Virus record (IMG/VR): IMGVR_UViG_3300017714_004846 | DNA from: an uncultured virus (IMG/VR IMGVR_UViG_3300017714_004846) | Taxonomy: Duplodnaviria; Heunggongvirae; Uroviricota; Caudoviricetes | Direction: 5' to 3' (one strand) | Length of the DNA stretch: 64,000 nucleotides | Part shown: one piece after another, positions 1-64,000 of the stretch | Position numbering within the stretch: position 1 is the stretch's first letter | How the letters are laid out: every line of letters begins with the position of its first letter | Translations under genes and position numbers: made by a program | The notes under the pieces: model-generated | Told to the model about the DNA's origin: nothing | What the model saw: only the letters and a program-made list of their open reading frames with translations | Database searches by the model: none

Positions 1-239
1 CACTGCGAGCCTATTTCTGGGTCTACCGGCGTTCCGGCACTAAAAACGGGGTTTTAGCACCTATGATTTGACCGAAAGGTGTCCAGATTATGTGTTTTTT
101 GACCGATTCGTGTCCGACCCCTTGTGGTTGATAACCACAGTTGGCGTAGATGTTTTATTTGCGTCAGATTGGTCGGTTGAGTGTTCAGGACATAGTTGGA
201 CACTCTGGACATTTTCTGGACAGAGTAAAAAAGAAAGGA

Positions 240-249
240 TTAAATAGGT
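240..249 (+). promoter_or_regulatory. TTAAATAGGT-class TATA-like promoter (MTase operon)
   Basis: ttaaataggt 31 nt before ATG 271; the same motif recurs at fixed spacing before many genes. Confidence 0.75.
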
Positions 250-270
250 AATAACCATATTTGATAAAGC

Positions 271-1170
271 ATGAAGTTAAGAGGTGTCTTAGGTGGATTT
301 GATGGTATCTCTTGTGGGCAAGTAGCCTTACAACGAGCAGGAATAGCCTACGAACAATACTATGCAAGTGAAATAGATACTCACGCTATTAAGGTGACGC
401 AGAATCGTTTCCCAGACACAATTCAATTAGGAAGCATTGCAGATTGGAAAGAGTGGGACTTAGATAATATTGATTTGATTATTGGTGGAAGCCCCTGCCA
501 AGGATTTTCTATGGCGGGCAAGAGGTTAAACTTTGAGGACCCTCGTAGTAGACTGTTTTTTACTTTCGTAGAGATAATCAAGCAATATAAGCCCAAGTAT
601 TTCCTATTGGAAAATGTGGTCATGAAACAAGAGATTCAAGATGCCATTTCCGAAGAATTAGGTGTGCAACCTATCCAGATTAATTCTGGGTTGGTATCGG
701 CACAAAGTAGGGACAGATTATATTGGACCAATATTCCTGTATCGGAAAAACCTGCGGACAAGAACTTGTGTCTGAATAACATTTTGGAAACCGAGATTCC
801 TGCGGACAAAGTTAGAGGTGGTAATTTAGTAGACTTTTATACCGAAAAATTGGGTAAGTTCTCTGTGCGAGGTCTATGTCATATTGGAACGGCGGATGTA
901 AATGGAAGTGATTCACTAAAAAGAGTGTATCATCCTGCTGGTAAGTCACCTACATTAACCACTAATGGTGGAGGCAACCGTGAAGCCAAAATATCTACTT
1001 CGGAATCTACTTGGAGAAAACTAACTCCTTTGGAATACGAGCGACTCCAGACATTGCCAGATAACTATACAGAGGGTATTTCTAATACCCAGAGATACAA
1101 AACTTTGGGTAATGGCTGGACAGTAGATGTGATAGCACATATTTTTTCCTACATGGGTGATGGCAAATGA
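271..1170 (+). CDS. DNA (cytosine-5)-methyltransferase
   Basis: Motif I FDGISCG, IV GGSPCQGFS, VI LENV, VIII QSRDRLY, IX ERLQTLPD, X YKTLGNGW. Confidence 0.95.
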   Translation: MKLRGVLGGFDGISCGQVALQRAGIAYEQYYASEIDTHAIKVTQNRFPDTIQLGSIADWKEWDLDNIDLIIGGSPCQGFSMAGKRLNFEDPRSRLFFTFVEIIKQYKPKYFLLENVVMKQEIQDAISEELGVQPIQINSGLVSAQSRDRLYWTNIPVSEKPADKNLCLNNILETEIPADKVRGGNLVDFYTEKLGKFSVRGLCHIGTADVNGSDSLKRVYHPAGKSPTLTTNGGGNREAKISTSESTWRKLTPLEYERLQTLPDNYTEGISNTQRYKTLGNGWTVDVIAHIFSYMGDGK

Positions 1171-1949
1171 AGTTGAAAGCAGTAATTGGAGGATTTGATG
1201 GAATTTCGTGCGGGCAAGTAGCCTTGGAACGAGCAGGAGTGGAATATGATACCTATTATGCTTCCGAAATTGATACTCATGCCATCAAGGTCACGCAGAA
1301 TCGTTTCCCAGATACAGTGCAGGTTGGTTCAATTACTGATTGGCGGAATTGGGACATAAACAAGGATGATGTAGAACTAATTATTGGAGGTAGTCCGTGT
1401 CAAGGTTTTTCTATGGCTGGAAAGCAACTTAATTTTGAGGACCCACGAAGCCAACTATTTTTTGAATGGTTAGAGATGGTTAGATATTTTGAACCCACAT
1501 ATTTCTTGTTAGAGAATGTGAAAATGAGGCAAGACATCCAAGATGCGATTTCTGCGGAACTGGGTGTGCAACCGATTATGATAAATTCTAATTTGGTTTC
1601 TGCTCAAAACCGCAAGCGATTATACTGGACCAATATTCCTGATGTGGGCCAACCCGAAGACCAGAACATTTCTTTGAGTTCAATTTTAGAAATTCCTGCG
1701 GGTGAGGGAATCACTGTGCGACCCAAGAGTAAGTGTTTAAGAGTAGGAGGTCGTCAAAGTTATGACCGACACGAGTGGGACAGTATTGATAATACACATT
1801 CCCGTAAATTTACAGTGCTGGAGTGTGAAAGATTGCAAACTCTTCCTGATGATTACACTGAAGGCATTTCTAATACCCAGAGATACAAAACTTTGGGCAA
1901 CGGTTGGACTGTAGATGTGATTGCTCACATTTTTGGTTTTATGCAGTAA
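1167..1949 (+). CDS. DNA (cytosine-5)-methyltransferase, tandem paralog with shorter variable region
   Basis: Same motifs (GGSPCQGFS, LENV, QNRKRLY, LGNGW); ATGA overlap with upstream gene. Confidence 0.95.
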   Translation: MKLKAVIGGFDGISCGQVALERAGVEYDTYYASEIDTHAIKVTQNRFPDTVQVGSITDWRNWDINKDDVELIIGGSPCQGFSMAGKQLNFEDPRSQLFFEWLEMVRYFEPTYFLLENVKMRQDIQDAISAELGVQPIMINSNLVSAQNRKRLYWTNIPDVGQPEDQNISLSSILEIPAGEGITVRPKSKCLRVGGRQSYDRHEWDSIDNTHSRKFTVLECERLQTLPDDYTEGISNTQRYKTLGNGWTVDVIAHIFGFMQ

Positions 1950-1950
1950 G

Positions 1951-1962
1951 TTAAAATAGCAA
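1951..1962 (+). promoter_or_regulatory. AGCA-class promoter
   Basis: ttaaaatagcaa about 30 nt before ATG 1982. Confidence 0.65.
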
Positions 1963-1981
1963 GCAAGACTATTTTATATTG

Positions 1982-2860
1982 ATGCGTCTAATCAATTGGG
2001 GTGTGAAACAGCCGGGTCAGTGGAATCCACTTTTACCTATGGCTTATCAAGACCAATTTTTTGTGAGGTTTTCAGGACTATCATCTCGTAGAGAAGAGTT
2101 GTTAAAAGAAAATAATACAGCAGAAAGGGCCACTCGTTTGGAGCGAACTGGAACAACCATGAATCCCAATGGACAATATTTACCACCGATACCTCCTTTG
2201 AGCAAAGGCAAACAGGCATTAGATACCCTAATTGGAGATTTAGAGCGTGACGAGGATGGTGAATTAGTTCTGGAGGAGAATGACATAGCCCAGCGACTAA
2301 TGCAATATCTAAGAGATGAACAAGTAGAGCCTCAAAAACCTGAACTATATTATGGGGTTTTAGGATTAAATGGTTTGGAAACTTTGATGGCCGCAGAGTT
2401 GTGGAATAATAATGACCACCCTGCTCATGCGGGAAACATGAGAGGTGGAGGGAAGAATTTCTGGCTTAATTGGTGTCAAAATGGTGGACGCAATGGTGAT
2501 TCAATGCCCTTTTCAATCTGGCTACATCCAGATGATTTTGCTTACATTAGAGATAATGAAGACGAAGGTTTTGGATTATTGGGTTCACTAATAAATGCAG
2601 AAATTGTTATTGATGGCAGTGATACTGGTGAAAAATTCATGATGCACCTTTGGCCTTGGAATCAACACGCCCAAGTAGTAATGCAGAGGGTTAATGACCG
2701 CATTGCAGACGAGAGTGATTACTGGGAAGATGAGGCAGAAGCAAAAGAAGGGATGCAAAGCATTATGGGAGAGGAGTGGGTGAGTTATGCCCGAACTAAT
2801 GCTCAAACCCGTGGTAAAGTAGAAGGTCTGATTAGACCCGAAGTGGAGTGGAAGCCATGA
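1982..2860 (+). CDS. hypothetical protein, N-terminal LINW motif; paralog of next gene
   Basis: Starts MRLINWG; shares LYYG..GLE.LM, PFS.WL.P.D, IDG.D and PWN blocks with 2857..3756. Confidence 0.85.
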   Translation: MRLINWGVKQPGQWNPLLPMAYQDQFFVRFSGLSSRREELLKENNTAERATRLERTGTTMNPNGQYLPPIPPLSKGKQALDTLIGDLERDEDGELVLEENDIAQRLMQYLRDEQVEPQKPELYYGVLGLNGLETLMAAELWNNNDHPAHAGNMRGGGKNFWLNWCQNGGRNGDSMPFSIWLHPDDFAYIRDNEDEGFGLLGSLINAEIVIDGSDTGEKFMMHLWPWNQHAQVVMQRVNDRIADESDYWEDEAEAKEGMQSIMGEEWVSYARTNAQTRGKVEGLIRPEVEWKP

Positions 2861-3756
2861 AATTTATTAACTGGCCCCGAAGCACTTTGATGCGTTTCGC
2901 TTACATGATGCCCGAAATAATTGCGGGTCAAACAGGAACAGTAGTCAATACTGCAGGACTTCATGAATTAAAAATGGCTCCGTTTGCTTATTGGGATGCT
3001 ACCTATCAGGGTTGGTTAAAGTTAGAATTTAAGAATTCGGGAAAAAATCGGATGTTGGAATTAATTCGTGAATATGGAGGCCCTGCCCAATTGTATTATG
3101 GAATTATGGATACTCAAGGTTTGGAAATGCTAATGCCTCGCAAGAAATGGAAAGGGCAAGAAAAATATTGGTTGCAATATTGTATTGATAATGGCAAGTG
3201 GCCGTTTAGTGTGTGGTTAGTGCCAGAAGATATTACGGTGTTGGAAGGCATTGCCGATAATAATTTGGTGACTAAATTAATTGATAAGATGAGATTTCAA
3301 CCAGTGCAACAACACACTTTGAATGGTTGGATGACACTAAATCCTGCCGAACATAGTTATACTGAAGATGAAGCATGGAAAAAAATTGGAGGGACTGGGT
3401 TTCAATATGCTTTGATTATTGATGGTTATGACCCTGCCGAATTAGGTGGTTCAAATCGTGCTGCGAATGCAGAACAGAAAAAGATGGAATTTTTATTTCC
3501 GTGGAATTTGCAAATGCAGAAAATAGAAGAATTAACTGTCCAGAGTTACGAGTCGGTGATAAATGATTATTTGGAAGCCCGTGGCAAGAATAGTTTAAAG
3601 GATGTTAAAGGCAAGTTGGAGTGGAAGAAAATGAATTGGAGGGTCCGAATTGACGAGGAGGATAGAAACATCCATAGTATCTATCTTCAGATTTTACAAG
3701 AATACGAACAAGCAAAAGGCAAGTTGGTTGGATTTCAACCCTATCCCGAAATTTAG
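2857..3756 (+). CDS. hypothetical protein, N-terminal FINW motif
   Basis: ATGA overlap gives start MKFINWP; paralogous blocks with upstream gene. Confidence 0.85.
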   Translation: MKFINWPRSTLMRFAYMMPEIIAGQTGTVVNTAGLHELKMAPFAYWDATYQGWLKLEFKNSGKNRMLELIREYGGPAQLYYGIMDTQGLEMLMPRKKWKGQEKYWLQYCIDNGKWPFSVWLVPEDITVLEGIADNNLVTKLIDKMRFQPVQQHTLNGWMTLNPAEHSYTEDEAWKKIGGTGFQYALIIDGYDPAELGGSNRAANAEQKKMEFLFPWNLQMQKIEELTVQSYESVINDYLEARGKNSLKDVKGKLEWKKMNWRVRIDEEDRNIHSIYLQILQEYEQAKGKLVGFQPYPEI

Positions 3757-4454
3757 CGTTCTAAGTTACGAGATTGCAAATACGGAGAGGTATCGCCCCT
3801 CATCCATTTTTTTTGCCAATGTGGTTTGCGTCGGTTATAAATTACATAAGGTCTACGAAGGTGCATCCTTTCCTGCTGATAACTGGGGCTTGGATGTCTA
3901 TTTGCATCTGCAAATTCAACATTCCTATCTGTTTCGTAACGCCCCCACGCTGGTATAGAGTCAGTGAATTTCTTAAATTTAAATTCATCAATTCTGCGGC
4001 GTAGACCTCCTGCACCATCGCTTTCTACAGTGTTGCTGGGTTCAGGTTGCAATCTTTTAGCCATTTTCATGAGCCCTTCCTTTCGGGATTTCTTACTTTG
4101 ATAGCGGTCTTCATCTTCAGAGTAATCTTGATTAGTAAGCAACTCTACACCACCCAAGAATATGATAAATCCTCCTACTCCTGCAATAATTTTAAGCGGC
4201 CATTTGAAATACCATCGCCAACCCTCAACTTTGGACATCGCCCGACCGACAACCCATCTACTACCAAAATAAAGAAACGCAACTCCTATCAAGGGTAATC
4301 CAAAGGGTTTAATTAAACTTTTGAGACTTTGTTTAACATAATCTGCTCCGTCACGACCTGCATAGATTTCTCCGTTAATGGCAGACACAATGCTACTTAT
4401 CAAACCCGAATTTTCTAAACGGTCGCCAATTTGAAATTCAAGAAGGTCACCCAT
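3753..4454 (-). CDS. membrane protein (two hydrophobic segments)
   Basis: Likely start MGDLLEF just after upstream stop; segments PFGLPLIGVAFLYFG and IIAGVGGFIIFLGGV. Confidence 0.75.
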   Translation of the reverse strand: MGDLLEFQIGDRLENSGLISSIVSAINGEIYAGRDGADYVKQSLKSLIKPFGLPLIGVAFLYFGSRWVVGRAMSKVEGWRWYFKWPLKIIAGVGGFIIFLGGVELLTNQDYSEDEDRYQSKKSRKEGLMKMAKRLQPEPSNTVESDGAGGLRRRIDEFKFKKFTDSIPAWGRYETDRNVEFADANRHPSPSYQQERMHLRRPYVIYNRRKPHWQKKWMRGDTSPYLQSRNLER

Positions 4455-4461
4455 GCCATCA

Positions 4462-4818
4462 CTACTCTTCTTCAATAATAATAGGTTCTTCATCTTCTTG
4501 CAATCTGGCTCGGGCTCTGGCAATATCGTTTTGAGTTTTGTGCTGTCGGCGGATAGATTCAATATGTTCTTCCTCTTCTGCGTTCCAGCGGTCAAAGAAT
4601 CGGGAAATAGCCATATATGCTGGACCACTCAAAATACCAAGCACTGCAATGTAGGCTTCAATATCTTCTCTAACATCTGGGTCCACGAAAGCAGTGGTAA
4701 TCAATTGGTATGATAAAACCATAAAAACCAAAATCAACGGAACGGATACTAACGCAACCATTATGTTGTTAAAGGTTATTCTCACATCCCATTCTATACG
4801 AGCCATGCTAATCCTCAA
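4462..4818 (-). CDS. small two-TM membrane protein with acidic tail
   Basis: Two hydrophobic helices; reverse promoter ttcaaatagc at 4837-4846. Confidence 0.75.
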   Translation of the reverse strand: MRISMARIEWDVRITFNNIMVALVSVPLILVFMVLSYQLITTAFVDPDVREDIEAYIAVLGILSGPAYMAISRFFDRWNAEEEEHIESIRRQHKTQNDIARARARLQEDEEPIIIEEE

Positions 4819-4882
4819 TTATAGTTGCACTTTACCGCTATTTGAATTTATTCTTAAATAGGTGGTTCTACTAATGGGCAAT

Positions 4883-5200
4883 ATGAGTCGGCTAAGACAG
4901 TCCGAAAACGCTTTTGTGGAGTTTGCAATTGATTATCTGAGTGAAAAATCTCAGGCAATTGAAGGCAGGGAACTGCTAAATCGTTTCTTTGAGGCGGGGG
5001 TATCCCAAAAATATTCTGTTCCCAGCCGAAAACAACTATTGTCTTGTCTACGAAAGCACCCCGAAGTCTATGCTCGCTTGCAAAGAGTGGCGGGAAGTTC
5101 TAACACCACCTTCTATTCTTTGAACCCAATTCTTAGTCCCATTAAGAAAAATGATGGCTCTCGCTGCAGTTCACGACGCTATAAGCAACCCACAAATTGA
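4883..5200 (+). CDS. small basic protein, possible winged-helix DNA-binding protein
   Basis: Promoter ttaaataggt 4854-4863 exactly 29 nt before ATG 4883; helix-helix-helix-strand pattern (inference). Confidence 0.55.
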   Translation: MSRLRQSENAFVEFAIDYLSEKSQAIEGRELLNRFFEAGVSQKYSVPSRKQLLSCLRKHPEVYARLQRVAGSSNTTFYSLNPILSPIKKNDGSRCSSRRYKQPTN

Positions 5201-5226
5201 AATAGTCGTAAGAACCCATTATTATT

Positions 5227-6246
5227 ATGGGTCTGGCAGAAAAACTTGCTCGCTTGAAGAGAAAGTATGACCAAACGATGGAAGAACTCTATCAAGAGGC
5301 TACTACGCCAGATGAAGACCCACGCATGGAGCAACTGCGACAAGACCGAATGAGGGAGAAATATATGGCTGATGGAGAAACGGATAGTTATGAAAACACC
5401 CGCACGATGGGATGTCCAGTTTGTGGTCATGGACTCAAGACTATCTCTGCTTCTGCAGAATGTCCTTATTGTGAAGTATTGTGGCATTACCATGAAACCG
5501 ATGGATTTTCTTACTTTGAGGCCGAAATTTATAGTGCAGAAGATGATTCTTGGATAAATATTTGGAGCGAAGATTTCATTGAAGGTGGTTGTGTAAGCGA
5601 TGACAGAGCAATTTTACTTTGGGAGTTAGTGAATTTCCCCCGAAATTATGCTGATGATGATTTTGAAGCAGCCAACGAATGGTGGGAATCATTGCAGAAT
5701 GAACAAAGAGAAGATTTATTGGACATGATGACTACTAATCCAGAATTATCTGGAATTATTGATGATTGGGCAGATGATGATGTTCCTGATATAGACCTTC
5801 CTGATTATTTTGATGCCGAATCTTTCCGTGATTGGGCAGATGATGAACTTAGAACTCACGGAGAAAATGTAAGTTTTGAGGATTGGTCGCAAGAAGAGTT
5901 TGAAGATGAACCTACTCACCGTCATCCTAATGGACAATTAAGTTTCGTGCAATGGGCTCGTGATGAGATGAATGAAGAACACCATAATGCCGAAGAATTC
6001 TGTGCAGAATGTGGCTGTTCGTCTAAAGATGCCGAAACATTCTCTGCCGAAACCAGTTCAGGAACACAAGTTTTCAACTCTTGTTGGAAATGTGGGTCTG
6101 GACAACACTTGTATGAAATCACAAGGTATCCTGCCACCCCAGATGAAATCAAAGGTGTGGGTGGTGACCCAGCACAAGTAGTCAAGGGTTGGGAGAAAAT
6201 CCGTCAAGACCAAAAAGAAGGCTACGGCGTTATGGAAGATGATTGA
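5227..6246 (+). CDS. very acidic multidomain protein with CxxC motifs and repeated x-A-E motifs
   Basis: CPVC..CPYC, CAEC, CWKC; FEAE, YSAE, FDAE, HNAE, KDAE, FSAE; promoter ttgaaatagt 5197-5206. Confidence 0.8.
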   Translation: MGLAEKLARLKRKYDQTMEELYQEATTPDEDPRMEQLRQDRMREKYMADGETDSYENTRTMGCPVCGHGLKTISASAECPYCEVLWHYHETDGFSYFEAEIYSAEDDSWINIWSEDFIEGGCVSDDRAILLWELVNFPRNYADDDFEAANEWWESLQNEQREDLLDMMTTNPELSGIIDDWADDDVPDIDLPDYFDAESFRDWADDELRTHGENVSFEDWSQEEFEDEPTHRHPNGQLSFVQWARDEMNEEHHNAEEFCAECGCSSKDAETFSAETSSGTQVFNSCWKCGSGQHLYEITRYPATPDEIKGVGGDPAQVVKGWEKIRQDQKEGYGVMEDD

Positions 6247-6255
6247 GGGATAGAA

Positions 6256-6441
6256 TTGGAATATCCTAATCAATATTTAGACCGCAGGACTGGTAAGCAG
6301 TTAGAGGGTGAAGAACTTCAAAAATATCTTAATTATGAGATGCACGATTCTTGCACTAATTGTTTCTTTAATCCTGCTGACCATTTGGCAATGTTGCAGT
6401 TTTGGACTAAGCATAGAAAGATGCCCGGTGATTGTCACTAA
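6256..6441 (+). CDS. small hypothetical protein
   Basis: TTG start after GAGGGA; fills gap between genes. Confidence 0.55.
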   Translation: MEYPNQYLDRRTGKQLEGEELQKYLNYEMHDSCTNCFFNPADHLAMLQFWTKHRKMPGDCH

Positions 6442-6476
6442 TCAAATTTAAATAACAAGCCAGATAAATTATTGGT

Positions 6477-8558
6477 ATGGATGAGTTTGATGCCCAATGG
6501 TTTCGTCCTCGCAGAGTTAAAACTAAGAAGCGCAAGGCAAGACTAAACCCCAGTAGTTTAGCCGGTGGCATTGAGGAAATCCCAGAAATGTTGGGTAAAA
6601 AACGATTAGCGGCTGAAGATAGACCTATGGAAGAACGAATGACTCGTGAACAAGCCGAAAATTTGGCTCAAAAGTTGGAAACTTGGTTAGTCCCTTATGT
6701 AGAGTTCGCAGAGGTTTGTGGAAGTTATCGTCGTGGAAGAGAAGACCCGGGCGATTTGGATGTAGTAGTAATTCTAAAAAATCGGGTCAAGTTGCCCGAA
6801 GTAGTAGAGATGTGGCTGGCAGAGGGTAAAGCCTCGGCGGTGAATTGGGTAGGTGAAAAGAAAACCCAAATGGTTATTGATGGGGTCAAGGTAGATATTA
6901 GAACTACTACTCCTCGTGCTAAAGGCGCAGCATTGCTTTATTTCACTGGACCAGCAGGATACAATATCGGTATCAGGTCTGCTGCTAAAAGAGCAGGTTT
7001 CAAACTAAGTGAATATGGTTTGTTCAACCGAGAAACCAACGAATATATTGCAGGAGCCACTGAAGAAGATATTTATGCGGCACTGGGTAGAAATTATCGT
7101 GCGCCCACAGAACGCAGAGCCGAAGAAAAAATAAGTTTGGCACAAAGATTGAATAGAGAACGACCGAAACCAAAAGGACAAGATTATTCACTACTCACTC
7201 AAGAACAATTAACTGGGATTGGAGGATATTTCTTCAATACCAAAGAAAAAAGGCAAGCATTCATAGATAGGCAGAAAAGAAAAAAGGCCCGAGAGTCAGA
7301 AAAACAAAATCAAACAGGTTTCGGATGGATTGGCCGTGCAGAGAGTTTTAAACCTCCTGCCTCTGCAGTTAGTAATGCCAAGCGTGGTTTAGAATTGCGT
7401 AAAAAATGGGGCCGAGGAGGATTATCACCATCAGAAGCCAAATCTCATGGAATTGATTCTGGAGTCACTCGTGCCAGAAAAATCTCATCTGGAAAGGTTT
7501 CACAACACGATGTTCGCAGAATGAGTGCTTTTAACCGTCATCGCAAGAATTACCGACCCGAAAAGAAAATGCCCGATGGAGGACCCACGGCAGGAACTAT
7601 TGCTTGGTTACTGTGGGGTGGAACTTCAGGTGTGAACTGGGCTAAGAAGAAATCTGCGGCGATGAATGCTGAAGAAGTTGAAGATTATCCAGATTGGGAC
7701 CCCGAAGAATTTGGAATCAAAAATGAAGAAGAGGTTTTTGACGCAGAATTAGTGATGTCAAGGTTCTCTCCAGAAGGATATTCGTTGTATGGAAGGAAAC
7801 TCCATCTTTATGGCCGTCTTCAAGGAGCCATCGTTGGAGGTCAGAAGGGAGTCAGAAACAATCCCGAAAAAACCTATACGGGTAGATATGGTGTTCGCTG
7901 GGGTAGTTTCACTGAAGGAACTCCCGAAAGAGCAATTTTTGATAAAGTAAGTCAAGAAATGAAACCCGAAAGTTTTGAACAATGGATGGATGTGATTTAC
8001 GCAACTAACGACCGTCTAAAAGAACCACAGAAAAAGAAAAGCCGTTTTGGAAGAAAGAAAAAAGCCGAAACCTTTGAGGCCGTAGTTCTCCACCAAGGAA
8101 AACTTCCTGAAGGTGCGGTTGCAAAAGCCATGCTAACTCATGCCATGATGGAAAAGGCCAAAATGTTGGAAACAATTGCACAATTAGAGAATTCTATTTC
8201 TCTGGGATTGATTTCGGAAGAAGAAGTCATGAGAAGTCTGAAAGATAAATTCGGAGCAGAAACCCAAGATTTTGCACCTCGCTATGAAATTCAGATTCGC
8301 ACCAGCCGAGGCAATGTAACCGAAAGAATTCCTGTGAGTGCTGGAATGTTAGTTCGCAGAGTCAGAGAAATTCTGGCAAGAAAGGGCTACTTGTATGCCA
8401 TGGATATTTTTGGAACCGAACCAGCGTTTAATGTTCAAGGGCCGTATGGAATGCAAGTCTATCGTCCCAAGCCAAAACTGATGGCTGTCTACAAGTATGG
8501 AAAATTTGAATCCGGTGAAATGGCTGACCACCTCAATGAAAAATTGGGGTTAAGATGA
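6477..8558 (+). CDS. multidomain (poly)protein containing a minimal family X DNA polymerase domain
   Basis: GSYRRG..GDLDVVV, VDIR, LLYFTG, LSEYGL, EEDIYAALG (aa ~50-215); a further domain AKRGL..GVTRAR..IAWLLWGG; domains bounded by A-E motifs; promoter ttaaataaca 6448-6457. Confidence 0.85.
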   Translation: MDEFDAQWFRPRRVKTKKRKARLNPSSLAGGIEEIPEMLGKKRLAAEDRPMEERMTREQAENLAQKLETWLVPYVEFAEVCGSYRRGREDPGDLDVVVILKNRVKLPEVVEMWLAEGKASAVNWVGEKKTQMVIDGVKVDIRTTTPRAKGAALLYFTGPAGYNIGIRSAAKRAGFKLSEYGLFNRETNEYIAGATEEDIYAALGRNYRAPTERRAEEKISLAQRLNRERPKPKGQDYSLLTQEQLTGIGGYFFNTKEKRQAFIDRQKRKKARESEKQNQTGFGWIGRAESFKPPASAVSNAKRGLELRKKWGRGGLSPSEAKSHGIDSGVTRARKISSGKVSQHDVRRMSAFNRHRKNYRPEKKMPDGGPTAGTIAWLLWGGTSGVNWAKKKSAAMNAEEVEDYPDWDPEEFGIKNEEEVFDAELVMSRFSPEGYSLYGRKLHLYGRLQGAIVGGQKGVRNNPEKTYTGRYGVRWGSFTEGTPERAIFDKVSQEMKPESFEQWMDVIYATNDRLKEPQKKKSRFGRKKKAETFEAVVLHQGKLPEGAVAKAMLTHAMMEKAKMLETIAQLENSISLGLISEEEVMRSLKDKFGAETQDFAPRYEIQIRTSRGNVTERIPVSAGMLVRRVREILARKGYLYAMDIFGTEPAFNVQGPYGMQVYRPKPKLMAVYKYGKFESGEMADHLNEKLGLR

Positions 8559-8986
8559 GTCTATACGAAGATTATGATTTGGCGGAGAGATACCTCTCTG
8601 ATTCAAAGTCTATTCTATTGACATATAAGATGGGAAGTTATACTGGAAACTACATAATTCAGATTAATGCGACATATGCAATGGACGATACGCTTGATAA
8701 TGAGAATTGGGATGGCAATTTTTCTGAGAAGGGTTTGTTAGCCGAATTCAGAGGAAAACTTACTGCTCAGGGAGAATTCATTATGGTAGATAGCAGTTAT
8801 CCTTATCATCTGCACCGAAAAGATTTTGAAGAATTGATGGAAAATTGGACAGCAAGAAAAGATGTAGATGATGTAATGGCTCCTCACGCAGAAATGTTTC
8901 ATCGTCACCTTAAAAATTATATGGGGCCTCCACAGGATTCTTATACAGCAATAAATTGGCTGAATGTATCTCGGTATTATAAATAG
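8555..8986 (+). CDS. hypothetical protein, C-terminal AINW motif
   Basis: 143 aa ORF overlapping the upstream stop; ends TAINWLNVSRYYK. Confidence 0.75.
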   Translation: MSLYEDYDLAERYLSDSKSILLTYKMGSYTGNYIIQINATYAMDDTLDNENWDGNFSEKGLLAEFRGKLTAQGEFIMVDSSYPYHLHRKDFEELMENWTARKDVDDVMAPHAEMFHRHLKNYMGPPQDSYTAINWLNVSRYYK

Positions 8987-9007
8987 GACACAACACATAG
9001 TTGTGTT

Positions 9008-9913
9008 ATGGAATGGTATTCTCGTAAAGAAGTTGCCATTGCAATGTGGAATCGTTTGCGTGACCACGAAGTTAAATGGTTAGTTGATGACCCAGAAAGG
9101 GGTGAATTCGGAATCCGAAACACCAGAGTATCTCGTCAAGATGATGTTTTAACTTGGCTTAAAATTCTGGAGGCTCACAAAAGACCTGTGGGTGTTTATT
9201 TAGGAACTAATATAGTTGATTGGAACCAAATTAAACTACCTCCTCGGTTAAGAGAAGGAGAAAATTGGAATAAAGAGGCCCGGGAAGACTACCGACAACT
9301 TTGGAAACAATATCACGACCCAGAATTCTTGGGTAAGGAAAAGTTCTTGCAAACTTGGAAGGGCAAGATTATGGTGTGGGACATTGACGATGAAAATTTG
9401 GGTCAGGCTTTCACAATTGCTCTGAAGATTCACAACGAATTGAGTGGCAGGGGTTTTAATCCAGAAATGATTTTTTCTGGAGGCAAGGGATTTCACATAA
9501 TTTTGGGATGCGAAGAGGCTGCCGAGTTGTCAGGAGTGACTCTGCGAGATTTTATTCACGAAAGAAACCCTTTGAAAACTTTGGGGAAGCATTATCGGGA
9601 AGCAGTGCAATCAGTGGCTACTATCGCTACGGGAGAACCTTTGTATCGTTATGATATGGCACCAACTCATAGAATGGGGCTCATAAGATGTCCTTATTCT
9701 CTACATCAAAAAACGGGGCTACCTGTTTGGCCCTTAACTTCGGAAGAAATTACTAACCTACAGCAAACTTTAGAAGGTGATAAGATATATGCTCCATTAG
9801 ATATTGCCCAAATTTTATTTTCGTGGACAACTACTGACTGGTGGGACCAAGAAGTTCCGACATCGCCTATGAGTGAAATATGGCTGAGGCACAAGTGGTT
9901 ATTTGGCAAATGA
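9008..9913 (+). CDS. priS: archaeo-eukaryotic primase, catalytic (PriS-like) subunit
   Basis: WDID (DxD), FSGGKGFH, RMGLIRCPYSLHQKTG; promoter ataaatagga 8979-8988, 29 nt upstream. Confidence 0.88.
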   Translation: MEWYSRKEVAIAMWNRLRDHEVKWLVDDPERGEFGIRNTRVSRQDDVLTWLKILEAHKRPVGVYLGTNIVDWNQIKLPPRLREGENWNKEAREDYRQLWKQYHDPEFLGKEKFLQTWKGKIMVWDIDDENLGQAFTIALKIHNELSGRGFNPEMIFSGGKGFHIILGCEEAAELSGVTLRDFIHERNPLKTLGKHYREAVQSVATIATGEPLYRYDMAPTHRMGLIRCPYSLHQKTGLPVWPLTSEEITNLQQTLEGDKIYAPLDIAQILFSWTTTDWWDQEVPTSPMSEIWLRHKWLFGK

Positions 9914-9923
9914 ACCTGAATAC

Positions 9924-9935
9924 TTTATATACTGT
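9924..9935 (+). promoter_or_regulatory. canonical-type TATA box TTTATATACTGT
   Basis: Identical 12-mer also at 18798; each about 40 nt before an SD-led small ORF. Confidence 0.6.
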
Positions 9936-9965
9936 TAAGAGATATAGATAATAGAGGCGAGAAAA

Positions 9966-10139
9966 ATGGTGAAGAAGTATGAATGGGAAGACTATGGCAA
10001 GAAGTTTATGAATGTGACTTGTGATTGCGGAGGAGATATGGAAGAATATACGCACCCGAGAAAGTTATCGGTGTATGTATGTTTGAAGTGCTTTAACTGG
10101 GAAAAACAAACGGGCAAGTTCTTCTGCGACTTGGATTGA
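9966..10139 (+). CDS. 57-aa zinc-ribbon protein (not in ORF track)
   Basis: MVKKYEWEDYGKKFMNVTCDCGGDMEEYTHPRKLSVYVCLKCFNWEKQTGKFFCDLD; GAGG upstream. Confidence 0.7.
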   Translation: MVKKYEWEDYGKKFMNVTCDCGGDMEEYTHPRKLSVYVCLKCFNWEKQTGKFFCDLD

Positions 10140-10143
10140 GTAA

Positions 10144-10887
10144 TCACGAGGGTTGGGGCGAAGTATCGGCTCCACCCATTAACACAAATGTGACCATACT
10201 AAGTCCTGCGATAATAGCCACCAGTTTGCCAATGGAAACATCGGCTCCAGTGGAATCATCTTCCGACCCAGAATTTTGTTGTTGTTCGTAAGCATCTCGG
10301 ATGGCATCAATATCACTCTGATTAATACCAAAGGGAATATCAGATTCATCTTCTGGGGGAACGACTTCTACCTCATAACTGTAAAAATTGGGGTTTTGAC
10401 GAGAAGGTGTATCACAACTACCTGCAGTTAGCACCCGGTTGATAGTTACCCTATAAGTTCCTGCTTTGGCGGGGTAAATGGAAGCATACACTGTGCCATG
10501 TTCTTTGTCGCCACCATAAATAATTCCTCGGTTCACAATTGTTTTCTCACGACCTTCTGGACTGATATAGGTGACCGAATAATAAGCCGAATGATTGGGG
10601 TTGTAATTGTAATCAACTCCCCAGCCGCTGGTATCAGTGGAGCGAAGGCCCACCAGAATATCATTACGATACAAAGTTAGAGGTTCAGAAATATTGGGTT
10701 CGGAAGTAGCCACAGAATAAATGTGACGGCTATCGCATTTCCAAAAATCATCCGTTTCAATATCATAGTCATCCAATACTGTAATGTCTGAAGAGTTTTC
10801 TACTAATTCGTAACCTCCTCCAAAACCATGTCCGCCTCCTTCCCAAGCCGCTTTCAAAAAAGGCCATGATTTTTCAAAAAGCCACAT
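10144..10887 (-). CDS. beta-rich protein with C-terminal TM anchor
   Basis: ATG 10887 after GGAGG; C-terminal LVAIIAGLSMVTFVLMGG. Confidence 0.75.
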   Translation of the reverse strand: MWLFEKSWPFLKAAWEGGGHGFGGGYELVENSSDITVLDDYDIETDDFWKCDSRHIYSVATSEPNISEPLTLYRNDILVGLRSTDTSGWGVDYNYNPNHSAYYSVTYISPEGREKTIVNRGIIYGGDKEHGTVYASIYPAKAGTYRVTINRVLTAGSCDTPSRQNPNFYSYEVEVVPPEDESDIPFGINQSDIDAIRDAYEQQQNSGSEDDSTGADVSIGKLVAIIAGLSMVTFVLMGGADTSPQPS

Positions 10888-10888
10888 A

Positions 10889-11866
10889 TTAATTCCTCCC
10901 CATAGATGCCCAGAGACCGCCAATCAAAATAGCACTAACTACTGCACCAAAGATTTTCAGGGCGGCAGCGGATTGTTGTCGTTCTTCTTCCATAAGTGCG
11001 TCCAAGCCTGACATTTGAGTAGCAGATAAATATTGGGCCAAGTCAATATCTGACTTGTAGTTAATGGTGTAAATGTGCGCCAGCGTATAATTTACTGGGA
11101 AGGCACAACCGTATTTATTTTCTACTCCACGATATTTAGCAATAACCATTTGATAAACTACATAACTGATTTCGGCTACATCTTTGACAAGAATCGGGAT
11201 GGCTAATGTCCCTCCACTTAGCACCACTGCTATAATCTCTATCCAGATTTCTAAGACAATACCAAAATAGGTGGCAAAATCGTCCGAACCTCGTGTGGCT
11301 GCTTTTTCTGATGCCCAATCTGTAGCGTAAATTATTTCTATTGAAATTGGTGCTGCGGGCCAATCATCAGGAATAATGTAATCTTTCTCAAAATTGCCGT
11401 CTGCATCCGTTTCCACAGTTTCCTCTAAAAGCGTGGTGTAAAGTAAATCTGGATTTATTCTTTCCATCATCAATTTTTTAAGTTCAGCAGGATTATTTTT
11501 TAACTCAGGCATAGTCAGCATCAATTCTGTTTGTGTGCGAATCATTAGTCCCAAATTGGGTTGCACAAAACGAACTAACAATCTGTCCGACATTCCTTCA
11601 GGATTCGTTCTTTTGGTATCACGGTTATCTCCTGACATGGTTGTGGCTTGGAGATGAAAAACATTGTTTTCATTAGGAGAACCCAAATTATAAGTCCCGA
11701 CTTGAACGCCATCAACCGTAGAAACCTTAAATTTCTTACGAACTCCACGAGCAGAAATATGTTCCATGCTGGTAGTTAGTGCAGTATAACAATCTGGAGA
11801 TTCCATATCTTCGGACTCTTCCAAAATTTTGGACCAAGTATCGTCTTTAGCACTGGTGGTAATCAA
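10889..11866 (-). CDS. membrane protein, probable structural
   Basis: Internal hydrophobic segment and C-terminal TM; probable TTG start at 11866. Confidence 0.7.
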   Translation of the reverse strand: MITTSAKDDTWSKILEESEDMESPDCYTALTTSMEHISARGVRKKFKVSTVDGVQVGTYNLGSPNENNVFHLQATTMSGDNRDTKRTNPEGMSDRLLVRFVQPNLGLMIRTQTELMLTMPELKNNPAELKKLMMERINPDLLYTTLLEETVETDADGNFEKDYIIPDDWPAAPISIEIIYATDWASEKAATRGSDDFATYFGIVLEIWIEIIAVVLSGGTLAIPILVKDVAEISYVVYQMVIAKYRGVENKYGCAFPVNYTLAHIYTINYKSDIDLAQYLSATQMSGLDALMEEERQQSAAALKIFGAVVSAILIGGLWASMGRN

Positions 11867-11870
11867 GTTT

Positions 11871-12701
11871 TCACGCTCCAGCAGGTTCTGGTTCTTCTGG
11901 AGCAATTGCATCAGCAACGGAATCCAGTCCAGAGCCTACTGCTTTGGTTCCAACGAAGATAACATTCATGATTTTATAGACCACATATCCCAATACTATC
12001 CAAATAACTAAGGTAATGAATCCTCTCATCCTACCCCAAAAAGCCACAACTTTGGCTGTAGCACCTTTAGGCAAGATACCAAATCTTTCTAAAGTTGAAG
12101 TGACACCAGTAAATAAATCTAAAGTTCCGCTCCACATTAAAACTCCTACACCTGCAATAACTATAAATCCAGTAGAGGTTCGGGGGTATTTCTTAGCAGT
12201 AGCAACAGTGCCGTTCAGTAATTTTCTGCCAAATCCTTCCGTAGCAGCCTCAACTACCTCGTCCGATGCACCTGCTTCAGCCAACTCATCGGCAGACTTA
12301 CCAATCACATTACGAGCCGATTTTTTAGTGGTAGCCTTTGCCATAGCAGTGAATTTACTGTTCAGAGCCTTAGATAAATCATCTACCAGACCCAAATCAC
12401 CAAGGTCTTCCGCAATTTCAGTAGCCACTTTGTTAGACTCCTCCCCAATATTTCCTACCACTTTAGCAAAAGAAGAGGGCGAGTCCTTTCCAGCAGCAGT
12501 GACGAGTTTTCTATCAAAATTGGTAGTTTTTTGTAAAATTGAGGTATCAATATCTGCGGCTAATTGTTTAGTATAATCGTCCAGATTTTTTCTTGTAGCG
12601 TCCAATCCAGCATCGGCCAGCCTTTTTCTGATTAATTTCTGACCCTTTCGGCCCTTAGAAACGGTTTTACCTACCGACTTGACGACTTTTGCCTTTGCCA
12701 T
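11871..12701 (-). CDS. Ala/Lys-rich helical protein with two TM segments
   Basis: 276 aa; promoter ttaaatagca (12721-12730, minus) 29 nt upstream. Confidence 0.8.
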   Translation of the reverse strand: MAKAKVVKSVGKTVSKGRKGQKLIRKRLADAGLDATRKNLDDYTKQLAADIDTSILQKTTNFDRKLVTAAGKDSPSSFAKVVGNIGEESNKVATEIAEDLGDLGLVDDLSKALNSKFTAMAKATTKKSARNVIGKSADELAEAGASDEVVEAATEGFGRKLLNGTVATAKKYPRTSTGFIVIAGVGVLMWSGTLDLFTGVTSTLERFGILPKGATAKVVAFWGRMRGFITLVIWIVLGYVVYKIMNVIFVGTKAVGSGLDSVADAIAPEEPEPAGA

Positions 12702-12726
12702 ACCTATTATTCCTCCTTATTGCTAT

Positions 12727-13569
12727 TTAAGTTTGTTTCCAGAAAATCAAGGCCAAATTGTGTCCCGAATCTCTTCCGCCACCTGCAACTATCCATTTTT
12801 CAAACACTTCAGCCTTCACAGGAATCACTCGGCGCATTTCAGGGTTGTGGTCTGGACCTGTAATCTTTTCTATGGCCTCTTGAAATGAATTTTCCATCCA
12901 TTCACCTACATCTACATCTTCAGGAAGTTGTAAATCATCTGAATTTCCATTCCAGAATTTTTGGTCTTTCAACCACCAGAGCCACATTATGTTGTCATTT
13001 TCATCCCAAATCTGTGCTGGCTCATTAGGAGCAGTGTATCCCAAGTCTCCAAAATTTCCCGATTCATTACCCAGAGCCGGAATACTCATCATACTTACTT
13101 GTTCATATTCGTTTTCTTCAGATTGGGCTAACAATTCTTCCTCAAACCTCTGCCAAATTTCTGGGTCGCCTTGTTGCACCACTTCCCACCAGCGTTGTCC
13201 TAATAATAGCGGATATTTATGGTGTTCATCACTTGAAGTTCCCATGCCTTCCAAAATAGCATCCATTATGGGGTCGGCATCTTGATAGGGTTGGATTTCT
13301 CCAGATTCATCAGTGTTAAAATAGATAGAGAATTCATCTGGTAGTAGATTTCCGAAACGATATTCTTTTAGAAATTGATAATGCACTAAAGGAAATAATT
13401 CTAACCAAACTTTTTGCAAACTGGTATTGACTACTGTAAAGAGCGGAGGAATAACTCCCATGATGGGAATATCCCACAATCCTACTACACCCCAGATAGA
13501 TTCTGGTTCTTCTTCTTGTAATTCAGGAAGAACTTTCTGCAACCAATTAATCGGAGCAGGTAGACTCAT
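12727..13569 (-). CDS. acidic hypothetical protein, N-terminal LPAPINW motif
   Basis: Starts MSLPAPINWL; promoter ttaactaaca 13589-13598 (minus), 29 nt upstream. Confidence 0.85.
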   Translation of the reverse strand: MSLPAPINWLQKVLPELQEEEPESIWGVVGLWDIPIMGVIPPLFTVVNTSLQKVWLELFPLVHYQFLKEYRFGNLLPDEFSIYFNTDESGEIQPYQDADPIMDAILEGMGTSSDEHHKYPLLLGQRWWEVVQQGDPEIWQRFEEELLAQSEENEYEQVSMMSIPALGNESGNFGDLGYTAPNEPAQIWDENDNIMWLWWLKDQKFWNGNSDDLQLPEDVDVGEWMENSFQEAIEKITGPDHNPEMRRVIPVKAEVFEKWIVAGGGRDSGHNLALIFWKQT

Positions 13570-13629
13570 AATAATTATTGGGTCATTCTGTTAGTTAAAC
13601 TTATGTAGCAACACCACGAAAGTAATGTT

Positions 13630-14019
13630 ATGGAGATTCGCAAACTTATCAATTGGATGCGGTCCCCATGGGTTTGGAGAATGTTCTTGGAAGTCCCTTA
13701 CGAGGGAGGTTATGTTTTCGGTCAATACTACCCCGATAATTCTTCCCAAGCCGCAGAACGCTTAATTAGATATGCCATAGTATACGCTAAGGAAGAGAAA
13801 CCCACTGGTATAATAGTAGATATGAAAGATGAGCCTTCCCGAGTATATAATTTAGAAACAGAGGACATGGATGGAGATGAGCCATTATCACCGACTAATA
13901 CCCGAATACTCAAATTACTAACCAAAGATATGAAAAGTCCTAATTTCATTACGGCTTATTATGAAAATTATGATACTTTAAATCTATCACGATACAATTT
14001 GTATCAGGATGTCCAATAA
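13630..14019 (+). CDS. hypothetical protein, N-terminal LINW motif
   Basis: Starts MEIRKLINWMRSP; promoter ttatgtagca 13601-13610, 29 nt upstream. Confidence 0.8.
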   Translation: MEIRKLINWMRSPWVWRMFLEVPYEGGYVFGQYYPDNSSQAAERLIRYAIVYAKEEKPTGIIVDMKDEPSRVYNLETEDMDGDEPLSPTNTRILKLLTKDMKSPNFITAYYENYDTLNLSRYNLYQDVQ

Positions 14020-14084
14020 TGGACATTATAGAAAAGTTTGACTGAGAAGGAAGTTTGAAATAGTTTGGAGCGGTAAGTGGTATC

Positions 14085-14240
14085 ATGGGATTGCGACAAT
14101 TTGATGAACGCATGAAGATTTGTAGGGCTTGTCCACAACTCCAACGCAAACTCACAGGCAGTTATTGTAAAATCTGCGGATGTAATATGAAGGTTAAAAC
14201 TCAAGTGGCTTCAGCCGAATGTCCTCTCAAAAAATGGTAA
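14085..14240 (+). CDS. 51-aa Cys-rich protein (DUF6171-like; not in ORF track)
   Basis: MGLRQFDERMKICRACPQLQRKLTGSYCKICGCNMKVKTQVASAECPLKKW; promoter ttgaaatagt 14055-14064. Confidence 0.75.
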   Translation: MGLRQFDERMKICRACPQLQRKLTGSYCKICGCNMKVKTQVASAECPLKKW

Positions 14241-14271
14241 TGTTAAATAGGTAATGATATAACAATAAATC

Positions 14272-14574
14272 ATGCCCCAAGTAACAGCAAGTTTGTTTAA
14301 CAACCAGAATGAAGCAATGACTCACGCCAACAGCGTAATCGGTTCTCTTGACCTCCAAGATGTCTTGAACCCCAAGCGTTTGGTGCAAGTTGTTCATCCT
14401 AACCAAGTTCATAGTTCCGAAACCATGTGGCTTGTAATTGAACCACAAAATTTAGAGGGTTTGGTTGCCAAGCGAAATGCTATTCGTGCTGAGGCCATGC
14501 AAAAATTGGCAAAGTTGGAAGACCAAGTTGCTTCTCTTCGTTCCGCTCATGGATTTTTGGGTAGTGAAGAATAA
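14272..14574 (+). CDS. hypothetical protein with C-terminal coiled coil
   Basis: Promoter ttaaataggt 14243-14252, 29 nt upstream. Confidence 0.8.
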   Translation: MPQVTASLFNNQNEAMTHANSVIGSLDLQDVLNPKRLVQVVHPNQVHSSETMWLVIEPQNLEGLVAKRNAIRAEAMQKLAKLEDQVASLRSAHGFLGSEE

Positions 14575-14591
14575 ATCGGAGGTGGCCTCTG

Positions 14592-15188
14592 ATGAGGCAA
14601 ATTGACTGTCCCGATGGAAAAGCCATTTCTGGTTTTGAAGTGTATGAGCCTCAAACCGAAGAAGTAGGTTTTGAACAACAGCGTGGACGCAGTAAGAATT
14701 TCGTGTCTACCACCGCATTCTGCCCACAGTGTAGTAAATTATACGAGTGGGATAACCGTTTTGGTGAACCCAAGGTTAAATGGAGCCTTAATCGTGCAGA
14801 TTATTGCTTTGATTTGATTTATGAGTGGGATGATAATGGCGAGAAATATGTCAAATGTAATTCCTGTGGTTTTGATTTAAGAGAAGAACCCACTGGTATG
14901 CAAGCCATGAAAAGTTCATCACCTAAAGAGAAAAGAAAGGTTGATTTTCACCAAGAATGGCTTCGCAGCGTAGAGGTTAATGGAAATCATTTTGTGATGG
15001 AGATTGAAGAATTCAAGCGCATGGCGGTAATTGGATACAAATCTAAACTCACTATGAATCCTTGTGCCAAGGTGGGCAATAATAACTACTACATTCCTTG
15101 GGATGATTATGTGGAATATTACGAAAGTCTAACGGTTCAGGGCAAGAGTGTAATCGGTTTGGCACGAAAATATTGGAAATCTCTTTGA
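14592..15188 (+). CDS. zinc-ribbon protein
   Basis: CPQC and CNSC pair; SD GGAGGTG upstream. Confidence 0.75.
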   Translation: MRQIDCPDGKAISGFEVYEPQTEEVGFEQQRGRSKNFVSTTAFCPQCSKLYEWDNRFGEPKVKWSLNRADYCFDLIYEWDDNGEKYVKCNSCGFDLREEPTGMQAMKSSSPKEKRKVDFHQEWLRSVEVNGNHFVMEIEEFKRMAVIGYKSKLTMNPCAKVGNNNYYIPWDDYVEYYESLTVQGKSVIGLARKYWKSL

Positions 15189-15223
15189 ATAAGTTGAAAT
15201 AGTCGGGGAACTGAACTATAACT

Positions 15224-16027
15224 ATGTCAGAGCCTAATCCGTTGTTTGTTAATCTATCACGGATGTTGCAATCCAACAATGTTAGTGTAATCAATTGGAA
15301 TCCTCAAGGCACTGGATTGATTAGACAAGCGCAATTACCTAAAGTCCATACCAAAGCAACCCAAAGATTAGGAACCACTGGTGGAACTGTCTACAATTTT
15401 GTGGACCCTCCTTGTGGCACTTGGGGAGAATTAAGTTCTTGGGTCACCGCATTAAGAAATAAACACTCTAACAGAGCCAATTCTTGGAATCCACGCCGAA
15501 ATCATTTTGGAGGTTTAATGCCCGAAGCAACCTACCAAGTCACTAATGGTTTAGATGTGCGAGATAGTCGTTTCACCAATGGTGGACAATATGCTATGAA
15601 AGATGGCACCGAAATGAGATTAACTTGTCGTGGCTCTGGATGTAATACCGAATGGAAGAGGAGCGAAAGACAAAAAAATGCGGGTTATGCTAACAAATGT
15701 CCTCGTTGTGGAACTAAAGATAATTTTACGGAAACAGGACCACACCAGATTCAATATGCTCAATTAACATTTCCTGTGGCATTAGTCTCAAATCCCTCTT
15801 GCACTATTGGTTTTGTAAATCTTTATGGGCAAGAAGCAGAGCGTTTGCAAGATATTATTGCTCCGGGCGTTAAATTCAAAGCCCGATTTTATGGCAAGGC
15901 AGGAAAAAGAAGCAGACAAAAGCAAACTGGAAGAGGCTATGAATGGTATAACTATCTTTTAATGACTTTGGGAAGTGCTGCCTATAATGCTCAAAATCAA
16001 AGAACAGGATTTATACAAATAATATAA
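15224..16027 (+). CDS. zinc-finger protein, possibly RPA-like OB fold
   Basis: CRGSGC..CPRC followed by beta strands and VNLYGQEAERL, resembling Zn-containing RPA OB folds (inference); VINW near N-terminus. Confidence 0.5.
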   Translation: MSEPNPLFVNLSRMLQSNNVSVINWNPQGTGLIRQAQLPKVHTKATQRLGTTGGTVYNFVDPPCGTWGELSSWVTALRNKHSNRANSWNPRRNHFGGLMPEATYQVTNGLDVRDSRFTNGGQYAMKDGTEMRLTCRGSGCNTEWKRSERQKNAGYANKCPRCGTKDNFTETGPHQIQYAQLTFPVALVSNPSCTIGFVNLYGQEAERLQDIIAPGVKFKARFYGKAGKRSRQKQTGRGYEWYNYLLMTLGSAAYNAQNQRTGFIQII

Positions 16028-16036
16028 GGTGATACA

Positions 16037-16204
16037 ATGAAGGGAAAAACATTAGGAATACCAAATTCAATAATGACAATATTGGTTATAGACGCAATAG
16101 TTATTGGATTATACACGATAGGAACGCTGAATACTTCAAAAAAATTGGTCGGGGCTAAAATCATAGGAACAACTGCCTTGGTCGGAGCCTCTATGATAGC
16201 ATAA
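16037..16204 (+). CDS. 55-aa membrane protein (not in ORF track)
   Basis: SD AGGTGA; MKGKTLGIPNSIMTILVIDAIVIGLYTIG..IIGTTALVGASMIA. Confidence 0.6.
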   Translation: MKGKTLGIPNSIMTILVIDAIVIGLYTIGTLNTSKKLVGAKIIGTTALVGASMIA

Positions 16205-16249
16205 TCAATGCTTAAATAGGTAAGACATAAGAGAGTCATAGGTGAGAGC

Positions 16250-16870
16250 ATGAGTTTAAGAGGAAAGTTTGAGGAAATGATGGCGCAAGGATTGGAAGAA
16301 GAGATTAGAAGTGTAGGTGAGGAATCGGGCATTGTAAATGCTAAAACTGCCCCAATTCTTCCTGTGATTGCTAAACTTGAAAATACCGAACCCTTTATTG
16401 TGGGTGCATTCCTCTTAGGACAAGATGAACACGGTGAAGCCGATTTAATGCTAACTGAACCAGACTTGCAAGACCCAGAGTTGCCTAATAAGGAAATTCA
16501 AGCGTGGATGAACTCGGTTATGATAATGGAAGGGCTCAAAGATTGCGATAGTCCTGCAGAACTACTCTTGGATTTCAACAGAGCCGTTATTGCTACTGCC
16601 AAAGAATTTTCTGATGCAGAAGTTATGGGTTGGGCTCCAATTTTTGAAGAGGTTCTCAATTATCGTCGTAGTAATAATCGCCGTAGCCTAAGACAAGTGG
16701 CGGCAGTGGGTAATATTCGGGAATTGTTGAAGCAAGCCCTCCAGAATATGATGTCTGAATTCGCTCACCACCTTAATAATTTTGATATGAAGGCTGCGGA
16801 CTTGGATGTGCAATCTTTTTTGGATGAGGACACAGAATTTTCAAGCGACTTTCAGGGGGAGTGGGCTTGA
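16250..16870 (+). CDS. hypothetical protein
   Basis: Promoter ttaaataggt 16212-16221, SD GGTGA. Confidence 0.8.
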   Translation: MSLRGKFEEMMAQGLEEEIRSVGEESGIVNAKTAPILPVIAKLENTEPFIVGAFLLGQDEHGEADLMLTEPDLQDPELPNKEIQAWMNSVMIMEGLKDCDSPAELLLDFNRAVIATAKEFSDAEVMGWAPIFEEVLNYRRSNNRRSLRQVAAVGNIRELLKQALQNMMSEFAHHLNNFDMKAADLDVQSFLDEDTEFSSDFQGEWA

Positions 16871-17052
16871 GTAATTATTTTATTGTAATCTATGATACAC
16901 TCTACACCTTAAGCGACCCTTTGGTGATGTCGGAAACTTCCGAAATATGTTTTACTACTCATGAGGCAGCCTCAGCACACGCCGAGAAAATTATGCAAGA
17001 CCCAGAAGTGGGAATGGCTACGGTCAGAAAAGTCTATTCTGTAGGAGAGTGA
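16861..17052 (+). CDS. small hypothetical protein
   Basis: Overlaps upstream stop; start uncertain (GTG or TTG). Confidence 0.55.
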   Translation: MGLSNYFIVIYDTLYTLSDPLVMSETSEICFTTHEAASAHAEKIMQDPEVGMATVRKVYSVGE

Positions 17053-17056
17053 ATTT

Positions 17057-17197
17057 TTGGGATTAGGCGGTGGATGGGGATTATATGAACCTCCTCAAGA
17101 AGAAAACAATAATTCTTCGTCAGGATTTTTAGCCATCTGGTTCGCTGTTTTTCTCTTTGTAATTGTTTTTTCTGTGGAAATGGCATTGGTTAAATAG
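17057..17197 (+). CDS. 46-aa single-TM protein (not in ORF track)
   Basis: TTG start; GFLAIWFAVFLFVIVFSVEMALVK. Confidence 0.45.
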   Translation: MGLGGGWGLYEPPQEENNNSSSGFLAIWFAVFLFVIVFSVEMALVK

Positions 17198-17219
17198 GTA
17201 ATCCAACACAGGATTATTC

Positions 17220-17459
17220 ATGAGCCGAAACCTTCGTGCAAGAGATATTGCAGCAAGACCGCAGGGTGTAGTCCAACAGGAAAAGCACACATGGAAAGTT
17301 CAATCCAGTGATGGTAAAACGCAATATACTGTCATTGATTGGGGCGACCGTAAAATGTGCAACTGTGTGGACTTTCGCCGCCGTAAGTCCGAATGCAAAC
17401 ATATCAAGGCAGTAGAATTTATTATTCTAAAAGAGCGTTTCGGTGATTTAATCCGATAA
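17220..17459 (+). CDS. SWIM zinc-finger protein
   Basis: WKVQSS..YTV..CNCVDF..CKHIKAV; promoter ttaaataggt 17190-17199. Confidence 0.85.
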   Translation: MSRNLRARDIAARPQGVVQQEKHTWKVQSSDGKTQYTVIDWGDRKMCNCVDFRRRKSECKHIKAVEFIILKERFGDLIR

Positions 17460-17460
17460 G

Positions 17461-17760
17461 GTGATAAAAGTGAGTATAAGAGCGAATAAATGGGTGGAAG
17501 CCGTAGCCGAAATGTTGAGAGAAAGAGCCATGATTAGCACAGAAATTGCTGAACAGTTAAAGGCAACAGGAAAAGGAGGTCGTTATCCTCCCACCCCTCG
17601 CCGTGTGACTTTTGTGTTAAGAAGCGACAAGAGATTCCGAGAATTGGGTGAAGAAGTTGTGGGGACAATTGCTCGCAACCGAAGCCATCCAGTGAAGTTA
17701 ATTGGTAGATTAGATACCAAATACGAGAATGAATCGCCTTACAGGGCGGTGCAACTATGA
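17461..17760 (+). CDS. small basic protein, possible winged-helix
   Basis: Helical N-half, STEIAEQL..PTPRRVTFVLR pattern (inference). Confidence 0.55.
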   Translation: MIKVSIRANKWVEAVAEMLRERAMISTEIAEQLKATGKGGRYPPTPRRVTFVLRSDKRFRELGEEVVGTIARNRSHPVKLIGRLDTKYENESPYRAVQL

Positions 17761-18089
17761 AAGCAAAGTGGACAGTCGTGAGCGATGTCTATTCCGAAAA
17801 TTCTTTCGGTATCGTGGACGAAGAAAAGAATGTGACTTTGACCTTTAATGTGGAAGTGGGTGAACCTAAACCCGATGGAAAGCAAAGAGGATGGTTTGAG
17901 TGGCATAATTCTTACGGTGGATGGTATGCCGAGGGCGGTTTATGGTTTCAGAACAACACTTTAGTTGATTACGATGGTGTGTTTTCACTGGCTGCGGAAA
18001 TTTTGGAGAAACTCCACGAGGCTGGCTTTGATGTCAAGGATATGGCAGAAACCTGCGCCCCAGAATTGAATTTGGAGGGTGCAGAATGA
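17757..18089 (+). CDS. hypothetical protein
   Basis: ATGA-coupled; AEGGLWF..LVDYDGVFSL. Confidence 0.75.
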   Translation: MKAKWTVVSDVYSENSFGIVDEEKNVTLTFNVEVGEPKPDGKQRGWFEWHNSYGGWYAEGGLWFQNNTLVDYDGVFSLAAEILEKLHEAGFDVKDMAETCAPELNLEGAE

Positions 18090-18568
18090 AATATTTAGTT
18101 CCTGTGTTGTTGCTAATGATGATGCTATCTGGATGTCTAAATTCGGGTGCAACTACTTCTGAAGACCCAGTGGTGCCTGAAATGGAAACAATCATAGAAA
18201 GCGAAAACCATAGTCATCAATTTATGAACATCCAACCCATGAGTGTAGCCAATAATACTGCCTATGAAGTAAATGGTAGCGTATGGGTCATGGCAAATTG
18301 GACTTGGGTATTTCATGAACCTGTGCTATGGGAACAAGGAAATATGACGATGCAAATTATGGTGGGTAATGAATCTAATAATACTGTGGTTTGGGAGTCT
18401 ACGCCAGCCAACAATACGGGCTCTTTCAATCTCTCTTTGGATTCTCTTAATACCACGCTCACGCTACGAGTGCAAGCCACGGGCAGTGATAATCCCACAG
18501 ATAATCTTCCTGCGGACTGGTTTCATGTGCATTGGTATGTAGAAGTTATGCGCCCAGTTAGTGCCTAA
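18086..18568 (+). CDS. putative lipoprotein (archaeal lipobox)
   Basis: MKYLVPVLLLMMMLSGCL signal with LSGC; several N-x-T/S sequons. Confidence 0.75.
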   Translation: MKYLVPVLLLMMMLSGCLNSGATTSEDPVVPEMETIIESENHSHQFMNIQPMSVANNTAYEVNGSVWVMANWTWVFHEPVLWEQGNMTMQIMVGNESNNTVVWESTPANNTGSFNLSLDSLNTTLTLRVQATGSDNPTDNLPADWFHVHWYVEVMRPVSA

Positions 18569-18630
18569 ATGGGTCTTGAAGCCACAATGTTTAAATAGGT
18601 CGGACTCCTACAGTATATTGAGAGAGTAAT

Positions 18631-18795
18631 ATGCTTAACAACAAGTGTCCACATTGCGAAAGTCAGAGAGGCTATTGGATTAGCCAAATTCATAATAATG
18701 ATGAAGCCGTTCATGTAGAAGTGGTTTGCTTAAACGAACCATGTCAGCAACCCTATTTCTTGTTCTATCGCTTCGCTGGAGTGATTAAGTCATAG
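18631..18795 (+). CDS. 54-aa zinc-finger protein (not in ORF track)
   Basis: MLNNKCPHCESQ..VVCLNEPCQQPYF; promoter ttaaataggt 18591-18600. Confidence 0.65.
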   Translation: MLNNKCPHCESQRGYWISQIHNNDEAVHVEVVCLNEPCQQPYFLFYRFAGVIKS

Positions 18796-18797
18796 AG

Positions 18798-18809
18798 TTT
18801 ATATACTGT
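18798..18809 (+). promoter_or_regulatory. canonical-type TATA box TTTATATACTGT
   Basis: Second copy of the 12-mer at 9924; precedes 25-aa ORF 18838..18915 coupled to 18912. Confidence 0.6.
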
Positions 18810-18911
18810 GGAGAAATAACATAAGTGAGGGAACAACATGAAAGACGAACTAAAACTAAGAATTGAAACCGAAGAATACATCTACGAAGAATGGATTATA
18901 GAGGTGAAAGC

Positions 18912-19244
18912 ATGAATGAATTTTTGATTGAAGGCTGGAAATCGGCACAAAAGGAAACTCGTCATTATTCAAAACCTCTACAACGATGGGTCTTTAATAC
19001 TCGCAGAGCGTGTGAAGCATTTTATCAGAAATTTCCTGATGAAGAATTTGCACTCATCTTCCGTCAAAACGAATCAGTAAAAACTGGATGGAATCATTGG
19101 ATGGTGCCAGCCTTTGTGGTAGACAAAGAAATGGAAGACAGAAATTTTGGAGAAGTTATTTGGTGCAAGGTGGGAAAATACCGAACCATGCTACGAGAGC
19201 AAAATAATTTCATGCGAAAGGCTGGTTGTGGAGGACACGACTGA
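18912..19244 (+). CDS. hypothetical protein
   Basis: ATG 18912 after GAGGTGA. Confidence 0.7.
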   Translation: MNEFLIEGWKSAQKETRHYSKPLQRWVFNTRRACEAFYQKFPDEEFALIFRQNESVKTGWNHWMVPAFVVDKEMEDRNFGEVIWCKVGKYRTMLREQNNFMRKAGCGGHD

Positions 19245-19275
19245 AACACATAGGTATATGAATCTATGCTAATGC

Positions 19276-19285
19276 TTAAATAGGT
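19276..19285 (+). promoter_or_regulatory. TTAAATAGGT-class promoter of tfb
   Basis: Exact motif upstream of tfb. Confidence 0.75.
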
Positions 19286-19303
19286 AGACACCACAAGAGA
19301 GGA

Positions 19304-20263
19304 TTGAGTGATACTATGTCAGATACTAACCAACCAGAAGAAGTAGATATTTACACCTGCCGTGAATGTAATAGCACCAATTTGACCCCAGATATTACTG
19401 GGGTGGTGTTTTGTGATGATTGCGGATTAGAGGGTGAGGCTGGACGAATTGACCCGGGCAAAGACAACCGTGTGTTTGCAGATGGTTCAGGTGCAGAAGG
19501 TGAAAGATGGGGTATGCCTAAGAGTGAACTCTATCACGATGGCGGATTGACTACCGATATGCCGATTGCTTACACCGATGGCACAGGTCAGCGTCTTTCT
19601 TCGGCACAACGCCGTAAGTATAACCGTCTACGCCGACAACACCAGAGAACTCGTATTCGTGATGCAAAGGAACGCAATTTGGTTACCGCACTGAATGAAC
19701 TTGACCGTTTGGCTTCGCAGATGACCCTGCCGAAGTTTGTTAAGGAAAATGCTGCTCGTATCTATAAAAGAGCCGTTGAGAAGCAATTGGTTCGTGGTCG
19801 CTCTATTGAGGGTGTCGTGGCTGCTTGCATTCACGCCTCTTGCCGACTCAACAACATGAGCCGAACTTTGGATGAAATTGGACAACATTCTCGCACAGGT
19901 CGTAAAGAAATTGGGCGCACATACAAAAAGGTCATGAATGAGTTGCAGATTCGCATTTTGCCTACTGCACCGACCGAATATGTTCCTCGTTTCTGTTCTA
20001 CTTTGAATTTGGATGCCCGAACCGAAGCCTTGGCCCGTCAGATTCTTAGTTATGAGCAAATCAAGCCTCTTTCAACAGGTCGTGGACCCACAGGAATTGC
20101 GGCCGCCGCAGTTTATTTGGCAACACGAGTCCGAACCATTACTCGCACACAAAGAGATGTAGCCATGGCTGCAGGTGTGACCGAAGTGACGATTCGCAAC
20201 CGATACAAAGAGATTTGCGAAGTTTTAGGTATGGATGCCGAAAATCCACAAGCACCTAATTGA
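19304..20263 (+). CDS. tfb: archaeal transcription initiation factor B
   Basis: Zn ribbon CREC..CDDCG, ERNL..AL.EL.RL, GRSIEGVVAA, RTLDEI, GRGPTGIAAA, GVTEVTIRNRYKE; start may be ATG 19316. Confidence 0.97.
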   Translation: MSDTMSDTNQPEEVDIYTCRECNSTNLTPDITGVVFCDDCGLEGEAGRIDPGKDNRVFADGSGAEGERWGMPKSELYHDGGLTTDMPIAYTDGTGQRLSSAQRRKYNRLRRQHQRTRIRDAKERNLVTALNELDRLASQMTLPKFVKENAARIYKRAVEKQLVRGRSIEGVVAACIHASCRLNNMSRTLDEIGQHSRTGRKEIGRTYKKVMNELQIRILPTAPTEYVPRFCSTLNLDARTEALARQILSYEQIKPLSTGRGPTGIAAAAVYLATRVRTITRTQRDVAMAAGVTEVTIRNRYKEICEVLGMDAENPQAPN

Positions 20264-20273
20264 TGGTGATAGT

Positions 20274-20546
20274 ATGAATCTGCAGGTCATTGACTATGGC
20301 CCGAATTACTGGGCTGGATGGGGTGTGACGCATCGTTGGGCATATTTAGTGGGCTCTGTGCGGTCGGAACCGCTTAAGACGCAACGAAATGCTCAAGAGG
20401 TTCTATTACTCTCTAATAATGTCCCGCCTGAAACGATAGCACCCTTGTTGGTATCGGACATTCGTATCTCGGATAAACAAGTTTGGATTTTGGTTGCTGA
20501 TACAGGAGTATGGAAAAAACAGAATTCTGACACTGAGGAAGAGTAA
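20274..20546 (+). CDS. hypothetical protein
   Basis: ATG 20274 after GGTGA. Confidence 0.65.
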   Translation: MNLQVIDYGPNYWAGWGVTHRWAYLVGSVRSEPLKTQRNAQEVLLLSNNVPPETIAPLLVSDIRISDKQVWILVADTGVWKKQNSDTEEE

Positions 20547-20577
20547 TCTCATATAGGACACCACCACTAAACCCATT

Positions 20578-21201
20578 ATGGATTGGTGGATTTACGCATT
20601 GGCTTTCTTGGGTATTTGTTTAGGCTATCAAAAATGGCTACTTCATCAAAGACAAAAAGACATGAATTTGTGGGTGCAGGAACTTTCTGCGGAACGAGAT
20701 GAGGCCAAATCTAATCTGCATCAAGCAGACCTAAAAATTGTGGAACTGGAGATGAGTGCAACCTCTGATACGGTAGAAGCGGCTATGGAATCCCTGATGC
20801 AAGAGTCGGCCACACAAAAATCTATGATAGTAGACCTGCGGGGAGTAAATGGGGTTCTCAATGATGAATTGGAATCTATGACCCGAGAAATGAAGAAACA
20901 AAAAGGCCGGGCTGCCTCAGCACATACTCAAAGAGGACAACTGTTAGAAAAGTGGACCCCGTTTTTGAATCACCCTGAAATTGACCCTTCTTGGGACCAT
21001 AAAGATTGGAGTTTCTTAGGACAACCCATTGATTATGTGGTATTCAACTGGTATCAAGACAAGACCGAAAATTTGGAGGATGGAAAAATCGTGATGTTGG
21101 ATGTTAAATCTGGAAAAAGCCAACTCACAACTAAACAAAGAAGAATTAGAGATTTAATCAAGGCTGGAAAAGTAGAATGGAGAGAAATAAGATTGGAGTG
21201 A
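20578..21201 (+). CDS. Holliday-junction-resolvase-like endonuclease with N-terminal TM and coiled coil
   Basis: FLGQPIDYVVF, MLDVKSGKSQLTTKQRRIRDLI..GKVEW. Confidence 0.85.
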   Translation: MDWWIYALAFLGICLGYQKWLLHQRQKDMNLWVQELSAERDEAKSNLHQADLKIVELEMSATSDTVEAAMESLMQESATQKSMIVDLRGVNGVLNDELESMTREMKKQKGRAASAHTQRGQLLEKWTPFLNHPEIDPSWDHKDWSFLGQPIDYVVFNWYQDKTENLEDGKIVMLDVKSGKSQLTTKQRRIRDLIKAGKVEWREIRLE

Positions 21202-21277
21202 TGTGGATGGACACCGCTTGTTGGATAATATTGTGGATGGTAATATTTGGTTTAATATTTGGCGCAGATGAGCAAGA

Positions 21278-21766
21278 TTATTGATATTCTTTGGTTTTTG
21301 CTCTCCAGATAAATTGAGAGAAATAAATTTCAAACAGAGCGTCACCATCAGAATCAGTGACTTGGACTCCCCCAAAAATATCGGAGTTGTTCTGTAATAT
21401 CTTTTTGTAGTTTTCATCTTCCATCATATTATTGACGGTAAATTCAGTGGCTACTTCCATTTCTTTTTCTTCAACGATTTCTTTAAATTTTTCTTGCAAC
21501 ATTGCTAAAAGGCTGTTGAGGGTTTCATTAACAATGGTTCCCAGAACCATTTTGAATTCTTCTTCCGAATTTCCTGTGGGTCCTGCTACCATATACTGCA
21601 CTGGACCGGGCATTTGCCCGCATATGTCATCGTCATTACAATCAACAACACTACGAAAAGCAGGATAGTAGGTTTTATCTTTGGGAATAATTGTGAATTG
21701 CACTAACAAATGGTCTGGGGTCTCCAGTCCGGACTTGAGCCAATTGATAGGTGTCGGCAAACCCAT
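21278..21766 (-). CDS. hypothetical protein, N-terminal LPTPINW motif
   Basis: Starts MGLPTPINWL; promoter ttaagtagca 21786-21795 (minus), 29 nt upstream. Confidence 0.85.
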   Translation of the reverse strand: MGLPTPINWLKSGLETPDHLLVQFTIIPKDKTYYPAFRSVVDCNDDDICGQMPGPVQYMVAGPTGNSEEEFKMVLGTIVNETLNSLLAMLQEKFKEIVEEKEMEVATEFTVNNMMEDENYKKILQNNSDIFGGVQVTDSDGDALFEIYFSQFIWRAKTKEYQ

Positions 21767-21791
21767 AATATAAATTGGGTGCTGTTGCTAC

Positions 21792-22262
21792 TTAAGTTTG
21801 TTTTTTGTATACTCTGAAGGTCCAATGTCCTGCCTTCCTGATGTCTACAGTTATTTCAGGTTCTGATTCAGGAATAACCCACCCAAATTTTTCCAACTCT
21901 TGCGGCAAATAATTATCCAAATCTTCCATATGTTCAGGTAGTATACTCAAATAATAATATGCGTCCAAGTCTGTGTAGATGTCTTCCTTAGATTTTTTCT
22001 TGTCTAAGTATCTTGGCAATCTCTCTTTTACCCACTCTGCCCGGTTTTCTTTTCTTAATAATCCCCAATATTCTACAATAATGGGTTTATCAATACCGCA
22101 CTGTGGCAACAATAACCAATCGGGTAGTAAAAATTCACTGTCCGCAGGGATTTGGGGCTCATAAATGGCACGAATTTCGTGTTCAAAGAACCAGTCGTCT
22201 ATGGTTTGTTCTGACCACGATACAACTTTGTTCCCTGACTTGCACTTGCAATGTCCATTCAA
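21792..22262 (-). CDS. PD-(D/E)XK-like nuclease
   Basis: VSWSEQTIDDWF..YEP..LPDWLL..IVEYWG pattern. Confidence 0.65.
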   Translation of the reverse strand: MNGHCKCKSGNKVVSWSEQTIDDWFFEHEIRAIYEPQIPADSEFLLPDWLLLPQCGIDKPIIVEYWGLLRKENRAEWVKERLPRYLDKKKSKEDIYTDLDAYYYLSILPEHMEDLDNYLPQELEKFGWVIPESEPEITVDIRKAGHWTFRVYKKQT

Positions 22263-22265
22263 AAA

Positions 22266-22499
22266 TTAGGCCCCCAGATAACAGGCAGTTCCTTCTTCAA
22301 GGTCGTCTGTATTCTGGAAGCAATTTCTGGTATTTTCAGCATAGTAATTTAACCAGTGATAAAACATCTCACGGTCTGGGTCAATTATTGTGTCAAAGAC
22401 ATTTGGATTTCCGTTCACATCTACCCAAATTTCTCCTATCCACGGGTCATTCATTCTCATAGGTTCATATATTCTTGTCCATACTTTTACCATAAACAT
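22266..22499 (-). CDS. small hypothetical protein
   Basis: Promoter tcatatagta near 22535-22544 (minus); leader hairpin and SD GGGGTG. Confidence 0.65.
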   Translation of the reverse strand: MFMVKVWTRIYEPMRMNDPWIGEIWVDVNGNPNVFDTIIDPDREMFYHWLNYYAENTRNCFQNTDDLEEGTACYLGA

Positions 22500-22709
22500 C
22501 ACCCCCGTATGGGGTAGTATTACTTTGTTTTCTTTACTATATGAGTTTTTACTAATAATCCTAAATGCTAAACCAAAAGCCTAAATAGTCTAAGAAACAA
22601 GGTAAATGAATGGGATGTCTAAACATTCCGTGAGTGCGTTAATAGTTAAATAGGTAGCACCACACAGTTATCATTACCACCCCATAAAGGGAGATAAGGA
22701 TTGATAACA

Positions 22710-23159
22710 ATGGTAAAAATTGAAGTAAATTGTGAAGACGGCTATGACGCAAAAATGTTTGAGAAGGGAGATACACTCCGCTACTATCTCAAAGGACCAA
22801 ACAACATGAGTAATAATCGTGGTGAAATCGGAATGATTGACCTGCGTGGACGCTTTGCTGGAAAGTTTAAGGTAGCAGACAACCTACCATCTGGTGTGAG
22901 TTTTGGATTCGTGCCAGAGGCTCGTGCTACCGTGACTTTGACTACCCCTGATGGAAACTCTATTTTCATCGGACCAAAGGCAGGACCAATGACCACCCAA
23001 GACCGTATTACTCTCGGTATGTGCATCAACAACGCTACCAATTTGCTTACGGCTCGCCCAGAGAATGAATCGGCTAACAACGAAACTTTGGTTCAAGAAG
23101 TTTATGATATGGCTGATGCTCTTTTGGCGGAATACAACAAGCGATACAACGAACAGTGA
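22710..23159 (+). CDS. hypothetical protein, possibly nucleic-acid binding
   Basis: Promoter ttaaataggt 22646-22655; leadered; beta-rich N-half and helical C-half. Confidence 0.75.
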   Translation: MVKIEVNCEDGYDAKMFEKGDTLRYYLKGPNNMSNNRGEIGMIDLRGRFAGKFKVADNLPSGVSFGFVPEARATVTLTTPDGNSIFIGPKAGPMTTQDRITLGMCINNATNLLTARPENESANNETLVQEVYDMADALLAEYNKRYNEQ

Positions 23160-23410
23160 GGGGAAAAGGAGTGATTCCTAACCTCAACCTCGGCCAAAGA
23201 ACCTTACCGCAAAGACAGTGGTGGGCAATTCTGGTCAATTGGAAGGACGATGTGTGGATTCACCCGCATATTTATCCGACCCAACAAGAGGCTAATAATC
23301 AAGCCTTGAGTATGAATCGTGAAGGTAAAAAGGTCAAAGTGTTTCCTGTAGAACCTGCCACGGGTTGGGGTGATTTCTCTCCGCAGCATCTGTGGTTCGG
23401 CAAAGATTGA
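23156..23410 (+). CDS. small hypothetical protein
   Basis: Coupled to upstream stop. Confidence 0.6.
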   Translation: MRGKGVIPNLNLGQRTLPQRQWWAILVNWKDDVWIHPHIYPTQQEANNQALSMNREGKKVKVFPVEPATGWGDFSPQHLWFGKD

Positions 23411-23435
23411 AATAGGAACAATCTACATTAGAACT

Positions 23436-23618
23436 ATGGGCTTAACGCAAATGCTCACCATGAGTGACGGTAAAATTCTAATTTTAGAAGATATGGAAAC
23501 CACCCAAAAGGGTGCTACCAAGTATATTAAGGTCAGCATCACTGATTCCGCAGGTTCAAGAGTCTATTTAGGAAACATCCTCAAAGATGACCTGAAAAGA
23601 GTTGCCAAAAGTATGTGA
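23436..23618 (+). CDS. small hypothetical protein
   Basis: Promoter ttgaaatagg 23407-23416, 29 nt before ATG 23436. Confidence 0.7.
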   Translation: MGLTQMLTMSDGKILILEDMETTQKGATKYIKVSITDSAGSRVYLGNILKDDLKRVAKSM

Positions 23619-23627
23619 GGGTAAATC

Positions 23628-23846
23628 ATGGAGTTATTTGACTTTGCAGAATCTTTGGGAATGGAACTATCGGAGGGATTAATTCAAAATCAACATCCGA
23701 TGACCATGGAGGCTGCGGCGGAAATGGAACCAATCTGGGCTCTTAGATGGAGAATGCGAGTATGCCGAATATCAGGAAAAATATTTGATATTACCCAAGA
23801 GGGCTTATTTTATACCAGTGGGGAATATGTGGAGGAATTACTATGA
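23628..23846 (+). CDS. small hypothetical protein
   Basis: SD GAGGG; operon context. Confidence 0.6.
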   Translation: MELFDFAESLGMELSEGLIQNQHPMTMEAAAEMEPIWALRWRMRVCRISGKIFDITQEGLFYTSGEYVEELL

Positions 23847-24424
23847 AACAAATTAAGAATGTAAAATTATCGTTGAACAAAGATGCCGAAGTAGTGGTCA
23901 CTGCTGATATTGTGATGGACGGGCCTAATGACCCAGATGATGTATATTTTGTGATGTTCAACATTCTACACAATCCCTTAAGATTGGTAGTTGCCACAGT
24001 GGGAGATTTTTGTGGATTAGTAGCCGAAAAATCTGGGGCTTCTAAATCTCAAGCCCAGAGTTTGCTCATGAGTAATCCTGAAGAATTTATGCAAAGAGTG
24101 TTGAGTGACCAACAAATGTTATTTGGTGCGGCACAAGAAAAAGTCAAAGTGGAATTAACCTCTCAAAAGAATGCGGATTTGGCTCGGGCGGTGGTTGCCA
24201 GTATGATTAACAAAGGAATGTATCATCAGGTATCAAATTATTTGGTGTCTGGGGAAGAACCAGCGGCTAAACATCAAGAAGTTCCTACCAAGGAATTGAT
24301 GGCAGACCTCAATCAAATGTTAATGATTATCAAAGATTGGGAAGGTTTTGACCTCAAAGAATTTTTGGTTAAGCAAGGAGTAGACCCTGCACAAGTGGAT
24401 GCTATGTTGGGGGAACAACCATGA
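23843..24424 (+). CDS. hypothetical protein
   Basis: 193 aa; SD GGAGG; coupled. Confidence 0.8.
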   Translation: MKQIKNVKLSLNKDAEVVVTADIVMDGPNDPDDVYFVMFNILHNPLRLVVATVGDFCGLVAEKSGASKSQAQSLLMSNPEEFMQRVLSDQQMLFGAAQEKVKVELTSQKNADLARAVVASMINKGMYHQVSNYLVSGEEPAAKHQEVPTKELMADLNQMLMIIKDWEGFDLKEFLVKQGVDPAQVDAMLGEQP

Positions 24425-24777
24425 GTCAGGCATTAGAGGAATATATGGATTCTTTGGAGGTAAAGCCTGATGGTTTTAAATTGACCTTAGTTTATTGGGG
24501 TCGTGAGCCTTCAGATAACTCCCACCCACTCCATATGTTGTTGGAGATGTTAAAACATCAATTTGATATGGAAATCAAAAAACAAGATGTGCAAATGATG
24601 AACCACAATTGGTGGCAAGTTGATATGTTGTGGTCAGGCAAGCCTAAAGAACTGGTGTCTACTGCCAAGAAATTGGATAATATTTTACAAGTGGAATTAC
24701 CGAAATTTTCGGGCCAGCCTGAATTTAACTTTGATGTCTGGAATTATCCTCCAGCCGCTGAAGATGATGAATTTTAA
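24421..24777 (+). CDS. hypothetical protein
   Basis: ATGA-coupled, 118 aa. Confidence 0.75.
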   Translation: MSQALEEYMDSLEVKPDGFKLTLVYWGREPSDNSHPLHMLLEMLKHQFDMEIKKQDVQMMNHNWWQVDMLWSGKPKELVSTAKKLDNILQVELPKFSGQPEFNFDVWNYPPAAEDDEF

Positions 24778-25205
24778 TCTTTCAGGCGGAATATCCACCA
24801 TTGGGCTTTATCGCTCTGGGTTTTCGTGCTACTTGGCCCCACGGCCTTGTCAATACTTACATATGTTGAGCCATACCACATAACTAATTCTCCGTAACCA
24901 AAGAGTTCTTGTATGATTTTAACTCGTGGCACCCATTTTTCGTTTCTGTTCCCAGAAGGGACACTATATGTTCTTAGTTCTCCCCGAGCCTGACCAGAAT
25001 TATCTCTGCCGAATCCACGGCTTTGGTAATTTTCTGCAACCCAGTTTTTGGCTTCTTCTAATGTAGCAAAGAATCTTTGTAGATGGTCTGGGGTGCGATG
25101 AGACCACCAAGAACCACTTATGACCTCTGAACGGTTATATCCAAAGACTACAAATCGGGGATAATCTCTATCCTCCATCCAATTAATGGGGGCAGGTAGG
25201 CTCAT
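24774..25205 (-). CDS. hypothetical protein, N-terminal LPAPINW motif
   Basis: Starts MSLPAPINWM; SD AGGTG. Confidence 0.85.
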   Translation of the reverse strand: MSLPAPINWMEDRDYPRFVVFGYNRSEVISGSWWSHRTPDHLQRFFATLEEAKNWVAENYQSRGFGRDNSGQARGELRTYSVPSGNRNEKWVPRVKIIQELFGYGELVMWYGSTYVSIDKAVGPSSTKTQSDKAQWWIFRLKD

Positions 25206-25214
25206 AATAACACC

Positions 25215-25811
25215 TTATTCTAAATCAAAAAATTCATCTAAATCTATGGGATTCAGAGGATTAAATCTCAGCGTGGAGAATTGGTCTGTTTTATCCAGTA
25301 TGGAGGCATACTGCCCATAACAAGTTATTTCGGTAAGTTGGAGGGGTGGGGTCAGGTATTTATCTATGGTTGCTAAACTTTTATTTCTGAGAGCCTCTAA
25401 ATCAGCATCTGGCTCCCTGTAATAATTCAGCATCAAGCCCACATCATCATCCTTGGATTCAAGGTCTACACCCTTGAAATAAATAGAACCCACAATTGAT
25501 GGCGGATTAGGCACCAATACTTCTTGTTCTTCAAGAACCTTGTCCTCCCCGTATGGGGCATCTTCATCATATACAAAATCACCATCTTCATCCCTCACGG
25601 GCATCTTTACGGTTTGGAGTTCCAATCTATCACAGGAACTATTCACCAACTGGTATAGAAACTCTTTTACTTGGGAATGAGTCATTACTTGGGAATACCG
25701 AATATTTTGTTCTAAATCTGTTATCCATGGTGGTATCTCCAGAGTCATCAATAAATCGTTGGAACTACTACCACTTCTAATCCAATTTATGGGGCTGGGA
25801 ATGCGAGGCAT
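25215..25811 (-). CDS. hypothetical protein, N-terminal IPSPINW motif
   Basis: Starts MPRIPSPINWIR; promoter ttgaaatagca 25831-25841 (minus). Confidence 0.85.
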   Translation of the reverse strand: MPRIPSPINWIRSGSSSNDLLMTLEIPPWITDLEQNIRYSQVMTHSQVKEFLYQLVNSSCDRLELQTVKMPVRDEDGDFVYDEDAPYGEDKVLEEQEVLVPNPPSIVGSIYFKGVDLESKDDDVGLMLNYYREPDADLEALRNKSLATIDKYLTPPLQLTEITCYGQYASILDKTDQFSTLRFNPLNPIDLDEFFDLE

Positions 25812-25917
25812 AAATAATATAAGGCTTCCCTGCTATTTCAATTTAACTTGAAGGGATGTGTTAAATAGGTAGACCAAGTAGTAAGCAATACGAACCCCAT
25901 TAGCGGGAGTGATTATT

Positions 25918-27033
25918 ATGACGGCAGTAGATAACCCAAATTATATGTTAGCAGCAATTAGAAGTATGGCAAAGCGACCTTTCCGAGTTTCTCTCGGTGG
26001 TTTGAACCCCACAGGTGCAGGAACAAATCGCCTCAATCATTGGGGTGAAGAAGAATACATTGGTAAGTGCCACCGACAAAATTGGTATAGCAAGAAGGGT
26101 GTAGCCCGAACTAATCCTCCAGATGACCGAAGTATGGTTATTTTTGAAACAGGCCATTCGTGGGAAGCCTCTATGACCGAACATTTCAAGCGTCAAGGTT
26201 TGTTGATTGATAATAACATCAAAATCAAGCAAGACATCGCAGCATTGGCTGGTTTTGAATCGGATGTGCCAGTGATGATTTCTGGTGAAGTAGACCAATT
26301 ACTTCGTAAGGCAGAACTTGATGAAGAAGGCAATGTGTTGAGCATTTCTCAAACTGAAGCAGTGATTGTAGATGCTAAAACCATTCGTGGATATGGGGCT
26401 CGTCAGGCTATGGGCAACAAGGAATACCGTAATGGATTCGCTAAGGATGGTTATGTCATGCAGATGGCCGTTTATTTGGCTATGAGGAAACCATTTGAGG
26501 AATACTATGGTGTGACTATTTCTCACGCCGAACTTCACTATGCCGCAGTGGACTCAGGACTCCACAAAGTTTTCAAGGTGAGTTTAGAAGATGGATATTC
26601 GGGTCGTGTTATCGTGACCGACCTTGAGGGAACTCCTCTCAAGAGCGACCTTGTGTTCTGTATGGAAAAGGAGGCGGCCACAGGTGAGCCGTATATGCCT
26701 TTGGGAGATTTCACCGTAGAGGATATTATCCGAAACTATATTGAAATGCAAGAAGAATTGCTATCCGATGAGGCTCCTCCTCGTGGTTATCCTTTGCGCT
26801 ACTCTGATGAAGAATTAGAACTTATGTGGAAGCGTGGACAAATCGCTAAGACAAATTGGCCTAAGATTCAAAAAAACCCACTACATGGTGCAGATAAGGT
26901 CAATGGTGCAGGTTCATGGAACTGTTCCTATTGTGATTGGAAGGATGAATGTTATCCCTTTAATACTTTGACCGAAATGGTTGAAAACGAAGAAATGACG
27001 GCTGAAGATGCTCTCAATCAATTGGGCTTCTAA
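25918..27033 (+). CDS. Cas4-like PD-(D/E)XK exonuclease with Fe-S cysteines
   Basis: GKCHRQ.WY, ISGEVD, IVDAKT, QMAVY, WNCSYCDWKDEC; promoter ttaaataggt 25861-25870. Confidence 0.85.
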   Translation: MTAVDNPNYMLAAIRSMAKRPFRVSLGGLNPTGAGTNRLNHWGEEEYIGKCHRQNWYSKKGVARTNPPDDRSMVIFETGHSWEASMTEHFKRQGLLIDNNIKIKQDIAALAGFESDVPVMISGEVDQLLRKAELDEEGNVLSISQTEAVIVDAKTIRGYGARQAMGNKEYRNGFAKDGYVMQMAVYLAMRKPFEEYYGVTISHAELHYAAVDSGLHKVFKVSLEDGYSGRVIVTDLEGTPLKSDLVFCMEKEAATGEPYMPLGDFTVEDIIRNYIEMQEELLSDEAPPRGYPLRYSDEELELMWKRGQIAKTNWPKIQKNPLHGADKVNGAGSWNCSYCDWKDECYPFNTLTEMVENEEMTAEDALNQLGF

Positions 27034-27761
27034 TACTTGCCGACTACAACTGCAATATCATCGGGCTTTCCGCCCGTTTGTCGTTCATCTTTGTTGATTA
27101 ATCCCGCCTCATATTTTCTTTGAGCGAAAGGCGACCAATAATTCTGCTGCACACTTAGTTCATAGGCAGTTTCGGCCAAGGTCAAAGCAATAACCGCTGG
27201 ATATTCGTCGGTGTCAAATTGGTTGATAACTTCTAAGATAATGTTGTCGTAAAGATTATTAAATAATCCATCAGACCCAAAAATTACCACATCTCCAGAC
27301 TCTAAATCTATGTGGTATCTCCAAGCATCTTCTAAATCATCATTTCCGCTTCCCAATTGATAGGGGCTATTGAATGTGTGTTCCTGCTCTATGCTACGAT
27401 AAACCACTGCCCCTTGTCGGATAACCAAAACTCCACAATCTCCTAATTGAACCACATACAAACGATTATCTATGACTTGTCCAATACAAAAAGTCATACT
27501 GCCATAATTATTCTGCACCGCCCAAGATTGGAAGGCTGCTTCTAAAGCATCATAAGGGTTGAAGTTATCCTCCATATAATTTCGGGTGTTAATCATCATG
27601 CTACGAGTGTAAGGACCAGAAGTTATGCCCTTGTTTCTCCAATAGCCTGTGCCATCTGCGACACCTGCGGCATTTTTAGAAGGTAGGACAAAAAAGGCAT
27701 CGTCGCCTTCATCTCCGAACTCACGATTGGCTCCCGATAGAACCTGTCCAGCCCACAGCAT
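27030..27761 (-). CDS. PP2C-family protein phosphatase, PTC7-like
   Basis: GDDAFF, GVADGTG.W, LGDCG, QEHTFNSPYQL, SDGLFNNL, GGKPDDIAVV; promoter 27781-27790 places start at ATG 27761. Confidence 0.9.
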   Translation of the reverse strand: MLWAGQVLSGANREFGDEGDDAFFVLPSKNAAGVADGTGYWRNKGITSGPYTRSMMINTRNYMEDNFNPYDALEAAFQSWAVQNNYGSMTFCIGQVIDNRLYVVQLGDCGVLVIRQGAVVYRSIEQEHTFNSPYQLGSGNDDLEDAWRYHIDLESGDVVIFGSDGLFNNLYDNIILEVINQFDTDEYPAVIALTLAETAYELSVQQNYWSPFAQRKYEAGLINKDERQTGGKPDDIAVVVGKY

Positions 27762-27827
27762 ACAATTATTTTGTGTCATCTGCTATTTAAGATTCTTGTT
27801 AAATAGGTCCCAACGAGTAAAATTATC

Positions 27828-30041
27828 ATGTTCATTGGAGTAGAAGTTCGTGGTAATACTATGGCTTATCGTGAGATTTTAGGCGGCACATATGACTTGC
27901 GCTGGAGTAAAAACAGTCGCTGTTATCAAGGCAGCATGGTTCTCAATGGAAACAAAATTCAGAATCTAACCAACTTTTGCAAAATGATGGGGTTGGCGTT
28001 AGCAGTAGATGGTGTGTCAGTATTGTCCGAAGAATTAGATGAAGATGATTTGGAAGTAGAGGTGGATGTGGAATATGATGAGAGTCAATTAGGAAAGATT
28101 GGCGAGAAGGTAGTTCCTAACGAGAAGAAGTTATTACCCTTCAAGAAATTAGTAGTGAAACGCACCACTGAACCAGATTTTTCGGTAGCAGAATATTTTG
28201 AAGGCACCAGATTCCCAGAGGCTCGGCAGGAACAGCAACAAGTAATCCCAGAAATCATGAATTTAGTAGAGCAAGGATACAAGAATATTGTGATTGAATG
28301 TCCCACAGGCAGTGGAAAGTCGGCTATGGCGATGATGATTCCCAAAATTTTCGGCGGAAATGGGCCTTCAGCGTATCTGGCTACTCATCTTAAGGGCTTG
28401 CAAGAGCAATACATGAGAGAAATGCCATTTATGAGGAGCGTAATGGGCAAAAGCAATTATGATTGCCGTCTGGATGTAGATGCAGGAACTATCAATGAAA
28501 AAATTGCTAAAGAAGCATTAGATAAGTCCAAAATTGGTGGATTCAAATGGAATACCAAAGGATGCACCGCAAACATGGCACCCTGTTCACTCATCAAGGG
28601 ATTCAAATGTGATTATCGCACTCCAAAAAATGCAGAAGGTCAATACAACTGGGGCGTAGACCCTAATCTATTGTGTGATTACTTTGAAGCCTTAGCAAAT
28701 GCCCAAAATTCTGGATACTTTATCAGCAACATGAGTTATCTCATGGCTATGAATCGGGTGGGTTCAATGCTACCCAAAAGAGATTTCTTGATTATTGATG
28801 AGGCGCATCAACTTACCGAAGCCATGACTGGATTCTTTAGTTTGGACTTCTCGGTGAAGGTAATTGAAAGATTACTGCAACTGCCTTCGCACCAAGAGAT
28901 GCTCAAGGCTTCCGAAGCCGACCGACACACCTTGCAACAACAACGCAGTAAAGTTTTGGGTTCGTGGCACCCCAATAATAATTTTGGTTATGGTTTTCCG
29001 CAGATACCCAGTGTCAGGTCAGACTCTACAGATGAATTCCGTCAGAAAGCCTCAGCAGTGTGGGCGGCTTACTTTGATGCTTTGTTAAGAAGAGTGAACC
29101 GAAAAATTAAGAGAAAAGATTATTCGGCTGATGAACTAAAGTATGTCTATAACACCGTAGCCAGATTAGAAGCCGTTAATCAGATGCTAAAAACAGATTG
29201 GAAAAACTGTTTGTGGCAAGCCAACGATGATGCCTCTCCTGAATGGATTAGTTTCAAACCTTTGAACATCGGAAGTTATTCTGAAGAATTGATGTTGAAT
29301 TTGGGAAGAGTCCGAATATTTTTGAGTGGAACTATCGGTGATATTGAAATTTATCGGGAGGAATTGGGACTACCAGAAAGCAATACAGCGTTTATCAAGG
29401 TGGACTACTCCAGTTTCCCACTATCTAACCGCCCGATTTATACGGGCAAAGTAGGAGGCAAGTTAAGTTATACGGGTAAATCTGAAGCCGATGTAATGAA
29501 AACTGTGGAGGCAGTGATTGATATTATGGATAAGTATCCTAATAAAAAAGGATTAATTCTTCCCTACACTGATTCCTTGGAAAAACTATTGGTGGGGGCC
29601 ATAGAAGCAGTTAGCCCCGAAAATTATTCTCGTCTGGTGCAACACGATAAGAATGCCAAGAGTAGAAATCAGGTTTTCAGTGATTTTGATTCGGGCAGCA
29701 GCAACCAAGTTCTGGTATCAACTTATGCAAACCAAGGTTATGATGGTAAGTCAGTGGATTTCTGCATTATTCTTAAGACTCCATTCCCGGCCATGGGCGA
29801 TGTGAGAACCGCTATCAAGATGAAAGAAAATCCAAGTTGGTATAAGATGAAAACCGCTAACGAGATTACTCAAATGTTGGGGCGAGTAGTGAGGAGTCCG
29901 ACAGATATAGGACATAACTACATCATTGACCCACAATTCTGGTTTCACTATGAGCGAGGAATTGGCAATCAACCCTTGCGTAATTTCTTGCCTAAGTATT
30001 TGGTAGAAAGCATAACCGTGAACCGAAAAGTAATTGCTTAA
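27828..30041 (+). CDS. XPD/Rad3/DinG-family SF2 helicase
   Basis: ECPTGSGKS, Cys cluster, IIDEAH, FLSGT, QMLGRVVRS; promoter ttaaataggt 27799-27808. Confidence 0.92.
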   Translation: MFIGVEVRGNTMAYREILGGTYDLRWSKNSRCYQGSMVLNGNKIQNLTNFCKMMGLALAVDGVSVLSEELDEDDLEVEVDVEYDESQLGKIGEKVVPNEKKLLPFKKLVVKRTTEPDFSVAEYFEGTRFPEARQEQQQVIPEIMNLVEQGYKNIVIECPTGSGKSAMAMMIPKIFGGNGPSAYLATHLKGLQEQYMREMPFMRSVMGKSNYDCRLDVDAGTINEKIAKEALDKSKIGGFKWNTKGCTANMAPCSLIKGFKCDYRTPKNAEGQYNWGVDPNLLCDYFEALANAQNSGYFISNMSYLMAMNRVGSMLPKRDFLIIDEAHQLTEAMTGFFSLDFSVKVIERLLQLPSHQEMLKASEADRHTLQQQRSKVLGSWHPNNNFGYGFPQIPSVRSDSTDEFRQKASAVWAAYFDALLRRVNRKIKRKDYSADELKYVYNTVARLEAVNQMLKTDWKNCLWQANDDASPEWISFKPLNIGSYSEELMLNLGRVRIFLSGTIGDIEIYREELGLPESNTAFIKVDYSSFPLSNRPIYTGKVGGKLSYTGKSEADVMKTVEAVIDIMDKYPNKKGLILPYTDSLEKLLVGAIEAVSPENYSRLVQHDKNAKSRNQVFSDFDSGSSNQVLVSTYANQGYDGKSVDFCIILKTPFPAMGDVRTAIKMKENPSWYKMKTANEITQMLGRVVRSPTDIGHNYIIDPQFWFHYERGIGNQPLRNFLPKYLVESITVNRKVIA

Positions 30042-30066
30042 ATAGGTGATTCCAATATGCTAACTC

Positions 30067-30618
30067 ATGGCAATGAAAATCGCAATCTCGGGCAAAATGG
30101 GGTCAGGCAAGACCACCCTAACTAACGAAATTCTGCGACAATTGCAAGACCTAAACCTACAAGGCCAAAGATTAAGCCTCGCTGACCCAGTTAAAGAAGT
30201 GGCTCGTAATTATTTCTTGATGCCCGCTCATGAAAAAGACCGTGCTTTGTTGCAGAAAATTGGGCAACAATTTAGAGCCATTCGTGCCAGTGTTTGGATA
30301 GACCTGATGATGGCAAGGGCCGAAAATGAAGAAGTGGTTTATCTTTGCGATGATATTAGATTCAAAAATGAATTAGAGGCAGTTAAGCAAGATGGCTGGA
30401 TTAGTATTCGTTTAGAAGTTTCCGAATCCGAACAAAAAAGAAGGATACAAGCGGCTTACGGCGACTCTTGGAATTTACACTGGCAAAACCGAAACGAAAT
30501 TTCGGAAACTAATTTAGATGGATGTGATGCCAGTTTTGATAGAGTATTAACTGATTTGAATTTAGAAGATGTTCCTGCGGTGGTTAAAGATTTGCTCGCA
30601 AATGGATGTCTGGCTTAA
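30067..30618 (+). CDS. deoxynucleoside monophosphate kinase-like P-loop kinase
   Basis: ISGKMGSGKT, LADPVKE, R.LLQ.IG, DDIRFKNE; promoter 30038-30047. Confidence 0.85.
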   Translation: MAMKIAISGKMGSGKTTLTNEILRQLQDLNLQGQRLSLADPVKEVARNYFLMPAHEKDRALLQKIGQQFRAIRASVWIDLMMARAENEEVVYLCDDIRFKNELEAVKQDGWISIRLEVSESEQKRRIQAAYGDSWNLHWQNRNEISETNLDGCDASFDRVLTDLNLEDVPAVVKDLLANGCLA

Positions 30619-30649
30619 TCTTAAGTAGCAAGAAGGCGATATAATGGAT

Positions 30650-31471
30650 ATGCTACCAGCACTCGGACCGATGATTGGGTGGGGAGAGTCTGGCTATGTT
30701 TTTGAAGATTACAACGACCCCAGCAAGGTTATCAAGATTGTGGAAGTCCGTCCACAGATGGATGGAGTGGTGCGACCCTTCCGTGAAACTTTCCCTCATA
30801 CTTCTGTAAGAAGTCGCAAAGTGGCTCGTAATGAGTTGCAAACTAATTTCTACAGCCGAATAGTGGGTAAGAACTTTAATCCTCATCTACCCAAAATTTA
30901 TGATTTGGGCATCACAAAAAGCAATGCGGAACTAAGAAATGCCATCAGGGATAGCCAGCGTATATTTCATAACAGTCCAGATATTACTAATGCCATGTTG
31001 AGAGAATTTTCTGGTAATTCTCGGGTGGCTTGGTGGGTCATGGAAAAAATCCCTAATATGGTCTATAATGATTGGGGAGGATACCTTCAACATCCTATTC
31101 GCACAGGTTGGAGGTCAGACGATTACCGACAAATGGTGCCGCAAGAACAACAAGCCTATGAATCTTTAGTGAAAGATTTATTCAAAAGAGCAGATATTGT
31201 GATTAGAGATGTCACCAATCCGGCTAACATGGGATTCCGTAATGATGGCACACCTGTTTGGTTTGATGCTACGGTTTCAACTTGGCCGATTTATGATAAG
31301 ATGAAAAATTCTGTGCGTTTAATGGACAGAGAACAATACGATTTATTTGCAGAAGCATTTGGAGAAGATGTGATTCAGTCTTATGAAGGGGCTATTGCTG
31401 ACGGTAGTTATTTCCGTGAAAGACATGGATTGGGTGCTAATTTATCGGCGGAGGGATTCAATGGACTATAA
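30650..31471 (+). CDS. Ser/Thr protein kinase-like protein
   Basis: IGWGESGYVF (Gly loop), KVIKI, VMEKI, RDVTNPANMG, VWFD; promoter ttaagtagca 30621-30630. Confidence 0.75.
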   Translation: MLPALGPMIGWGESGYVFEDYNDPSKVIKIVEVRPQMDGVVRPFRETFPHTSVRSRKVARNELQTNFYSRIVGKNFNPHLPKIYDLGITKSNAELRNAIRDSQRIFHNSPDITNAMLREFSGNSRVAWWVMEKIPNMVYNDWGGYLQHPIRTGWRSDDYRQMVPQEQQAYESLVKDLFKRADIVIRDVTNPANMGFRNDGTPVWFDATVSTWPIYDKMKNSVRLMDREQYDLFAEAFGEDVIQSYEGAIADGSYFRERHGLGANLSAEGFNGL

Positions 31472-34400
31472 AGATTGGTGGTTTAGAACTTTAGATACTT
31501 TAGGATTTTGGGGCGGAATTAATTCTCTGTTCAACAACAATGTGGAAGTTGATGAGATAAAAGAAAATATGGCAAGCAATGTAGCACTGGCTCCTTATAC
31601 TAAAAATACCGTAGCCACCAGCGATACTCAAAAATTTGACCACCCCGCTATCGTCCAGATTCAAGAGCATTTGGAGGAAATCAAATTCACTGGTGAATCC
31701 AACTCGCTTATCAATAATGGATTTAATAATCAAAGTGTATTAACAATCAGTGGTGCGGGCAGTAGGTTAGCAAACAATGGGCTTTTGGTAGGTGGTTTTG
31801 CAGATAGACCTTTCCAGACAACCACCCAGAGTTATAGAACTATGGAAGGCCCACTTGCCACTGAAGAAAGACGCTCAGTTTGGAATTGGTGGCCTGTGAC
31901 TCGTGCAGTATCAGTAGTTAATCCTAATATTTGGTATAATGGTATGCTGGCACAGATTAGTAGTGAACAGGTAGGTTACTATCAAAGAAAGAATAATTCT
32001 CGGGTAATCAAAATAAGACACTGGATGACTAATAAAAAGGGCCAAGTCTATCCTAATACTCGTGCCAAGAGCCAAGATGGAATTAGAAGGACTAATGGCA
32101 TTATTCCTGCCGACCCCACAATGAGCAGTTTTGGTGATTTCTCAAATTATTGGCAAATGGCTTATGGTAGCAATGAGATAACTGCGGAGGAATATGACCA
32201 AGGAAGCGATTTAATCCGAAATATGTTTGGTGAAGAATATACGGGGACACAAAATTCTCTCAACGAATTGATAGCGAATGGGTCTGAAGGCTTCAACTCA
32301 TTTAGAGAGTGGGTGAAAGATAACGGAGGCCCAAAAAACACTGTGGTTATAAGCACTGACAAGACCTTCAATCATAACATACCTGATTGGATTAGAACAT
32401 CCGAATTAACTTATCGGGAAATGGGAGAAATCTGGGATATGTTGCAGATGACTCAAGTTCTGTTCTACCTTTATGGACATTCTGAAAGCAACCGAGATAA
32501 AATTAAGGCCAGAATGAATGCTTCTATTCTTAAGTATGAAAATTTCGGAACGGTCACAGGAGAAAAAATTCAGGATGTTATTAATTTTGCCCCGTGGAGA
32601 AAACTTCAAAACATAATGAAATATACTTATTTTGGAGATGGTAGGACTTTAATGGCAAGTAGATTTGGTAGTCTTTCTGCTTCTTTTTCAAATAATATTG
32701 GTAAGCAACCAATAACGCAATTACCGATAGTTAAGTTAGAGCCATCCACTTCAACAGGAGAAATGGAATGGAAGTATAACACAGAATATGTTTCACAGCA
32801 ATTATCTAATAACAAAGGCGTTATAGTTCAGTCTATCTCCAGCAACATAGATGTAAATACGGGAGCCCAAAGTCAAAACTTGACTCCTAATAAGGCTCTG
32901 ATTGAATTCTTTGAGCCCGGTGAGAATCATACTATTTTTGACCCTACCCTGCAAGACGATGGGGTAGTCTTGAGTAATGCACTTTTTGACCCAGATTCAA
33001 ACCAACTGAACCCTAACTTTGTTAAATTAAAGCGATTACCAGAGGGTCGCAGCCCCTATGGAAAAATAGAGGGAGAAAACGACCCTATGGTGACATGGCA
33101 CAAAGAATTGATGGAATTAACTGAAGAATCGGGAAACAACAATAGCGTATCTCGGATGGTTTCTCGTGGCACCTTACTCAAAAATATAACTTTGGGTTGG
33201 ATTATGGAAAATTTGGATTGGACACGACCTCGCACGGTTAATTCTGATAATCGCTATGGAAGTGCGGAATGGCAAAATATTGCGGAGGTGGAGCAAAACA
33301 CTTTGGACGCATTGCCACCAGATTCGCCACAAACCCTTGCTAATATACAAAAAATAGCATCTAAGATATTATTAAAATTCGGGAATACACTTAACTTTCA
33401 AAATTCACAGTGGCTACCTATGGGGTTAATTCGCATTAACAATGAATGTATTATGGATAAACCTCTGGCAGAAACCTGCCCAACCTTAGAAAAATATCAG
33501 GAATTATCTGGAAATGATTCCCTTATTTACTCCTACAATAATACTGGAGATTATTGGATGACCCTGAATACTCCTCGTAGAATGTCAAGCCAAGATTCTA
33601 TAATTTCTTATGATTGGTTTAGACCTACGGCAACTCGGGAAGATGGTTATGCAGAGGGAGTAGACGAGATGATGGTTTCAGGCACTAATGAAGCCGTTCA
33701 AAAATGGGGTTGGTATTCGTGTCCATTTAATTTGATTGATAAGGAAGGAACTTTTTGGTATGCTGGACCAGCCAATTATTATGAAAAGAATGATACTTCA
33801 GGTGCTAAAAGCAAGCAAAATTATTTGGGATTCCCTGCGAGCAAAAATAGCAGAGGCACTACTAATACAACTAAGGCGAATCATAAGCGACAAAATCCTA
33901 TGATACATGGGGGTAGCACACTAATTCCAACTCCTGAATCTATCAACGATACCGAATTTTGGGCAGATTATATCCAATTCCGTCAGAATAACCTGAGAAT
34001 TAAGAGTGAAGTGGGAACTGCATCCTTAGATGAAGAAATCCCTCAACAACAATGGGTAGATTCTGAATGCCCTCAATATTTGCTTAATAATTTAAAGGCC
34101 GCTGGAGATAGAAATGAATATGGTGACCTAACAGGAGATGCTTTCTTTTTGGGTTATGAGGGTTGGCTGCAACAAAGAAAAAACATTACGCCTGTGGTCA
34201 CGGCCAAATTAGAAACTTGGTTTATGACTGGCAATAATCAATCTACTCAAACAACGGTGAATGTGGTAAAACAATATGTCGCCCAATTACATAATGCCCA
34301 AAAATATGACACAACCCCCCGACATATGAAAAATTTCTTGCGTAATACTATCGTGCCAGAATCACAATATCAAAAATTCGTAGAGGGTCAAAAACCTGCA

Positions 34401-34898
34401 TTTTTGGAAGACACACAAAACTTTATGAGGTATGCTGTATGGGCTCAATATCGTAACACTAATAACTCTTTTTCAGCCGCAGCATTACAGGACGATAATA
34501 TAGAAGACATTTTTGGATTTACATGGGCTCAATTTTGGGAAGCCGATATGCCTGAAAAATATGCGGAAATGGCAAAAGTATACCAACATTGTGTGCAAGA
34601 TATGGCTGGTGAGAGGCATTCCTCAAGTTTATCGCCTTCCACATCTGGAGGAGGTTTTATTCCACATCAATATCATTTCGCAAAAATAATGTTGGATGAT
34701 GACCGGAACTCGGAAGAATTTTTTGCAGAGAATAAAAAATACCAATTTAATGCTCGGGCTACTATTCTACCCGCTACTGAAAATGAACTAAAGAATCAAC
34801 CATTTTCAATTCGGGGACTGAGAAGATTAAATCCCTACAAATTCTTGATTAATTGGTGTCGCAAACTCAAAGCCAGAGTTAAAAACCTATTGGTCTAA
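31461..34898 (+). CDS. large Asn-rich hypothetical protein (~1145 aa), C-terminal LINW motif; probable structural
   Basis: ATG 31461 after GGAGGG; ends NPYKFLINWCRKLKARVKNLLV. Confidence 0.85.
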   Translation: MDYKDWWFRTLDTLGFWGGINSLFNNNVEVDEIKENMASNVALAPYTKNTVATSDTQKFDHPAIVQIQEHLEEIKFTGESNSLINNGFNNQSVLTISGAGSRLANNGLLVGGFADRPFQTTTQSYRTMEGPLATEERRSVWNWWPVTRAVSVVNPNIWYNGMLAQISSEQVGYYQRKNNSRVIKIRHWMTNKKGQVYPNTRAKSQDGIRRTNGIIPADPTMSSFGDFSNYWQMAYGSNEITAEEYDQGSDLIRNMFGEEYTGTQNSLNELIANGSEGFNSFREWVKDNGGPKNTVVISTDKTFNHNIPDWIRTSELTYREMGEIWDMLQMTQVLFYLYGHSESNRDKIKARMNASILKYENFGTVTGEKIQDVINFAPWRKLQNIMKYTYFGDGRTLMASRFGSLSASFSNNIGKQPITQLPIVKLEPSTSTGEMEWKYNTEYVSQQLSNNKGVIVQSISSNIDVNTGAQSQNLTPNKALIEFFEPGENHTIFDPTLQDDGVVLSNALFDPDSNQLNPNFVKLKRLPEGRSPYGKIEGENDPMVTWHKELMELTEESGNNNSVSRMVSRGTLLKNITLGWIMENLDWTRPRTVNSDNRYGSAEWQNIAEVEQNTLDALPPDSPQTLANIQKIASKILLKFGNTLNFQNSQWLPMGLIRINNECIMDKPLAETCPTLEKYQELSGNDSLIYSYNNTGDYWMTLNTPRRMSSQDSIISYDWFRPTATREDGYAEGVDEMMVSGTNEAVQKWGWYSCPFNLIDKEGTFWYAGPANYYEKNDTSGAKSKQNYLGFPASKNSRGTTNTTKANHKRQNPMIHGGSTLIPTPESINDTEFWADYIQFRQNNLRIKSEVGTASLDEEIPQQQWVDSECPQYLLNNLKAAGDRNEYGDLTGDAFFLGYEGWLQQRKNITPVVTAKLETWFMTGNNQSTQTTVNVVKQYVAQLHNAQKYDTTPRHMKNFLRNTIVPESQYQKFVEGQKPAFLEDTQNFMRYAVWAQYRNTNNSFSAAALQDDNIEDIFGFTWAQFWEADMPEKYAEMAKVYQHCVQDMAGERHSSSLSPSTSGGGFIPHQYHFAKIMLDDDRNSEEFFAENKKYQFNARATILPATENELKNQPFSIRGLRRLNPYKFLINWCRKLKARVKNLLV

Positions 34899-35731
34899 TC
34901 TTTCCAGAAGTGAAATCCTTCTGGTTCTGGATTACCATCTACAGTTTCTACGGCTTTGGCAGTGGTCACTTGTTTATTATATCTCAATACACCTACTAAT
35001 ACTGCGCCAATGGCTAAAAGACCAGCCACATTAACTAAACGGGTAGGTAAAATTCCTTCGGCCCGATATTCTTCAGCACCTTTGGATGGGCCTTCTAAAT
35101 CTACAATTCCCATGTATCCCATTTTTCCTAAAACTTCTTGAAATGCAAACCAATCTACACCAGCATCATTGGCTAAAGTAGAACCACCGCTACCATCAGG
35201 GACATTCTTGTTTTGTCCCGATTCACGATTGATAGAATAGGGGTCGCAACCCGGGCTGGCTTGTTGCATGGCTCGGACTATAGTATCAGAGTCGGGGAAA
35301 ACCAAAACTCTGACACGGTTATGCAGAACTCTTTGTCCAGTATTAGTATCTAATTGCTGGTGAGGATAAACCACATATTGCACAATATATTCATTGTTAT
35401 CACGACATTTAATAAATTCGTCTACTACATCTGTAGATGAGAAATATTGTCGGCCTGTGTAAATCTTACCATCTTTGAGTGGGTGTCCATGAATTGTCCA
35501 CTTGCGATTGGTAAGCCCTTCTGTGAGTGCATCTTCGTGGGCCTTGGCTTGTGGATTAACTTCAATACGAGATTCGTCGCCATAGGTGACATTCCCCAAA
35601 AAATATTGTCCATCTCTTTCATACACATAACACATCCATTCTCGCTCTTCGTGTGTTTTATCAGAATATTTCTTCATATCACGGATTGCATCAGCCGAAA
35701 ATTTGTTCCATTCATTTTGCCATTGACTCAT
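34895..35731 (-). CDS. JAB/MPN (JAMM)-like metalloprotease with C-terminal TM
   Basis: EREW..WTIHGHP..FSSTD matches E..HxH..SxxD; YRAE then a hydrophobic helix. Confidence 0.65.
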   Translation of the reverse strand: MSQWQNEWNKFSADAIRDMKKYSDKTHEEREWMCYVYERDGQYFLGNVTYGDESRIEVNPQAKAHEDALTEGLTNRKWTIHGHPLKDGKIYTGRQYFSSTDVVDEFIKCRDNNEYIVQYVVYPHQQLDTNTGQRVLHNRVRVLVFPDSDTIVRAMQQASPGCDPYSINRESGQNKNVPDGSGGSTLANDAGVDWFAFQEVLGKMGYMGIVDLEGPSKGAEEYRAEGILPTRLVNVAGLLAIGAVLVGVLRYNKQVTTAKAVETVDGNPEPEGFHFWKD

Positions 35732-35737
35732 TTTTCA

Positions 35738-37036
35738 TCACCTATATTTTAATTTCGTTGTTCCTCGGGCGGTAAGTGGGGCTGGAGTTGAGGCTATAGC
35801 GGCCACAAACGCTTCATTATCCACTGTCAGAGCAATGATGTTTCCATTTCTTTCTTCTGCACTGGTTTCATAACCCAACTTTTCTGCCAGAGTTTTCACA
35901 TCTGCCAGAGTTGAACCTATAACATTGCCTTGGTAAATGATTTGTGGACATTTACTCCATACTCTACCCGGCTTTGAATTAGAATTTTTAACCTCTCCAG
36001 ATTTAACATTGACCCAAATATTATTAAAAACACTGGAGTCAGTGCGATTGTTGCTACTAATTACATAGTCTTCTTCCACAATAACCTTGGGCTGTAGAGT
36101 AAATTCTGATGGAGTAGAGGAAGTGCCTTTGAGTGCAACCAAATTTTCGGGCAATACTGGTATGCTCCACGAAGGATTACCACGACCGTTGAGACGATTG
36201 TTGGTAAAATTATAGGCTCCTAATAAAAATTCGTGAGGTCTGATACTTCCGATGCTTCCAATGTTAAATCCAGCAGGAGTAAAACGATTATCAATTCTAT
36301 CATTAACCACTTCTCTGACAATTCTACTACGATTGCCGTTTTCCAAAACTACCCAACTACTAAATTCTCCATCTAAATTATCTAAACGATATTGACCTTC
36401 TGCTAATTGCATAGGCTCGTATTCAGCCAAATTTTGCTCCAATAAGAAACAATACCATGGAGAAGCATTGGCTTCTGGAGTGTAATTCATAACTTTGGGG
36501 ACCCCTGACTCATCACTAATAAATCTGGTGGGTGGAGCGGCGGCAACTACAACCACGCCTTCAGGTAGTGGCACAGAATCACCATTACCGTCTAACCAAT
36601 CAGATAACAAAACTTTGGCACCAATTCTAACTGGAGGTAATGATTCTTGCACCGGACTACTTTCATTTTGAACCAATTCGTTAAAGCCACCCTCGCATAG
36701 AGTTCCGAAATACCACTCTACAAATTCAGCGACCGGCATATTTTGTCGCAATCTGACTCCTTGGAAGTTGGAAGGGTATTGCAAGTTAGCCAATTCTTGA
36801 GCATCCCATCCTAATTCCCCAAGATTTAGCATACCGCTTAAATTCATAATGGTAAGAACATCTCCTGCCTCGGGCTCTGGAATCTCATCGCCCTCTCCCT
36901 CATTGGTTTGGGTATATTGTTCGTAAGCATCACGATACGCATTATCAAAAGTATCTTGCAAATCTTGTTCTAAACCTGAGTCGGCAAAACTGGAATCAAT
37001 ATCGGGCTGATACTGCTTTATGCTATAATCTGTCAT
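35738..37036 (-). CDS. hypothetical protein, probable structural
   Basis: 432 aa, in operon between the Gly-Pro-Pro protein and the JAB protein. Confidence 0.8.
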   Translation of the reverse strand: MTDYSIKQYQPDIDSSFADSGLEQDLQDTFDNAYRDAYEQYTQTNEGEGDEIPEPEAGDVLTIMNLSGMLNLGELGWDAQELANLQYPSNFQGVRLRQNMPVAEFVEWYFGTLCEGGFNELVQNESSPVQESLPPVRIGAKVLLSDWLDGNGDSVPLPEGVVVVAAAPPTRFISDESGVPKVMNYTPEANASPWYCFLLEQNLAEYEPMQLAEGQYRLDNLDGEFSSWVVLENGNRSRIVREVVNDRIDNRFTPAGFNIGSIGSIRPHEFLLGAYNFTNNRLNGRGNPSWSIPVLPENLVALKGTSSTPSEFTLQPKVIVEEDYVISSNNRTDSSVFNNIWVNVKSGEVKNSNSKPGRVWSKCPQIIYQGNVIGSTLADVKTLAEKLGYETSAEERNGNIIALTVDNEAFVAAIASTPAPLTARGTTKLKYR

Positions 37037-40000
37037 TAAATCTCACCTCTTCCTGTGGGTGCAGCACTGCGGACTTGCCAATTTTCTGGTAAGCGGTCAA
37101 TCATGAATTGTTCTGTAATCAAATCTTCTCGGACTGCAAAGATAAGTGCCTCTTCTGAAGAAGCAAAAATTAGAATTTGTCCTGTGGCATCACGATACCA
37201 ACAATCATTGCGTTCATCCCAAATTCCACATTGAGCATACTTTCGGTTTTGATATTCCTCTACGGCTTCATTGATTCGTTCTTGTAGTTCATTGAGTTTG
37301 TCTGGTTCTTCAATACCCCAATTTTGAGCATTGGCTAAAACTTGTTGGGCTTGATTAACTATTTCTTGGGCTTTGGCATCGTCTTCTAAGTTAGCAGGGT
37401 TGGCTTGAGGCAAGGCTTGTTCCACAGTTTCTACTGCATTCTCGGCTACGGCCAAAATATCTTCTACCAAGTCTGGATTATCACTATCAGCAAATTCACC
37501 GGGCATGGTATCCCGATTTCTGGCTTCAGCATTAGTAAGTGCCTCATCTAAATCATTAAACGCAGGTATTTGGTCTAATAAAGTTTGAAAATCAGATACA
37601 TCTGCACCTGCTTCTTCGGCAGCATCTAACGCCTGTTGTGCTGCACTCAGGGCTTCTGCCACAGCATTTCTATCAGACTGGTCGCCATCAATAGCAGTTT
37701 CACGAGCCAGTTGCGCTGCTTCTACGGCTGCTACGGCTGCTATGATTGCATCTTCTGGATTCTCATTATTGAGTGATTCTATGGCAGTATCTCTGTTGTC
37801 TACTGCTTCTTGAGCAAAATTTTGGGCCAAAGATTGAGATTCTCCTACCTCTCCAGCATTCAGTTCATCAATTACGGCTTGAATTTCCTCTGCGAGTTCA
37901 GGATTATTTTCTTGGGCTTGAGACAAAGCCTCTGTAGCCGCATCACGAGCAGCATTGGCATTATTTACATCTTCTGGATTATTGGGGTTAGCATTTCCAA
38001 GGGCTCTTTCGGCTTCTTCGGCAGCCTTAATAGCATTTTCCATAGCACCGCTGTTATCAGAATTATTGGTGGCTTCCATAGTGGCATCACGGGCAGATTC
38101 CGCTGCGTCTTTGGCTGCTGCTACATTGTTAGAACGGTCTTGGGCAGTATTTTCTGCGGATTGATTACCTGCTTGAAGTCCTTGATTCGCTGCATTGGTC
38201 TGCAATTCTGCGGCAGTGGGAACATTTTGCTCCTCTACAAATGGATTGGTGCTGGCTGGACCATAATCTTGAATCATGTCATTGTCTTCCATCTGATTAT
38301 TTTCCTGTTCAATTTGGTTTATCAAATTATCAACACTATCAATTTCATCTTGTTGTTGGGGAGGTTCAGTCATATCTGGTGAATCGGGCGCAAATGGCAC
38401 CCATCGTGATGAGTCCTCTGGGTCTTGATAATCCTCATTAGGGGTGAGTTGAATAAATATCAAATTGCTACCAGAAGTTTCCATGGTCAGGTAATCGGAA
38501 TCTGCAATACCTGTTAATCCCTCTTGGGCCAAATCTCGGTGTCCTTCATTTTGGAAACGCAACATCATTTCCGAGGGCAGAGGGAACATCATTTCGTAAT
38601 TGCCAGACAATATATTATTTTCATCCAGAAGTTTTTCAATTCCTGAGAAATCTAAAGTTTTTCCCACCACTCCTGTAAATCCGGGCATATACAACAGGTG
38701 TCGCCATGCGTTAGTAGGAGATTCAACAGCAGATGTTAGCGAAGCATTACCTAAGTTAATCCACCACCATGAAGGTTCAGGAGGTTCAACATCGGGTGAA
38801 GGAGGCGTGTCAGGTGAGGGGCTGGGTGGTGCTGACTCATTATTTAACATTTCTAAATTACTGGGCAACAATCCCAAATACCAATTGGAGAATCCCTGTG
38901 AAGTAGATTCGTTAGAAGTAATAAGAATACATTCAGGAGGATAAACACCTTCATAGGCATCCTGTGGCAAAACCTCAACAATAGAACCAATGCCTAAAGA
39001 AGTAGGTTGATAGGGAATGTGGTATTCAAAATATTCTGCTATGTTGGTAGTAGTTCCGTCATCAGTAGACATCGGGGTTGAATAGTTTCCGTCCAGATTC
39101 ACAATTTTGGCTTTAGGTGGACTGGGAGGTGTATCGGGCGAGGGTCCGGGTGGAGTGTCTGGCGATGGACCGGGTGGTGAATCAGGGCTGGGAGGCGCAT
39201 TTGGGTCTGGAGGCCCAGAAGGTCCGGGCGGTCCGGGCGGTCCGGGTGGGCCATTGGGTCCGGGACTTGGAGGCGCATTGGGATTAGGGGGTCCAGCAGG
39301 GCCGGGAGGTCCGGGTGGAGCATTGGGATTAGGTGGACCGGGCGGTGCATTAGGGTCTGGTGGTCCAGAGGGTCCGGGGCTTGGAGGTGCATTTGGGTCA
39401 GGTGGACCTGAAGGGCTGGGTTTCGGAGCAGAGTCATCATCAGAGGGTCCGGGAACTTCTTTTCCTCCCTTGCCACCGGGTTGTCTTTCATCTTCAGGTT
39501 TCTTAGGGGGTTGAGGTGGCGCAATTGGGTCTGGTGGGCCGGGGCTTGGAGGTCCGGGAGGTCCGGGTGGACCGGGTGGGCCGGGTGGACCGGGCTCTGG
39601 AGTTGGCAATGGACCGGGCATTTTCTTAGATGGGTCAGGCGGTTGAGGCGGGCCGGGTGGACCGGGTGGGCCGGGGTCTGGAGTATCAGAAGGATTATCA
39701 GGGTTATCAGAATTTGTTCCTCCTCCATCACTGTTTCTTCCTCCTGAACCTCCGCCTTGACGATTAGAGGATTGCAAATTACCTTGATTTAGGTTTCGGT
39801 CTACATCTTCAGAAGAGGTTTGAACCACATAATTTGCTTCCGCATCTACTTCAGTGGTAGCCACTAAAACCACGGCAACACCCACAGATTCTACTTCCAC
39901 AGAAAAATAGGGTGCAATAGATAAAATTTGAATCAAATCATTGGGGTCAAGCATGGATGCCAGATTAGTAAAATAGGCTTCATCAGAAGACATAGAACCG

Positions 40001-40176
40001 CTAATTCCCTGAGATTCTAACCAATCTGTGACATTCAGGAGGGTAAGTGGGCCTATATCTGGATGCACAGGAACTGGACGAAGCGTAGGGTCAGCGGCAG
40101 GAAGGGATAATGCAACGGTGTTTCCATTATTTACATTGATGCCCATAACAACTGTGCCGTCTGGGGGAAGTGCCAT
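37036..40176 (-). CDS. 1046-aa Pro/Gly-rich (collagen-like) protein with Ala-rich helical C-half
   Basis: GPP runs and PPSPGP/PPDPNA repeats; promoter ttaaatagca 40196-40205 (minus), 29 nt upstream. Confidence 0.85.
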   Translation of the reverse strand: MALPPDGTVVMGINVNNGNTVALSLPAADPTLRPVPVHPDIGPLTLLNVTDWLESQGISGSMSSDEAYFTNLASMLDPNDLIQILSIAPYFSVEVESVGVAVVLVATTEVDAEANYVVQTSSEDVDRNLNQGNLQSSNRQGGGSGGRNSDGGGTNSDNPDNPSDTPDPGPPGPPGPPQPPDPSKKMPGPLPTPEPGPPGPPGPPGPPGPPSPGPPDPIAPPQPPKKPEDERQPGGKGGKEVPGPSDDDSAPKPSPSGPPDPNAPPSPGPSGPPDPNAPPGPPNPNAPPGPPGPAGPPNPNAPPSPGPNGPPGPPGPPGPSGPPDPNAPPSPDSPPGPSPDTPPGPSPDTPPSPPKAKIVNLDGNYSTPMSTDDGTTTNIAEYFEYHIPYQPTSLGIGSIVEVLPQDAYEGVYPPECILITSNESTSQGFSNWYLGLLPSNLEMLNNESAPPSPSPDTPPSPDVEPPEPSWWWINLGNASLTSAVESPTNAWRHLLYMPGFTGVVGKTLDFSGIEKLLDENNILSGNYEMMFPLPSEMMLRFQNEGHRDLAQEGLTGIADSDYLTMETSGSNLIFIQLTPNEDYQDPEDSSRWVPFAPDSPDMTEPPQQQDEIDSVDNLINQIEQENNQMEDNDMIQDYGPASTNPFVEEQNVPTAAELQTNAANQGLQAGNQSAENTAQDRSNNVAAAKDAAESARDATMEATNNSDNSGAMENAIKAAEEAERALGNANPNNPEDVNNANAARDAATEALSQAQENNPELAEEIQAVIDELNAGEVGESQSLAQNFAQEAVDNRDTAIESLNNENPEDAIIAAVAAVEAAQLARETAIDGDQSDRNAVAEALSAAQQALDAAEEAGADVSDFQTLLDQIPAFNDLDEALTNAEARNRDTMPGEFADSDNPDLVEDILAVAENAVETVEQALPQANPANLEDDAKAQEIVNQAQQVLANAQNWGIEEPDKLNELQERINEAVEEYQNRKYAQCGIWDERNDCWYRDATGQILIFASSEEALIFAVREDLITEQFMIDRLPENWQVRSAAPTGRGEI
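39110..39680 (-). repeat. coding low-complexity GC-rich repeats (GPP / PPSP / PPDPNA)
   Basis: Recurrent ggtccgggc / ggaccgggt units on the plus strand. Confidence 0.85.
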
Positions 40177-40387
40177 GCTTTTATTATCTCTAACCTGCTA
40201 TTTAAGATTGTTGTTGATAATCCCTTGAGTCTGGCTCTATTATAGATACAATGCGCCCGCACATGAGGCACTGGGTATATGAACTTACGGCTGAAAGTGT
40301 TATGTTAAATAGGTAATGTGACACACTTAATATTAGCCCCAACAAAAAACGGGTAATAAACACAAAAATAAAAAAAGGTGAAAAAAT

Positions 40388-40867
40388 ATGAGCAATGAAA
40401 ACACAAACACAGATGTAGCAGCCTTCCTAACGGAACTAAAAGAACTTCAACCAGAGCGACCTGCTCGCCAACTGGTTAATTACGAAACCTTCAAACCAGA
40501 GATGGACCATGTATACCGTGGATACACTCTTGAAGGATACACCGAAGGAATTGAATCTCCTCTTGGTTCAGTCAGCACAGCAGTCAGAATGGTCGCACCC
40601 GGCAACGATGGTGAAGCACCAGAAGGACGCAGAATCACAGTTTGGCTCTCTTCTTACGAGCAGAACGACTTCCAACGCTTCCTTAACGACAATGTTGCAT
40701 CCAACGACGATGTTTCTCTCCCAGTGACCATTGATTGGCTACGCCGAATGGAGAAGTCCCAAAAGACTGGCCGTGATTACAAGCAATTCTTTGCAATCTT
40801 CCGTGGAGCAGCAGACCGTGACGCACTTCCTGAAGTTCACACTGACCAACTAAAGCAGGACGACTAA
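40388..40867 (+). CDS. putative single-stranded DNA-binding (OB-fold-like) protein
   Basis: Beta-strand pattern, KSQKTGRDYKQF, acidic tail, long A-rich leader with AGGTGA, directly upstream of MCM (function inferred). Confidence 0.45.
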   Translation: MSNENTNTDVAAFLTELKELQPERPARQLVNYETFKPEMDHVYRGYTLEGYTEGIESPLGSVSTAVRMVAPGNDGEAPEGRRITVWLSSYEQNDFQRFLNDNVASNDDVSLPVTIDWLRRMEKSQKTGRDYKQFFAIFRGAADRDALPEVHTDQLKQDD

Positions 40868-40955
40868 TCTTAGTCATATCGCCAAACTTTGCCCAAAAAT
40901 AGGGCAGAGGTCTGATTCTATCAGCGTAAGCCATCACTTGATGGGCCTTTGCCTT
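40862..40955 (+). other. multi-hairpin structured intergenic element
   Basis: gactaa/ttagtc, ctttgccc/gggcagag, ctgat/atcag, ccatca/tgatgg and agggcagaggt/gcctttgcctt pairings. Confidence 0.5.
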
Positions 40956-40993
40956 TGCGGGATTGTTTTTATAGGTGATAGTAAGATTGGAGG

Positions 40994-42670
40994 TTGGAGG
41001 TATGCGAGTTGATATACGAACCTATACGGGAATTCGTTAAGTCATGCTCCCAAACTTTCCCTGAACAGACTGTTTCTGTTGAATCTTTATATCGTTCCCA
41101 AATTGGGATGGCCCAAAGAGAAGGCTCTGGCATTTGTATCAAAATGGATGCCAGTCCATTGAATCCTCGGACTCCATCTCCAGATGAAACGGGAATTTGG
41201 TTCACGCTAAGTGATGGAAACTACGCCATAGAATGTTTAGTCCACAACGGTTATTCCGTTCCCAGTGGATTTCATTCTAATGAACAGTTAGAAGAAACCA
41301 TGATGGCTCTTCGTGATTCGCTTCGTAATGGCAGAAACATTGTTGTGAGTGGTGAATACCACATCGTCAATCGTGATAGAGTGTTCTTGGTCAATAAGAT
41401 TACGCCCTTTGAAAATATGGGCAAAAGTCAAATGACTGATGAGCAACTATCTCAATTCTTGGACCTATGCAGTGAATTAAAGGTCACGCCTCTGGATATT
41501 ATGATGGAGGACGAAACACTTTGGAGAGAATTTTATGCTCCTGATGTGTTGAAAAAAGCCGTGATGTTATACTGCTTGAGTCCACAGAAGAAAAGCGACT
41601 TGATGCACATTGGATTGGTCACATCTATGGGTGAGGGTAAAGACCACTTGATTGAAAGAGTGGTGCAACCCTTAGTTCCTGTGGGCGTGGCTGGTTCAGG
41701 CAAAATGTCTACGATTGCGGGGTTATTTGGGGCCATGAATGGTGACGACTTAAGTAGCATTGAATTAGGATTGATTCCTAAGATGAATCACGAAAGAATG
41801 GCCGTGAGTGAATTCCAAACATGGGATGATACGGTCTTTGGTGAATTGATGAATGTCATGGCTAACGGCAAATTTGAGATGCAGAAAGGTCAATTAGATA
41901 TTTCTCGGCCGGGTTGCGTCAATATGATGTTTCTGGGTAATCCTCCTAAACACTGGACTAAAGACCATGATAACGCTGATATGTTAGAGAGTTTTGGTGA
42001 TTACACTTACCAGATTCTTTCTCGTTTGACCCTGATTTTTACTCAAATGAGTATCTCGGGCGATGAAGCAGAAACCATGATTGAAGATAAAATTATGGAT
42101 GCTATGAATGGTGATTTTGAAGACCCAAAAATATTGGCGGAAATGGAAATGTGGAGAAGGTTCTTTAAAGAATATCTACGCAAGGTTTCAGCAATTATCC
42201 CAGATATTTCGGCGCAAAAAGGTCTAATTCGTAATACCTATCACGAAAGCATTAAGCAAGACCCAATTTTTAAGGCTGTGTTCTTGGAGCGAAGCGAAAA
42301 GGATATGAGAAAATATCAGAGTTTCACTAACTTGTGTCGTAGTTTTGCTCGGTTAGAAGGATGTAGAGAGGTCACACCAGACCATATTACTGAAGCCACA
42401 GAAATTTTACAAACCAGTATCAAGACGCTACATGAAACCTTCCCTCTGGATGAACTTCGTGCAGGAATGACTTCGGAACAACGGGTTATTTATCTTGCTA
42501 TGAAAGAGGCTATTGGTGATGCTGAATCGGTGGACTTGAAAACTCTCCGAGCCATGATGGTAGACCAGAAATTTTCCGATAGTGATTTAGACACTTTAGA
42601 GTCAGCAAAATGCCTCCGTAGGTCTGAAAATCAAGATGGAACTATATTCATTACCATCACTAAAAAATAA
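40994..42670 (+). CDS. mcm: divergent MCM-family helicase
   Basis: HIGLV..GEGKD (Walker A), STIAGL, IELGL, AVSEF (Walker B), ILSRL, R..QSF..L.RSFARL; C-terminal winged-helix-like segment; start uncertain. Confidence 0.8.
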   Translation: MEVCELIYEPIREFVKSCSQTFPEQTVSVESLYRSQIGMAQREGSGICIKMDASPLNPRTPSPDETGIWFTLSDGNYAIECLVHNGYSVPSGFHSNEQLEETMMALRDSLRNGRNIVVSGEYHIVNRDRVFLVNKITPFENMGKSQMTDEQLSQFLDLCSELKVTPLDIMMEDETLWREFYAPDVLKKAVMLYCLSPQKKSDLMHIGLVTSMGEGKDHLIERVVQPLVPVGVAGSGKMSTIAGLFGAMNGDDLSSIELGLIPKMNHERMAVSEFQTWDDTVFGELMNVMANGKFEMQKGQLDISRPGCVNMMFLGNPPKHWTKDHDNADMLESFGDYTYQILSRLTLIFTQMSISGDEAETMIEDKIMDAMNGDFEDPKILAEMEMWRRFFKEYLRKVSAIIPDISAQKGLIRNTYHESIKQDPIFKAVFLERSEKDMRKYQSFTNLCRSFARLEGCREVTPDHITEATEILQTSIKTLHETFPLDELRAGMTSEQRVIYLAMKEAIGDAESVDLKTLRAMMVDQKFSDSDLDTLESAKCLRRSENQDGTIFITITKK

Positions 42671-42703
42671 ACTCTTAAATAGAAGGTAGGAGTAGTAGTT
42701 ATT

Positions 42704-43660
42704 ATGCCACTGAATCCCGAGGCCGCTAATCGTGCGGCTGTAGCCGTGAACAGGGTTTTGACTCTGGGCGATAGTTTCACTGCGGCGGCGAAAGCAACCT
42801 CTACTACGGTGGCGACTATGAAGCGATGGTTGGCTAACAATTCAGTTTCAATTTCTAATCAGAACGGTCGTTGGGTCATCAATCGTAGTCCTGCACAAAA
42901 GATTCCCGAATTTTTGGAGTTGATTTGGAATGGAGATTCTGCTACATCCGCTGCTCGCACAGTTAATTCTACAGTTAATACCATGAGTAATCAGATGTTG
43001 CCCGATGACTCGGGAGTTCAACGACCCATTATAGTCAAAGTAGGCAACAATTGGACTCCGAATTTTATCGGAGTCCGAGATTATAGCATGACATTACACG
43101 GCAGTTTAATTGGACTCAATGATGCGGTTCAGGGGCGTGGTCAGCAAGCAGGACCTGATGCCCAGCAAGATGAAGCCGATACCGAATATGCAGATATTTG
43201 GTGGCAAGTGGATTTCAACAATTTCTCTTCAACACTGGGTTTAGGAGAGGTGGGTCAATTTTGGAAAAATGATATTGTGTCTTACTTACGACAATATTTA
43301 GAAACACCTAATATGTCTAATACCACTTTGGCTAACAGATTTTTAGGGAATGCAGATGTGGTTTCTCATGCTAACAGCAATGACCGAATCGCCGCAAATG
43401 GTTCTATGAGTGTCAGCAGATTGGAACAATTTTTGGAAAGATATGATTTAAGGATGTCGCCTGATGTCACGGTGGGGGTAGAACCTGCTTCTGGATTAGT
43501 GAGTCCGATTACATGGTATTGGGTCGGAGATTTTGCTGATGATGGTTCAGATAGAATTGCCTCTGGTTTGTGGCAAGTGATGTTCCTGACTAATGCTGAA
43601 AGACAAGAATATCCTATCACAATTAATTTTGAATACGACCTCTTAGATGAGATTGAGTAA
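42704..43660 (+). CDS. protein with two N-terminal HTH-like repeats
   Basis: GDSFTAAAKATSTTVATM and GDSATSAARTVNSTVNTM; promoter ttaaatagaa 42675-42684. Confidence 0.65.
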   Translation: MPLNPEAANRAAVAVNRVLTLGDSFTAAAKATSTTVATMKRWLANNSVSISNQNGRWVINRSPAQKIPEFLELIWNGDSATSAARTVNSTVNTMSNQMLPDDSGVQRPIIVKVGNNWTPNFIGVRDYSMTLHGSLIGLNDAVQGRGQQAGPDAQQDEADTEYADIWWQVDFNNFSSTLGLGEVGQFWKNDIVSYLRQYLETPNMSNTTLANRFLGNADVVSHANSNDRIAANGSMSVSRLEQFLERYDLRMSPDVTVGVEPASGLVSPITWYWVGDFADDGSDRIASGLWQVMFLTNAERQEYPITINFEYDLLDEIE

Positions 43661-43711
43661 AGTGTTAAATAGGTAATACCCATAGTGGTAATTAACCAAC
43701 AGGTGTTAATT

Positions 43712-44125
43712 ATGGAACAAGAAATTATGATTGCTGCAGGTGGTATTGGTGTCATCGCTGCGGGCTACGCTGCCCGTTGGTGGAAGAAGAACCGAAGCAC
43801 TGTGGTAGAAGAAATTGCCGAAAAAATTGAAGATGTGATTGAAGATGCAACAGGTCAAGAAGTTGATTTGAACGCAGCAATTGAAGAAGTAGTTGAGGCT
43901 GCTGAAGATGTTGTTGAAGATGTTGCTGATGCAGTTGAAGAAGGTGCAGACCTTGATGAAATCAAGGATGTAGTTAGCGATTCCGCTGCAGAAGAAATTG
44001 CAGAATTGAAGGAAGACCTCGCTGCATTGACTGTGGCTGAACTTAAAAACCGACTCAAAGATGCAGGATTGCCTGTTTCGGGTAATAAATTGACTCTTAT
44101 CAAGCGTTTGGAGGCTTCAGAATGA
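43712..44125 (+). CDS. membrane-anchored acidic protein with C-terminal SAP domain
   Basis: N-terminal TM; LTVAELKNRLKDAGLPVSGNKLTLIKRL; promoter 43665-43674, SD AGGTG. Confidence 0.85.
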   Translation: MEQEIMIAAGGIGVIAAGYAARWWKKNRSTVVEEIAEKIEDVIEDATGQEVDLNAAIEEVVEAAEDVVEDVADAVEEGADLDEIKDVVSDSAAEEIAELKEDLAALTVAELKNRLKDAGLPVSGNKLTLIKRLEASE

Positions 44126-44280
44126 ACTGGAAGAAAATTGGATTGGGTGCAAGCCTTGTGTCTATTCTTGGCAGTATTGCTATCTATTTTGCTCACGACC
44201 ATGACCTCGGTATTTTCGTAGGTCTTTGGGCTTCTGCTTTGTTGCTTCTAAGCGACCGCATGGCAGAACTAAGCGAGTGA
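44122..44280 (+). CDS. 52-aa two-TM protein (not in ORF track)
   Basis: MNWKKIGLGASLVSILGSIAIYFAHDHDLGIFVGLWASALLLLSDRMAELSE; ATGA-coupled. Confidence 0.7.
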   Translation: MNWKKIGLGASLVSILGSIAIYFAHDHDLGIFVGLWASALLLLSDRMAELSE

Positions 44281-44312
44281 AACTTAAATAGCAACACTAC
44301 GAATGTAGTGGT

Positions 44313-45503
44313 ATGGCTGAATACTACGCCGTCCCCCATGATGAAATGGAGGAATTTCTACGACAACGCCGTTTTGTCCCAGTGGAATTAAGTTATCGCA
44401 ATCGTCCAGTCAAAGAATGGGTCTATGAACGCAAGTTGCCTCGTAGTCCGGGCCATTGGGTAAGAATCTACACAGGCATTAACCGCTACGGTAAAGATGC
44501 AGGTGATAGTCGCAAATCTGGTAAAGATGCTATTCGTGTGCAAGTTATTTATCGTGATGGCTTAGGTGAAACTTTAGTGAGCCAACCAAAAAGGGTTCAT
44601 AGAGTATCAGGCTGGGCCGAAAATCTGGATAAAAGATTGAAAGAAGTGGCAGAAAAACTCCCTCGTGTGGCTTACGATAGTCGTGGACAACCCATGACTC
44701 TCCGAAAAGGCAAGTCTGGTTATTTCTGGGGTAGTAGAGATTATCCTCGCTACAAAGAAACTCGCCCATTTAATTCAGAATCTGCTCCATTAGCGGGTCA
44801 AACCACGGAAGCACCCTACGAGATTAAGGTGTATGTTCCCTCTACCGATTTAGACCAGCCTGTGTCGGAAACCGAATTTCAATCTCGCATTGATGAAACT
44901 CAAGAAAAACTATCAGAACTTTTTGGTGGGTTCACTACCACAGAAGGTGATGGCGGATATTTGAGTCAAGAAGATGGCTTGATTAGCGAACCCGTAATGA
45001 TAGTCACTACTTGGGCTAATCCCGAAGAATATTTGGACAAGTTAAAAGAATTGGAAACTTTCTTGCAAGATAAACAACAGGATTGGGGACAGGAAGTTAT
45101 TGGTTTTGAATTTGAGAATGATTTCTTTATGTTTCCCGAATTTTCTGCAGAAGGTGACCCAGCGTGGATGAGTGACCCAGAAAAGAAAAGAACAGCATTC
45201 CTAAAACTACAAAAAGAAGATGGTGTGCCTCGTATTTGCGAAGTGTGCGAATCTGCTTATAGTGGCCTTTATCGTTATTCAACATTAGAACCTACATTTG
45301 AGGTATTTGTGGTCTGTAGAAATTGCGTTAAAAAATCAGAACGAGAATGGGGAGATATTTTTGGAATTAAACCTGATTGGACGGGGGAGAGGGCAGGAAA
45401 ACCTTCATCAGTAATCCACAATGTTCCCGAGGTTTCCGCAGGAAGTATCTTGCTAATTTCGGGCGCAATTGGATTCGCAATGGCTATATTTTTGGGTCGG
45501 TGA
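44313..45503 (+). CDS. multidomain protein (Cys-less topoisomerase-ribbon-like segment, DUF3574-like domain, Zn finger, C-terminal TM)
   Basis: MTLRKGKSGYFWG..YP; LFGGFT..G.GGY; CEVC..CRNC; domains split by FNSE and FSAE; promoter ttaaatagca 44284-44293. Confidence 0.7.
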   Translation: MAEYYAVPHDEMEEFLRQRRFVPVELSYRNRPVKEWVYERKLPRSPGHWVRIYTGINRYGKDAGDSRKSGKDAIRVQVIYRDGLGETLVSQPKRVHRVSGWAENLDKRLKEVAEKLPRVAYDSRGQPMTLRKGKSGYFWGSRDYPRYKETRPFNSESAPLAGQTTEAPYEIKVYVPSTDLDQPVSETEFQSRIDETQEKLSELFGGFTTTEGDGGYLSQEDGLISEPVMIVTTWANPEEYLDKLKELETFLQDKQQDWGQEVIGFEFENDFFMFPEFSAEGDPAWMSDPEKKRTAFLKLQKEDGVPRICEVCESAYSGLYRYSTLEPTFEVFVVCRNCVKKSEREWGDIFGIKPDWTGERAGKPSSVIHNVPEVSAGSILLISGAIGFAMAIFLGR

Positions 45504-45507
45504 TAAG

Positions 45508-46779
45508 ATGGGAAACATTAGAGAATGTTGTGAGTGTGGCAAGGCTGAAGGCTTAACCACGATTCAAACAGGAACTTATTGTTATGATTGTTTGCCCATT
45601 AACTTAGGTGCTGAAGATAGTTTAGACTATATGAACTATCTCAATGATTTACGAACTTATCCTGAACTACGAAACTTTACTGATGAGCAACTGCTGGCAA
45701 GGGGTATTGATTGTTTAGCATTACAAACTGCCAACCGAGAAAAGTTTGATGCAGAAGATAACTACGAGGCCACTTATGGAAAACGCCAAGCAGGAATTCG
45801 TAGACGGCTCAAGAAGAAAATTAAGTCGCAAACTATCCGAGGAACTGCGGCTGGAGAATGGTCGGCTCGTAAGTCGCAACTACTGAAAGAAAAGTATGAG
45901 GATGCTTGTGAGAGAGCCAATATCCGACCCTACAAAGGCAAGAAATCTCAATCCCAGAAAAATTTGAGTAAGTGGAGCAAACAAAATTGGAGAACAGCCA
46001 GTGGCAGAAAATCTTCCATAACTGGTGAACCCTATTTCCCTGCTAAAGCGGTAGAAGCACTCAAGAAAAAGGGATTATATGCCAAAGCCCGCCGTCAAAA
46101 AAGAGCCGCCACCAAATCGGGAAAACAAAATGCTCGCTATAGTGATGACATCCGTAAGATTGTAAAGCGTTTTCGGTCAGAGGAAAGAGGTTGCTATGAT
46201 TGCCCTAATTGTGGACATCAATTAACTGAGCGTAATTCTACGGGGTGGGGCGACTATTGTTATTGCTTTACTTGTGAAGAACACTTTATCACCAAACCTT
46301 TAGCCATGATTGCGGCTGCAGAATCAAGACCAGATTGGGAAGATATTGATTGGAAAACAGATAAGCCTCCTGCCAAAGAAAATGAAGATTGGGGCGATGA
46401 TGTAGAATGGGATGCTGAAAATAAAGAAGTTGCGCTAAAGGAATTTGACGAAACAGACCTTGCTAAAGGAAAAAATGTGGATGACCACTTGGCATGGCAA
46501 CTCAAGAAATATTCTAAAATCAATGAAGATGGAAATATTGGGTGTCCCGAATGCGGCTCAGTAGATTTGTTTGCTCGTGAGTTCACAGATAAGGGTGTCA
46601 AATGGAACTGTTGGGATTGTATGTATTCTCGTAAAATAGAAACTCTCAAATCTCAAAAAGACATCACTTTAGAAAAATTCGGTCTGGTCTTCCCTTGTGC
46701 CAAGTGTGGTGAAGACATCAAAGCATTTAATCGTTATTCTTTCATCCTACACCAAAGAAAATGCGAGGGTAAAAAATGA
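45508..46779 (+). CDS. multidomain protein with basic DUF5872-like domain and several Zn ribbons
   Basis: GEWSARKSQLL..QKNLSKWSKQNWRT..GEPYFP; multiple CxxC; LGAE, FDAE, FRSE, AAAE, WDAE borders. Confidence 0.75.
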   Translation: MGNIRECCECGKAEGLTTIQTGTYCYDCLPINLGAEDSLDYMNYLNDLRTYPELRNFTDEQLLARGIDCLALQTANREKFDAEDNYEATYGKRQAGIRRRLKKKIKSQTIRGTAAGEWSARKSQLLKEKYEDACERANIRPYKGKKSQSQKNLSKWSKQNWRTASGRKSSITGEPYFPAKAVEALKKKGLYAKARRQKRAATKSGKQNARYSDDIRKIVKRFRSEERGCYDCPNCGHQLTERNSTGWGDYCYCFTCEEHFITKPLAMIAAAESRPDWEDIDWKTDKPPAKENEDWGDDVEWDAENKEVALKEFDETDLAKGKNVDDHLAWQLKKYSKINEDGNIGCPECGSVDLFAREFTDKGVKWNCWDCMYSRKIETLKSQKDITLEKFGLVFPCAKCGEDIKAFNRYSFILHQRKCEGKK

Positions 46780-47219
46780 ATCTTATCAATTGGGTTCGCA
46801 ATCCTGCATTGATGTGGAGTTTCTCTACACAAAGAGTGGGTTTATCTCGGGATTTATTTTATGCTCCTTCTCGTGAACACGCTCAAGCAGCAATTATACG
46901 CCACATGAGGATGATGTTTGGAGAGGAATTAGACGAGTTAGGGTGGGAGCGAAATGAGGAATATAACGCTGATGTTTTAGTGGAATATACAGATGGTCAA
47001 TCACAAGGGGATTTCGGTTATCTGAAATTAGTAAATGACCAAATCAAAACCTTAAATGAAGTAATGGATAATTATGTGGAACTCACTGAAGAAGAAAAAC
47101 AAAAGAAAAAACAACGGATGGAAGAAATAAGGAAAATGTATAAACAAATGACTCCTACTTCTGACCCCGAAGATTATTACGCTTATCCACGACAGTCAAG
47201 TTTCTATCCTGAAGAATAG
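46776..47219 (+). CDS. hypothetical protein, N-terminal LINW motif
   Basis: Starts MNLINWVRNP; ATGA-coupled. Confidence 0.8.
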   Translation: MNLINWVRNPALMWSFSTQRVGLSRDLFYAPSREHAQAAIIRHMRMMFGEELDELGWERNEEYNADVLVEYTDGQSQGDFGYLKLVNDQIKTLNEVMDNYVELTEEEKQKKKQRMEEIRKMYKQMTPTSDPEDYYAYPRQSSFYPEE

Positions 47220-47230
47220 TTTGCTCTGTG

Positions 47231-47240
47231 TTAAATAGGT
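47231..47240 (+). promoter_or_regulatory. TTAAATAGGT-class promoter of DP2
   Basis: Exact motif 29 nt before ATG 47260. Confidence 0.75.
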
Positions 47241-47259
47241 GATGCAACGCTTAATTATC

Positions 47260-50200
47260 ATGGCGTGGTCGCACGATGAATACATTGAGAGGCTCAAGAC
47301 AGATGCTGACCATGCTTACGAAATTGCAGGTCAGGCTCGGGCCAAGGGATTAGACCCTAAAATAGAAGTAGAGATTCCTCAAGCGTTTGACCTTGCCGAC
47401 AGATGCCAAAAATTATTGGATTTTCTACACGCTCGTAAAACCGCTGAACAGATTCGTGAACTCACTCAGCATCATGATGGCAACCGTGAAATGGTAGCAT
47501 TAGATATTGCTAAAATCGTGACCGCCGAATCATGGTTGTATGGTGTAAAGAAAAAATGCGAGGCTTGTGGCGGAGAAAAGGTAGTGCAGAAGGGTCGTAG
47601 GAAAGTTTCCTGTGATGCCTGTGAAGGCACTGGAATGATACTGGAATACTCCGAAGATATTGATAAGCCTTGGCAAGAAACACTGGAAAAATTCTCGGAG
47701 GTTGAAAAATCTTTAAGGGATGAAACTTTAGTGGCGTTGTGCATTTATCATGGTGTGTGTGCAGGGTTGGCTATTCTCACGGAAGGAATTCTGGTTGCAC
47801 CACTGGAGGGTGTGGTTTCGTGTCGTTTAATTACTAATGGGGACAGTAGTAAATCTTTGGCTATCAACTTTGCAGGACCTATCCGAAGTGCTGGTGGAAC
47901 AGGTCAGGCCCTATCGGTCTTGATTGGAGATATTATTAGGCGTGAATTCAACTTACAACCTCCTCAAATTACCTTTGAAGAGGCAGAACGATACAAAGAA
48001 GAAGTAAGCAAATATGCTCGTGGTCTACAATACCGACCCTCTAACCCACAATTGGAAGTTATTGCTTATAATTGTCCTGTGTATATTGATGGTGAAGGCG
48101 TGGGCAACGAAGTATCAGGGCAGCGTGATTTACCCAGAGTGCCAACCAATAAAGTTCGGGAAGGTATGCTGTTGGTTATGTGTGAAGGTTTAGTTCTGAA
48201 AGCCCCGAAGATTTTGAAATATACGGAAGCCCTTGGATTTGAAGAATGGGATTGGCTCAAACAATTCACTGGAGGCAAAGGAGATGAGAAGGCTAAGAAA
48301 GCCAGCATTGAACCAAACTACAAGTATTTGGGTGATGTGTTAGCAGGTAGACCTATCTTTGGACAACCCATGAGCGTAGGTGGATTCCGTCTTAGGTATG
48401 GTCGTAGTAGATTAGCAGGATTAGCCACTACTGCCATGCACCCTGCTTCTATGAGGGCGGTGGGTAGTTTCCTCATCATTGGAACTCAAATGAAATATGA
48501 GCGTCCCGGTAAAGCCACAGTGGTGACTCCTTGCGATAGCATTGAGGGACCTTATGTGCAGTTTAACGATGGCTCGGCCCGAAGAATTCAGTCTTTGGAA
48601 GATTTAGAAGATGCTATCCCTACGGAAGAAGAATGGAATGTAGCAAAAGTGTGGGACATCGGAGAACTTTTAGTTCCTGTGGGTGAATTTTTGGAAAACA
48701 ACCATCCTTTAGCACCCAGCCCTTATGTTTCTGAATGGCACGAATTAGTTTTAGGTAAAGAAGAACTTACTTATCCAGAGAACTTTTCTACAGCATTAGA
48801 ACAATCCCAAAAATTTGGGGTGCCAATGGCTCCAGATTATGTAGCGCACTTTAGTGACATAAAATCTATAGATTTACAAGAACTTTTATCTGGAATTAAA
48901 GTAGATGATTCCGGGGCGCAAGTGGAGCCAGAATTTTTGGACACCATCTATCGGCTCAATATTGATGTAGATGCGAACCGATACCTATCTGGTGCTAAAT
49001 CGGCTCTATTATTGAATCTGGTAGAAAGTAAATCCCAATTGAATTTTGATTCGGATGCTTCGGCCAATTCTTTGGATGTTATCCGAAACTTTTACAATTT
49101 TCCAATTGAAAATCCAATTTCTATTCGTATTGGAGGTCGCATGGGCAAACCTGAAGGAAGCAAACTCCGAGAGATGAAACCTCCGATTCATTGCAACTTC
49201 CCTGTGGGCTTCAATGTGGGTAGCCTCCGACTCCTTCGCACAGCCGCAGACCAAGACGAAGATGTAGAATTAGGGTGGAGAATGTGTGATGTGTGCGATA
49301 CCGAAACTATTTGGGGCGTGTGTTGTGGAGCCGAAACTCGTTTCGTAGGTGTGAAGTGGGATAATATAGACATCAAGGAGTTATATGAATCCTCTTTAGA
49401 ACAAGCGCAACAAAGCGATGGTAAAATTAAGGGTGTCAAGGGTGTTACCAGCAGTGAAAAAACTCCTGAGCGTCCACTCAAAGGTATTCTGCGATTCAAA
49501 CATGGGATTTCTACTTTCCGAGATGGAACTATTCGTTTTGATATGGTAGATATTACCATGACTCATTTCCGTCCCCGAGAAATTGGTATGACTTTAGAAC
49601 AAGCCCGAGAATTGGGATATGATTGCAACAGCATAGATGATATTTGTGAGTTGCGTCCTCAAGATGTGGTTTTGCCTTTGAATTGCAGTGAGAAAATTTT
49701 AGCCACGGCAAATTATATGGATGACCTCTTGGAGAAAATGTATGGTTTAGATGCTTACTATAATTGCAAGGAAATAAACGATTTAATCGGACACTATGTT
49801 ATGGGTATCGCTCCTCACACATCTGGGGCTATCTTAGCCCGAATTATTGGGTTTGCTAATATCAAGGGCCACTATGGACATCATTACTACCACGCCGCTA
49901 AACGCCGTAATTGTGATGGTGATATTGATGCAGTGCTGTTGTTGTTAGATGGGCTGATTAATTTTAGCAAGAAATTCTTGCCGGGTCATCGTGGCGGGCA
50001 AATGGATGCTCCTTTGATTCTTACCACCAAAATTGTGCCATCAGAGATTGATAAAGAAGCCTTGAATGTAGAGATTGTAGACCACTATCCCTTGGAATTT
50101 TACGAACTCACTCGTGGTATCATTGATGAGGACGGAGATTTAGTTCCTGCTCCTGCTAAAGCAGCCTTGGATGCAGGAGTGGTTATTGTGGAGTCGGTCT

Positions 50201-50757
50201 TAGGAACAGACTTGCAATATGTGGGGCAAAACTTTACTCACGATACCCGAGATTGTAGCGAAGGCCCAGCAAACAACCCCTACAACACATTAGATTCTAT
50301 GCGACAGAAAACCATGGCTCAATTCGCTTTGGGAGATTGTTTAGAGTCAGTAGATAATGTAGACCAATCATCCCGATTGATTAACCGACACTTGATTCGT
50401 GATATGAGGGGAAATCTTCGGGCTTACGGGCAACAAAAGGTTCGTTGTCCTAAATGTGGTGCTAAGTATCGCCGTCCACCCATTTCGGGTCAGTGCATGA
50501 CTATTTTGGAAACTAAAGAAAACCCATTTTCGGGGGAAATGGAAGATATTATGTGTGATGGTAGGATTATCCTTACCGTGACTCATGGCTCAGTGGCTAA
50601 ATATGATAAATTGATGGCAGAATTAGTAGACCGCTACGGAGCAGATGGTTATACCGAGGGATTATATCAACAAGTATCTAAATGGGTCAAAGAAACCTTT
50701 GAGGACAAGAAGATTAAATCTCAAAGCAGATTGCCTTTGCCTGATGACCCTGATTAA
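47260..50757 (+). CDS. polC: DNA polymerase D large (catalytic) subunit DP2
   Basis: AILTEG..VAPLEG, FAGPIRSAGGTGQALSV, GGFRLRYGRSR, IGGRMGKPE, FRDGTIRFD, APHTS, AAKRRNCDGDID, MDAPL, CPKC Zn finger. Confidence 0.97.
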   Translation: MAWSHDEYIERLKTDADHAYEIAGQARAKGLDPKIEVEIPQAFDLADRCQKLLDFLHARKTAEQIRELTQHHDGNREMVALDIAKIVTAESWLYGVKKKCEACGGEKVVQKGRRKVSCDACEGTGMILEYSEDIDKPWQETLEKFSEVEKSLRDETLVALCIYHGVCAGLAILTEGILVAPLEGVVSCRLITNGDSSKSLAINFAGPIRSAGGTGQALSVLIGDIIRREFNLQPPQITFEEAERYKEEVSKYARGLQYRPSNPQLEVIAYNCPVYIDGEGVGNEVSGQRDLPRVPTNKVREGMLLVMCEGLVLKAPKILKYTEALGFEEWDWLKQFTGGKGDEKAKKASIEPNYKYLGDVLAGRPIFGQPMSVGGFRLRYGRSRLAGLATTAMHPASMRAVGSFLIIGTQMKYERPGKATVVTPCDSIEGPYVQFNDGSARRIQSLEDLEDAIPTEEEWNVAKVWDIGELLVPVGEFLENNHPLAPSPYVSEWHELVLGKEELTYPENFSTALEQSQKFGVPMAPDYVAHFSDIKSIDLQELLSGIKVDDSGAQVEPEFLDTIYRLNIDVDANRYLSGAKSALLLNLVESKSQLNFDSDASANSLDVIRNFYNFPIENPISIRIGGRMGKPEGSKLREMKPPIHCNFPVGFNVGSLRLLRTAADQDEDVELGWRMCDVCDTETIWGVCCGAETRFVGVKWDNIDIKELYESSLEQAQQSDGKIKGVKGVTSSEKTPERPLKGILRFKHGISTFRDGTIRFDMVDITMTHFRPREIGMTLEQARELGYDCNSIDDICELRPQDVVLPLNCSEKILATANYMDDLLEKMYGLDAYYNCKEINDLIGHYVMGIAPHTSGAILARIIGFANIKGHYGHHYYHAAKRRNCDGDIDAVLLLLDGLINFSKKFLPGHRGGQMDAPLILTTKIVPSEIDKEALNVEIVDHYPLEFYELTRGIIDEDGDLVPAPAKAALDAGVVIVESVLGTDLQYVGQNFTHDTRDCSEGPANNPYNTLDSMRQKTMAQFALGDCLESVDNVDQSSRLINRHLIRDMRGNLRAYGQQKVRCPKCGAKYRRPPISGQCMTILETKENPFSGEMEDIMCDGRIILTVTHGSVAKYDKLMAELVDRYGADGYTEGLYQQVSKWVKETFEDKKIKSQSRLPLPDDPD

Positions 50758-50960
50758 CCATACATAGCATCGTTATCATCTGGCAATTCAGGAAGTTCGG
50801 TCTTTTTGAGAGCCAGAGATAGTTCTACTAAATGTTTGAGTAAAGACTTGATTTCGCCTAATTCAGAATGCAACAAATCATTCATTTCTAAAACTTGGGT
50901 GATTTGAGATGCCACTTCGCCCAAAGTTAGTTCAGACTTGGGCTCGGGAGATTCTGACAT
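50754..50960 (-). CDS. small coiled-coil protein
   Basis: Promoter ttgaaatagt 50981-50990 (minus). Confidence 0.7.
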   Translation of the reverse strand: MSESPEPKSELTLGEVASQITQVLEMNDLLHSELGEIKSLLKHLVELSLALKKTELPELPDDNDAMYG

Positions 50961-50991
50961 AATAACCTATGGTAATTGCAACTATTTCAAT

Positions 50992-51363
50992 CTATTCAGA
51001 TGGTAGTCCTGAAGCGGGGGAATTTTCTATTTGTTCGGCAATAGTATTCAGAGCCGAAGCAGGAATTAAGCCCAGAGTGGAACTACTGGCTATTCCTCGC
51101 AAAGTGGTAGCCAGCACTGAAAACGCCTCTTGGTAGGCTGCTATTTGTGCCAAAAATGCGGTTTGTAATTCACTCACACCTTCTTGGATTCCCTCTTGTA
51201 GTTCATCTACGCCTTCTTTAGCCGACTCCATACGCATTTTTAGGTCAAAGTTTTCAGCCACGAGCGACCTAACTTTATCTTGAAGAACTCCTATTTTTTG
51301 GACATCAGACTCTATGGTTTCTACAGGAGTGCGAAGCCAATTGATGGGTGTTGGAAGGGTCAT
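50992..51363 (-). CDS. coiled-coil protein, N-terminal LPTPINW motif
   Basis: Starts MTLPTPINWLRTP. Confidence 0.85.
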   Translation of the reverse strand: MTLPTPINWLRTPVETIESDVQKIGVLQDKVRSLVAENFDLKMRMESAKEGVDELQEGIQEGVSELQTAFLAQIAAYQEAFSVLATTLRGIASSSTLGLIPASALNTIAEQIENSPASGLPSE

Positions 51364-51365
51364 GA

Positions 51366-51620
51366 TTACATCTCCAGACCTAAACCCGCCATGTCGTCAA
51401 TAACTGACTCGTCGGGAGTATTTTCTAAGTAAAGGTTTTCGGGAGATTCAGCGTTGGAAACTTGCTGTTCAAAAGCCATATCTGTTCCGCCCAATAATAA
51501 CATAGTGAGTCCTGATGCGGAAACTACGGGGCTGGATTGAGCATAATCAGTATAAGCCAAGACACGACCAAAGACTAAAACTAATGCGCCCAGTCCTGCT
51601 AAACGAGAACCATCAATCAT
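51366..51620 (-). CDS. small two-TM membrane protein
   Basis: Promoter ttaaatagca 51640-51649 (minus), 29 nt upstream. Confidence 0.75.
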   Translation of the reverse strand: MIDGSRLAGLGALVLVFGRVLAYTDYAQSSPVVSASGLTMLLLGGTDMAFEQQVSNAESPENLYLENTPDESVIDDMAGLGLEM

Positions 51621-51651
51621 AACCCACTATTGTTGGGTCTGCTATTTAAAT

Positions 51652-51810
51652 TCACTCTTCGGGTTCTTCTGGTGCAGGAGGAGTATAATGAACCTCTACC
51701 TTTTCAATCAATTGATTCAGAACTTTGACGGCACGAACTCCAGCCACTTGAATGTTATCTAAGAGATTATACAAAAATTCAACTTCTTCTTCGGTTAGGT
51801 CTACTTGCAT
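51652..51810 (-). CDS. 52-aa protein (not in ORF track)
   Basis: MQVDLTEEEVEFLYNLLDNIQVAGVRAVKVLNQLIEKVEVHYTPPAPEEPEE; promoter ttaagtaggt 51831-51840 (minus). Confidence 0.7.
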   Translation of the reverse strand: MQVDLTEEEVEFLYNLLDNIQVAGVRAVKVLNQLIEKVEVHYTPPAPEEPEE

Positions 51811-51846
51811 ACTAATATAGTAGGGTGAGGACCTACTTAAAACTAA

Positions 51847-52653
51847 TCATATTCTTTCGCCACGGAAAGCCAGTTTAAGCCACCCAGTATAACGAAGGGC
51901 TGGTTCTCCCGTTAATTGCAATGTCACCACATAATTGATTGCCATACCATAATTTTCTCCTCTTTCTAAAGCCGTCAGCACTTCCGTAGGTATAGTAAAA
52001 TTGTATGTGGGCCATCCTACTTGTCCTGTAGCGGCGGATGTGGGGATATTAAGATTAATGTTGTTTTTATTCTTCATTTTTGGGGGTATTCCACTTTGCG
52101 ATTGTTCTAAAGTAACTGCGCCTTCTCCAGAGGTATTAGTTTGCGCCCTATCTCCTGCAGGGATGAAAGCCTCGCTAAAACAATTTACTTCATCACCTAC
52201 TCTCCATGTGGCGGGGTTAGCAAGATTATCTGCTCTGAAAGTAAAAACTCGGAGCGAGGCTGAGATAGAAGAATTGGCAGGAATATCTCTATCGTTCTGA
52301 AATCCAAAACCATATGAAAAACAAGGGGTGGTATCGTTCTCATTTCTGAACCACGCTCGGACAACGGTTGAGGGGTCACCTCGGGGGTCTACAAAATTAA
52401 CTACTTGAAAATCGGTATTGGGGTCTGCCACATCGGGGTCAGCCCTATCAAAAAGAGGAAATACCGTCTGGGTCATGATATTCCTACCATCTCTACTAAG
52501 CACTGCAAATGGTGTATTACTCGGGTTGGTTCTATTAAGTTCTCCCGGAATCAAACTAATATTTAGGGGTCCTTGGGCTGGATAACCACGAGGAAATCCT
52601 GCTGTTGGTGCTTTGTATTTAGACTTAGCAGGAGTAGCAATTCCGATACGCAA
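51847..52653 (-). CDS. beta-rich probable structural protein
   Basis: TTG start after GAGGTGAGG; follows fibre gene. Confidence 0.75.
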   Translation of the reverse strand: MRIGIATPAKSKYKAPTAGFPRGYPAQGPLNISLIPGELNRTNPSNTPFAVLSRDGRNIMTQTVFPLFDRADPDVADPNTDFQVVNFVDPRGDPSTVVRAWFRNENDTTPCFSYGFGFQNDRDIPANSSISASLRVFTFRADNLANPATWRVGDEVNCFSEAFIPAGDRAQTNTSGEGAVTLEQSQSGIPPKMKNKNNINLNIPTSAATGQVGWPTYNFTIPTEVLTALERGENYGMAINYVVTLQLTGEPALRYTGWLKLAFRGERI

Positions 52654-52664
52654 CTTACCTCACC

Positions 52665-54449
52665 TCAGACAACTGTGACATTTCCAAATACTTGGACCGC
52701 AACACTACCAACAGGAGTTGCATCTCCCAAAACATACAAAGTAAAAGGTTCCAAAATGGGAACGGTAAAGCCAGTTCCTACGGTTCCTCCTCCGATAACA
52801 ACATCTGCCGCTCCACCTCCAGAAGTAAGGGAAACTGAGATAACAGGGATGCTTCCATCATTGATGGGGACAAAAGTTGCAGTAGCACCTGTGGCTTGGC
52901 TTAAGTTAAGTGCGCCATCGCTCAGAACATATGATTCTTCCGCAAGAATTTGAGTTTTTCCTACGGTATCCTCCGTGAACAATTCTGCGCCGTTGGCGAG
53001 TGGGTTGCCTACACGAGTTCCAGCGATGATACTACTAAATCCATTGGCAGTGATGTTTCCAGTTCCTCCGGTTCCTCCAGAAGTATCATTAACAATTATA
53101 TCTCCATCAGAGACAGTAAGATTACTGCTTGCATAGGTAAAGTTGGAAGTTCCTGCGAAAACATCACCCGCACCATATACTTGAATATCACCTACAGCAC
53201 CACCGGGAAGTAATCCTGCTCCTCCTGTGGAAGTAATGGTAGTTCCTGAAATAGATAAACCTGTTCCCGCAGTAAGATAAGTTAATTTACCAGCACTATC
53301 GTCCCAGAAAACTATTCTATCAGCACCGGGGTCTACGCCACTAATTGCTCCTGAAGACACCGACAAAATATCGGCAGCAGAAGTTGTGATGGTGACAGTA
53401 TCGCCAGTAGCGTAATTGGGGATATTTAGCACTCCGCTATTTAATGTCGCTGCGCCTGATGTCCCTGAAGTGGTTAATGATGCAAATGGGGATGCAGTAA
53501 TCTGAGTGGTTCCATCGGGCCAAGTAATTCCTCCTGTCGCACTTGAGGCATCAAAAATAAATGTATTATTTCCCAGAACTGTTAATTGTTGATTTGTAGT
53601 AACACTCAAAGTAATGGATTTGGTCTGGGAAGACATATTAATTAATGGGTCATTACCTGTTAATCCAGTAGTCATGGTTATCCCACCTGATGCTTCAGAG
53701 AATTGGAAGGAACTGCTTCCGCCGATGGTATCTGCACCTGTGCCAACTGCTATTTGGTCTGCGGCGATAGTTCCTGCAATGCCACCCGATGCTGCTTGGA
53801 AGGTTGCATTACCGCTCCCATCCTTCGTGAGAACATGGCCTGTTGTAGCCCCTGATACTGCGGTAAGTGCATCAATAGCCGCTTGAGCCGTTGATGCGCC
53901 TGTTCCTCCATCAAGAATTGCTAAATCAGTAATCCCTGTTATTGAACCTCCTGTGATAGCAACCAAGTTTGCATTTTGTGTCGCTATCGTTCCAAGTCCA
54001 AGACTTGCTCTTGCGGTTGCGCCCGACTCATATGCAAATACACCTGCGCCTGTTGCTACAATAAACTGCCCATCCGAAGCGGGCGCACCAAGCGTGTTCA
54101 AATCCTCAAGAACGCCTGTGGTTTGAACGGTGACGGTATCTGTGGCTGAAGCCACAGAAGTAAGACCTCCGCCTCCAGCAATTGTCACATTGTTGGCATC
54201 AGTAATGGTTTGTTGAGGACCAGAATTGCCTCTCAAAATCCATGAGTTCATACCACCACTTCCTCCTCCAGAAGATGAAATCTTAATTTGATTAGGTGAT
54301 GTGCCAGTAAGAGTAATATTTGCTCCTGCGACTAAAACAATATCTGGGTTTCCTGCTACGGAAGTGGCTCCTGAAACGGTTCCACCATCAGCAGTTAGTC
54401 TGAAACTGTTTGAACCTGCGGCTCCTGTTCCCGAATAATCGTTAGCCAC
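52665..54449 (-). CDS. Gly/Thr/Ala-rich fibre or spike protein
   Basis: Fibre-type segments ARASLGLGTIATQNAN..ITGGSITGITDLAILDGGTGASTA, LTAGTGLSISGTTI; probable GTG start 54449. Confidence 0.8.
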   Translation of the reverse strand: MANDYSGTGAAGSNSFRLTADGGTVSGATSVAGNPDIVLVAGANITLTGTSPNQIKISSSGGGSGGMNSWILRGNSGPQQTITDANNVTIAGGGGLTSVASATDTVTVQTTGVLEDLNTLGAPASDGQFIVATGAGVFAYESGATARASLGLGTIATQNANLVAITGGSITGITDLAILDGGTGASTAQAAIDALTAVSGATTGHVLTKDGSGNATFQAASGGIAGTIAADQIAVGTGADTIGGSSSFQFSEASGGITMTTGLTGNDPLINMSSQTKSITLSVTTNQQLTVLGNNTFIFDASSATGGITWPDGTTQITASPFASLTTSGTSGAATLNSGVLNIPNYATGDTVTITTSAADILSVSSGAISGVDPGADRIVFWDDSAGKLTYLTAGTGLSISGTTITSTGGAGLLPGGAVGDIQVYGAGDVFAGTSNFTYASSNLTVSDGDIIVNDTSGGTGGTGNITANGFSSIIAGTRVGNPLANGAELFTEDTVGKTQILAEESYVLSDGALNLSQATGATATFVPINDGSIPVISVSLTSGGGAADVVIGGGTVGTGFTVPILEPFTLYVLGDATPVGSVAVQVFGNVTVV

Positions 54450-54450
54450 A

Positions 54451-55407
54451 TCAAACCCCGCCTTCAAGTGCTTGTCTGCCAGTATCTGTGAATCCAGTTT
54501 GTTGTTCACTCCAACCTACAAAGGCGGCTTGCACAACTCCTGTAAGGGTATCTGCACCATCGGTGCCAGTGTTGATAATACGGAATACAATTTGTTTTTC
54601 TACTACCAGAGGCATTTCAAATTGCCATTGGTCAGATTGTGGGACTACTACACTCCATTGGAAATCGTCCCACTCAAAAATCAATTCTCCGTCTACCCAA
54701 ATTTGGTATTTAACTCCTGCTGTGCCACTTCCCGAAGTAGTGGGCTCTGTGTGTCCAAAACGAGAAATCAAGTAAAGTTCATTCTTGCGTCCTGCTTCCG
54801 TAGAAGTATTACCTGCTCCCGATGGTGTGTAAGTTTTTCCAGTAAATGACCCACCGCCTGAGCGGGCTCCTGTGGGAGTTCCTACAGATGATGGAGTAAA
54901 TGCTTGACTACCAACTGAAGAGGATGTGACTTCAGGAAAGGTTGGCACAGTGGAACTGGGTAGGGTGCTTTCCGCAGGGGCTCCATCTACCCATGTCTGC
55001 GTTCCTAAAACTCTGGCATCATTAACATTGATAACTACAGCATCAATAAATTCTCCAATAGCAAGATTGCCGCCACCCAATCCACTGAGATTGACGGCTT
55101 GGCGTTGAATTACATTCGCAGAGTTGCTTTTGGGGACTAAATGCCATGGATAGTTTTGAGCATTGTAATTATTGGGGTGAAGAGCCAAATTTTCTACCGC
55201 AGGACGAACTGGACGCTTGTAGGTAGAAGGGTCTATTCCCACACGCTGAGGTGCAGTAGCCAAAGAAGTTTCAGTGCTGTAAGATGAATAAGGCACTGGG
55301 GTGGAATTCACAGCCTCTCCTTTTTGAGAATAGCCTGTTTGAAACGCCTTCTTGCGATAGGCTCGCTTAACATTGCGGATGTTGTCATTTGTGTCACCAG
55401 ACGGCAT
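54451..55407 (-). CDS. beta-rich probable structural protein
   Basis: Alternating strands YQIWVDG, PLVVEKQIVFRII; promoter ttaaataaca 55439-55448 (minus), SD AGGTGA. Confidence 0.75.
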   Translation of the reverse strand: MPSGDTNDNIRNVKRAYRKKAFQTGYSQKGEAVNSTPVPYSSYSTETSLATAPQRVGIDPSTYKRPVRPAVENLALHPNNYNAQNYPWHLVPKSNSANVIQRQAVNLSGLGGGNLAIGEFIDAVVINVNDARVLGTQTWVDGAPAESTLPSSTVPTFPEVTSSSVGSQAFTPSSVGTPTGARSGGGSFTGKTYTPSGAGNTSTEAGRKNELYLISRFGHTEPTTSGSGTAGVKYQIWVDGELIFEWDDFQWSVVVPQSDQWQFEMPLVVEKQIVFRIINTGTDGADTLTGVVQAAFVGWSEQQTGFTDTGRQALEGGV

Positions 55408-55421
55408 GAAATCACCTATAC

Positions 55422-56174
55422 TTAATCCTTGGCCTTCTTGTTATTTAAGGTTAAGCCAAGGTCGGGGGCCAATTTTTGTGCTTCCTTTTGTTCTTTCCAA
55501 TATTCGGTGGATACTCTCAAATACCAATCCCATGTGCTGGTGTCCAGCCCACGGCTACGCAATAATTGTCTACGGAACCACTCTACATTGTCTACTGTGA
55601 TTTCAATTCCCAATCTCATAAGTTGGTTGCAAATCAGAGCATCGGAGCCAGAAAATAACCAATATTGCACGAAAACTTCGGCCATAGGTTTGTCCATATC
55701 AAATTCTATATTGGGTAATGAATCAACAAAAGTCCAATCATTGAGCATCACATATCGGACATCCCAAGTTTGAAATGGTGGCACATAAACATTGGGTTCT
55801 AACAAATATCCATAATTGGAAGTCAAATCTTTAGGATAGGGACTGGCATCACCAGAAATACCCCAAGATTTGATATTTTCAGGGTTTTGATAATAATGGG
55901 TGGTATCTACTACAATTTGCACGAAACCATTCGGGCGGTAATTGGAAACTTTAATGGGTGATAAACCTTTAGAAACAATGTTAGAGCAAACTCCGGGTGT
56001 AGAGCCGAAATCATCAATTACCACAAAAAAATCTTCTCTTACCAGTGCGGTTTCAGTGATATTATCTCCATAGCCTCCTGTGAAGATAGAAAATTGGTCG
56101 CCGGGTTGTGGCAAATTGCTTCCAGTGGCATCGGGGGTCAGCGTCCAAAGATAAATTTGTTTAGTAATCATCAA
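55422..56174 (-). CDS. probable structural protein, paralog A2
   Basis: Shares G.YG.N, VDTT.Y..NP, GISG.ASP, YV.P.QTW.V.Y, LF.GSDAL with 56171..56947. Confidence 0.8.
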   Translation of the reverse strand: MMITKQIYLWTLTPDATGSNLPQPGDQFSIFTGGYGDNITETALVREDFFVVIDDFGSTPGVCSNIVSKGLSPIKVSNYRPNGFVQIVVDTTHYYQNPENIKSWGISGDASPYPKDLTSNYGYLLEPNVYVPPFQTWDVRYVMLNDWTFVDSLPNIEFDMDKPMAEVFVQYWLFSGSDALICNQLMRLGIEITVDNVEWFRRQLLRSRGLDTSTWDWYLRVSTEYWKEQKEAQKLAPDLGLTLNNKKAKD

Positions 56175-56947
56175 ATAAACCTCCGTGGCACAGTTTTTCG
56201 GACTGTTTCCAATTCTTCTTGGTCGGAAATATCCTTTTCCAGTTTCATACGAATTAACATTCTTTTGTGAGCCATCACATTTTCTATATTTACGGGAATA
56301 TTTTGCTCCAATAAGTGATTGGCTACCAGTGCATCACTACCATCAAATAAAACATATTCAAAATAGCAACGAGGAATAAAACAATCTCCTTCATCCAGAG
56401 GAATTGAAGCATTAACTGTGTAATCCCAATTTAAAATGGCTGAACCTCCTTCTTTGTCATAAACTGTGAGTGAGGGTGTCAAATCATTAAGGGTGTAATA
56501 GACTCCCCAAGTTTGACCCGGCAAAACATAAACAGGAGTGGCACTTTGATAATAACTGGGGCTCAATGCCTGTGGAACATATCTTCTTCCTCCTGATGGT
56601 CCAAAAGGAGAAGCATTTCCCGAAATTCCTTGGCTCACAGAACGGTCGGGATTCAAAAAATACTGAGTAGTATCTACCCAAATATTTGCAGTTGCGGCTG
56701 GAGGCCATAATGAAATCTCATCAATAACAATAAATTGTGTGGCTTTAACATAGCCCGGGATGTCTAAATTATTTCCATAATCTCCTACGAAAACATCTAC
56801 CTTGGCCCTATTTCCTGCGGTCCAAGCGGGAATCGCAGGTTGAGAACTTAACACAGGGTCTAAATTAAGAACTACTGCTCCCTGATTATTGGCATAATCC
56901 AAATCTGGAACTACGGCTCTCCATTCATATGCTTGTCGCCGCATCAT
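56171..56947 (-). CDS. probable structural protein, paralog A1
   Basis: Paralog of 55422..56174; promoter ttcaaatagca 56967-56977 (minus). Confidence 0.8.
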   Translation of the reverse strand: MMRRQAYEWRAVVPDLDYANNQGAVVLNLDPVLSSQPAIPAWTAGNRAKVDVFVGDYGNNLDIPGYVKATQFIVIDEISLWPPAATANIWVDTTQYFLNPDRSVSQGISGNASPFGPSGGRRYVPQALSPSYYQSATPVYVLPGQTWGVYYTLNDLTPSLTVYDKEGGSAILNWDYTVNASIPLDEGDCFIPRCYFEYVLFDGSDALVANHLLEQNIPVNIENVMAHKRMLIRMKLEKDISDQEELETVRKTVPRRFI

Positions 56948-56985
56948 AATTAGAAATAGTCCTTGTTGCTATTTGAACCTTCGGT

Positions 56986-57513
56986 TCAATAAACAGTCTT
57001 TTGAATTTCAATCTCACCAATCAAAGTAATCTTAACTCTAACGGTAGCAACATCAGTTCCGCCAGTTACCATATCGTGAGCGGCAATAGCGATATTATTT
57101 TCTACTGAAATTTGTAGTGGTTGCTGATAAAGCACCAAAACTGGGCTGGTGAAAGCAATATAGCGTTGATTGGTAGGTGCGGGCATCAACAAGCGTTGCA
57201 CAGCAATATCATTAGTGGGAATGCGGTTGCCTCCAACTAAGATTTCCATATCAAAATTTGTGTATGTGCCAAAAGGAGCGGTATTTGGAGCCACATAATT
57301 GTAAAAATAAGGATTGGTCACGGTTTCGGTTTTCAGTTGGTTGCCATCAGCATCCAAAGGAACAATATCAATAGCAAAACCATGAATTCTGACATCTTCA
57401 TTGTTGGCTTGGTTAGTATAAACCGTAGCAATGTTAGTGGTGCCAGCACCAGCAGGAACAGCAAAATCATGCACTGTGGTCAAAATTTTGGGTTCGGGGT
57501 CTTGATTTACCAA
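56986..57513 (-). CDS. all-beta protein, paralog B2 (jelly-roll candidate)
   Basis: NQDP.P...TTVHDF.V, TNQANNE.VR, PV.VL.QQPLQ, GTDVA..R.KI.LI.E..IQK shared with 57524..58012; SD GAGGTGA. Confidence 0.8.
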   Translation of the reverse strand: MVNQDPEPKILTTVHDFAVPAGAGTTNIATVYTNQANNEDVRIHGFAIDIVPLDADGNQLKTETVTNPYFYNYVAPNTAPFGTYTNFDMEILVGGNRIPTNDIAVQRLLMPAPTNQRYIAFTSPVLVLYQQPLQISVENNIAIAAHDMVTGGTDVATVRVKITLIGEIEIQKTVY

Positions 57514-57523
57514 TTAAATCACC

Positions 57524-58012
57524 TCAAGCAGTTCTACGAGCAGCAATCTTCTGGATAGACAATTCAGAGATTAGTGAAATCTTACAGCGAAGTTTAGCAA
57601 CATCCGTTCCAGATGGGTATTGGAAAGCAGCAATTCCAGAATTCGCAGTGATAGTGACTTGAAGTGGTTGCTGGAAAAGAACAATAACTGGGACGGTGAA
57701 ACTCATGGTCTGGTCTACTTGTCCGTAAATCCAAGCAATATCAAAAGAATTTGAGGGAACATTGTTAGGTCCAACACTCATAGTCATGGTAAAATCAGTG
57801 GGCATGGTAAATTTCGGGTCCGTAGTGGAAACCAACTGATTATTTGAACTATCTAAGAGGGTAAAGTCTACGGCAACTGCGTAGACTCGCACTTCTTCGT
57901 TGTTTGCTTGATTGGTAAAAATGGATACGGCATTTTGCGTTCCACTGCTTGTTGCGACATCAAAATCGTGAACAGTGGTATAAACTTCTGGTTGTGGGTC
58001 TTGATTAGCCAT
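57524..58012 (-). CDS. all-beta protein, paralog B1 (jelly-roll candidate)
   Basis: Paralog of 56986..57513; promoter ttgaaatagca 58049-58059 (minus), SD GGAGTGA. Confidence 0.8.
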   Translation of the reverse strand: MANQDPQPEVYTTVHDFDVATSSGTQNAVSIFTNQANNEEVRVYAVAVDFTLLDSSNNQLVSTTDPKFTMPTDFTMTMSVGPNNVPSNSFDIAWIYGQVDQTMSFTVPVIVLFQQPLQVTITANSGIAAFQYPSGTDVAKLRCKISLISELSIQKIAARRTA

Positions 58013-58055
58013 TTTGGAATCACTCCTATGATTTATTTATGTTCTTCTTGCTATT

Positions 58056-58289
58056 TCAATCTATCGTTTTCAAACGGCGATAACCAAACCAAGTCCATCT
58101 GATTAGTAATCCAGCCACCAGAATATCAATGATAGCAAACCACGCCCCATATTTTTGTAGATGAACCAGCATAATTTCTAAAACTTGCTCGGGACTTTTG
58201 AGCCCGTCATTCAGAATTATGGCTAACCAGATACCTGCGCCAATGGTAGCAAAAATGAAAGTTAATACTAACTCCTCCCACCATTTCAT
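58056..58289 (-). CDS. small two-TM membrane protein
   Basis: Two hydrophobic helices; promoter ttatttagca 58309-58318 (minus). Confidence 0.75.
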   Translation of the reverse strand: MKWWEELVLTFIFATIGAGIWLAIILNDGLKSPEQVLEIMLVHLQKYGAWFAIIDILVAGLLIRWTWFGYRRLKTID

Positions 58290-58320
58290 GTTAATACTTC
58301 CGTGCTTCTGCTAAATAAAC

Positions 58321-58803
58321 TTAGTCTTTGAATAAATCTGCTTCCGTTAAATTATCGGGTGGAGGTAAAACTTCCACTTCTGGAGGGGTAACTCCTGCTT
58401 CAGCGGCTCTGACATCAATATATTTACGGGCCAAACCATAAATTTTGGGTGCAAGGTCGTGTAATTCCTCGTCCATGGTCTTTCCATCTTTAGAGGCTTC
58501 TTCTCTGACCAGACCATCCAGACTACTAATAGTGTTCATGGTGCGATAAAATTCGGGTGTGAAAATTGTAGTATAGATTTTACTTAAACGGTCGGCTTGT
58601 CGTTGCGCTTGTATGGCTAACAAAACTGCGCCTAAATTGGTTGCAGTAATGAATCCCAATAATTGCCAAGTCATCCATTCTGTGGGTTTAACAATCAAGG
58701 AAAAACTTTGGATAACAACTTCTACAAAAATTAAAACTCCAATCATCATACGGGTGGTAATAAAATCAGTGGTCACTAAATCATCAAAACTATCTTTACT
58801 CAT
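58321..58803 (-). CDS. two-TM membrane protein
   Basis: ATG 58803 after GGAGG; two hydrophobic segments. Confidence 0.75.
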   Translation of the reverse strand: MSKDSFDDLVTTDFITTRMMIGVLIFVEVVIQSFSLIVKPTEWMTWQLLGFITATNLGAVLLAIQAQRQADRLSKIYTTIFTPEFYRTMNTISSLDGLVREEASKDGKTMDEELHDLAPKIYGLARKYIDVRAAEAGVTPPEVEVLPPPDNLTEADLFKD

Positions 58804-59293
58804 ATACGGGCCTCCTGAATACAATATAGACAATATCATTAGTGGGGGCATAACCTAAATGAACATATCCGTGTTCTTCTACTTCTTGTATGGTTTTCTT
58901 TTCCCAGCGTCTTTCTTTGTCAATAGAAAATATATCCTCTCTGAAAATTCCTTGATTAGATAACATCACAAAATCAGCAATGGTGTAAATGGTGGTTTCT
59001 GTGCCTTGAAAATCCACAGTTTCAAATTCTGTGTCTACGATATTAATCTCCAGATTTTCTAATTGTCGTTCAAAGAAATCTTCTCCTAATTGTCTTTTGA
59101 TGGCATCGGCTACTCCGAATCCTGCTTTGAGGTTTTCTTCAATCACTAACCATTCTCTTTCAGCCAAGTTATCCCAGTGTTGGGCATTGGCCTCATATTC
59201 TCTTCCTATGGTCTGCCTATACCCATCCATATATTGAATCTTCCGAGTGATAATATACTCGGCCCAGATTTCCTCTGGAGTGGCACTGCTCAT
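58796..59293 (-). CDS. hypothetical protein
   Basis: Promoter tcaaatagga 59313-59322 (minus), 29 nt upstream. Confidence 0.8.
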   Translation of the reverse strand: MSSATPEEIWAEYIITRKIQYMDGYRQTIGREYEANAQHWDNLAEREWLVIEENLKAGFGVADAIKRQLGEDFFERQLENLEINIVDTEFETVDFQGTETTIYTIADFVMLSNQGIFREDIFSIDKERRWEKKTIQEVEEHGYVHLGYAPTNDIVYIVFRRPVYE

Positions 59294-59328
59294 GGTTTCT
59301 ATCAGTGATTGTTCCTATTTGAGTGTTC

Positions 59329-60507
59329 TTACTGCTCGGTATCTCTGATGGCTTTAACATTGGGATGTCGGAGGCTTCCAGAATTAGTGTATTCAAAGAA
59401 TTTCACCGTAGCCATTTTTCCTACTATATCATCTCGGTCAGCCCACATTTGTTCACGAGTAGACCTATTCCCCATCGGAGAGGCGGTAAAGGTTCTTCCA
59501 CTATCATCATTGAGTTCCAAAATCCAAACAGGTGTGCCAGCATAGTCGCCTTGACCTTCTGTGTAGCCTACAATTTTAAATTCATCATCCTGAAACGCCT
59601 TAACCTTAAGTAGATTGCTACTACGAGTCGGTCCTAATTTGTAGGGAGAATTAATGTTCCTCAACATCATGCCTTCAAAGCCTTGTTCCGTCAATGCTGC
59701 GTGTGTGGTTTCCACTTCTGCAGGACTGTTAATGCGGAAATTTTCTACATATCTAAGGTTGGGACGGTCTTCCGCAGGAACTTGAGATAGTAATTCTACT
59801 ATCAAACGATAACGGTTAGCGTAAGTCATATCTGTTGGATTTCCTGTGTCATCAAGGATAATCAAATCATAAACATAAAAACCCATACCTTCTAAGTTTT
59901 CTAAATCGGTAGCCGTGTAATTCTTTACCTTTTTTCTCATTAAACCATTAGCAGTTTCAAAATCAATACCATCTTCTTTATCAACATCTGAATGATACAC
60001 TTCGCCATCCAAAATTATGTTAGAGGGAAGGTTGATAGCAATAATTTGTTCCCGAACAGCGTTCATTCCATCCCACAATTTACCGCTTCTACTCATCAAT
60101 ACCACTTGGTCAGGGGTGGGTCTGGAGGCTACACCTCTGGCACCATCAAATTTTCGTTGTCCAATCATAGGCCATTCACACCATTTAGTGCCATTTTGGG
60201 TATCCTTATATTTTTTAGGTAGCATGGGGCGAATCACAACTTGATTCAAAGCATCGGCTTGAGTTAAAACATATCCCATATCCATTTTGCTTAACCATTT
60301 ACTGCGGGCTTCAAAATTGGCTTGCTCACGAATGGTTCTACCTTGTTTTCCAGCAGTGATTAATGAGGGTGCTGTGGTAGTGGTTGTGCCATCAACGAGT
60401 CCATGTTTGGTGATGATTTCCCAGTTATTTCCAGAGGAGGGTCGGGTAATAATTTGCCATTCACGAAGTCTACCGCCGTCTTCCTTATAGAGTTTATCTA
60501 ATACCAT
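59329..60507 (-). CDS. lig: ATP-dependent DNA ligase (compact, virus-type)
   Basis: QRKFDGAR (KxDG), LDGEVY, FYVYDL, EGMMLR, LLKVK, LRHP; promoter ttaaataggt 60527-60536 (minus). Confidence 0.93.
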   Translation of the reverse strand: MVLDKLYKEDGGRLREWQIITRPSSGNNWEIITKHGLVDGTTTTTAPSLITAGKQGRTIREQANFEARSKWLSKMDMGYVLTQADALNQVVIRPMLPKKYKDTQNGTKWCEWPMIGQRKFDGARGVASRPTPDQVVLMSRSGKLWDGMNAVREQIIAINLPSNIILDGEVYHSDVDKEDGIDFETANGLMRKKVKNYTATDLENLEGMGFYVYDLIILDDTGNPTDMTYANRYRLIVELLSQVPAEDRPNLRYVENFRINSPAEVETTHAALTEQGFEGMMLRNINSPYKLGPTRSSNLLKVKAFQDDEFKIVGYTEGQGDYAGTPVWILELNDDSGRTFTASPMGNRSTREQMWADRDDIVGKMATVKFFEYTNSGSLRHPNVKAIRDTEQ

Positions 60508-60541
60508 AAATATCCTACCTTTGCTTACCTATTTAACGATT

Positions 60542-60835
60542 TTACTCCCCTAACTTCCAAAATTTAAGGGACTTCATTCGGTCCCACCACGAGGATTCAT
60601 AACCGAACTTTCGGTGAGCCTGACGCAAATCATCTAACACGAATTCTGATAAAACATTGCCAAATACTGTGGCAAGCACACCCACAATTACACCACCTAT
60701 GATAACTCCATGAATATATTCTCGGCGTTCTTGGACTACCTTAACAGGAGTGGCCTCTTCGGTTTCTTCGGTAGCATAAGTGTGCTGACACGAAGGGCAG
60801 GTCTGATTAGGAAGCATCCGTGGTTTCCTCCCCAT
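60542..60835 (-). CDS. small membrane protein
   Basis: CPSC plus TM GVIIGGVIVGVLATVFG. Confidence 0.7.
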   Translation of the reverse strand: MGRKPRMLPNQTCPSCQHTYATEETEEATPVKVVQERREYIHGVIIGGVIVGVLATVFGNVLSEFVLDDLRQAHRKFGYESSWWDRMKSLKFWKLGE

Positions 60836-61094
60836 TTTTTAAGGACTCAATAACGAAATAACTAATAACCAAAATGGGGACACTGAACAGAGCAATATCG
60901 TGTTTTTCCAGATGTTTAACTGGATTTCCATGTGTTTTAGCGGTGCGACTTAGATTGCCCAAGGTGGACAAAAAGAATGCTAACGAGCCTACTGCGCCCA
61001 ACATGGTTGCTCTCCATGCTTTACGAGCCACATTTTTCTCGGCTTCTTTTTGAGCCTCTACTTTATTAGAAATTTCTGATTTATCGTCTTCCAC
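60807..61094 (-). CDS. small two-TM membrane protein
   Basis: GTG start after GGTGA; two hydrophobic segments. Confidence 0.7.
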   Translation of the reverse strand: MEDDKSEISNKVEAQKEAEKNVARKAWRATMLGAVGSLAFFLSTLGNLSRTAKTHGNPVKHLEKHDIALFSVPILVISYFVIESLKNGEETTDAS

Positions 61095-61098
61095 GCTA

Positions 61099-61689
61099 TC
61101 ACCCAGTAATTTTCTTAACAGCCATACCAATAGAAATCAGTGCTAATCCACCAAAAATGAAAGTGGTGGGTTGTATTTGGTATTTAGCAGAATCAGAATT
61201 TTCGGCTCCAAAGAATTTCTGATACCAAGATTCCGAACCGGGCTGTGTTTCTTCAGTGGGTGAAGTAGTGACTGTGTTGCTGGATGCAGGGTCTGTGGTG
61301 CGGCAACCAAAAGTGGGCCACAATGGATTACAAACACGAGAATTATACATTTTTCGGGAAAAACTACCGGGTGCAACATTGGTAATGTAATTCCAATCTT
61401 GAGGGTCTGCACCTCCAGAGGGCATAATACCAAAAATTCCTGCAAGTCCACTCATAGTCCATGGTAGACCTCCAGCACCATAGGGTTGATAGGCATTTCC
61501 GTCTTGGTTTAAAACCGTATAATTGATTTGCCATGCTGTTCCAGCGGCGGAAGTGGCACCTTTAGAAAGAGGATTACCTGCGGAATCATACCCAATAATT
61601 TCTTCTTTTGCTCCCGATGAGGGGTTGGTGACATAGCAACGACGAGAATAAAGGTCACCCGGGTCGCAAGAAATGTTATATCCAGACAT
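61099..61689 (-). CDS. protein with C-terminal TM preceded by FGAE
   Basis: Starts MSGYNISCDPG; promoter ttaaataaca 61716-61725 (minus). Confidence 0.75.
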   Translation of the reverse strand: MSGYNISCDPGDLYSRRCYVTNPSSGAKEEIIGYDSAGNPLSKGATSAAGTAWQINYTVLNQDGNAYQPYGAGGLPWTMSGLAGIFGIMPSGGADPQDWNYITNVAPGSFSRKMYNSRVCNPLWPTFGCRTTDPASSNTVTTSPTEETQPGSESWYQKFFGAENSDSAKYQIQPTTFIFGGLALISIGMAVKKITG

Positions 61690-61727
61690 AATAACCAAGT
61701 ATATTTGGTTGTTGCTGTTATTTAAAC

Positions 61728-62705
61728 TTACTTCTTGGAATTGCTCCAAGCCCAAACACCGGCTAAACCGATGGCTGCGGTAATCATAGCAATGGTAGCC
61801 TTGCTGAATTTTTCGGGAACTTCATTGAGTGAGTCCACCCCACGAGCCGCATAAATTGTTTCTTCAACATCAGGGCGGTTCATGTAATAGTCCATAGCAA
61901 CAGGGTCATCCATTTCTTGGAATTCTACGATAGAGTCAATAACATCTTCTGCAAATTCATAAGGGAAGGCAACTTCCCACTCATCAGCGTTAGCACCCTT
62001 GGTCACAAATACATATCCATCACGAATATCATCGTCCATAACTTCTTCCAGATAATTTTTGATAGGAGTGTCTACTACGAAAACCTCTCGTCCTTTAGAA
62101 TCTTCAAAGGTGTTATTAACCGATTCAATAACATCATCAAATTCAGCATCCATATCTTCTACGGCCTCATTTAATGCTTCTTGGTCGGCTTTTCCTGCCG
62201 CCATAGGAATTGCGACTTCTTCGGGACTATCGCTGGCAATCGCCTTTTTGAGTCGGCTCAGAGCGGAACCACCTTCTGCACGACCCGCCCAGACATAATC
62301 ATGAGCAGGAAGTGAAGGAACAGCGTCAGTAGCGGAAACAATTTCTCCGCCAGTGTGTTGTCCAATAATTCTACCATCGCCTACTGGGTCAGTAGATGGT
62401 TCGGGAACTAAGAGTTCACCAGAAGATTCTGCTGGTTCGGAGGCTTCGGCTGCAAAGGCAGCAGGGGCTACTTCTTCAGCAGCATACACAGGAAGAGTTT
62501 TGCCCAATTGTTCACAAATTTGGGCTGCTTCTTGAGCCCCAATCATGCTCTGGCACTTGTGTTCTTTGCCAGTGTCGGGGTTGTGATGAAAACCAATAAC
62601 TTGATAACGAGAGCCACCGCCTTTGGTCTTGGTAGCAATGATGTCGCTAACTTCACACTCAACTTTGCGTTTGAGTCCTGTGGAATAGATTTCTCGCATT
62701 ACCAT
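61728..62705 (-). CDS. multidomain acidic protein with small basic N-terminal beta domain and C-terminal TM
   Basis: YAAE, FAAE, GRAE, MDAE borders; N-domain loosely resembles Cren7/DUF5679-type folds (inference). Confidence 0.75.
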   Translation of the reverse strand: MVMREIYSTGLKRKVECEVSDIIATKTKGGGSRYQVIGFHHNPDTGKEHKCQSMIGAQEAAQICEQLGKTLPVYAAEEVAPAAFAAEASEPAESSGELLVPEPSTDPVGDGRIIGQHTGGEIVSATDAVPSLPAHDYVWAGRAEGGSALSRLKKAIASDSPEEVAIPMAAGKADQEALNEAVEDMDAEFDDVIESVNNTFEDSKGREVFVVDTPIKNYLEEVMDDDIRDGYVFVTKGANADEWEVAFPYEFAEDVIDSIVEFQEMDDPVAMDYYMNRPDVEETIYAARGVDSLNEVPEKFSKATIAMITAAIGLAGVWAWSNSKK

Positions 62706-62743
62706 GACTATCACTTGTTCTTTTTACTATTTAGGTTTTGGCT

Positions 62744-63292
62744 TTAGAATCCGAAAGTATCTCTTTGGAAAGAACTTCTCACGGAAACGGGTTGTTGTCC
62801 CATGGCACTACCATAAATTCCTGTGGTATTGGTATTAGGAGAGGCACTTGGGCTCAAAAAGAAGGTGTTTAATCCACCATTAGATTCAGCCCCAAATTTT
62901 TGTTGAGCCTCTTCTGCAGCCTGTGTATCTTCAGCCTCTACCAATTCAGATTCTAATCTTTCCATTTCGGCTTCCGCAGTTTCCAGAATTTCTTCGTATT
63001 TTTCACTCTCTTCATTGGCTTCTAATCCACGGAGCAATCCGCCCAAACCAAATCCTAATGGGAAGAGTCCCATCACAGAAAAAACCATGGGTCGGTAATC
63101 ATATTCACCTTCGGAGGTTAAAAGTTGGTTATCTTGAACAAATTTATCTACTCCCCAAAGTCCTAAACTACAGATTCCCAGTAGGAGAGGGAAACCCACA
63201 GAGGGGTTGCGAAGTTGGTCACGAATAGGAGTAGATTGAACTGATTCTTCCTCAGCGTCAAAAACAGATGAGCGAAGTTGAGCAAAATCCAT
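62744..63292 (-). CDS. two-TM membrane protein with coiled coil
   Basis: FDAE near N-terminus, FGAE after the coil; promoter ttaaataaca 63323-63332 (minus). Confidence 0.8.
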   Translation of the reverse strand: MDFAQLRSSVFDAEEESVQSTPIRDQLRNPSVGFPLLLGICSLGLWGVDKFVQDNQLLTSEGEYDYRPMVFSVMGLFPLGFGLGGLLRGLEANEESEKYEEILETAEAEMERLESELVEAEDTQAAEEAQQKFGAESNGGLNTFFLSPSASPNTNTTGIYGSAMGQQPVSVRSSFQRDTFGF

Positions 63293-63377
63293 GGGTAACC
63301 CTCAAGTATAATTGGTGCGTTTTGTTATTTAAGTTTCTCGGTCACCAACCTTTGATTCGTAAATCAAATTAGGGTAA

Positions 63378-63764
63378 TCAGTTAGCACCGACCGCTGCAC
63401 CACTATAGTTCTGGCCGAAAGACGGATATGATGCCGAAACGCTCATAACATAGGCTGAAAGGTCTGGACCCCACATAATTTGCTCATAAGGACCAGACAT
63501 AGAATGGTTAAGAGTTTGTCCAACGGCTTGTCCATTCATGATTCCTCTTTCGGTGGAAACTTTTTGAATGTCCCCATAATTATTAACAATCTGTTGGTCT
63601 GTGGCAGGGTCTACTAATTCTTCGGTGTCAGCACCAAAGGATTCTTTAGAAACACGGTATCCCGCTCTGGCAGCATAGGCAATGACAAACGAAGCCAAAG
63701 CAAGGCTTCCGATGTTAAGCAGTGCGTCTTTTAGAGCCAAGATATACACCTCAGTTATCGCCAA
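63378..63764 (-). CDS. membrane protein
   Basis: N-terminal TM then FGAD; true start possibly TTG 63740 after GAGGTG. Confidence 0.7.
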   Translation of the reverse strand: MAITEVYILALKDALLNIGSLALASFVIAYAARAGYRVSKESFGADTEELVDPATDQQIVNNYGDIQKVSTERGIMNGQAVGQTLNHSMSGPYEQIMWGPDLSAYVMSVSASYPSFGQNYSGAAVGAN

Positions 63765-64000
63765 AGACCATTCCGATTGCAGCAGAGGCTACAATTGCAC
63801 CAGCAGAGAGTAGCATGAATCCCAGACCAATCTTTGCTCCTGTTTCAACAGGCTTTGCAAGTTCTACTTGGTCAGCAAACATAATGTCGTTTGGTGGAGA
63901 AGAAGCCGCACTCAAGCCAGAATCATTTTCCCACTGAACGATAGCGTTAGTGAGAGATTCAGCGTGGTGTGCAACCTTAGCGTCACCCATGCCTCGGAAT
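63751..64000 (-). CDS. C-terminally TM-anchored protein, possibly 5-prime truncated by window edge
   Basis: Frame open to window end; C-terminal IGLGFMLLSAGAIVASAAIGMV. Confidence 0.65.
   Translation of the reverse strand, partial: FRGMGDAKVAHHAESLTNAIVQWENDSGLSAASSPPNDIMFADQVELAKPVETGAKIGLGFMLLSAGAIVASAAIGMVFGDN

Follow-up and report, generated by a model that had tools for sequence, protein, structure and literature searches.

A PolD-encoding, probably viral lineage of marine archaea with candidate single-jelly-roll capsid genes

What kind of genome carries, dispersed among some 70 orphan genes, the large subunit of the archaeal polymerase PolD together with a transcription factor B (TFB)? 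This question is raised by the 64,000-nucleotide stretch of DNA analysed here (the window), in which the initial annotation saw either a large virus or an extrachromosomal element, its replisome resembling that of cells; the gene content of related virus records and their collinearity with the window support that reading. We consider it likely that the window represents ~40% of the genome of a linear dsDNA virus, ~150 to 200 kb long and bounded by inverted terminal repeats. Its host would probably belong to the Poseidoniales (Marine Group II), and it would be equipped with its own PolD replisome, a single-jelly-roll shell, and a switching pair of TBP and TFB. The evidence favours a virus over a non-viral element, and a virion is predicted from the genes.

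Collinear relatives and genome ends

The window is collinear (|rho| 0.61 to 0.72) with four virus records of 123 to 166 kb (G001 to G004), each of which carries DP2, and gene order is common to five assemblies. The initial annotation had proposed looking for terminal repeats, and inverted ones close two of the four records: an exact repeat of 99 bp in G001 and one of ~3,460 bp at 99.4% in G003, with the same genes near the termini of both. CheckV puts the completeness of G001 to G003 at only 53 to 65% and calls G004, a shorter record, a provirus. The orphan genes are indeed mostly unannotated, since 12 of the 71 scanned window ORFs pass the Pfam cut-off, but they are not singletons: 50 of the 81 window ORFs of at least 60 aa have relatives among the related virus records. 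Coding density is 95%, and the encoded proteins include glycosyltransferases, a GET3-like ATPase, and numerous membrane proteins. Neither a tRNA search nor an Rfam search of the 64-kb window returned a match.

Of the window's own contig, 73 of 142 kb was covered; DP1, PCNA, TBP, and the ATPase did not appear in that part and are known from relatives. The flanks had been named as the place where core cellular operons might appear; in the 9.3 kb past the window edge there are no housekeeping operons, but genes for capsid-like proteins, for an AAA ATPase, and for a glycosyltransferase. In the terminally repeated records, Pfam scans turned up neither RNA polymerase nor a ribosomal operon nor a metabolic core. 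The sole ribosomal-family match of the window, to PF01780 (24.8 bits against 21.9), covers a 46-aa zinc ribbon within a 436-aa protein and was judged spurious. Window DNA is present in "viral metagenome" runs X7 and X9, from two studies not flagged as its possible source, and X7 covers it evenly (30/30 bins). RNA runs X15, X16, and X18 yield scattered short contigs at a depth of only 2 to 5, which is no proof of expression, and the small-share runs X16 to X20 were left out as habitat evidence.

The predicted PolD replisome and its host signal

DP2 (47260..50757, + strand) is confirmed as an intact PolD large subunit: it scores 978 bits against TIGR00354 (cut-off 702), its N-terminal, central, and catalytic domains are all matched in Pfam, and the catalytic CDGDxD is intact, with DxD kept. 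Its ATG at 47260 lies 29 nt downstream of a TATA-like box at 47231. The predicted partner, DP1 (OB fold plus phosphoesterase), was found in three of the four records (G001 to G003), ~90 kb distant from DP2; it was not found in the shorter G004. The viral enzyme shares with cellular PolD of Thermoplasmatota the full DP2 domain set, both catalytic aspartates, the C-terminal zinc finger, and a DP1 partner. It differs in the distance to DP1, in a DP2 identity of at most 47%, in the motif CDGDID instead of the cellular CDGDED, and in a lineage-specific N-terminal zinc-ribbon insert present in 51/51 full-length virus-type rows and 0/49 cellular rows. Polymerase and proofreading activity of the viral PolD are predicted.

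Our literature search found no report of a PolD-encoding virus. PolD is listed in review for archaeal cells only, in a treatment that ties the double-psi-barrel line to cells, not viruses (PMC7281927); the polymerase families common in DNA viruses are A, B, and C (PMC11348598). No locus was retrieved when viral and genome contigs were scanned with single DP2 sequences, and tight clustering with a described virus, an outcome raised at the outset, was not seen: neither DP2 nor the candidate capsid protein had a match in 50,697 GenBank phage records. A lineage of viruses in which PolD has been inherited vertically would close a gap in the reviewed distribution of the enzyme, and a mesophilic, divergent PolD is made available for assay. 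Virus-type DP2s also occur in MAGs labelled Woesearchaeota, Thorarchaeota, and Bacteroidota; three unrelated labels on one DP2 clade suggest misbinning, and DP2 is therefore unsafe as a cellular marker in marine bins.

Several lines of evidence point to a rhodopsin-bearing member of the Thermoplasmatota, which we read as Poseidoniales, as the probable host, in agreement with the initial annotation. The viral DP2 clade is sister to the rhodopsin clade (SH-aLRT 99 under LG+G4 and 97 under a C20 mixture, both sister branches being long), although the best raw DP2 similarity, 47%, is to other Thermoplasmatota. An insertion in the C-terminal DP2 zinc finger measures 19 to 21 aa in 52/52 virus-type rows and 18 to 24 aa in 9/10 host-type rows, against 1 to 2 aa in 35 of 40 rows from other archaea, the other five being unmatched. 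Among 251 genomes, all 34 rhodopsin genomes fall within the top 53 DP1 matches and 32 of the 34 within the top 48 TFB matches. The TFB tree, which carries long-branch warnings, places the viral clade outside both cellular groups and resolves no donor. The tRNA-Pro of G003 matches full length at 85 to 87% in 3/3 rhodopsin genomes and 0/2 others; the tRNA-Ala of G001, with no full-length match in 5/5 genomes, gives no host signal. The SAP-domain protein (43685..44125, +; PF02037, E 6e-9) gave the sole window match in 400 kb of cellular DNA, at 61% identity across 33 aa of a rhodopsin-bearing genome.

The three longest records, G001 to G003, encode DP2, DP1, PCNA, TBP, TFB, an MCM-like helicase, and a PriS-like primase; PCNA is present in 4/4 records and TBP in 3/4, and G003 adds ribonucleotide reductase (RNR), ERCC4, and a 5'-3' exonuclease. 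PCNA, TBP, and a packaging-type ATPase, all predicted for the remainder of the element, were thus located in relatives, but RFC was not; RFC, GINS, and PriL had no family match in scans of the window and relatives. PolB (PF00136) occurs in 0/4 records, the control being positive in 5/14 genomes. Clear family matches bear out TFB (19304..20263, +; PF00382, E 2e-41; 52 to 56% identical to G001 to G003), the ATP-dependent DNA ligase (59329..60507, −; PF01068, E 3e-25; phrog_114, E 2e-72), and the XPD/DinG-like SF2 helicase (27828..30041, +; PF13307; phrog_2488, E 3e-68). The MCM and PriS assignments hold as divergent proteins with weaker matches: the MCM-like helicase (40994..42670, +; phrog_10371, E 2e-10; PDB MCM6, E 2.5e-5) is 46 to 51% identical to its counterparts in G001 to G003, and the PriS-like primase (9008..9913, +; PF01896, E 5e-4, and NF001641, E 1e-6, both below cut-off) is 33 to 36% identical. 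What had been called PolX (6477..8558, +; PF14791, PF14792) is a minimal palm-thumb stretch, aa 52 to 223 only, of a composite 693-aa protein whose nucleotidyltransferase motif is kept in three of the four homologues tested. The window also encodes a Holliday-junction-resolvase-like endonuclease (20578..21201, +; PF10107, E 7e-18), 66 to 72% identical across ~110 aa to G001 to G003, and a Cas4-like exonuclease (25909..27033, +; phrog_1990, E 4e-8).

TATA-like boxes are dispersed over 240..60536, mostly 29 nt 5' of an ATG, and come in two flavours, one with GT and the other with CA/TC directly after the box. The promoter-like word TTAAATAGGT occurs 15 times in the window, against 0.1 in 10 shuffles. 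The boxes are enriched in the element, and the specificity claimed for them initially, to the element or to viral TBP and TFB, is only a possibility: they are near-consensus archaeal TATA boxes, and an equally spaced but looser box serves the host-type genomes, with the viral form in 1/344 ORFs. A split of box class by gene role, with labels set post hoc once the pattern was visible, fails in G004 (p = 1).

Candidate capsid genes and the probable form of the virion

An adjacent, conserved pair of single-jelly-roll genes occurs in G001 to G004 and in L246, where it lies 6 kb outside the window. Its members are ~60% identical to each other and 71 to 79% identical across G001 to G003, a conservation from which we infer that they are the major virion proteins. 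Each genome has six jelly-roll paralogues, two of them in the window (55422..56947, −; family profile E 2e-41 and 3e-25, alignment, and family fold); these are probably minor capsid or vertex proteins. Beside them lie two small beta-sandwich paralogues (56986..58012, −), candidate penton or cement proteins by their jelly-roll matches and a low-confidence model (pLDDT 59), with ESM Atlas viral clusters at 0.97; the two jelly-roll families of the window could not be aligned with each other by profile (probability 0.4%). The same block holds a Gly/Thr-rich protein (52665..54509, −), a candidate spike or fibre by composition and position, and a conserved candidate virion protein (54451..55407, −; 44 to 46% to G001 to G003), both with no family match. 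The earlier statement that HK97 capsid, portal, and terminase are missing is upheld, but the capsid-like genes at 55422-58012 had gone unrecognized. Pfam scans (71 window ORFs; 109 + 132 of G001 to G003) and PHROG scans (71 + 108), which leave out five ORFs at tile borders, found no HK97 capsid or portal, and Terminase_6N (PF03237) occurs in 0/4 records (control positive in 5/14 genomes). The match of phrog_2666, labelled terminase, is the HerA-type ATPase. This ATPase is conserved at 61 to 69% in 4/4 records, with Walker A and B motifs, an arginine finger, SQRP, and HerA matches down to E 3e-11, and is a candidate packaging enzyme.

The most conserved jelly-roll paralogue was modelled at pLDDT 87, and VP4 of Sulfolobus polyhedral virus 1 (SPV1) was the top match in three structure searches (Z 8.4 at rmsd 3.0 with 124 aligned; Z 8.8 at rmsd 3.4 with 135 aligned; E 3e-3 in Foldseek), with Z scores just above those of unrelated beta-sandwiches (typical best 7 to 8) and TM-scores of 0.3 to 0.4. 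XepA, HHIV-2, P23-77 VP17, and SH1 follow, with Z 6.3 to HHIV-2 and 5.0 to 5.3 to P23-77 and HCIV-1 and no sequence match; this is also the neighbourhood of SPV1 VP4 in PMC8812541. A Foldseek search of the model against the PDB gave nothing under E 0.001, and BFVD returned unnamed beta-sandwiches only. The family comprises 1,673 clusters at 90% identity. Its long members (380 to 470 aa), considered as fused double jelly rolls, are single barrels with large loop inserts, and they therefore lend no support to the idea that double jelly rolls arose by fusion. Together, genes and fold point to a Singelaviria-like, probably membrane-containing virion.

A true virus with some other virion (enveloped, spindle-shaped, or with an independently arisen jelly-roll capsid) unrelated to Singelaviria is an unlikely alternative. 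It gains from the lack of a sequence-level link to solved capsids (chance matches only in the PDB, best E 0.23), from the lack of any PHROG or Pfam capsid match, and from the far larger shell that a 160-kb genome should demand than those of known members; against it, the same viral group came first in all three structure searches, and relatives carry large loop inserts like capsomer towers. Less probable again is a linear non-virion element of Poseidoniales, Borg-like or a giant linear plasmid, that moves by vesicles or cell contact and uses its jelly rolls as surface or storage proteins. The terminal repeats, membrane proteins, glycosyltransferases, and GET3-like ATPase are compatible with such an element, as is the modest fold match, and vesicles co-purify with viral fractions. 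The adjacent, conserved, SPV1 VP4-like jelly rolls with a HerA ATPase, however, constitute a helvetiavirus module, and the element has no metabolic operons, is densely coding, and is present in virome runs. That the DNA is chimeric in assembly, or comes from the chromosome of a reduced or unknown archaeon, is already largely refuted and deserves almost no credence: DP1, DP2, PCNA, MCM, TBP, and TFB are cellular hallmarks and virus-type DP2s bear MAG labels, but those labels suggest misbinning, core cellular genes are missing from the terminally repeated records, gene order is shared by five assemblies, and X7 coverage is even.

Known systems and a proposed life cycle

Genomes of Helvetiavirae are ~17 to 31 kb, against ~160 kb here, and SH1 has linear ends with inverted repeats, as do two of the present records. 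Their shells set vertical barrels as heterodimers and pseudo-hexamers over an inner membrane. Helvetiavirae/Singelaviria (SH1, HHIV-2, HCIV-1, P23-77) share with the present lineage an adjacent single-jelly-roll capsid pair (a candidate pair here), an FtsK/HerA-family ATPase, many membrane proteins, and a prokaryotic host (PMC8812541, PMC6414509). The present lineage differs in its six paralogues instead of two, in its own PolD replisome, TBP, and TFB, in capsid sequences with no detectable similarity, and in the mutual identity of its pair. Portogloboviridae provide the best structural match, SPV1 VP4; SPV1, however, has a small genome and a Sulfolobus host, and it encodes a single capsid protein and lacks a packaging ATPase (PMC8812541). 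Magrovirales (Aoguangviridae, Apasviridae, Krittikaviridae) and Adrikavirales (Satyavativiridae) share the likely host order, and Aoguangviridae encode primase, PCNA, MCM, ligase, and TFB, as here (PMC10768690). Both orders have HK97 capsid, portal, and terminase, genomes of 87 to 100 kb, and PolB or no polymerase, in contrast to the PolD and jelly rolls of this lineage, which lacks PolB and Terminase_6N. The described Poseidoniales virus families compared here are all tailed, and the element would add a tailless group. Large linear genomes, terminal repeats, near-complete replication sets, and paralogue expansions like those here are known from Nucleocytoviricota and from the Borgs of Methanoperedens, both of which use PolB; Nucleocytoviricota additionally encode an RNA polymerase of their own and build double-jelly-roll capsids. 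PolB, such capsids, and a viral RNA polymerase were all looked for here and not found. Charybdis elements, which are ~4-kb circles (bioRxiv 2025.08.03.668216), are unrelated.

The virus that we favour would copy its DNA with its own PolD (DP1 plus DP2) on its own PCNA, helped by ribonucleotide reductase, ligase, the MCM-like helicase, the PriS-like primase, and the 5'-3' exonuclease. Since it has no PolB of the protein-primed kind, the ends are probably hairpins or restored by recombination, which would use the resolvase-like, ERCC4, and Cas4-like nucleases. Host RNA polymerase would read leaderless genes from the strong TATA boxes, with viral TBP and TFB probably switching from one box class to the other, the GT class serving replication genes and the non-GT class those for structural and membrane proteins. 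The two adjacent single-jelly-roll proteins would build an icosahedral shell over an inner membrane, the HerA-type ATPase would fill it, and the viral GET3-like ATPase may insert tail-anchored proteins. PolD may have been acquired in a single event, from a cell of the stem lineage of the host order, and have co-evolved with the virus since.

We lean towards a broader reading: an abundant, unrecognized, high-rank lineage of marine archaeal viruses, a "giant" Singelaviria branch of 150 to 200 kb that took its PolD replisome from the host lineage ahead of the diversification of Poseidoniales, times its gene expression by means of its own TBP and TFB, and builds its membrane through a viral GET3 pathway for tail-anchored proteins. 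Such a lineage would widen the genome size range of single-jelly-roll dsDNA viruses several-fold and, with >1,600 capsid-like clusters at 90% identity, would concern an archaeal order that ranks among the most abundant in the sea; its origin would also mirror, in archaea, the way in which Nucleocytoviricota arose from small viruses with jelly-roll capsids.

The window further encodes two tandem C5 cytosine methyltransferases (271..1949, +; PF00145, E 5e-43 and 2e-41), a PP2C-like phosphatase (27030..27779, −; PF07228, E 6e-7), a deoxynucleoside monophosphate kinase (30067..30618, +; phrog_139, E 1e-25), and a lipoprotein-like ORF with an LSGC lipobox in its translation (18086..18568, +), which has ~30% identical homologues in G001 and G003.

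A probable PolD-encoding virus and its relatives

The most likely reading of our data is a lytic, tailless virus that would carry a nearly complete archaeal replisome of its own, take its clamp loader and RNA polymerase from its host, resolve the ends of its linear genome without a protein primer, and pack its DNA into a membrane-containing jelly-roll shell, a mechanism that we infer wherever it goes beyond gene content and fold. The observation made in the window is real, and we have little doubt that the DNA is viral. No PolD-encoding virus was found in the literature that we searched, which covered a minority of subscription journals. The virus resembles the Magrovirales in replication autonomy but falls outside them by the tests for that group; it resembles the Helvetiavirae in morphogenesis and agrees with them in gene content, with modest capsid Z-scores and no sequence match.

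A small orphan ORF (57524 to 58012) used as a query recovered three related virus records, G001 (160 kb), G002 (150 kb), and G003 (166 kb), and an alignment search with the capsid family recovered a fourth, G004 (123 kb). All four carry an intact DP2, the PolD large subunit (57 to 59% identity), and are collinear with the window (|rho| of 0.61 to 0.72). For 50 of the 81 window ORFs, one or more of these records contains a relative; G001 to G003 together account for 31. Terminal repeats, a check proposed in the initial annotation, were found as inverted repeats at the ends of G001 (99 bp, exact) and G003 (about 3,460 bp), and these termini lie near the same genes. L246, a 142-kb contig taken as the window's own, shares its coordinates with 19 differences over 11,254 bases and adds 9.3 kb. 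This extension encodes the capsid-like pair, at L246:2021-2677 and 2722-3381, as well as an AAA ATPase and a glycosyltransferase. CheckV estimated the completeness of G001 to G003 at 53 to 65% and classed G004 as a provirus, which counts against completeness; the longest contigs carrying family members reach 170 to 201 kb. Fourteen of 24 listed sequencing runs, six labelled viral metagenome, hold the window DNA at a level of at least 0.97, and run X7 covers it in 30 of 30 bins; with possible source studies set aside, two virome studies remain.

The window is 96% coding, with a GC content of 42% and 81 ORFs of at least 60 aa. Of the genes initially listed, four are clear (DP2, TFB, ligase, and the XPD-like helicase), two are divergent and score weakly (the MCM-like and PriS-like ones), and the PolX reduces to a palm-thumb stretch embedded in a composite protein. 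In DP2, the two catalytic aspartates are intact, as is the zinc finger at the C terminus. Further matches include two C5 methyltransferases, a resolvase-like endonuclease, a Cas4-like exonuclease, a PP2C phosphatase, a dNMP kinase, and a SAP-domain protein. G003 encodes DP1, PCNA, TBP, a class II ribonucleotide reductase, an ERCC4 nuclease, a 5'-3' exonuclease, dCMP deaminase, Fpg, and UvdE. Of the DP1, PCNA, RFC, and TBP that the initial annotation had proposed to seek beyond the window, PCNA occurs in all four relatives and DP1 and TBP in three of the four (G004 lacks the end region that holds both in G002), but RFC was absent, along with RNA polymerase, GINS, PriL, HK97, and portal families, from Pfam scans of 109 and 132 ORFs of G001 to G003, which took in ORFs of at least 75 to 120 aa without homologues among those already scanned, apart from five that span tile borders. 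Searches for PolB and Terminase_6N, with working controls, were negative in all four virus records.

The N-terminal domain of DP2 (window 47260 to 50757) contains a DnaJ-like zinc-ribbon insert at about aa 95 to 160. Its presence in 51 of 51 full-length virus-type DP2s (those grouping with viral copies) versus 0 of 49 cellular DP2s makes it a marker separating the two. Virus-type DP2s have also been deposited in metagenome-assembled genomes labelled Woesearchaeota, Thorarchaeota, and Bacteroidota (L039; P0262, P0263, and P0108).

Several window proteins are unusual in architecture. Composite proteins at 6477 to 8558 and 44313 to 46779 share short domains shuffled between genomes (PolX, phrog_2859, phrog_14910, and DUF5872), and a G003 homologue carries a Cu/Zn superoxide dismutase. 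A 1,046-aa protein at 37036 to 40176 (minus strand) contains Pro-Gly repeats (39179 to 39683) and accounts for the rise in GC at 38 to 40 kb. The conserved protein at 34895 to 35731 (minus strand; 46 to 59% identity), which returned no family match, has a C-terminal anchor and an E...HxHP...SxxD pattern that we take to resemble a JAB/MPN metalloprotease. Nine otherwise unrelated orphan ORFs (starts at 1979, 2848, 12727, 13630, 21278, 24774, 25215, 46776, and 50992) begin with a short (P.P)INW-type motif; the pattern occurs in 10 of 81 window ORFs versus 0 to 3 in each relative and is possibly a sorting or packaging tag peculiar to this lineage.

The candidate virion module

G001, G002, and G003 each encode six members of a jelly-roll family to which window ORFs 55422 and 56171 belong. 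Its adjacent pair, the candidate major capsid proteins, ranks among the most conserved genes (71 to 79% identity between genomes), and the capsid-like family comprises 1,673 clusters at 90% and 333 at 50%. A model built from a 96-row alignment (pLDDT of 87) folds as a beta-barrel with two C-terminal helices. SPV1 VP4 was the top match in all three PDB structure searches. In the first, over 48,161 chains, it scored a Z of 8.4 and the runner-up 6.7; a second look gave 8.8; and in the third, by Foldseek, it came first (E of 3e-3), ahead of P23-77 VP17 and SH1. The neighbors of VP4 named in PMC8812541, XepA, a cupin (5uqp), and VP17, are all in our match lists. The match of the predicted structure to VP4 is modest, and no sequence-level link between the family and solved capsids was found; on balance, we consider a Singelaviria-like virion probable.

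A second, smaller beta-sandwich pair (56986 and 57524) gave a low-confidence jelly-roll model. A conserved ATPase combines HerA-type motifs with a C-terminal hydrophobic anchor, and a crude hydropathy rule assigns a single C-terminal anchor to 50 of 668 viral ORFs versus 1 of 358 from cells. Each of the four virus records has a gene for a GET3/ArsA ATPase (TIGR00345, 201 bits; cutoff, 135), placed in G003 at 113253 to 114446 (L021:13253-14446), and this gene co-occurs with the surplus of tail-anchor-like proteins, to which the HerA ATPase belongs. G001 55227 to 59204 (L009:15227-19204) encodes a protein of 1,325 aa that has an AAA lid match and is kept in G002 and G003; it neighbors an HExxH protein within the structural block and is possibly an assembly chaperone. 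Distant capsid-family members (P0298 to P0358), which point to further, more divergent viruses of the same group, have Gly/Thr-rich inserts of 100 to 300 aa in two loops, reminiscent of the capsomer towers described in PMC6414509.

Affinities of the host

Rhodopsins of this kind in Thermoplasmatota belong to marine groups, and we therefore take the clade that includes all 34 rhodopsin-positive genomes to be Poseidoniales, the host hinted at by the initial annotation. The DP2 phylogeny that it had proposed places the viral clade (support of 100) as sister to this rhodopsin clade, with SH-aLRT values of 99 (53 of 102 rows) and 97 (mixture model, 35 rows). Support independent of branch lengths comes from a shared insertion in the zinc finger at the C terminus of DP2: 52 of 52 virus-type and 9 of 10 host-type sequences have it, whereas 35 of 40 others lack it and the remaining 5 were unmatched. 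The ten host-type sequences comprise nine taken from rhodopsin-positive genomes and one from the top TFB match. The best DP1 and TFB matches and tRNA-Pro concur. Raw DP2 similarity, the TFB tree, and tRNA-Ala do not single out the host. The best DP2 identity among 251 Thermoplasmatota genomes was 47%, and the best 120 database matches span 55 to 96%. Of those 120, 46 entered the alignment and 14 the first tree; the added rows group with the five virus DP2s, for which alone genomic context was read.

We consider a Poseidoniales host highly likely. The sister position of the viral DP2s implies an old capture, so the present host may instead be a related marine group. Each of two relatives carries one tRNA gene, Ala-TGC in G001 (L011:312-385) and Pro-GGG in G003 (L022:6957-7034); the window yielded no tRNA genes or Rfam matches.

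Promoter architecture

A TATA-like box lies 27 to 33 nt upstream of the ATG in 28 of 88 window ORFs, at exactly 29 nt in 24 of the 28, a spacing that, given archaeal promoter geometry, implies probable leaderless transcripts. The strict box precedes 15 of 69, 40 of 175, 54 of 164, 38 of 208, and 7 of 139 viral ORFs versus 1 of 344 host-type ORFs; host-type genomes have a looser box peaking at the same spacing. Boxes followed by GT precede DNA-metabolism genes, and other boxes precede structural and membrane genes (window, 7/0 versus 0/5, p of 0.001), a split recovered in G001, G002, and G003 (p of 0.016, 0.0003, and 0.002, respectively) and not in G004, among genomes that are related and with functional labels that we assigned. 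The split is a lead, short of proof, toward two temporal promoter classes. Chunks of the host-type genomes G175 and G041 (L226 to L238) have an apparent, unusual TATA box, TT[GC]AA[AG], 29 to 30 nt upstream of the ATG.

Follow-up and report, generated by a model that had tools for sequence, protein, structure and literature searches.

A terminal [IL]NW peptide on unrelated proteins of a marine archaeal virus-like element: a possible docking tag for virion cargo

The 64,000-nt stretch of DNA analyzed here (the window) comes from a marine archaeal element that resembles a virus and encodes PolD, TFB, and jelly-roll proteins. Its group also has numerous small membrane proteins, glycosyltransferase genes, and a candidate HerA-like ATPase, and inverted terminal repeats were found in two relatives. 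No description of a virus group with PolD, TFB, TBP, PCNA, jelly-roll proteins, and inverted terminal repeats was found in literature searches, and the group is apparently undescribed. Among named cellular proteins, the nearest homologues of its TFB (about 52% identity) belong to Thalassarchaeaceae and Poseidonia, and the host order is probably Poseidoniales, as for described Poseidoniales viruses. The latter, including the magroviruses (Magrovirales), are head-tail viruses with PolB and, in the portion of the source drawn on here (PMC11706807), zero occurrences of PolD, whereas the present element combines PolD with jelly-roll proteins. Among the 74 window genes, head, portal, and terminase families are represented by nothing except one weak match (E 0.007).

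An earlier note on this DNA had proposed capsid candidates at 55422-58012. Two apparent single jelly-roll paralogues, candidate capsid proteins, are located there (55422..56947, minus strand), as judged from a structural model and a tree, but the most conserved jelly-roll pair, likely the major capsid proteins, lies outside the window. The jelly-roll model (pLDDT 55.8) matches SPV1 6oj0_T best (Z 7.9, rmsd 4.2 over 136 aligned residues), with nucleoplasmin-like folds scoring equally well, and no viral match was found at E 0.001. Two very conserved single jelly-roll paralogues, small membrane proteins, the HerA-like candidate, and the inverted terminal repeats of the two relatives are features shared with the Sphaerolipoviridae and Portogloboviridae, two families of archaeal viruses that have single jelly-roll proteins and an inner membrane (PMC6414509), and the element may likewise be a membrane-containing jelly-roll virus. 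Genomes of those two families are listed at about 20-30 kb by ICTV, whereas those of the present group span 123-166 kb and encode PolD, TFB, TBP, PCNA, and MCM. No cargo tag was seen for either family in the part of that source used here (PMC6414509).

All nine N-terminal motifs, two C-terminal motifs, and one VINW previously listed for the window were found at the genes named. On the plus strand, MRLINWG (1982..2002) opens a 292-aa orphan gene (1982-2860) and MKFINWP (2857..2877) opens its 299-aa paralogue (2857-3756); [IL]NW occupies residues 4-6 in all nine aligned members of the 1982 family. The C-terminal TAINWL (8945..8962, plus strand) of a 143-aa orphan gene (8555-8986) is unverified, because no independent homologue of this gene was found among the 112 loci searched. 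Farther along, two orphan genes diverge from a promoter region (13570..13629) with non-GG TATA-like boxes about 30 nt 5′ of each ATG, a spacing at which the transcripts are probably leaderless: a 280-aa minus-strand gene (12727-13569) starting with MSLPAPINWL (13540..13569) and a 129-aa plus-strand gene (13630-14019) starting with MEIRKLINWM (13630..13659). The tag of the former is kept in a homologue at 30% body identity, and an atlas search with this protein found nothing; that of the latter is kept at 19%. The VINW at residues 22-25 (15287..15298, plus strand) of a zinc-ribbon/OB-fold-like protein (15224-16027), the OB-fold assignment of which is a weak atlas lead (0.77), is a probable tag variant: it recurs in three of three close homologues, but two distant ones have I[IL]NFW instead.

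Four more orphan genes are tagged at the N-terminus on the minus strand, namely, a 162-aa gene (21278-21766) with MGLPTPINWL (21737..21766), a 143-aa gene (24774-25205) with MSLPAPINWM (25176..25205), a 198-aa gene (25215-25811) with MPRIPSPINWI (25779..25811), and a 123-aa, mostly helical one (50992-51363) with MTLPTPINWL (51334..51363). On the plus strand, a large orphan gene (probable start at 31461, stop at 34898) ends in FLINWC (34842..34859), a motif that a homologue at 24% identity retains. A 147-aa orphan gene (46776-47219, plus strand) with MNLINWV (46776..46796), also kept at 24% body identity, lies directly 3′ of two modular polyprotein genes with [FYML]xAE-type (A-E) boundaries (44313..46779, plus strand). 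A further gene (34895..35731, minus strand) encodes a conserved membrane-anchored protein with its own A-E-type site and, by eye, a JAMM/MPN-like HxH..SxxD pattern; its match to DUF4329 is weak (E 0.042), and it is a candidate protease for the A-E route. The coordinates 8555 and 31461 mark gene starts, with the corresponding INW motifs at 8951-8959 and 34848-34856.

The terminal concentration of the motif is far above chance. In the 74 window genes (19,335 aa, hand-picked from the ORF list), INW occurs 12 times versus 1.2 expected, and every copy lies either within 23 residues of the N-terminus or within 16 of the C-terminus. The first 10 residues hold nine copies, compared with a maximum of two in 5000 shuffles and, for any 3-mer in that segment, a maximum of five across 1000 shuffles; the two C-terminal copies taken alone were matched in 15 of 5000 shuffles.

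Relatives extend this observation. Alignment scans each returned the same four genomes, and IMG/VR searches based on PolD, on TFB, and on the strict tag pattern turned up no locus; 49 metagenome loci were collected, from which eight were dropped as unrelated and five as identical to the window. After removal of three likely spurious ORFs or chance cases from 45 tagged families, the tag was found on 42 body families (25 with window-clade members, 19 in the distant genomes G001 and G004), at the N-terminus in 24 and at the C-terminus in 18, as well as inside fused modules. In G001 and G004, it is mostly a C-terminal LNW tail on eight proteins each: C-terminal [IL]NW is present in 8/202 ORFs of G001 (at most three in 400 shuffles) and 8/189 of G004 (at most four in 400), and LNW is the top terminal 3-mer in both genomes when no search pattern is used. 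The strict tag is absent from the sister clade of G002 and G003, which form one clade in an unrooted tree (support 0.997), so that tag loss would be a single event without power to find the partner by co-occurrence. Three families of the window clade have members in G001 and G004 but in neither G002 nor G003 (methyltransferases, 15224, and 37036), with about half of the window clade's genome only partly sampled. Elsewhere the tag is retained in homologues down to 19-24% body identity, and two homologues that seemed to lack it proved to have GTG starts and an intact tag.

Searches of wider collections added little to this set. A profile of 20 N-terminal tag segments, a short motif with little power, gave nine matches among 1.84 billion representatives, eight from families already in the set and one an unrelated repeat protein. 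The strict N-terminal pattern gave 13 matches in a species-genome collection, all with bacterial titles and taken as chance, and no relevant paper on an INW/LNW-type peptide motif was present among the literature matches listed. None of 47 tagged representatives matched an enzyme family or other Pfam entry at the curated cut-off, whereas the A-E polyproteins contain recognizable enzymes, suggesting that the tagged proteins resemble adaptors or binding proteins more closely than they do typical packaged enzymes. In several pairs of loci, the same upstream DNA and tag precede different bodies, as in relatives at the 25205 locus; such an arrangement has been described for T4-like internal proteins (PMC9026906).

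The motif might in principle be a DNA or RNA element, namely, a CCAATTAATTGG-like palindrome just 3′ of the start codon, or a structural element of one shared fold, and both ideas have some points in their favor. The near-palindrome can encode P-I-N-W and has 64 matches at two mismatches versus 39.5 expected; furthermore, in a tally of 55 family-by-DNA variants, ATC is over-used in the tags (24/55 versus 21%), an excess that also fits copying from a common ancestor. However, all three Ile codons and both Asn codons occur in these variants, synonymous changes as well as Ile/Leu exchanges are seen within families, AATTGG within the first 45 coding bases is in frame eight times and out of frame once, and tags occur at C-termini. 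The frame bias, synonymous change, and C-terminal copies led us to reject the palindrome, and the previous claim that codons vary while the protein sequence is conserved is borne out. As to a shared fold, the bodies show weak links in a few cases: in profile comparison of 19 N-tagged families, 2 of 171 pairs exceed 30%, one of them via a shared stalk-like tail, and the 13630 family has a near-threshold link (E about 2e-4) to a neighboring family. These counts agree with the earlier statement that the bodies are unrelated apart from the 1982/2857 pair, and they led us to reject a single fold for the tagged proteins. The bodies also range from helical to alpha/beta, and in the sole model made, an AlphaFold model of 21766, the tag lies on a low-confidence arm (pLDDT 51 for residues 1-10) before the folded body, forming a one-to-two-turn helix at residues 7-12, with no match to the body in a fold search at Z 5 or E 0.001. 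Taken as a pair, the nucleic acid and fold readings are already largely refuted and now highly improbable; the terminal motif is real and acts at the protein level.

Tagged genes of the window share a promoter class. All 12 are in the non-GG class, versus 27 of 54 classed untagged genes (p 9e-4), and the difference holds by transcription unit (10/10, p 0.002; p 0.013 without the two weakest); the jelly-roll genes are in the same class, which, judging from its gene content, would be the late one. The earlier assignment of tagged genes to an AGCA/AACA class is correct for the window, but it does not extend to all relatives: one tagged family has the GGT class of replication genes in five of five members. 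In G001 and G004, for many genes of which no class could be assigned, the corresponding test does not reach significance (p 1.0 and p 0.34, respectively). Four RNA runs yielded scattered short contigs over 8000-27900 at a depth of about 2-6, too sparse for expression, strand, or timing. Across the window, G001, and G004, tagged proteins have a predicted transmembrane segment in 1 of 36 cases (107 of 469 others, p 0.002) and a strict A-E site likewise in 1 of 36 (77 of 469 others, p 0.03), as anticipated from the window, where they had been said to lack obvious transmembrane helices and largely to lack A-E motifs.

The tag and the A-E sites meet in distant relatives, in which tagged modules are fused into A-E polyproteins. 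Polyproteins with SOD or PolX domains in G001 and G004 contain a Met-started [LV]NW module after an A-E site, and in these genomes a kinase-like protein is fused to two dissimilar modules, each with [IL]NW. In one of the 42 families, an A-E-type site was found on the body side of the tag at a distance of no more than 27 residues; because the other 41 have no such adjacent site, the tag is probably not cut off by a protease, although another cut site unlike the A-E type is possible.

The reading that we favor, tentatively and at somewhat less than even confidence, is that the peptide is a non-cleaved docking tag for virion cargo, which would work like the T4 capsid-targeting sequence (CTS) but is not a member of that system. 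The tag would be a short linear motif, portable between proteins, in which the [I/L]-N-W core is preceded by a hydrophobic residue or Pro and followed by a short amphipathic helix, and it would fit one pocket of a virus-encoded assembly protein, such as an inner scaffold, a membrane protein, or a capsomer cavity. Soluble proteins made together with the structural genes and bearing the tag at a free N- or C-terminal end would be recruited at low copy into the assembling particle, would keep the tag after assembly, and would probably be delivered to the next host cell; the partner would thus be a virion protein. This tag route might complement the A-E route, the apparent cleavage of polyproteins, membrane-anchored or modular, at [FYML]xAE-type sites, and new cargo could arise when recombination places a new body after a promoter or leader and tag that already exist. 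Packaging has indirect support from the promoter class, from solubility, from cassette swapping, and from the tagged modules in A-E polyproteins. As the partner, the two likely major capsid proteins fit poorly, since they are kept, at 61-81% identity, in the tagless G002 and G003. The original proposal, in which a short linear motif would dock soluble proteins on a shared partner, withstands the three refuting conditions named in the earlier note (the motif is not due to chance, is not part of one fold, and is kept in homologues) and is thus supported in part, with the common partner as the conjectural element.

The T4 analogy, also drawn in the earlier note, holds in part. The CTS of IPI-III is likewise a short terminal peptide that related viruses carry on dissimilar proteins of low conservation, with a proposed role in particle loading (PMC9026906). 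It is, however, a 10-residue N-terminal propeptide that gp21 removes in a tailed-phage head, whereas the present tag has another sequence, occurs at either end or inside fused modules, has an adjacent A-E-type site in only one family, and is found in an archaeal element that has jelly-roll proteins. A second precedent is provided by adenovirus proteins VI and VII, whose terminal peptides share the hexon cavity of a jelly-roll capsomer according to the portion of the report used (10.1101/857581); those are two proteolytically matured core proteins of a double jelly-roll eukaryotic virus, as opposed to dozens of accessory families with a putative partner here. The best understood cargo address, the T4 CTS, comes from tailed phages, and the present tag may bear on how large tail-less DNA viruses choose soluble cargo. 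With a three-residue core at either end, probably uncut, on more than 40 orphan families, one synthetic peptide could find the partner, and the tag marks candidate host-takeover or anti-defense proteins for a dominant marine archaeal group.

Other partners can be envisaged. The tag could dock viral effectors, represented by the different bodies, on one conserved host protein or complex, such as a transcription, translation, membrane, or quality-control hub; we regard this as unlikely. Its N and W core is unchanged between clades with core proteins 41-62% identical, which fits a slowly evolving partner, and tag loss in G002 and G003 could reflect another host. In addition, GF[EQ]GLGSLF[GS] ends five tagged window-clade proteins and one of G001, suggesting host-motif mimicry: it matches the Leu103..Leu106-Phe107-Gly108 tail (residues as published) by which the archaeal stalk protein aP1 binds aEF1-alpha and aEF2, in the portion of the report used (PMC4267659). 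With the 31-residue stalk-like tail as query, no PDB sequence was matched. Against a host hub, the 13 species-genome matches to the strict N-terminal form include no archaeal record, and the tags are strongly biased to the promoter class of structural genes.

Also rather unlikely is an adaptor or degron role for the tag, read by a viral AAA+ unfoldase docking on the host 20S proteasome; tagged proteins would then be short-lived substrates, or substrate receptors through which host targets reach the unfoldase. In viral degradation adaptors, many variable bodies without enzymatic activity share a conserved docking peptide, a layout like that of the tag. All five lineages (the close relatives of the window and G001-G004; the gene is not inside the window itself) encode a single-ring classic AAA ATPase with an uncharacterized N-domain; among solved structures, this ATPase matches Cdc48/p97/VAT best (E about 1e-44 to 1e-49). 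The tagged family bearing the stalk-like tail is encoded three genes upstream of it, in the same promoter class. Seven of eight full-length copies end in Leu-Tyr-x, the HbYX pattern of proteasome-type ATPases (PMC5476697, in the part used). However, the ATPase is also present in G002 and G003, both without the strict tag, and its promoter is GG-class, whereas nearly all tagged genes are non-GG. If this ATPase is the partner, the tag would represent a new route to proteasome hijacking in archaea. The fullest form of this idea is more doubtful still: [IL]NW would dock dozens of interchangeable receptors, virion-delivered or late-made, on a Cdc48/PAN-like ATPase that opens the host proteasome via HbYX, giving ubiquitin-free targeted degradation in archaea, with one receptor a ribosomal-stalk mimic capturing elongation factors, in undescribed jelly-roll viruses of about 120-170 kb with a small code of peptide addresses.

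It is improbable that the peptide acts without a single protein pocket, either as the start of a short amphipathic helix that binds a viral or host membrane or as a covalent modification site (Asn/Trp). The helical hydrophobic moment of the tag plus eight residues is 0.33 versus 0.27 for shuffled flanks (n=41, p 2e-4), but Asn and Trp are near-invariant with almost no conservative N-terminal variants, which would be unusual for lipid binding, and the net charge of the segment spans -2 to +2. A glycosylation-like sequon, N-W-[ST], is present in 10 of 42 families, and glycosyltransferase genes are present; the remaining 32 families have no sequon.

PCNA, which the earlier note had suggested as a docking partner, is specifically disfavored. 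Like the present tag, the archaeal PIP box is a short terminal hydrophobic motif on unrelated proteins, and G001 encodes PCNA. The PIP box consensus is Gln-x-x-hydrophobic-x-x-aromatic-aromatic, whereas the 42 tags have no conserved Gln, do not require a second aromatic residue, and often have Thr, Ser, or Cys after the Trp. Among the potential clamp clients, drawn from 15 replication and transcription families, 0 of 116 proteins are tagged, and identity of the tag with a PIP box was accordingly rejected. The PolD subunits carry separate Gln-containing tails.

The [P/L]INW motifs that an earlier note had reported were all found at the genes named. Among 74 window genes, picked by hand, INW occurs 12 times versus 1.2 expected, and every copy lies near a protein end: at residues 4-8 in nine, at residue 23 in one, and at most 16 residues from the C-terminus in two. 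Chance is excluded as a source by per-protein shuffling, in which N-terminal INW cases never exceeded two in any of 5000 trials; no single 3-mer, whatever its sequence, was seen more than five times at the N-terminus in any of 1000 trials. Since a palindromic sequence can encode P-I-N-W, a DNA-level reading was tested. AATTGG within the first 45 coding bases of window genes is in frame eight times and out of frame once, and synonymous variants occur inside families; the motif is thus a peptide, conserved at the protein level as proposed earlier. That the tag is instead a DNA element or a shared fold is very improbable, given this coding evidence and the finding that only 2 of 171 comparisons between body profiles (78 N-tagged sequences, 19 families) exceeded 30% probability, which also upholds the earlier view that the bodies are mostly unrelated.

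Relatives were sought with a nucleotide search pattern encoding M-x-L-P-[AT]-P-I-N-W, yielding 49 metagenome loci (36 relatives, five identical to the window, and eight unrelated) that are biased for the tag, as the search favors motif carriers. Independent support therefore comes from neighboring genes in these loci, which also bear LINW-type, C-terminal, and [IL]NW tags, and from four IMG/VR genomes (G001-G004) reached through alignment of the jelly-roll family of gene 56947 against IMG/VR. With G001 and G004 counted, 114 tagged proteins were sorted by body into 45 families, or 42 after removal of three doubtful ones. In several families the tag is retained between homologues whose bodies are 19-24% identical, and all nine members of the 1982 family keep it, with Ile and Leu interchanging; in several pairs of loci, the upstream DNA and the tag are shared while the body differs. 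LNW is the top-ranked terminal 3-mer in both G001 and G004, where C-terminal [IL]NW occurs in 8/202 and 8/189 ORFs versus at most three and four, respectively, in 400 shuffles, taking the form hydrophobic-L-N-W-x-x-(F)-P-x-x-x-hydrophobic, 10-19 residues before the end. No tag was found in ORFs of G002 (0/142) or G003 (0/177), which form a single clade; among homologues of tagged families in G003, two read LGNW and FGNY at the equivalent terminal position.

The curated Pfam cut-off was reached by none of 47 tagged representatives and none of 12 tagged window proteins. Tagged proteins are soluble: across the window, G001, and G004, a TM segment is predicted in 1/36 tagged versus 107/469 untagged proteins. 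A strict A-E site (an [FYML]xAE-type boundary, assumed to be cut) occurs in 1/36 versus 77/469, in agreement with the earlier description of tagged proteins as lacking TM helices and largely lacking A-E motifs. In the AlphaFold model of 21766 (mean pLDDT 78), the tag is helical over a short stretch and sits on an arm of low confidence, followed by an alpha/beta body whose fold matched no known one in the search. Polyproteins of G001 and G004 that hold SOD or PolX carry tagged modules fused behind their A-E sites, and in these genomes such modules also follow a kinase-like domain (kinase read by eye).

Occurrence at either the N- or C-end favors docking over an N-terminal processing signal, and so points to a docking motif. 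In the reading that we tentatively favor, the tag may well dock, without being cleaved, on an assembly protein of the virus; it would thereby load soluble proteins into particles, in parallel with the A-E route. The analogy drawn earlier to the capsid targeting sequence (CTS) of phage T4 internal proteins (PMC9026906, in the part available) holds for the proposed way of working but not for N-terminal position or cleavage, as the tag occupies either end and 41 of 42 families have no A-E-type site beside it; it is therefore not filed as a member of the CTS class. Adenovirus VI and VII, which occupy a common hexon pocket according to the accessible portion of 10.1101/857581, are a precedent for proteins sharing one jelly-roll capsomer pocket, as could be the case for the tag.

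Docking on a host hub is rather unlikely, its support being a second, mostly C-terminal motif, GF[EAQ]GLGSLF[GS], which matches the archaeal stalk aP1 tail that binds aEF1-alpha and aEF2 (PMC4267659, as far as available). Carriers are found at L003:5727-6443, L013:3115-3804, L023:10001-10714, L039:10001-10726, and L048:1006-1581 (metagenome loci), G001 131853-132847, and G004 9419-9907; six carriers also bear INW. Marginally less probable is a role as adaptor or degron serving the virus-encoded AAA ATPase, a conserved, single-ring protein resembling Cdc48/VAT (L003:8466-9827, with homologues in G001-G004) that ends in Leu-Tyr-x in 7/8 full-length copies, as in HbYX (PMC5476697, in part), while membrane binding or covalent modification through the tag is improbable. 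PCNA, named earlier as a possible partner, was rejected, as 0/116 replication and transcription proteins are tagged.

TATA-like boxes lie ~30 bases upstream of ATG in the window and form two promoter classes, differing just downstream of the box (GG versus CA/TC/TT). The GG class comprises replication genes and TFB, and the non-GG class jelly-roll genes and A-E polyproteins. The claim that all tagged genes belong to the non-GG (AGCA/AACA) class stands for the window (12/12 genes, p 9e-4; 10/10 transcription units, p 0.002) but not for one family in close relatives, which is GG; G001 and G004 gave no significant result in this test. TFB is virus-encoded, as is TBP in G001.

Window genes code for the PolD large subunit, TFB, a primase, an MCM-like helicase, a ligase, PolX, and methyltransferases. 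The closest named cellular TFB homologues (~52% identity) are from Thalassarchaeaceae and Poseidonia, suggesting that the host is probably Poseidoniales. The low-confidence model of 56947 is a single jelly-roll with C-terminal helices, whose best structural match, a Sulfolobus polyhedral virus 1 capsid chain (Z 7.9, rmsd 4.2, 136 aligned), ties with cellular jelly-rolls. The major capsid proteins are likely a pair of jelly-roll paralogues that lie outside the window and are conserved at 61-96% identity across all lineages. The four IMG/VR records are 123-166 kb long, and inverted terminal repeats occur in two of them; G001 adds TBP, PCNA, PolD small subunit, a classic AAA ATPase, and a HerA-like ATPase candidate below the cut-off (E 4e-4). 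The group as a whole (G001-G004 and the window clade) carries both PolD subunits, PCNA, MCM, TFB, TBP, and many jelly-roll paralogues, and the element is read as a large tail-less archaeal virus, probably membrane-containing. Neither this group nor the tag was found described in the literature searched (PMC11706807 and 10.1101/2025.08.03.668216, in the parts available, concern other elements). What is new is a real address motif, carried at either end, probably uncleaved, and with a function that we infer, in an apparently undescribed virus group.

Modular polyproteins with [FYML]xAE-type sites (window 5227-8558 and 44313-46779; L020:10520-13993; G001 151891-154656; G004 110231-112939) combine PolX, Cu/Zn SOD, pterin dehydratase-like, DUF5872, and zinc-finger domains, shuffled between genomes, with the sites between them. 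In 6/6 aligned copies of a strongly conserved JAMM/MPN-like protein (window 34895-35731), an A-E-type site precedes the C-terminal membrane anchor. This protein, for which no solved-structure match was found, is, from sequence, a candidate protease for these polyproteins. Small conserved proteins end in Met-Tyr-Gly (window 50754-50960; G001 154690 family) and, together with the Leu-Tyr-x ATPase, are putative activators of the 20S proteasome of the host. A protein-kinase-like gene (window 30644-31471; read by eye, without Pfam match) and a PP2C-type phosphatase (27030-27779) both have non-GG promoters. The products of two adjoining genes at window 35738-40176 have helical repeats and an extended linker rich in Pro and Gly; G001 and G004 hold distant homologues, and G003 possibly a fused version.
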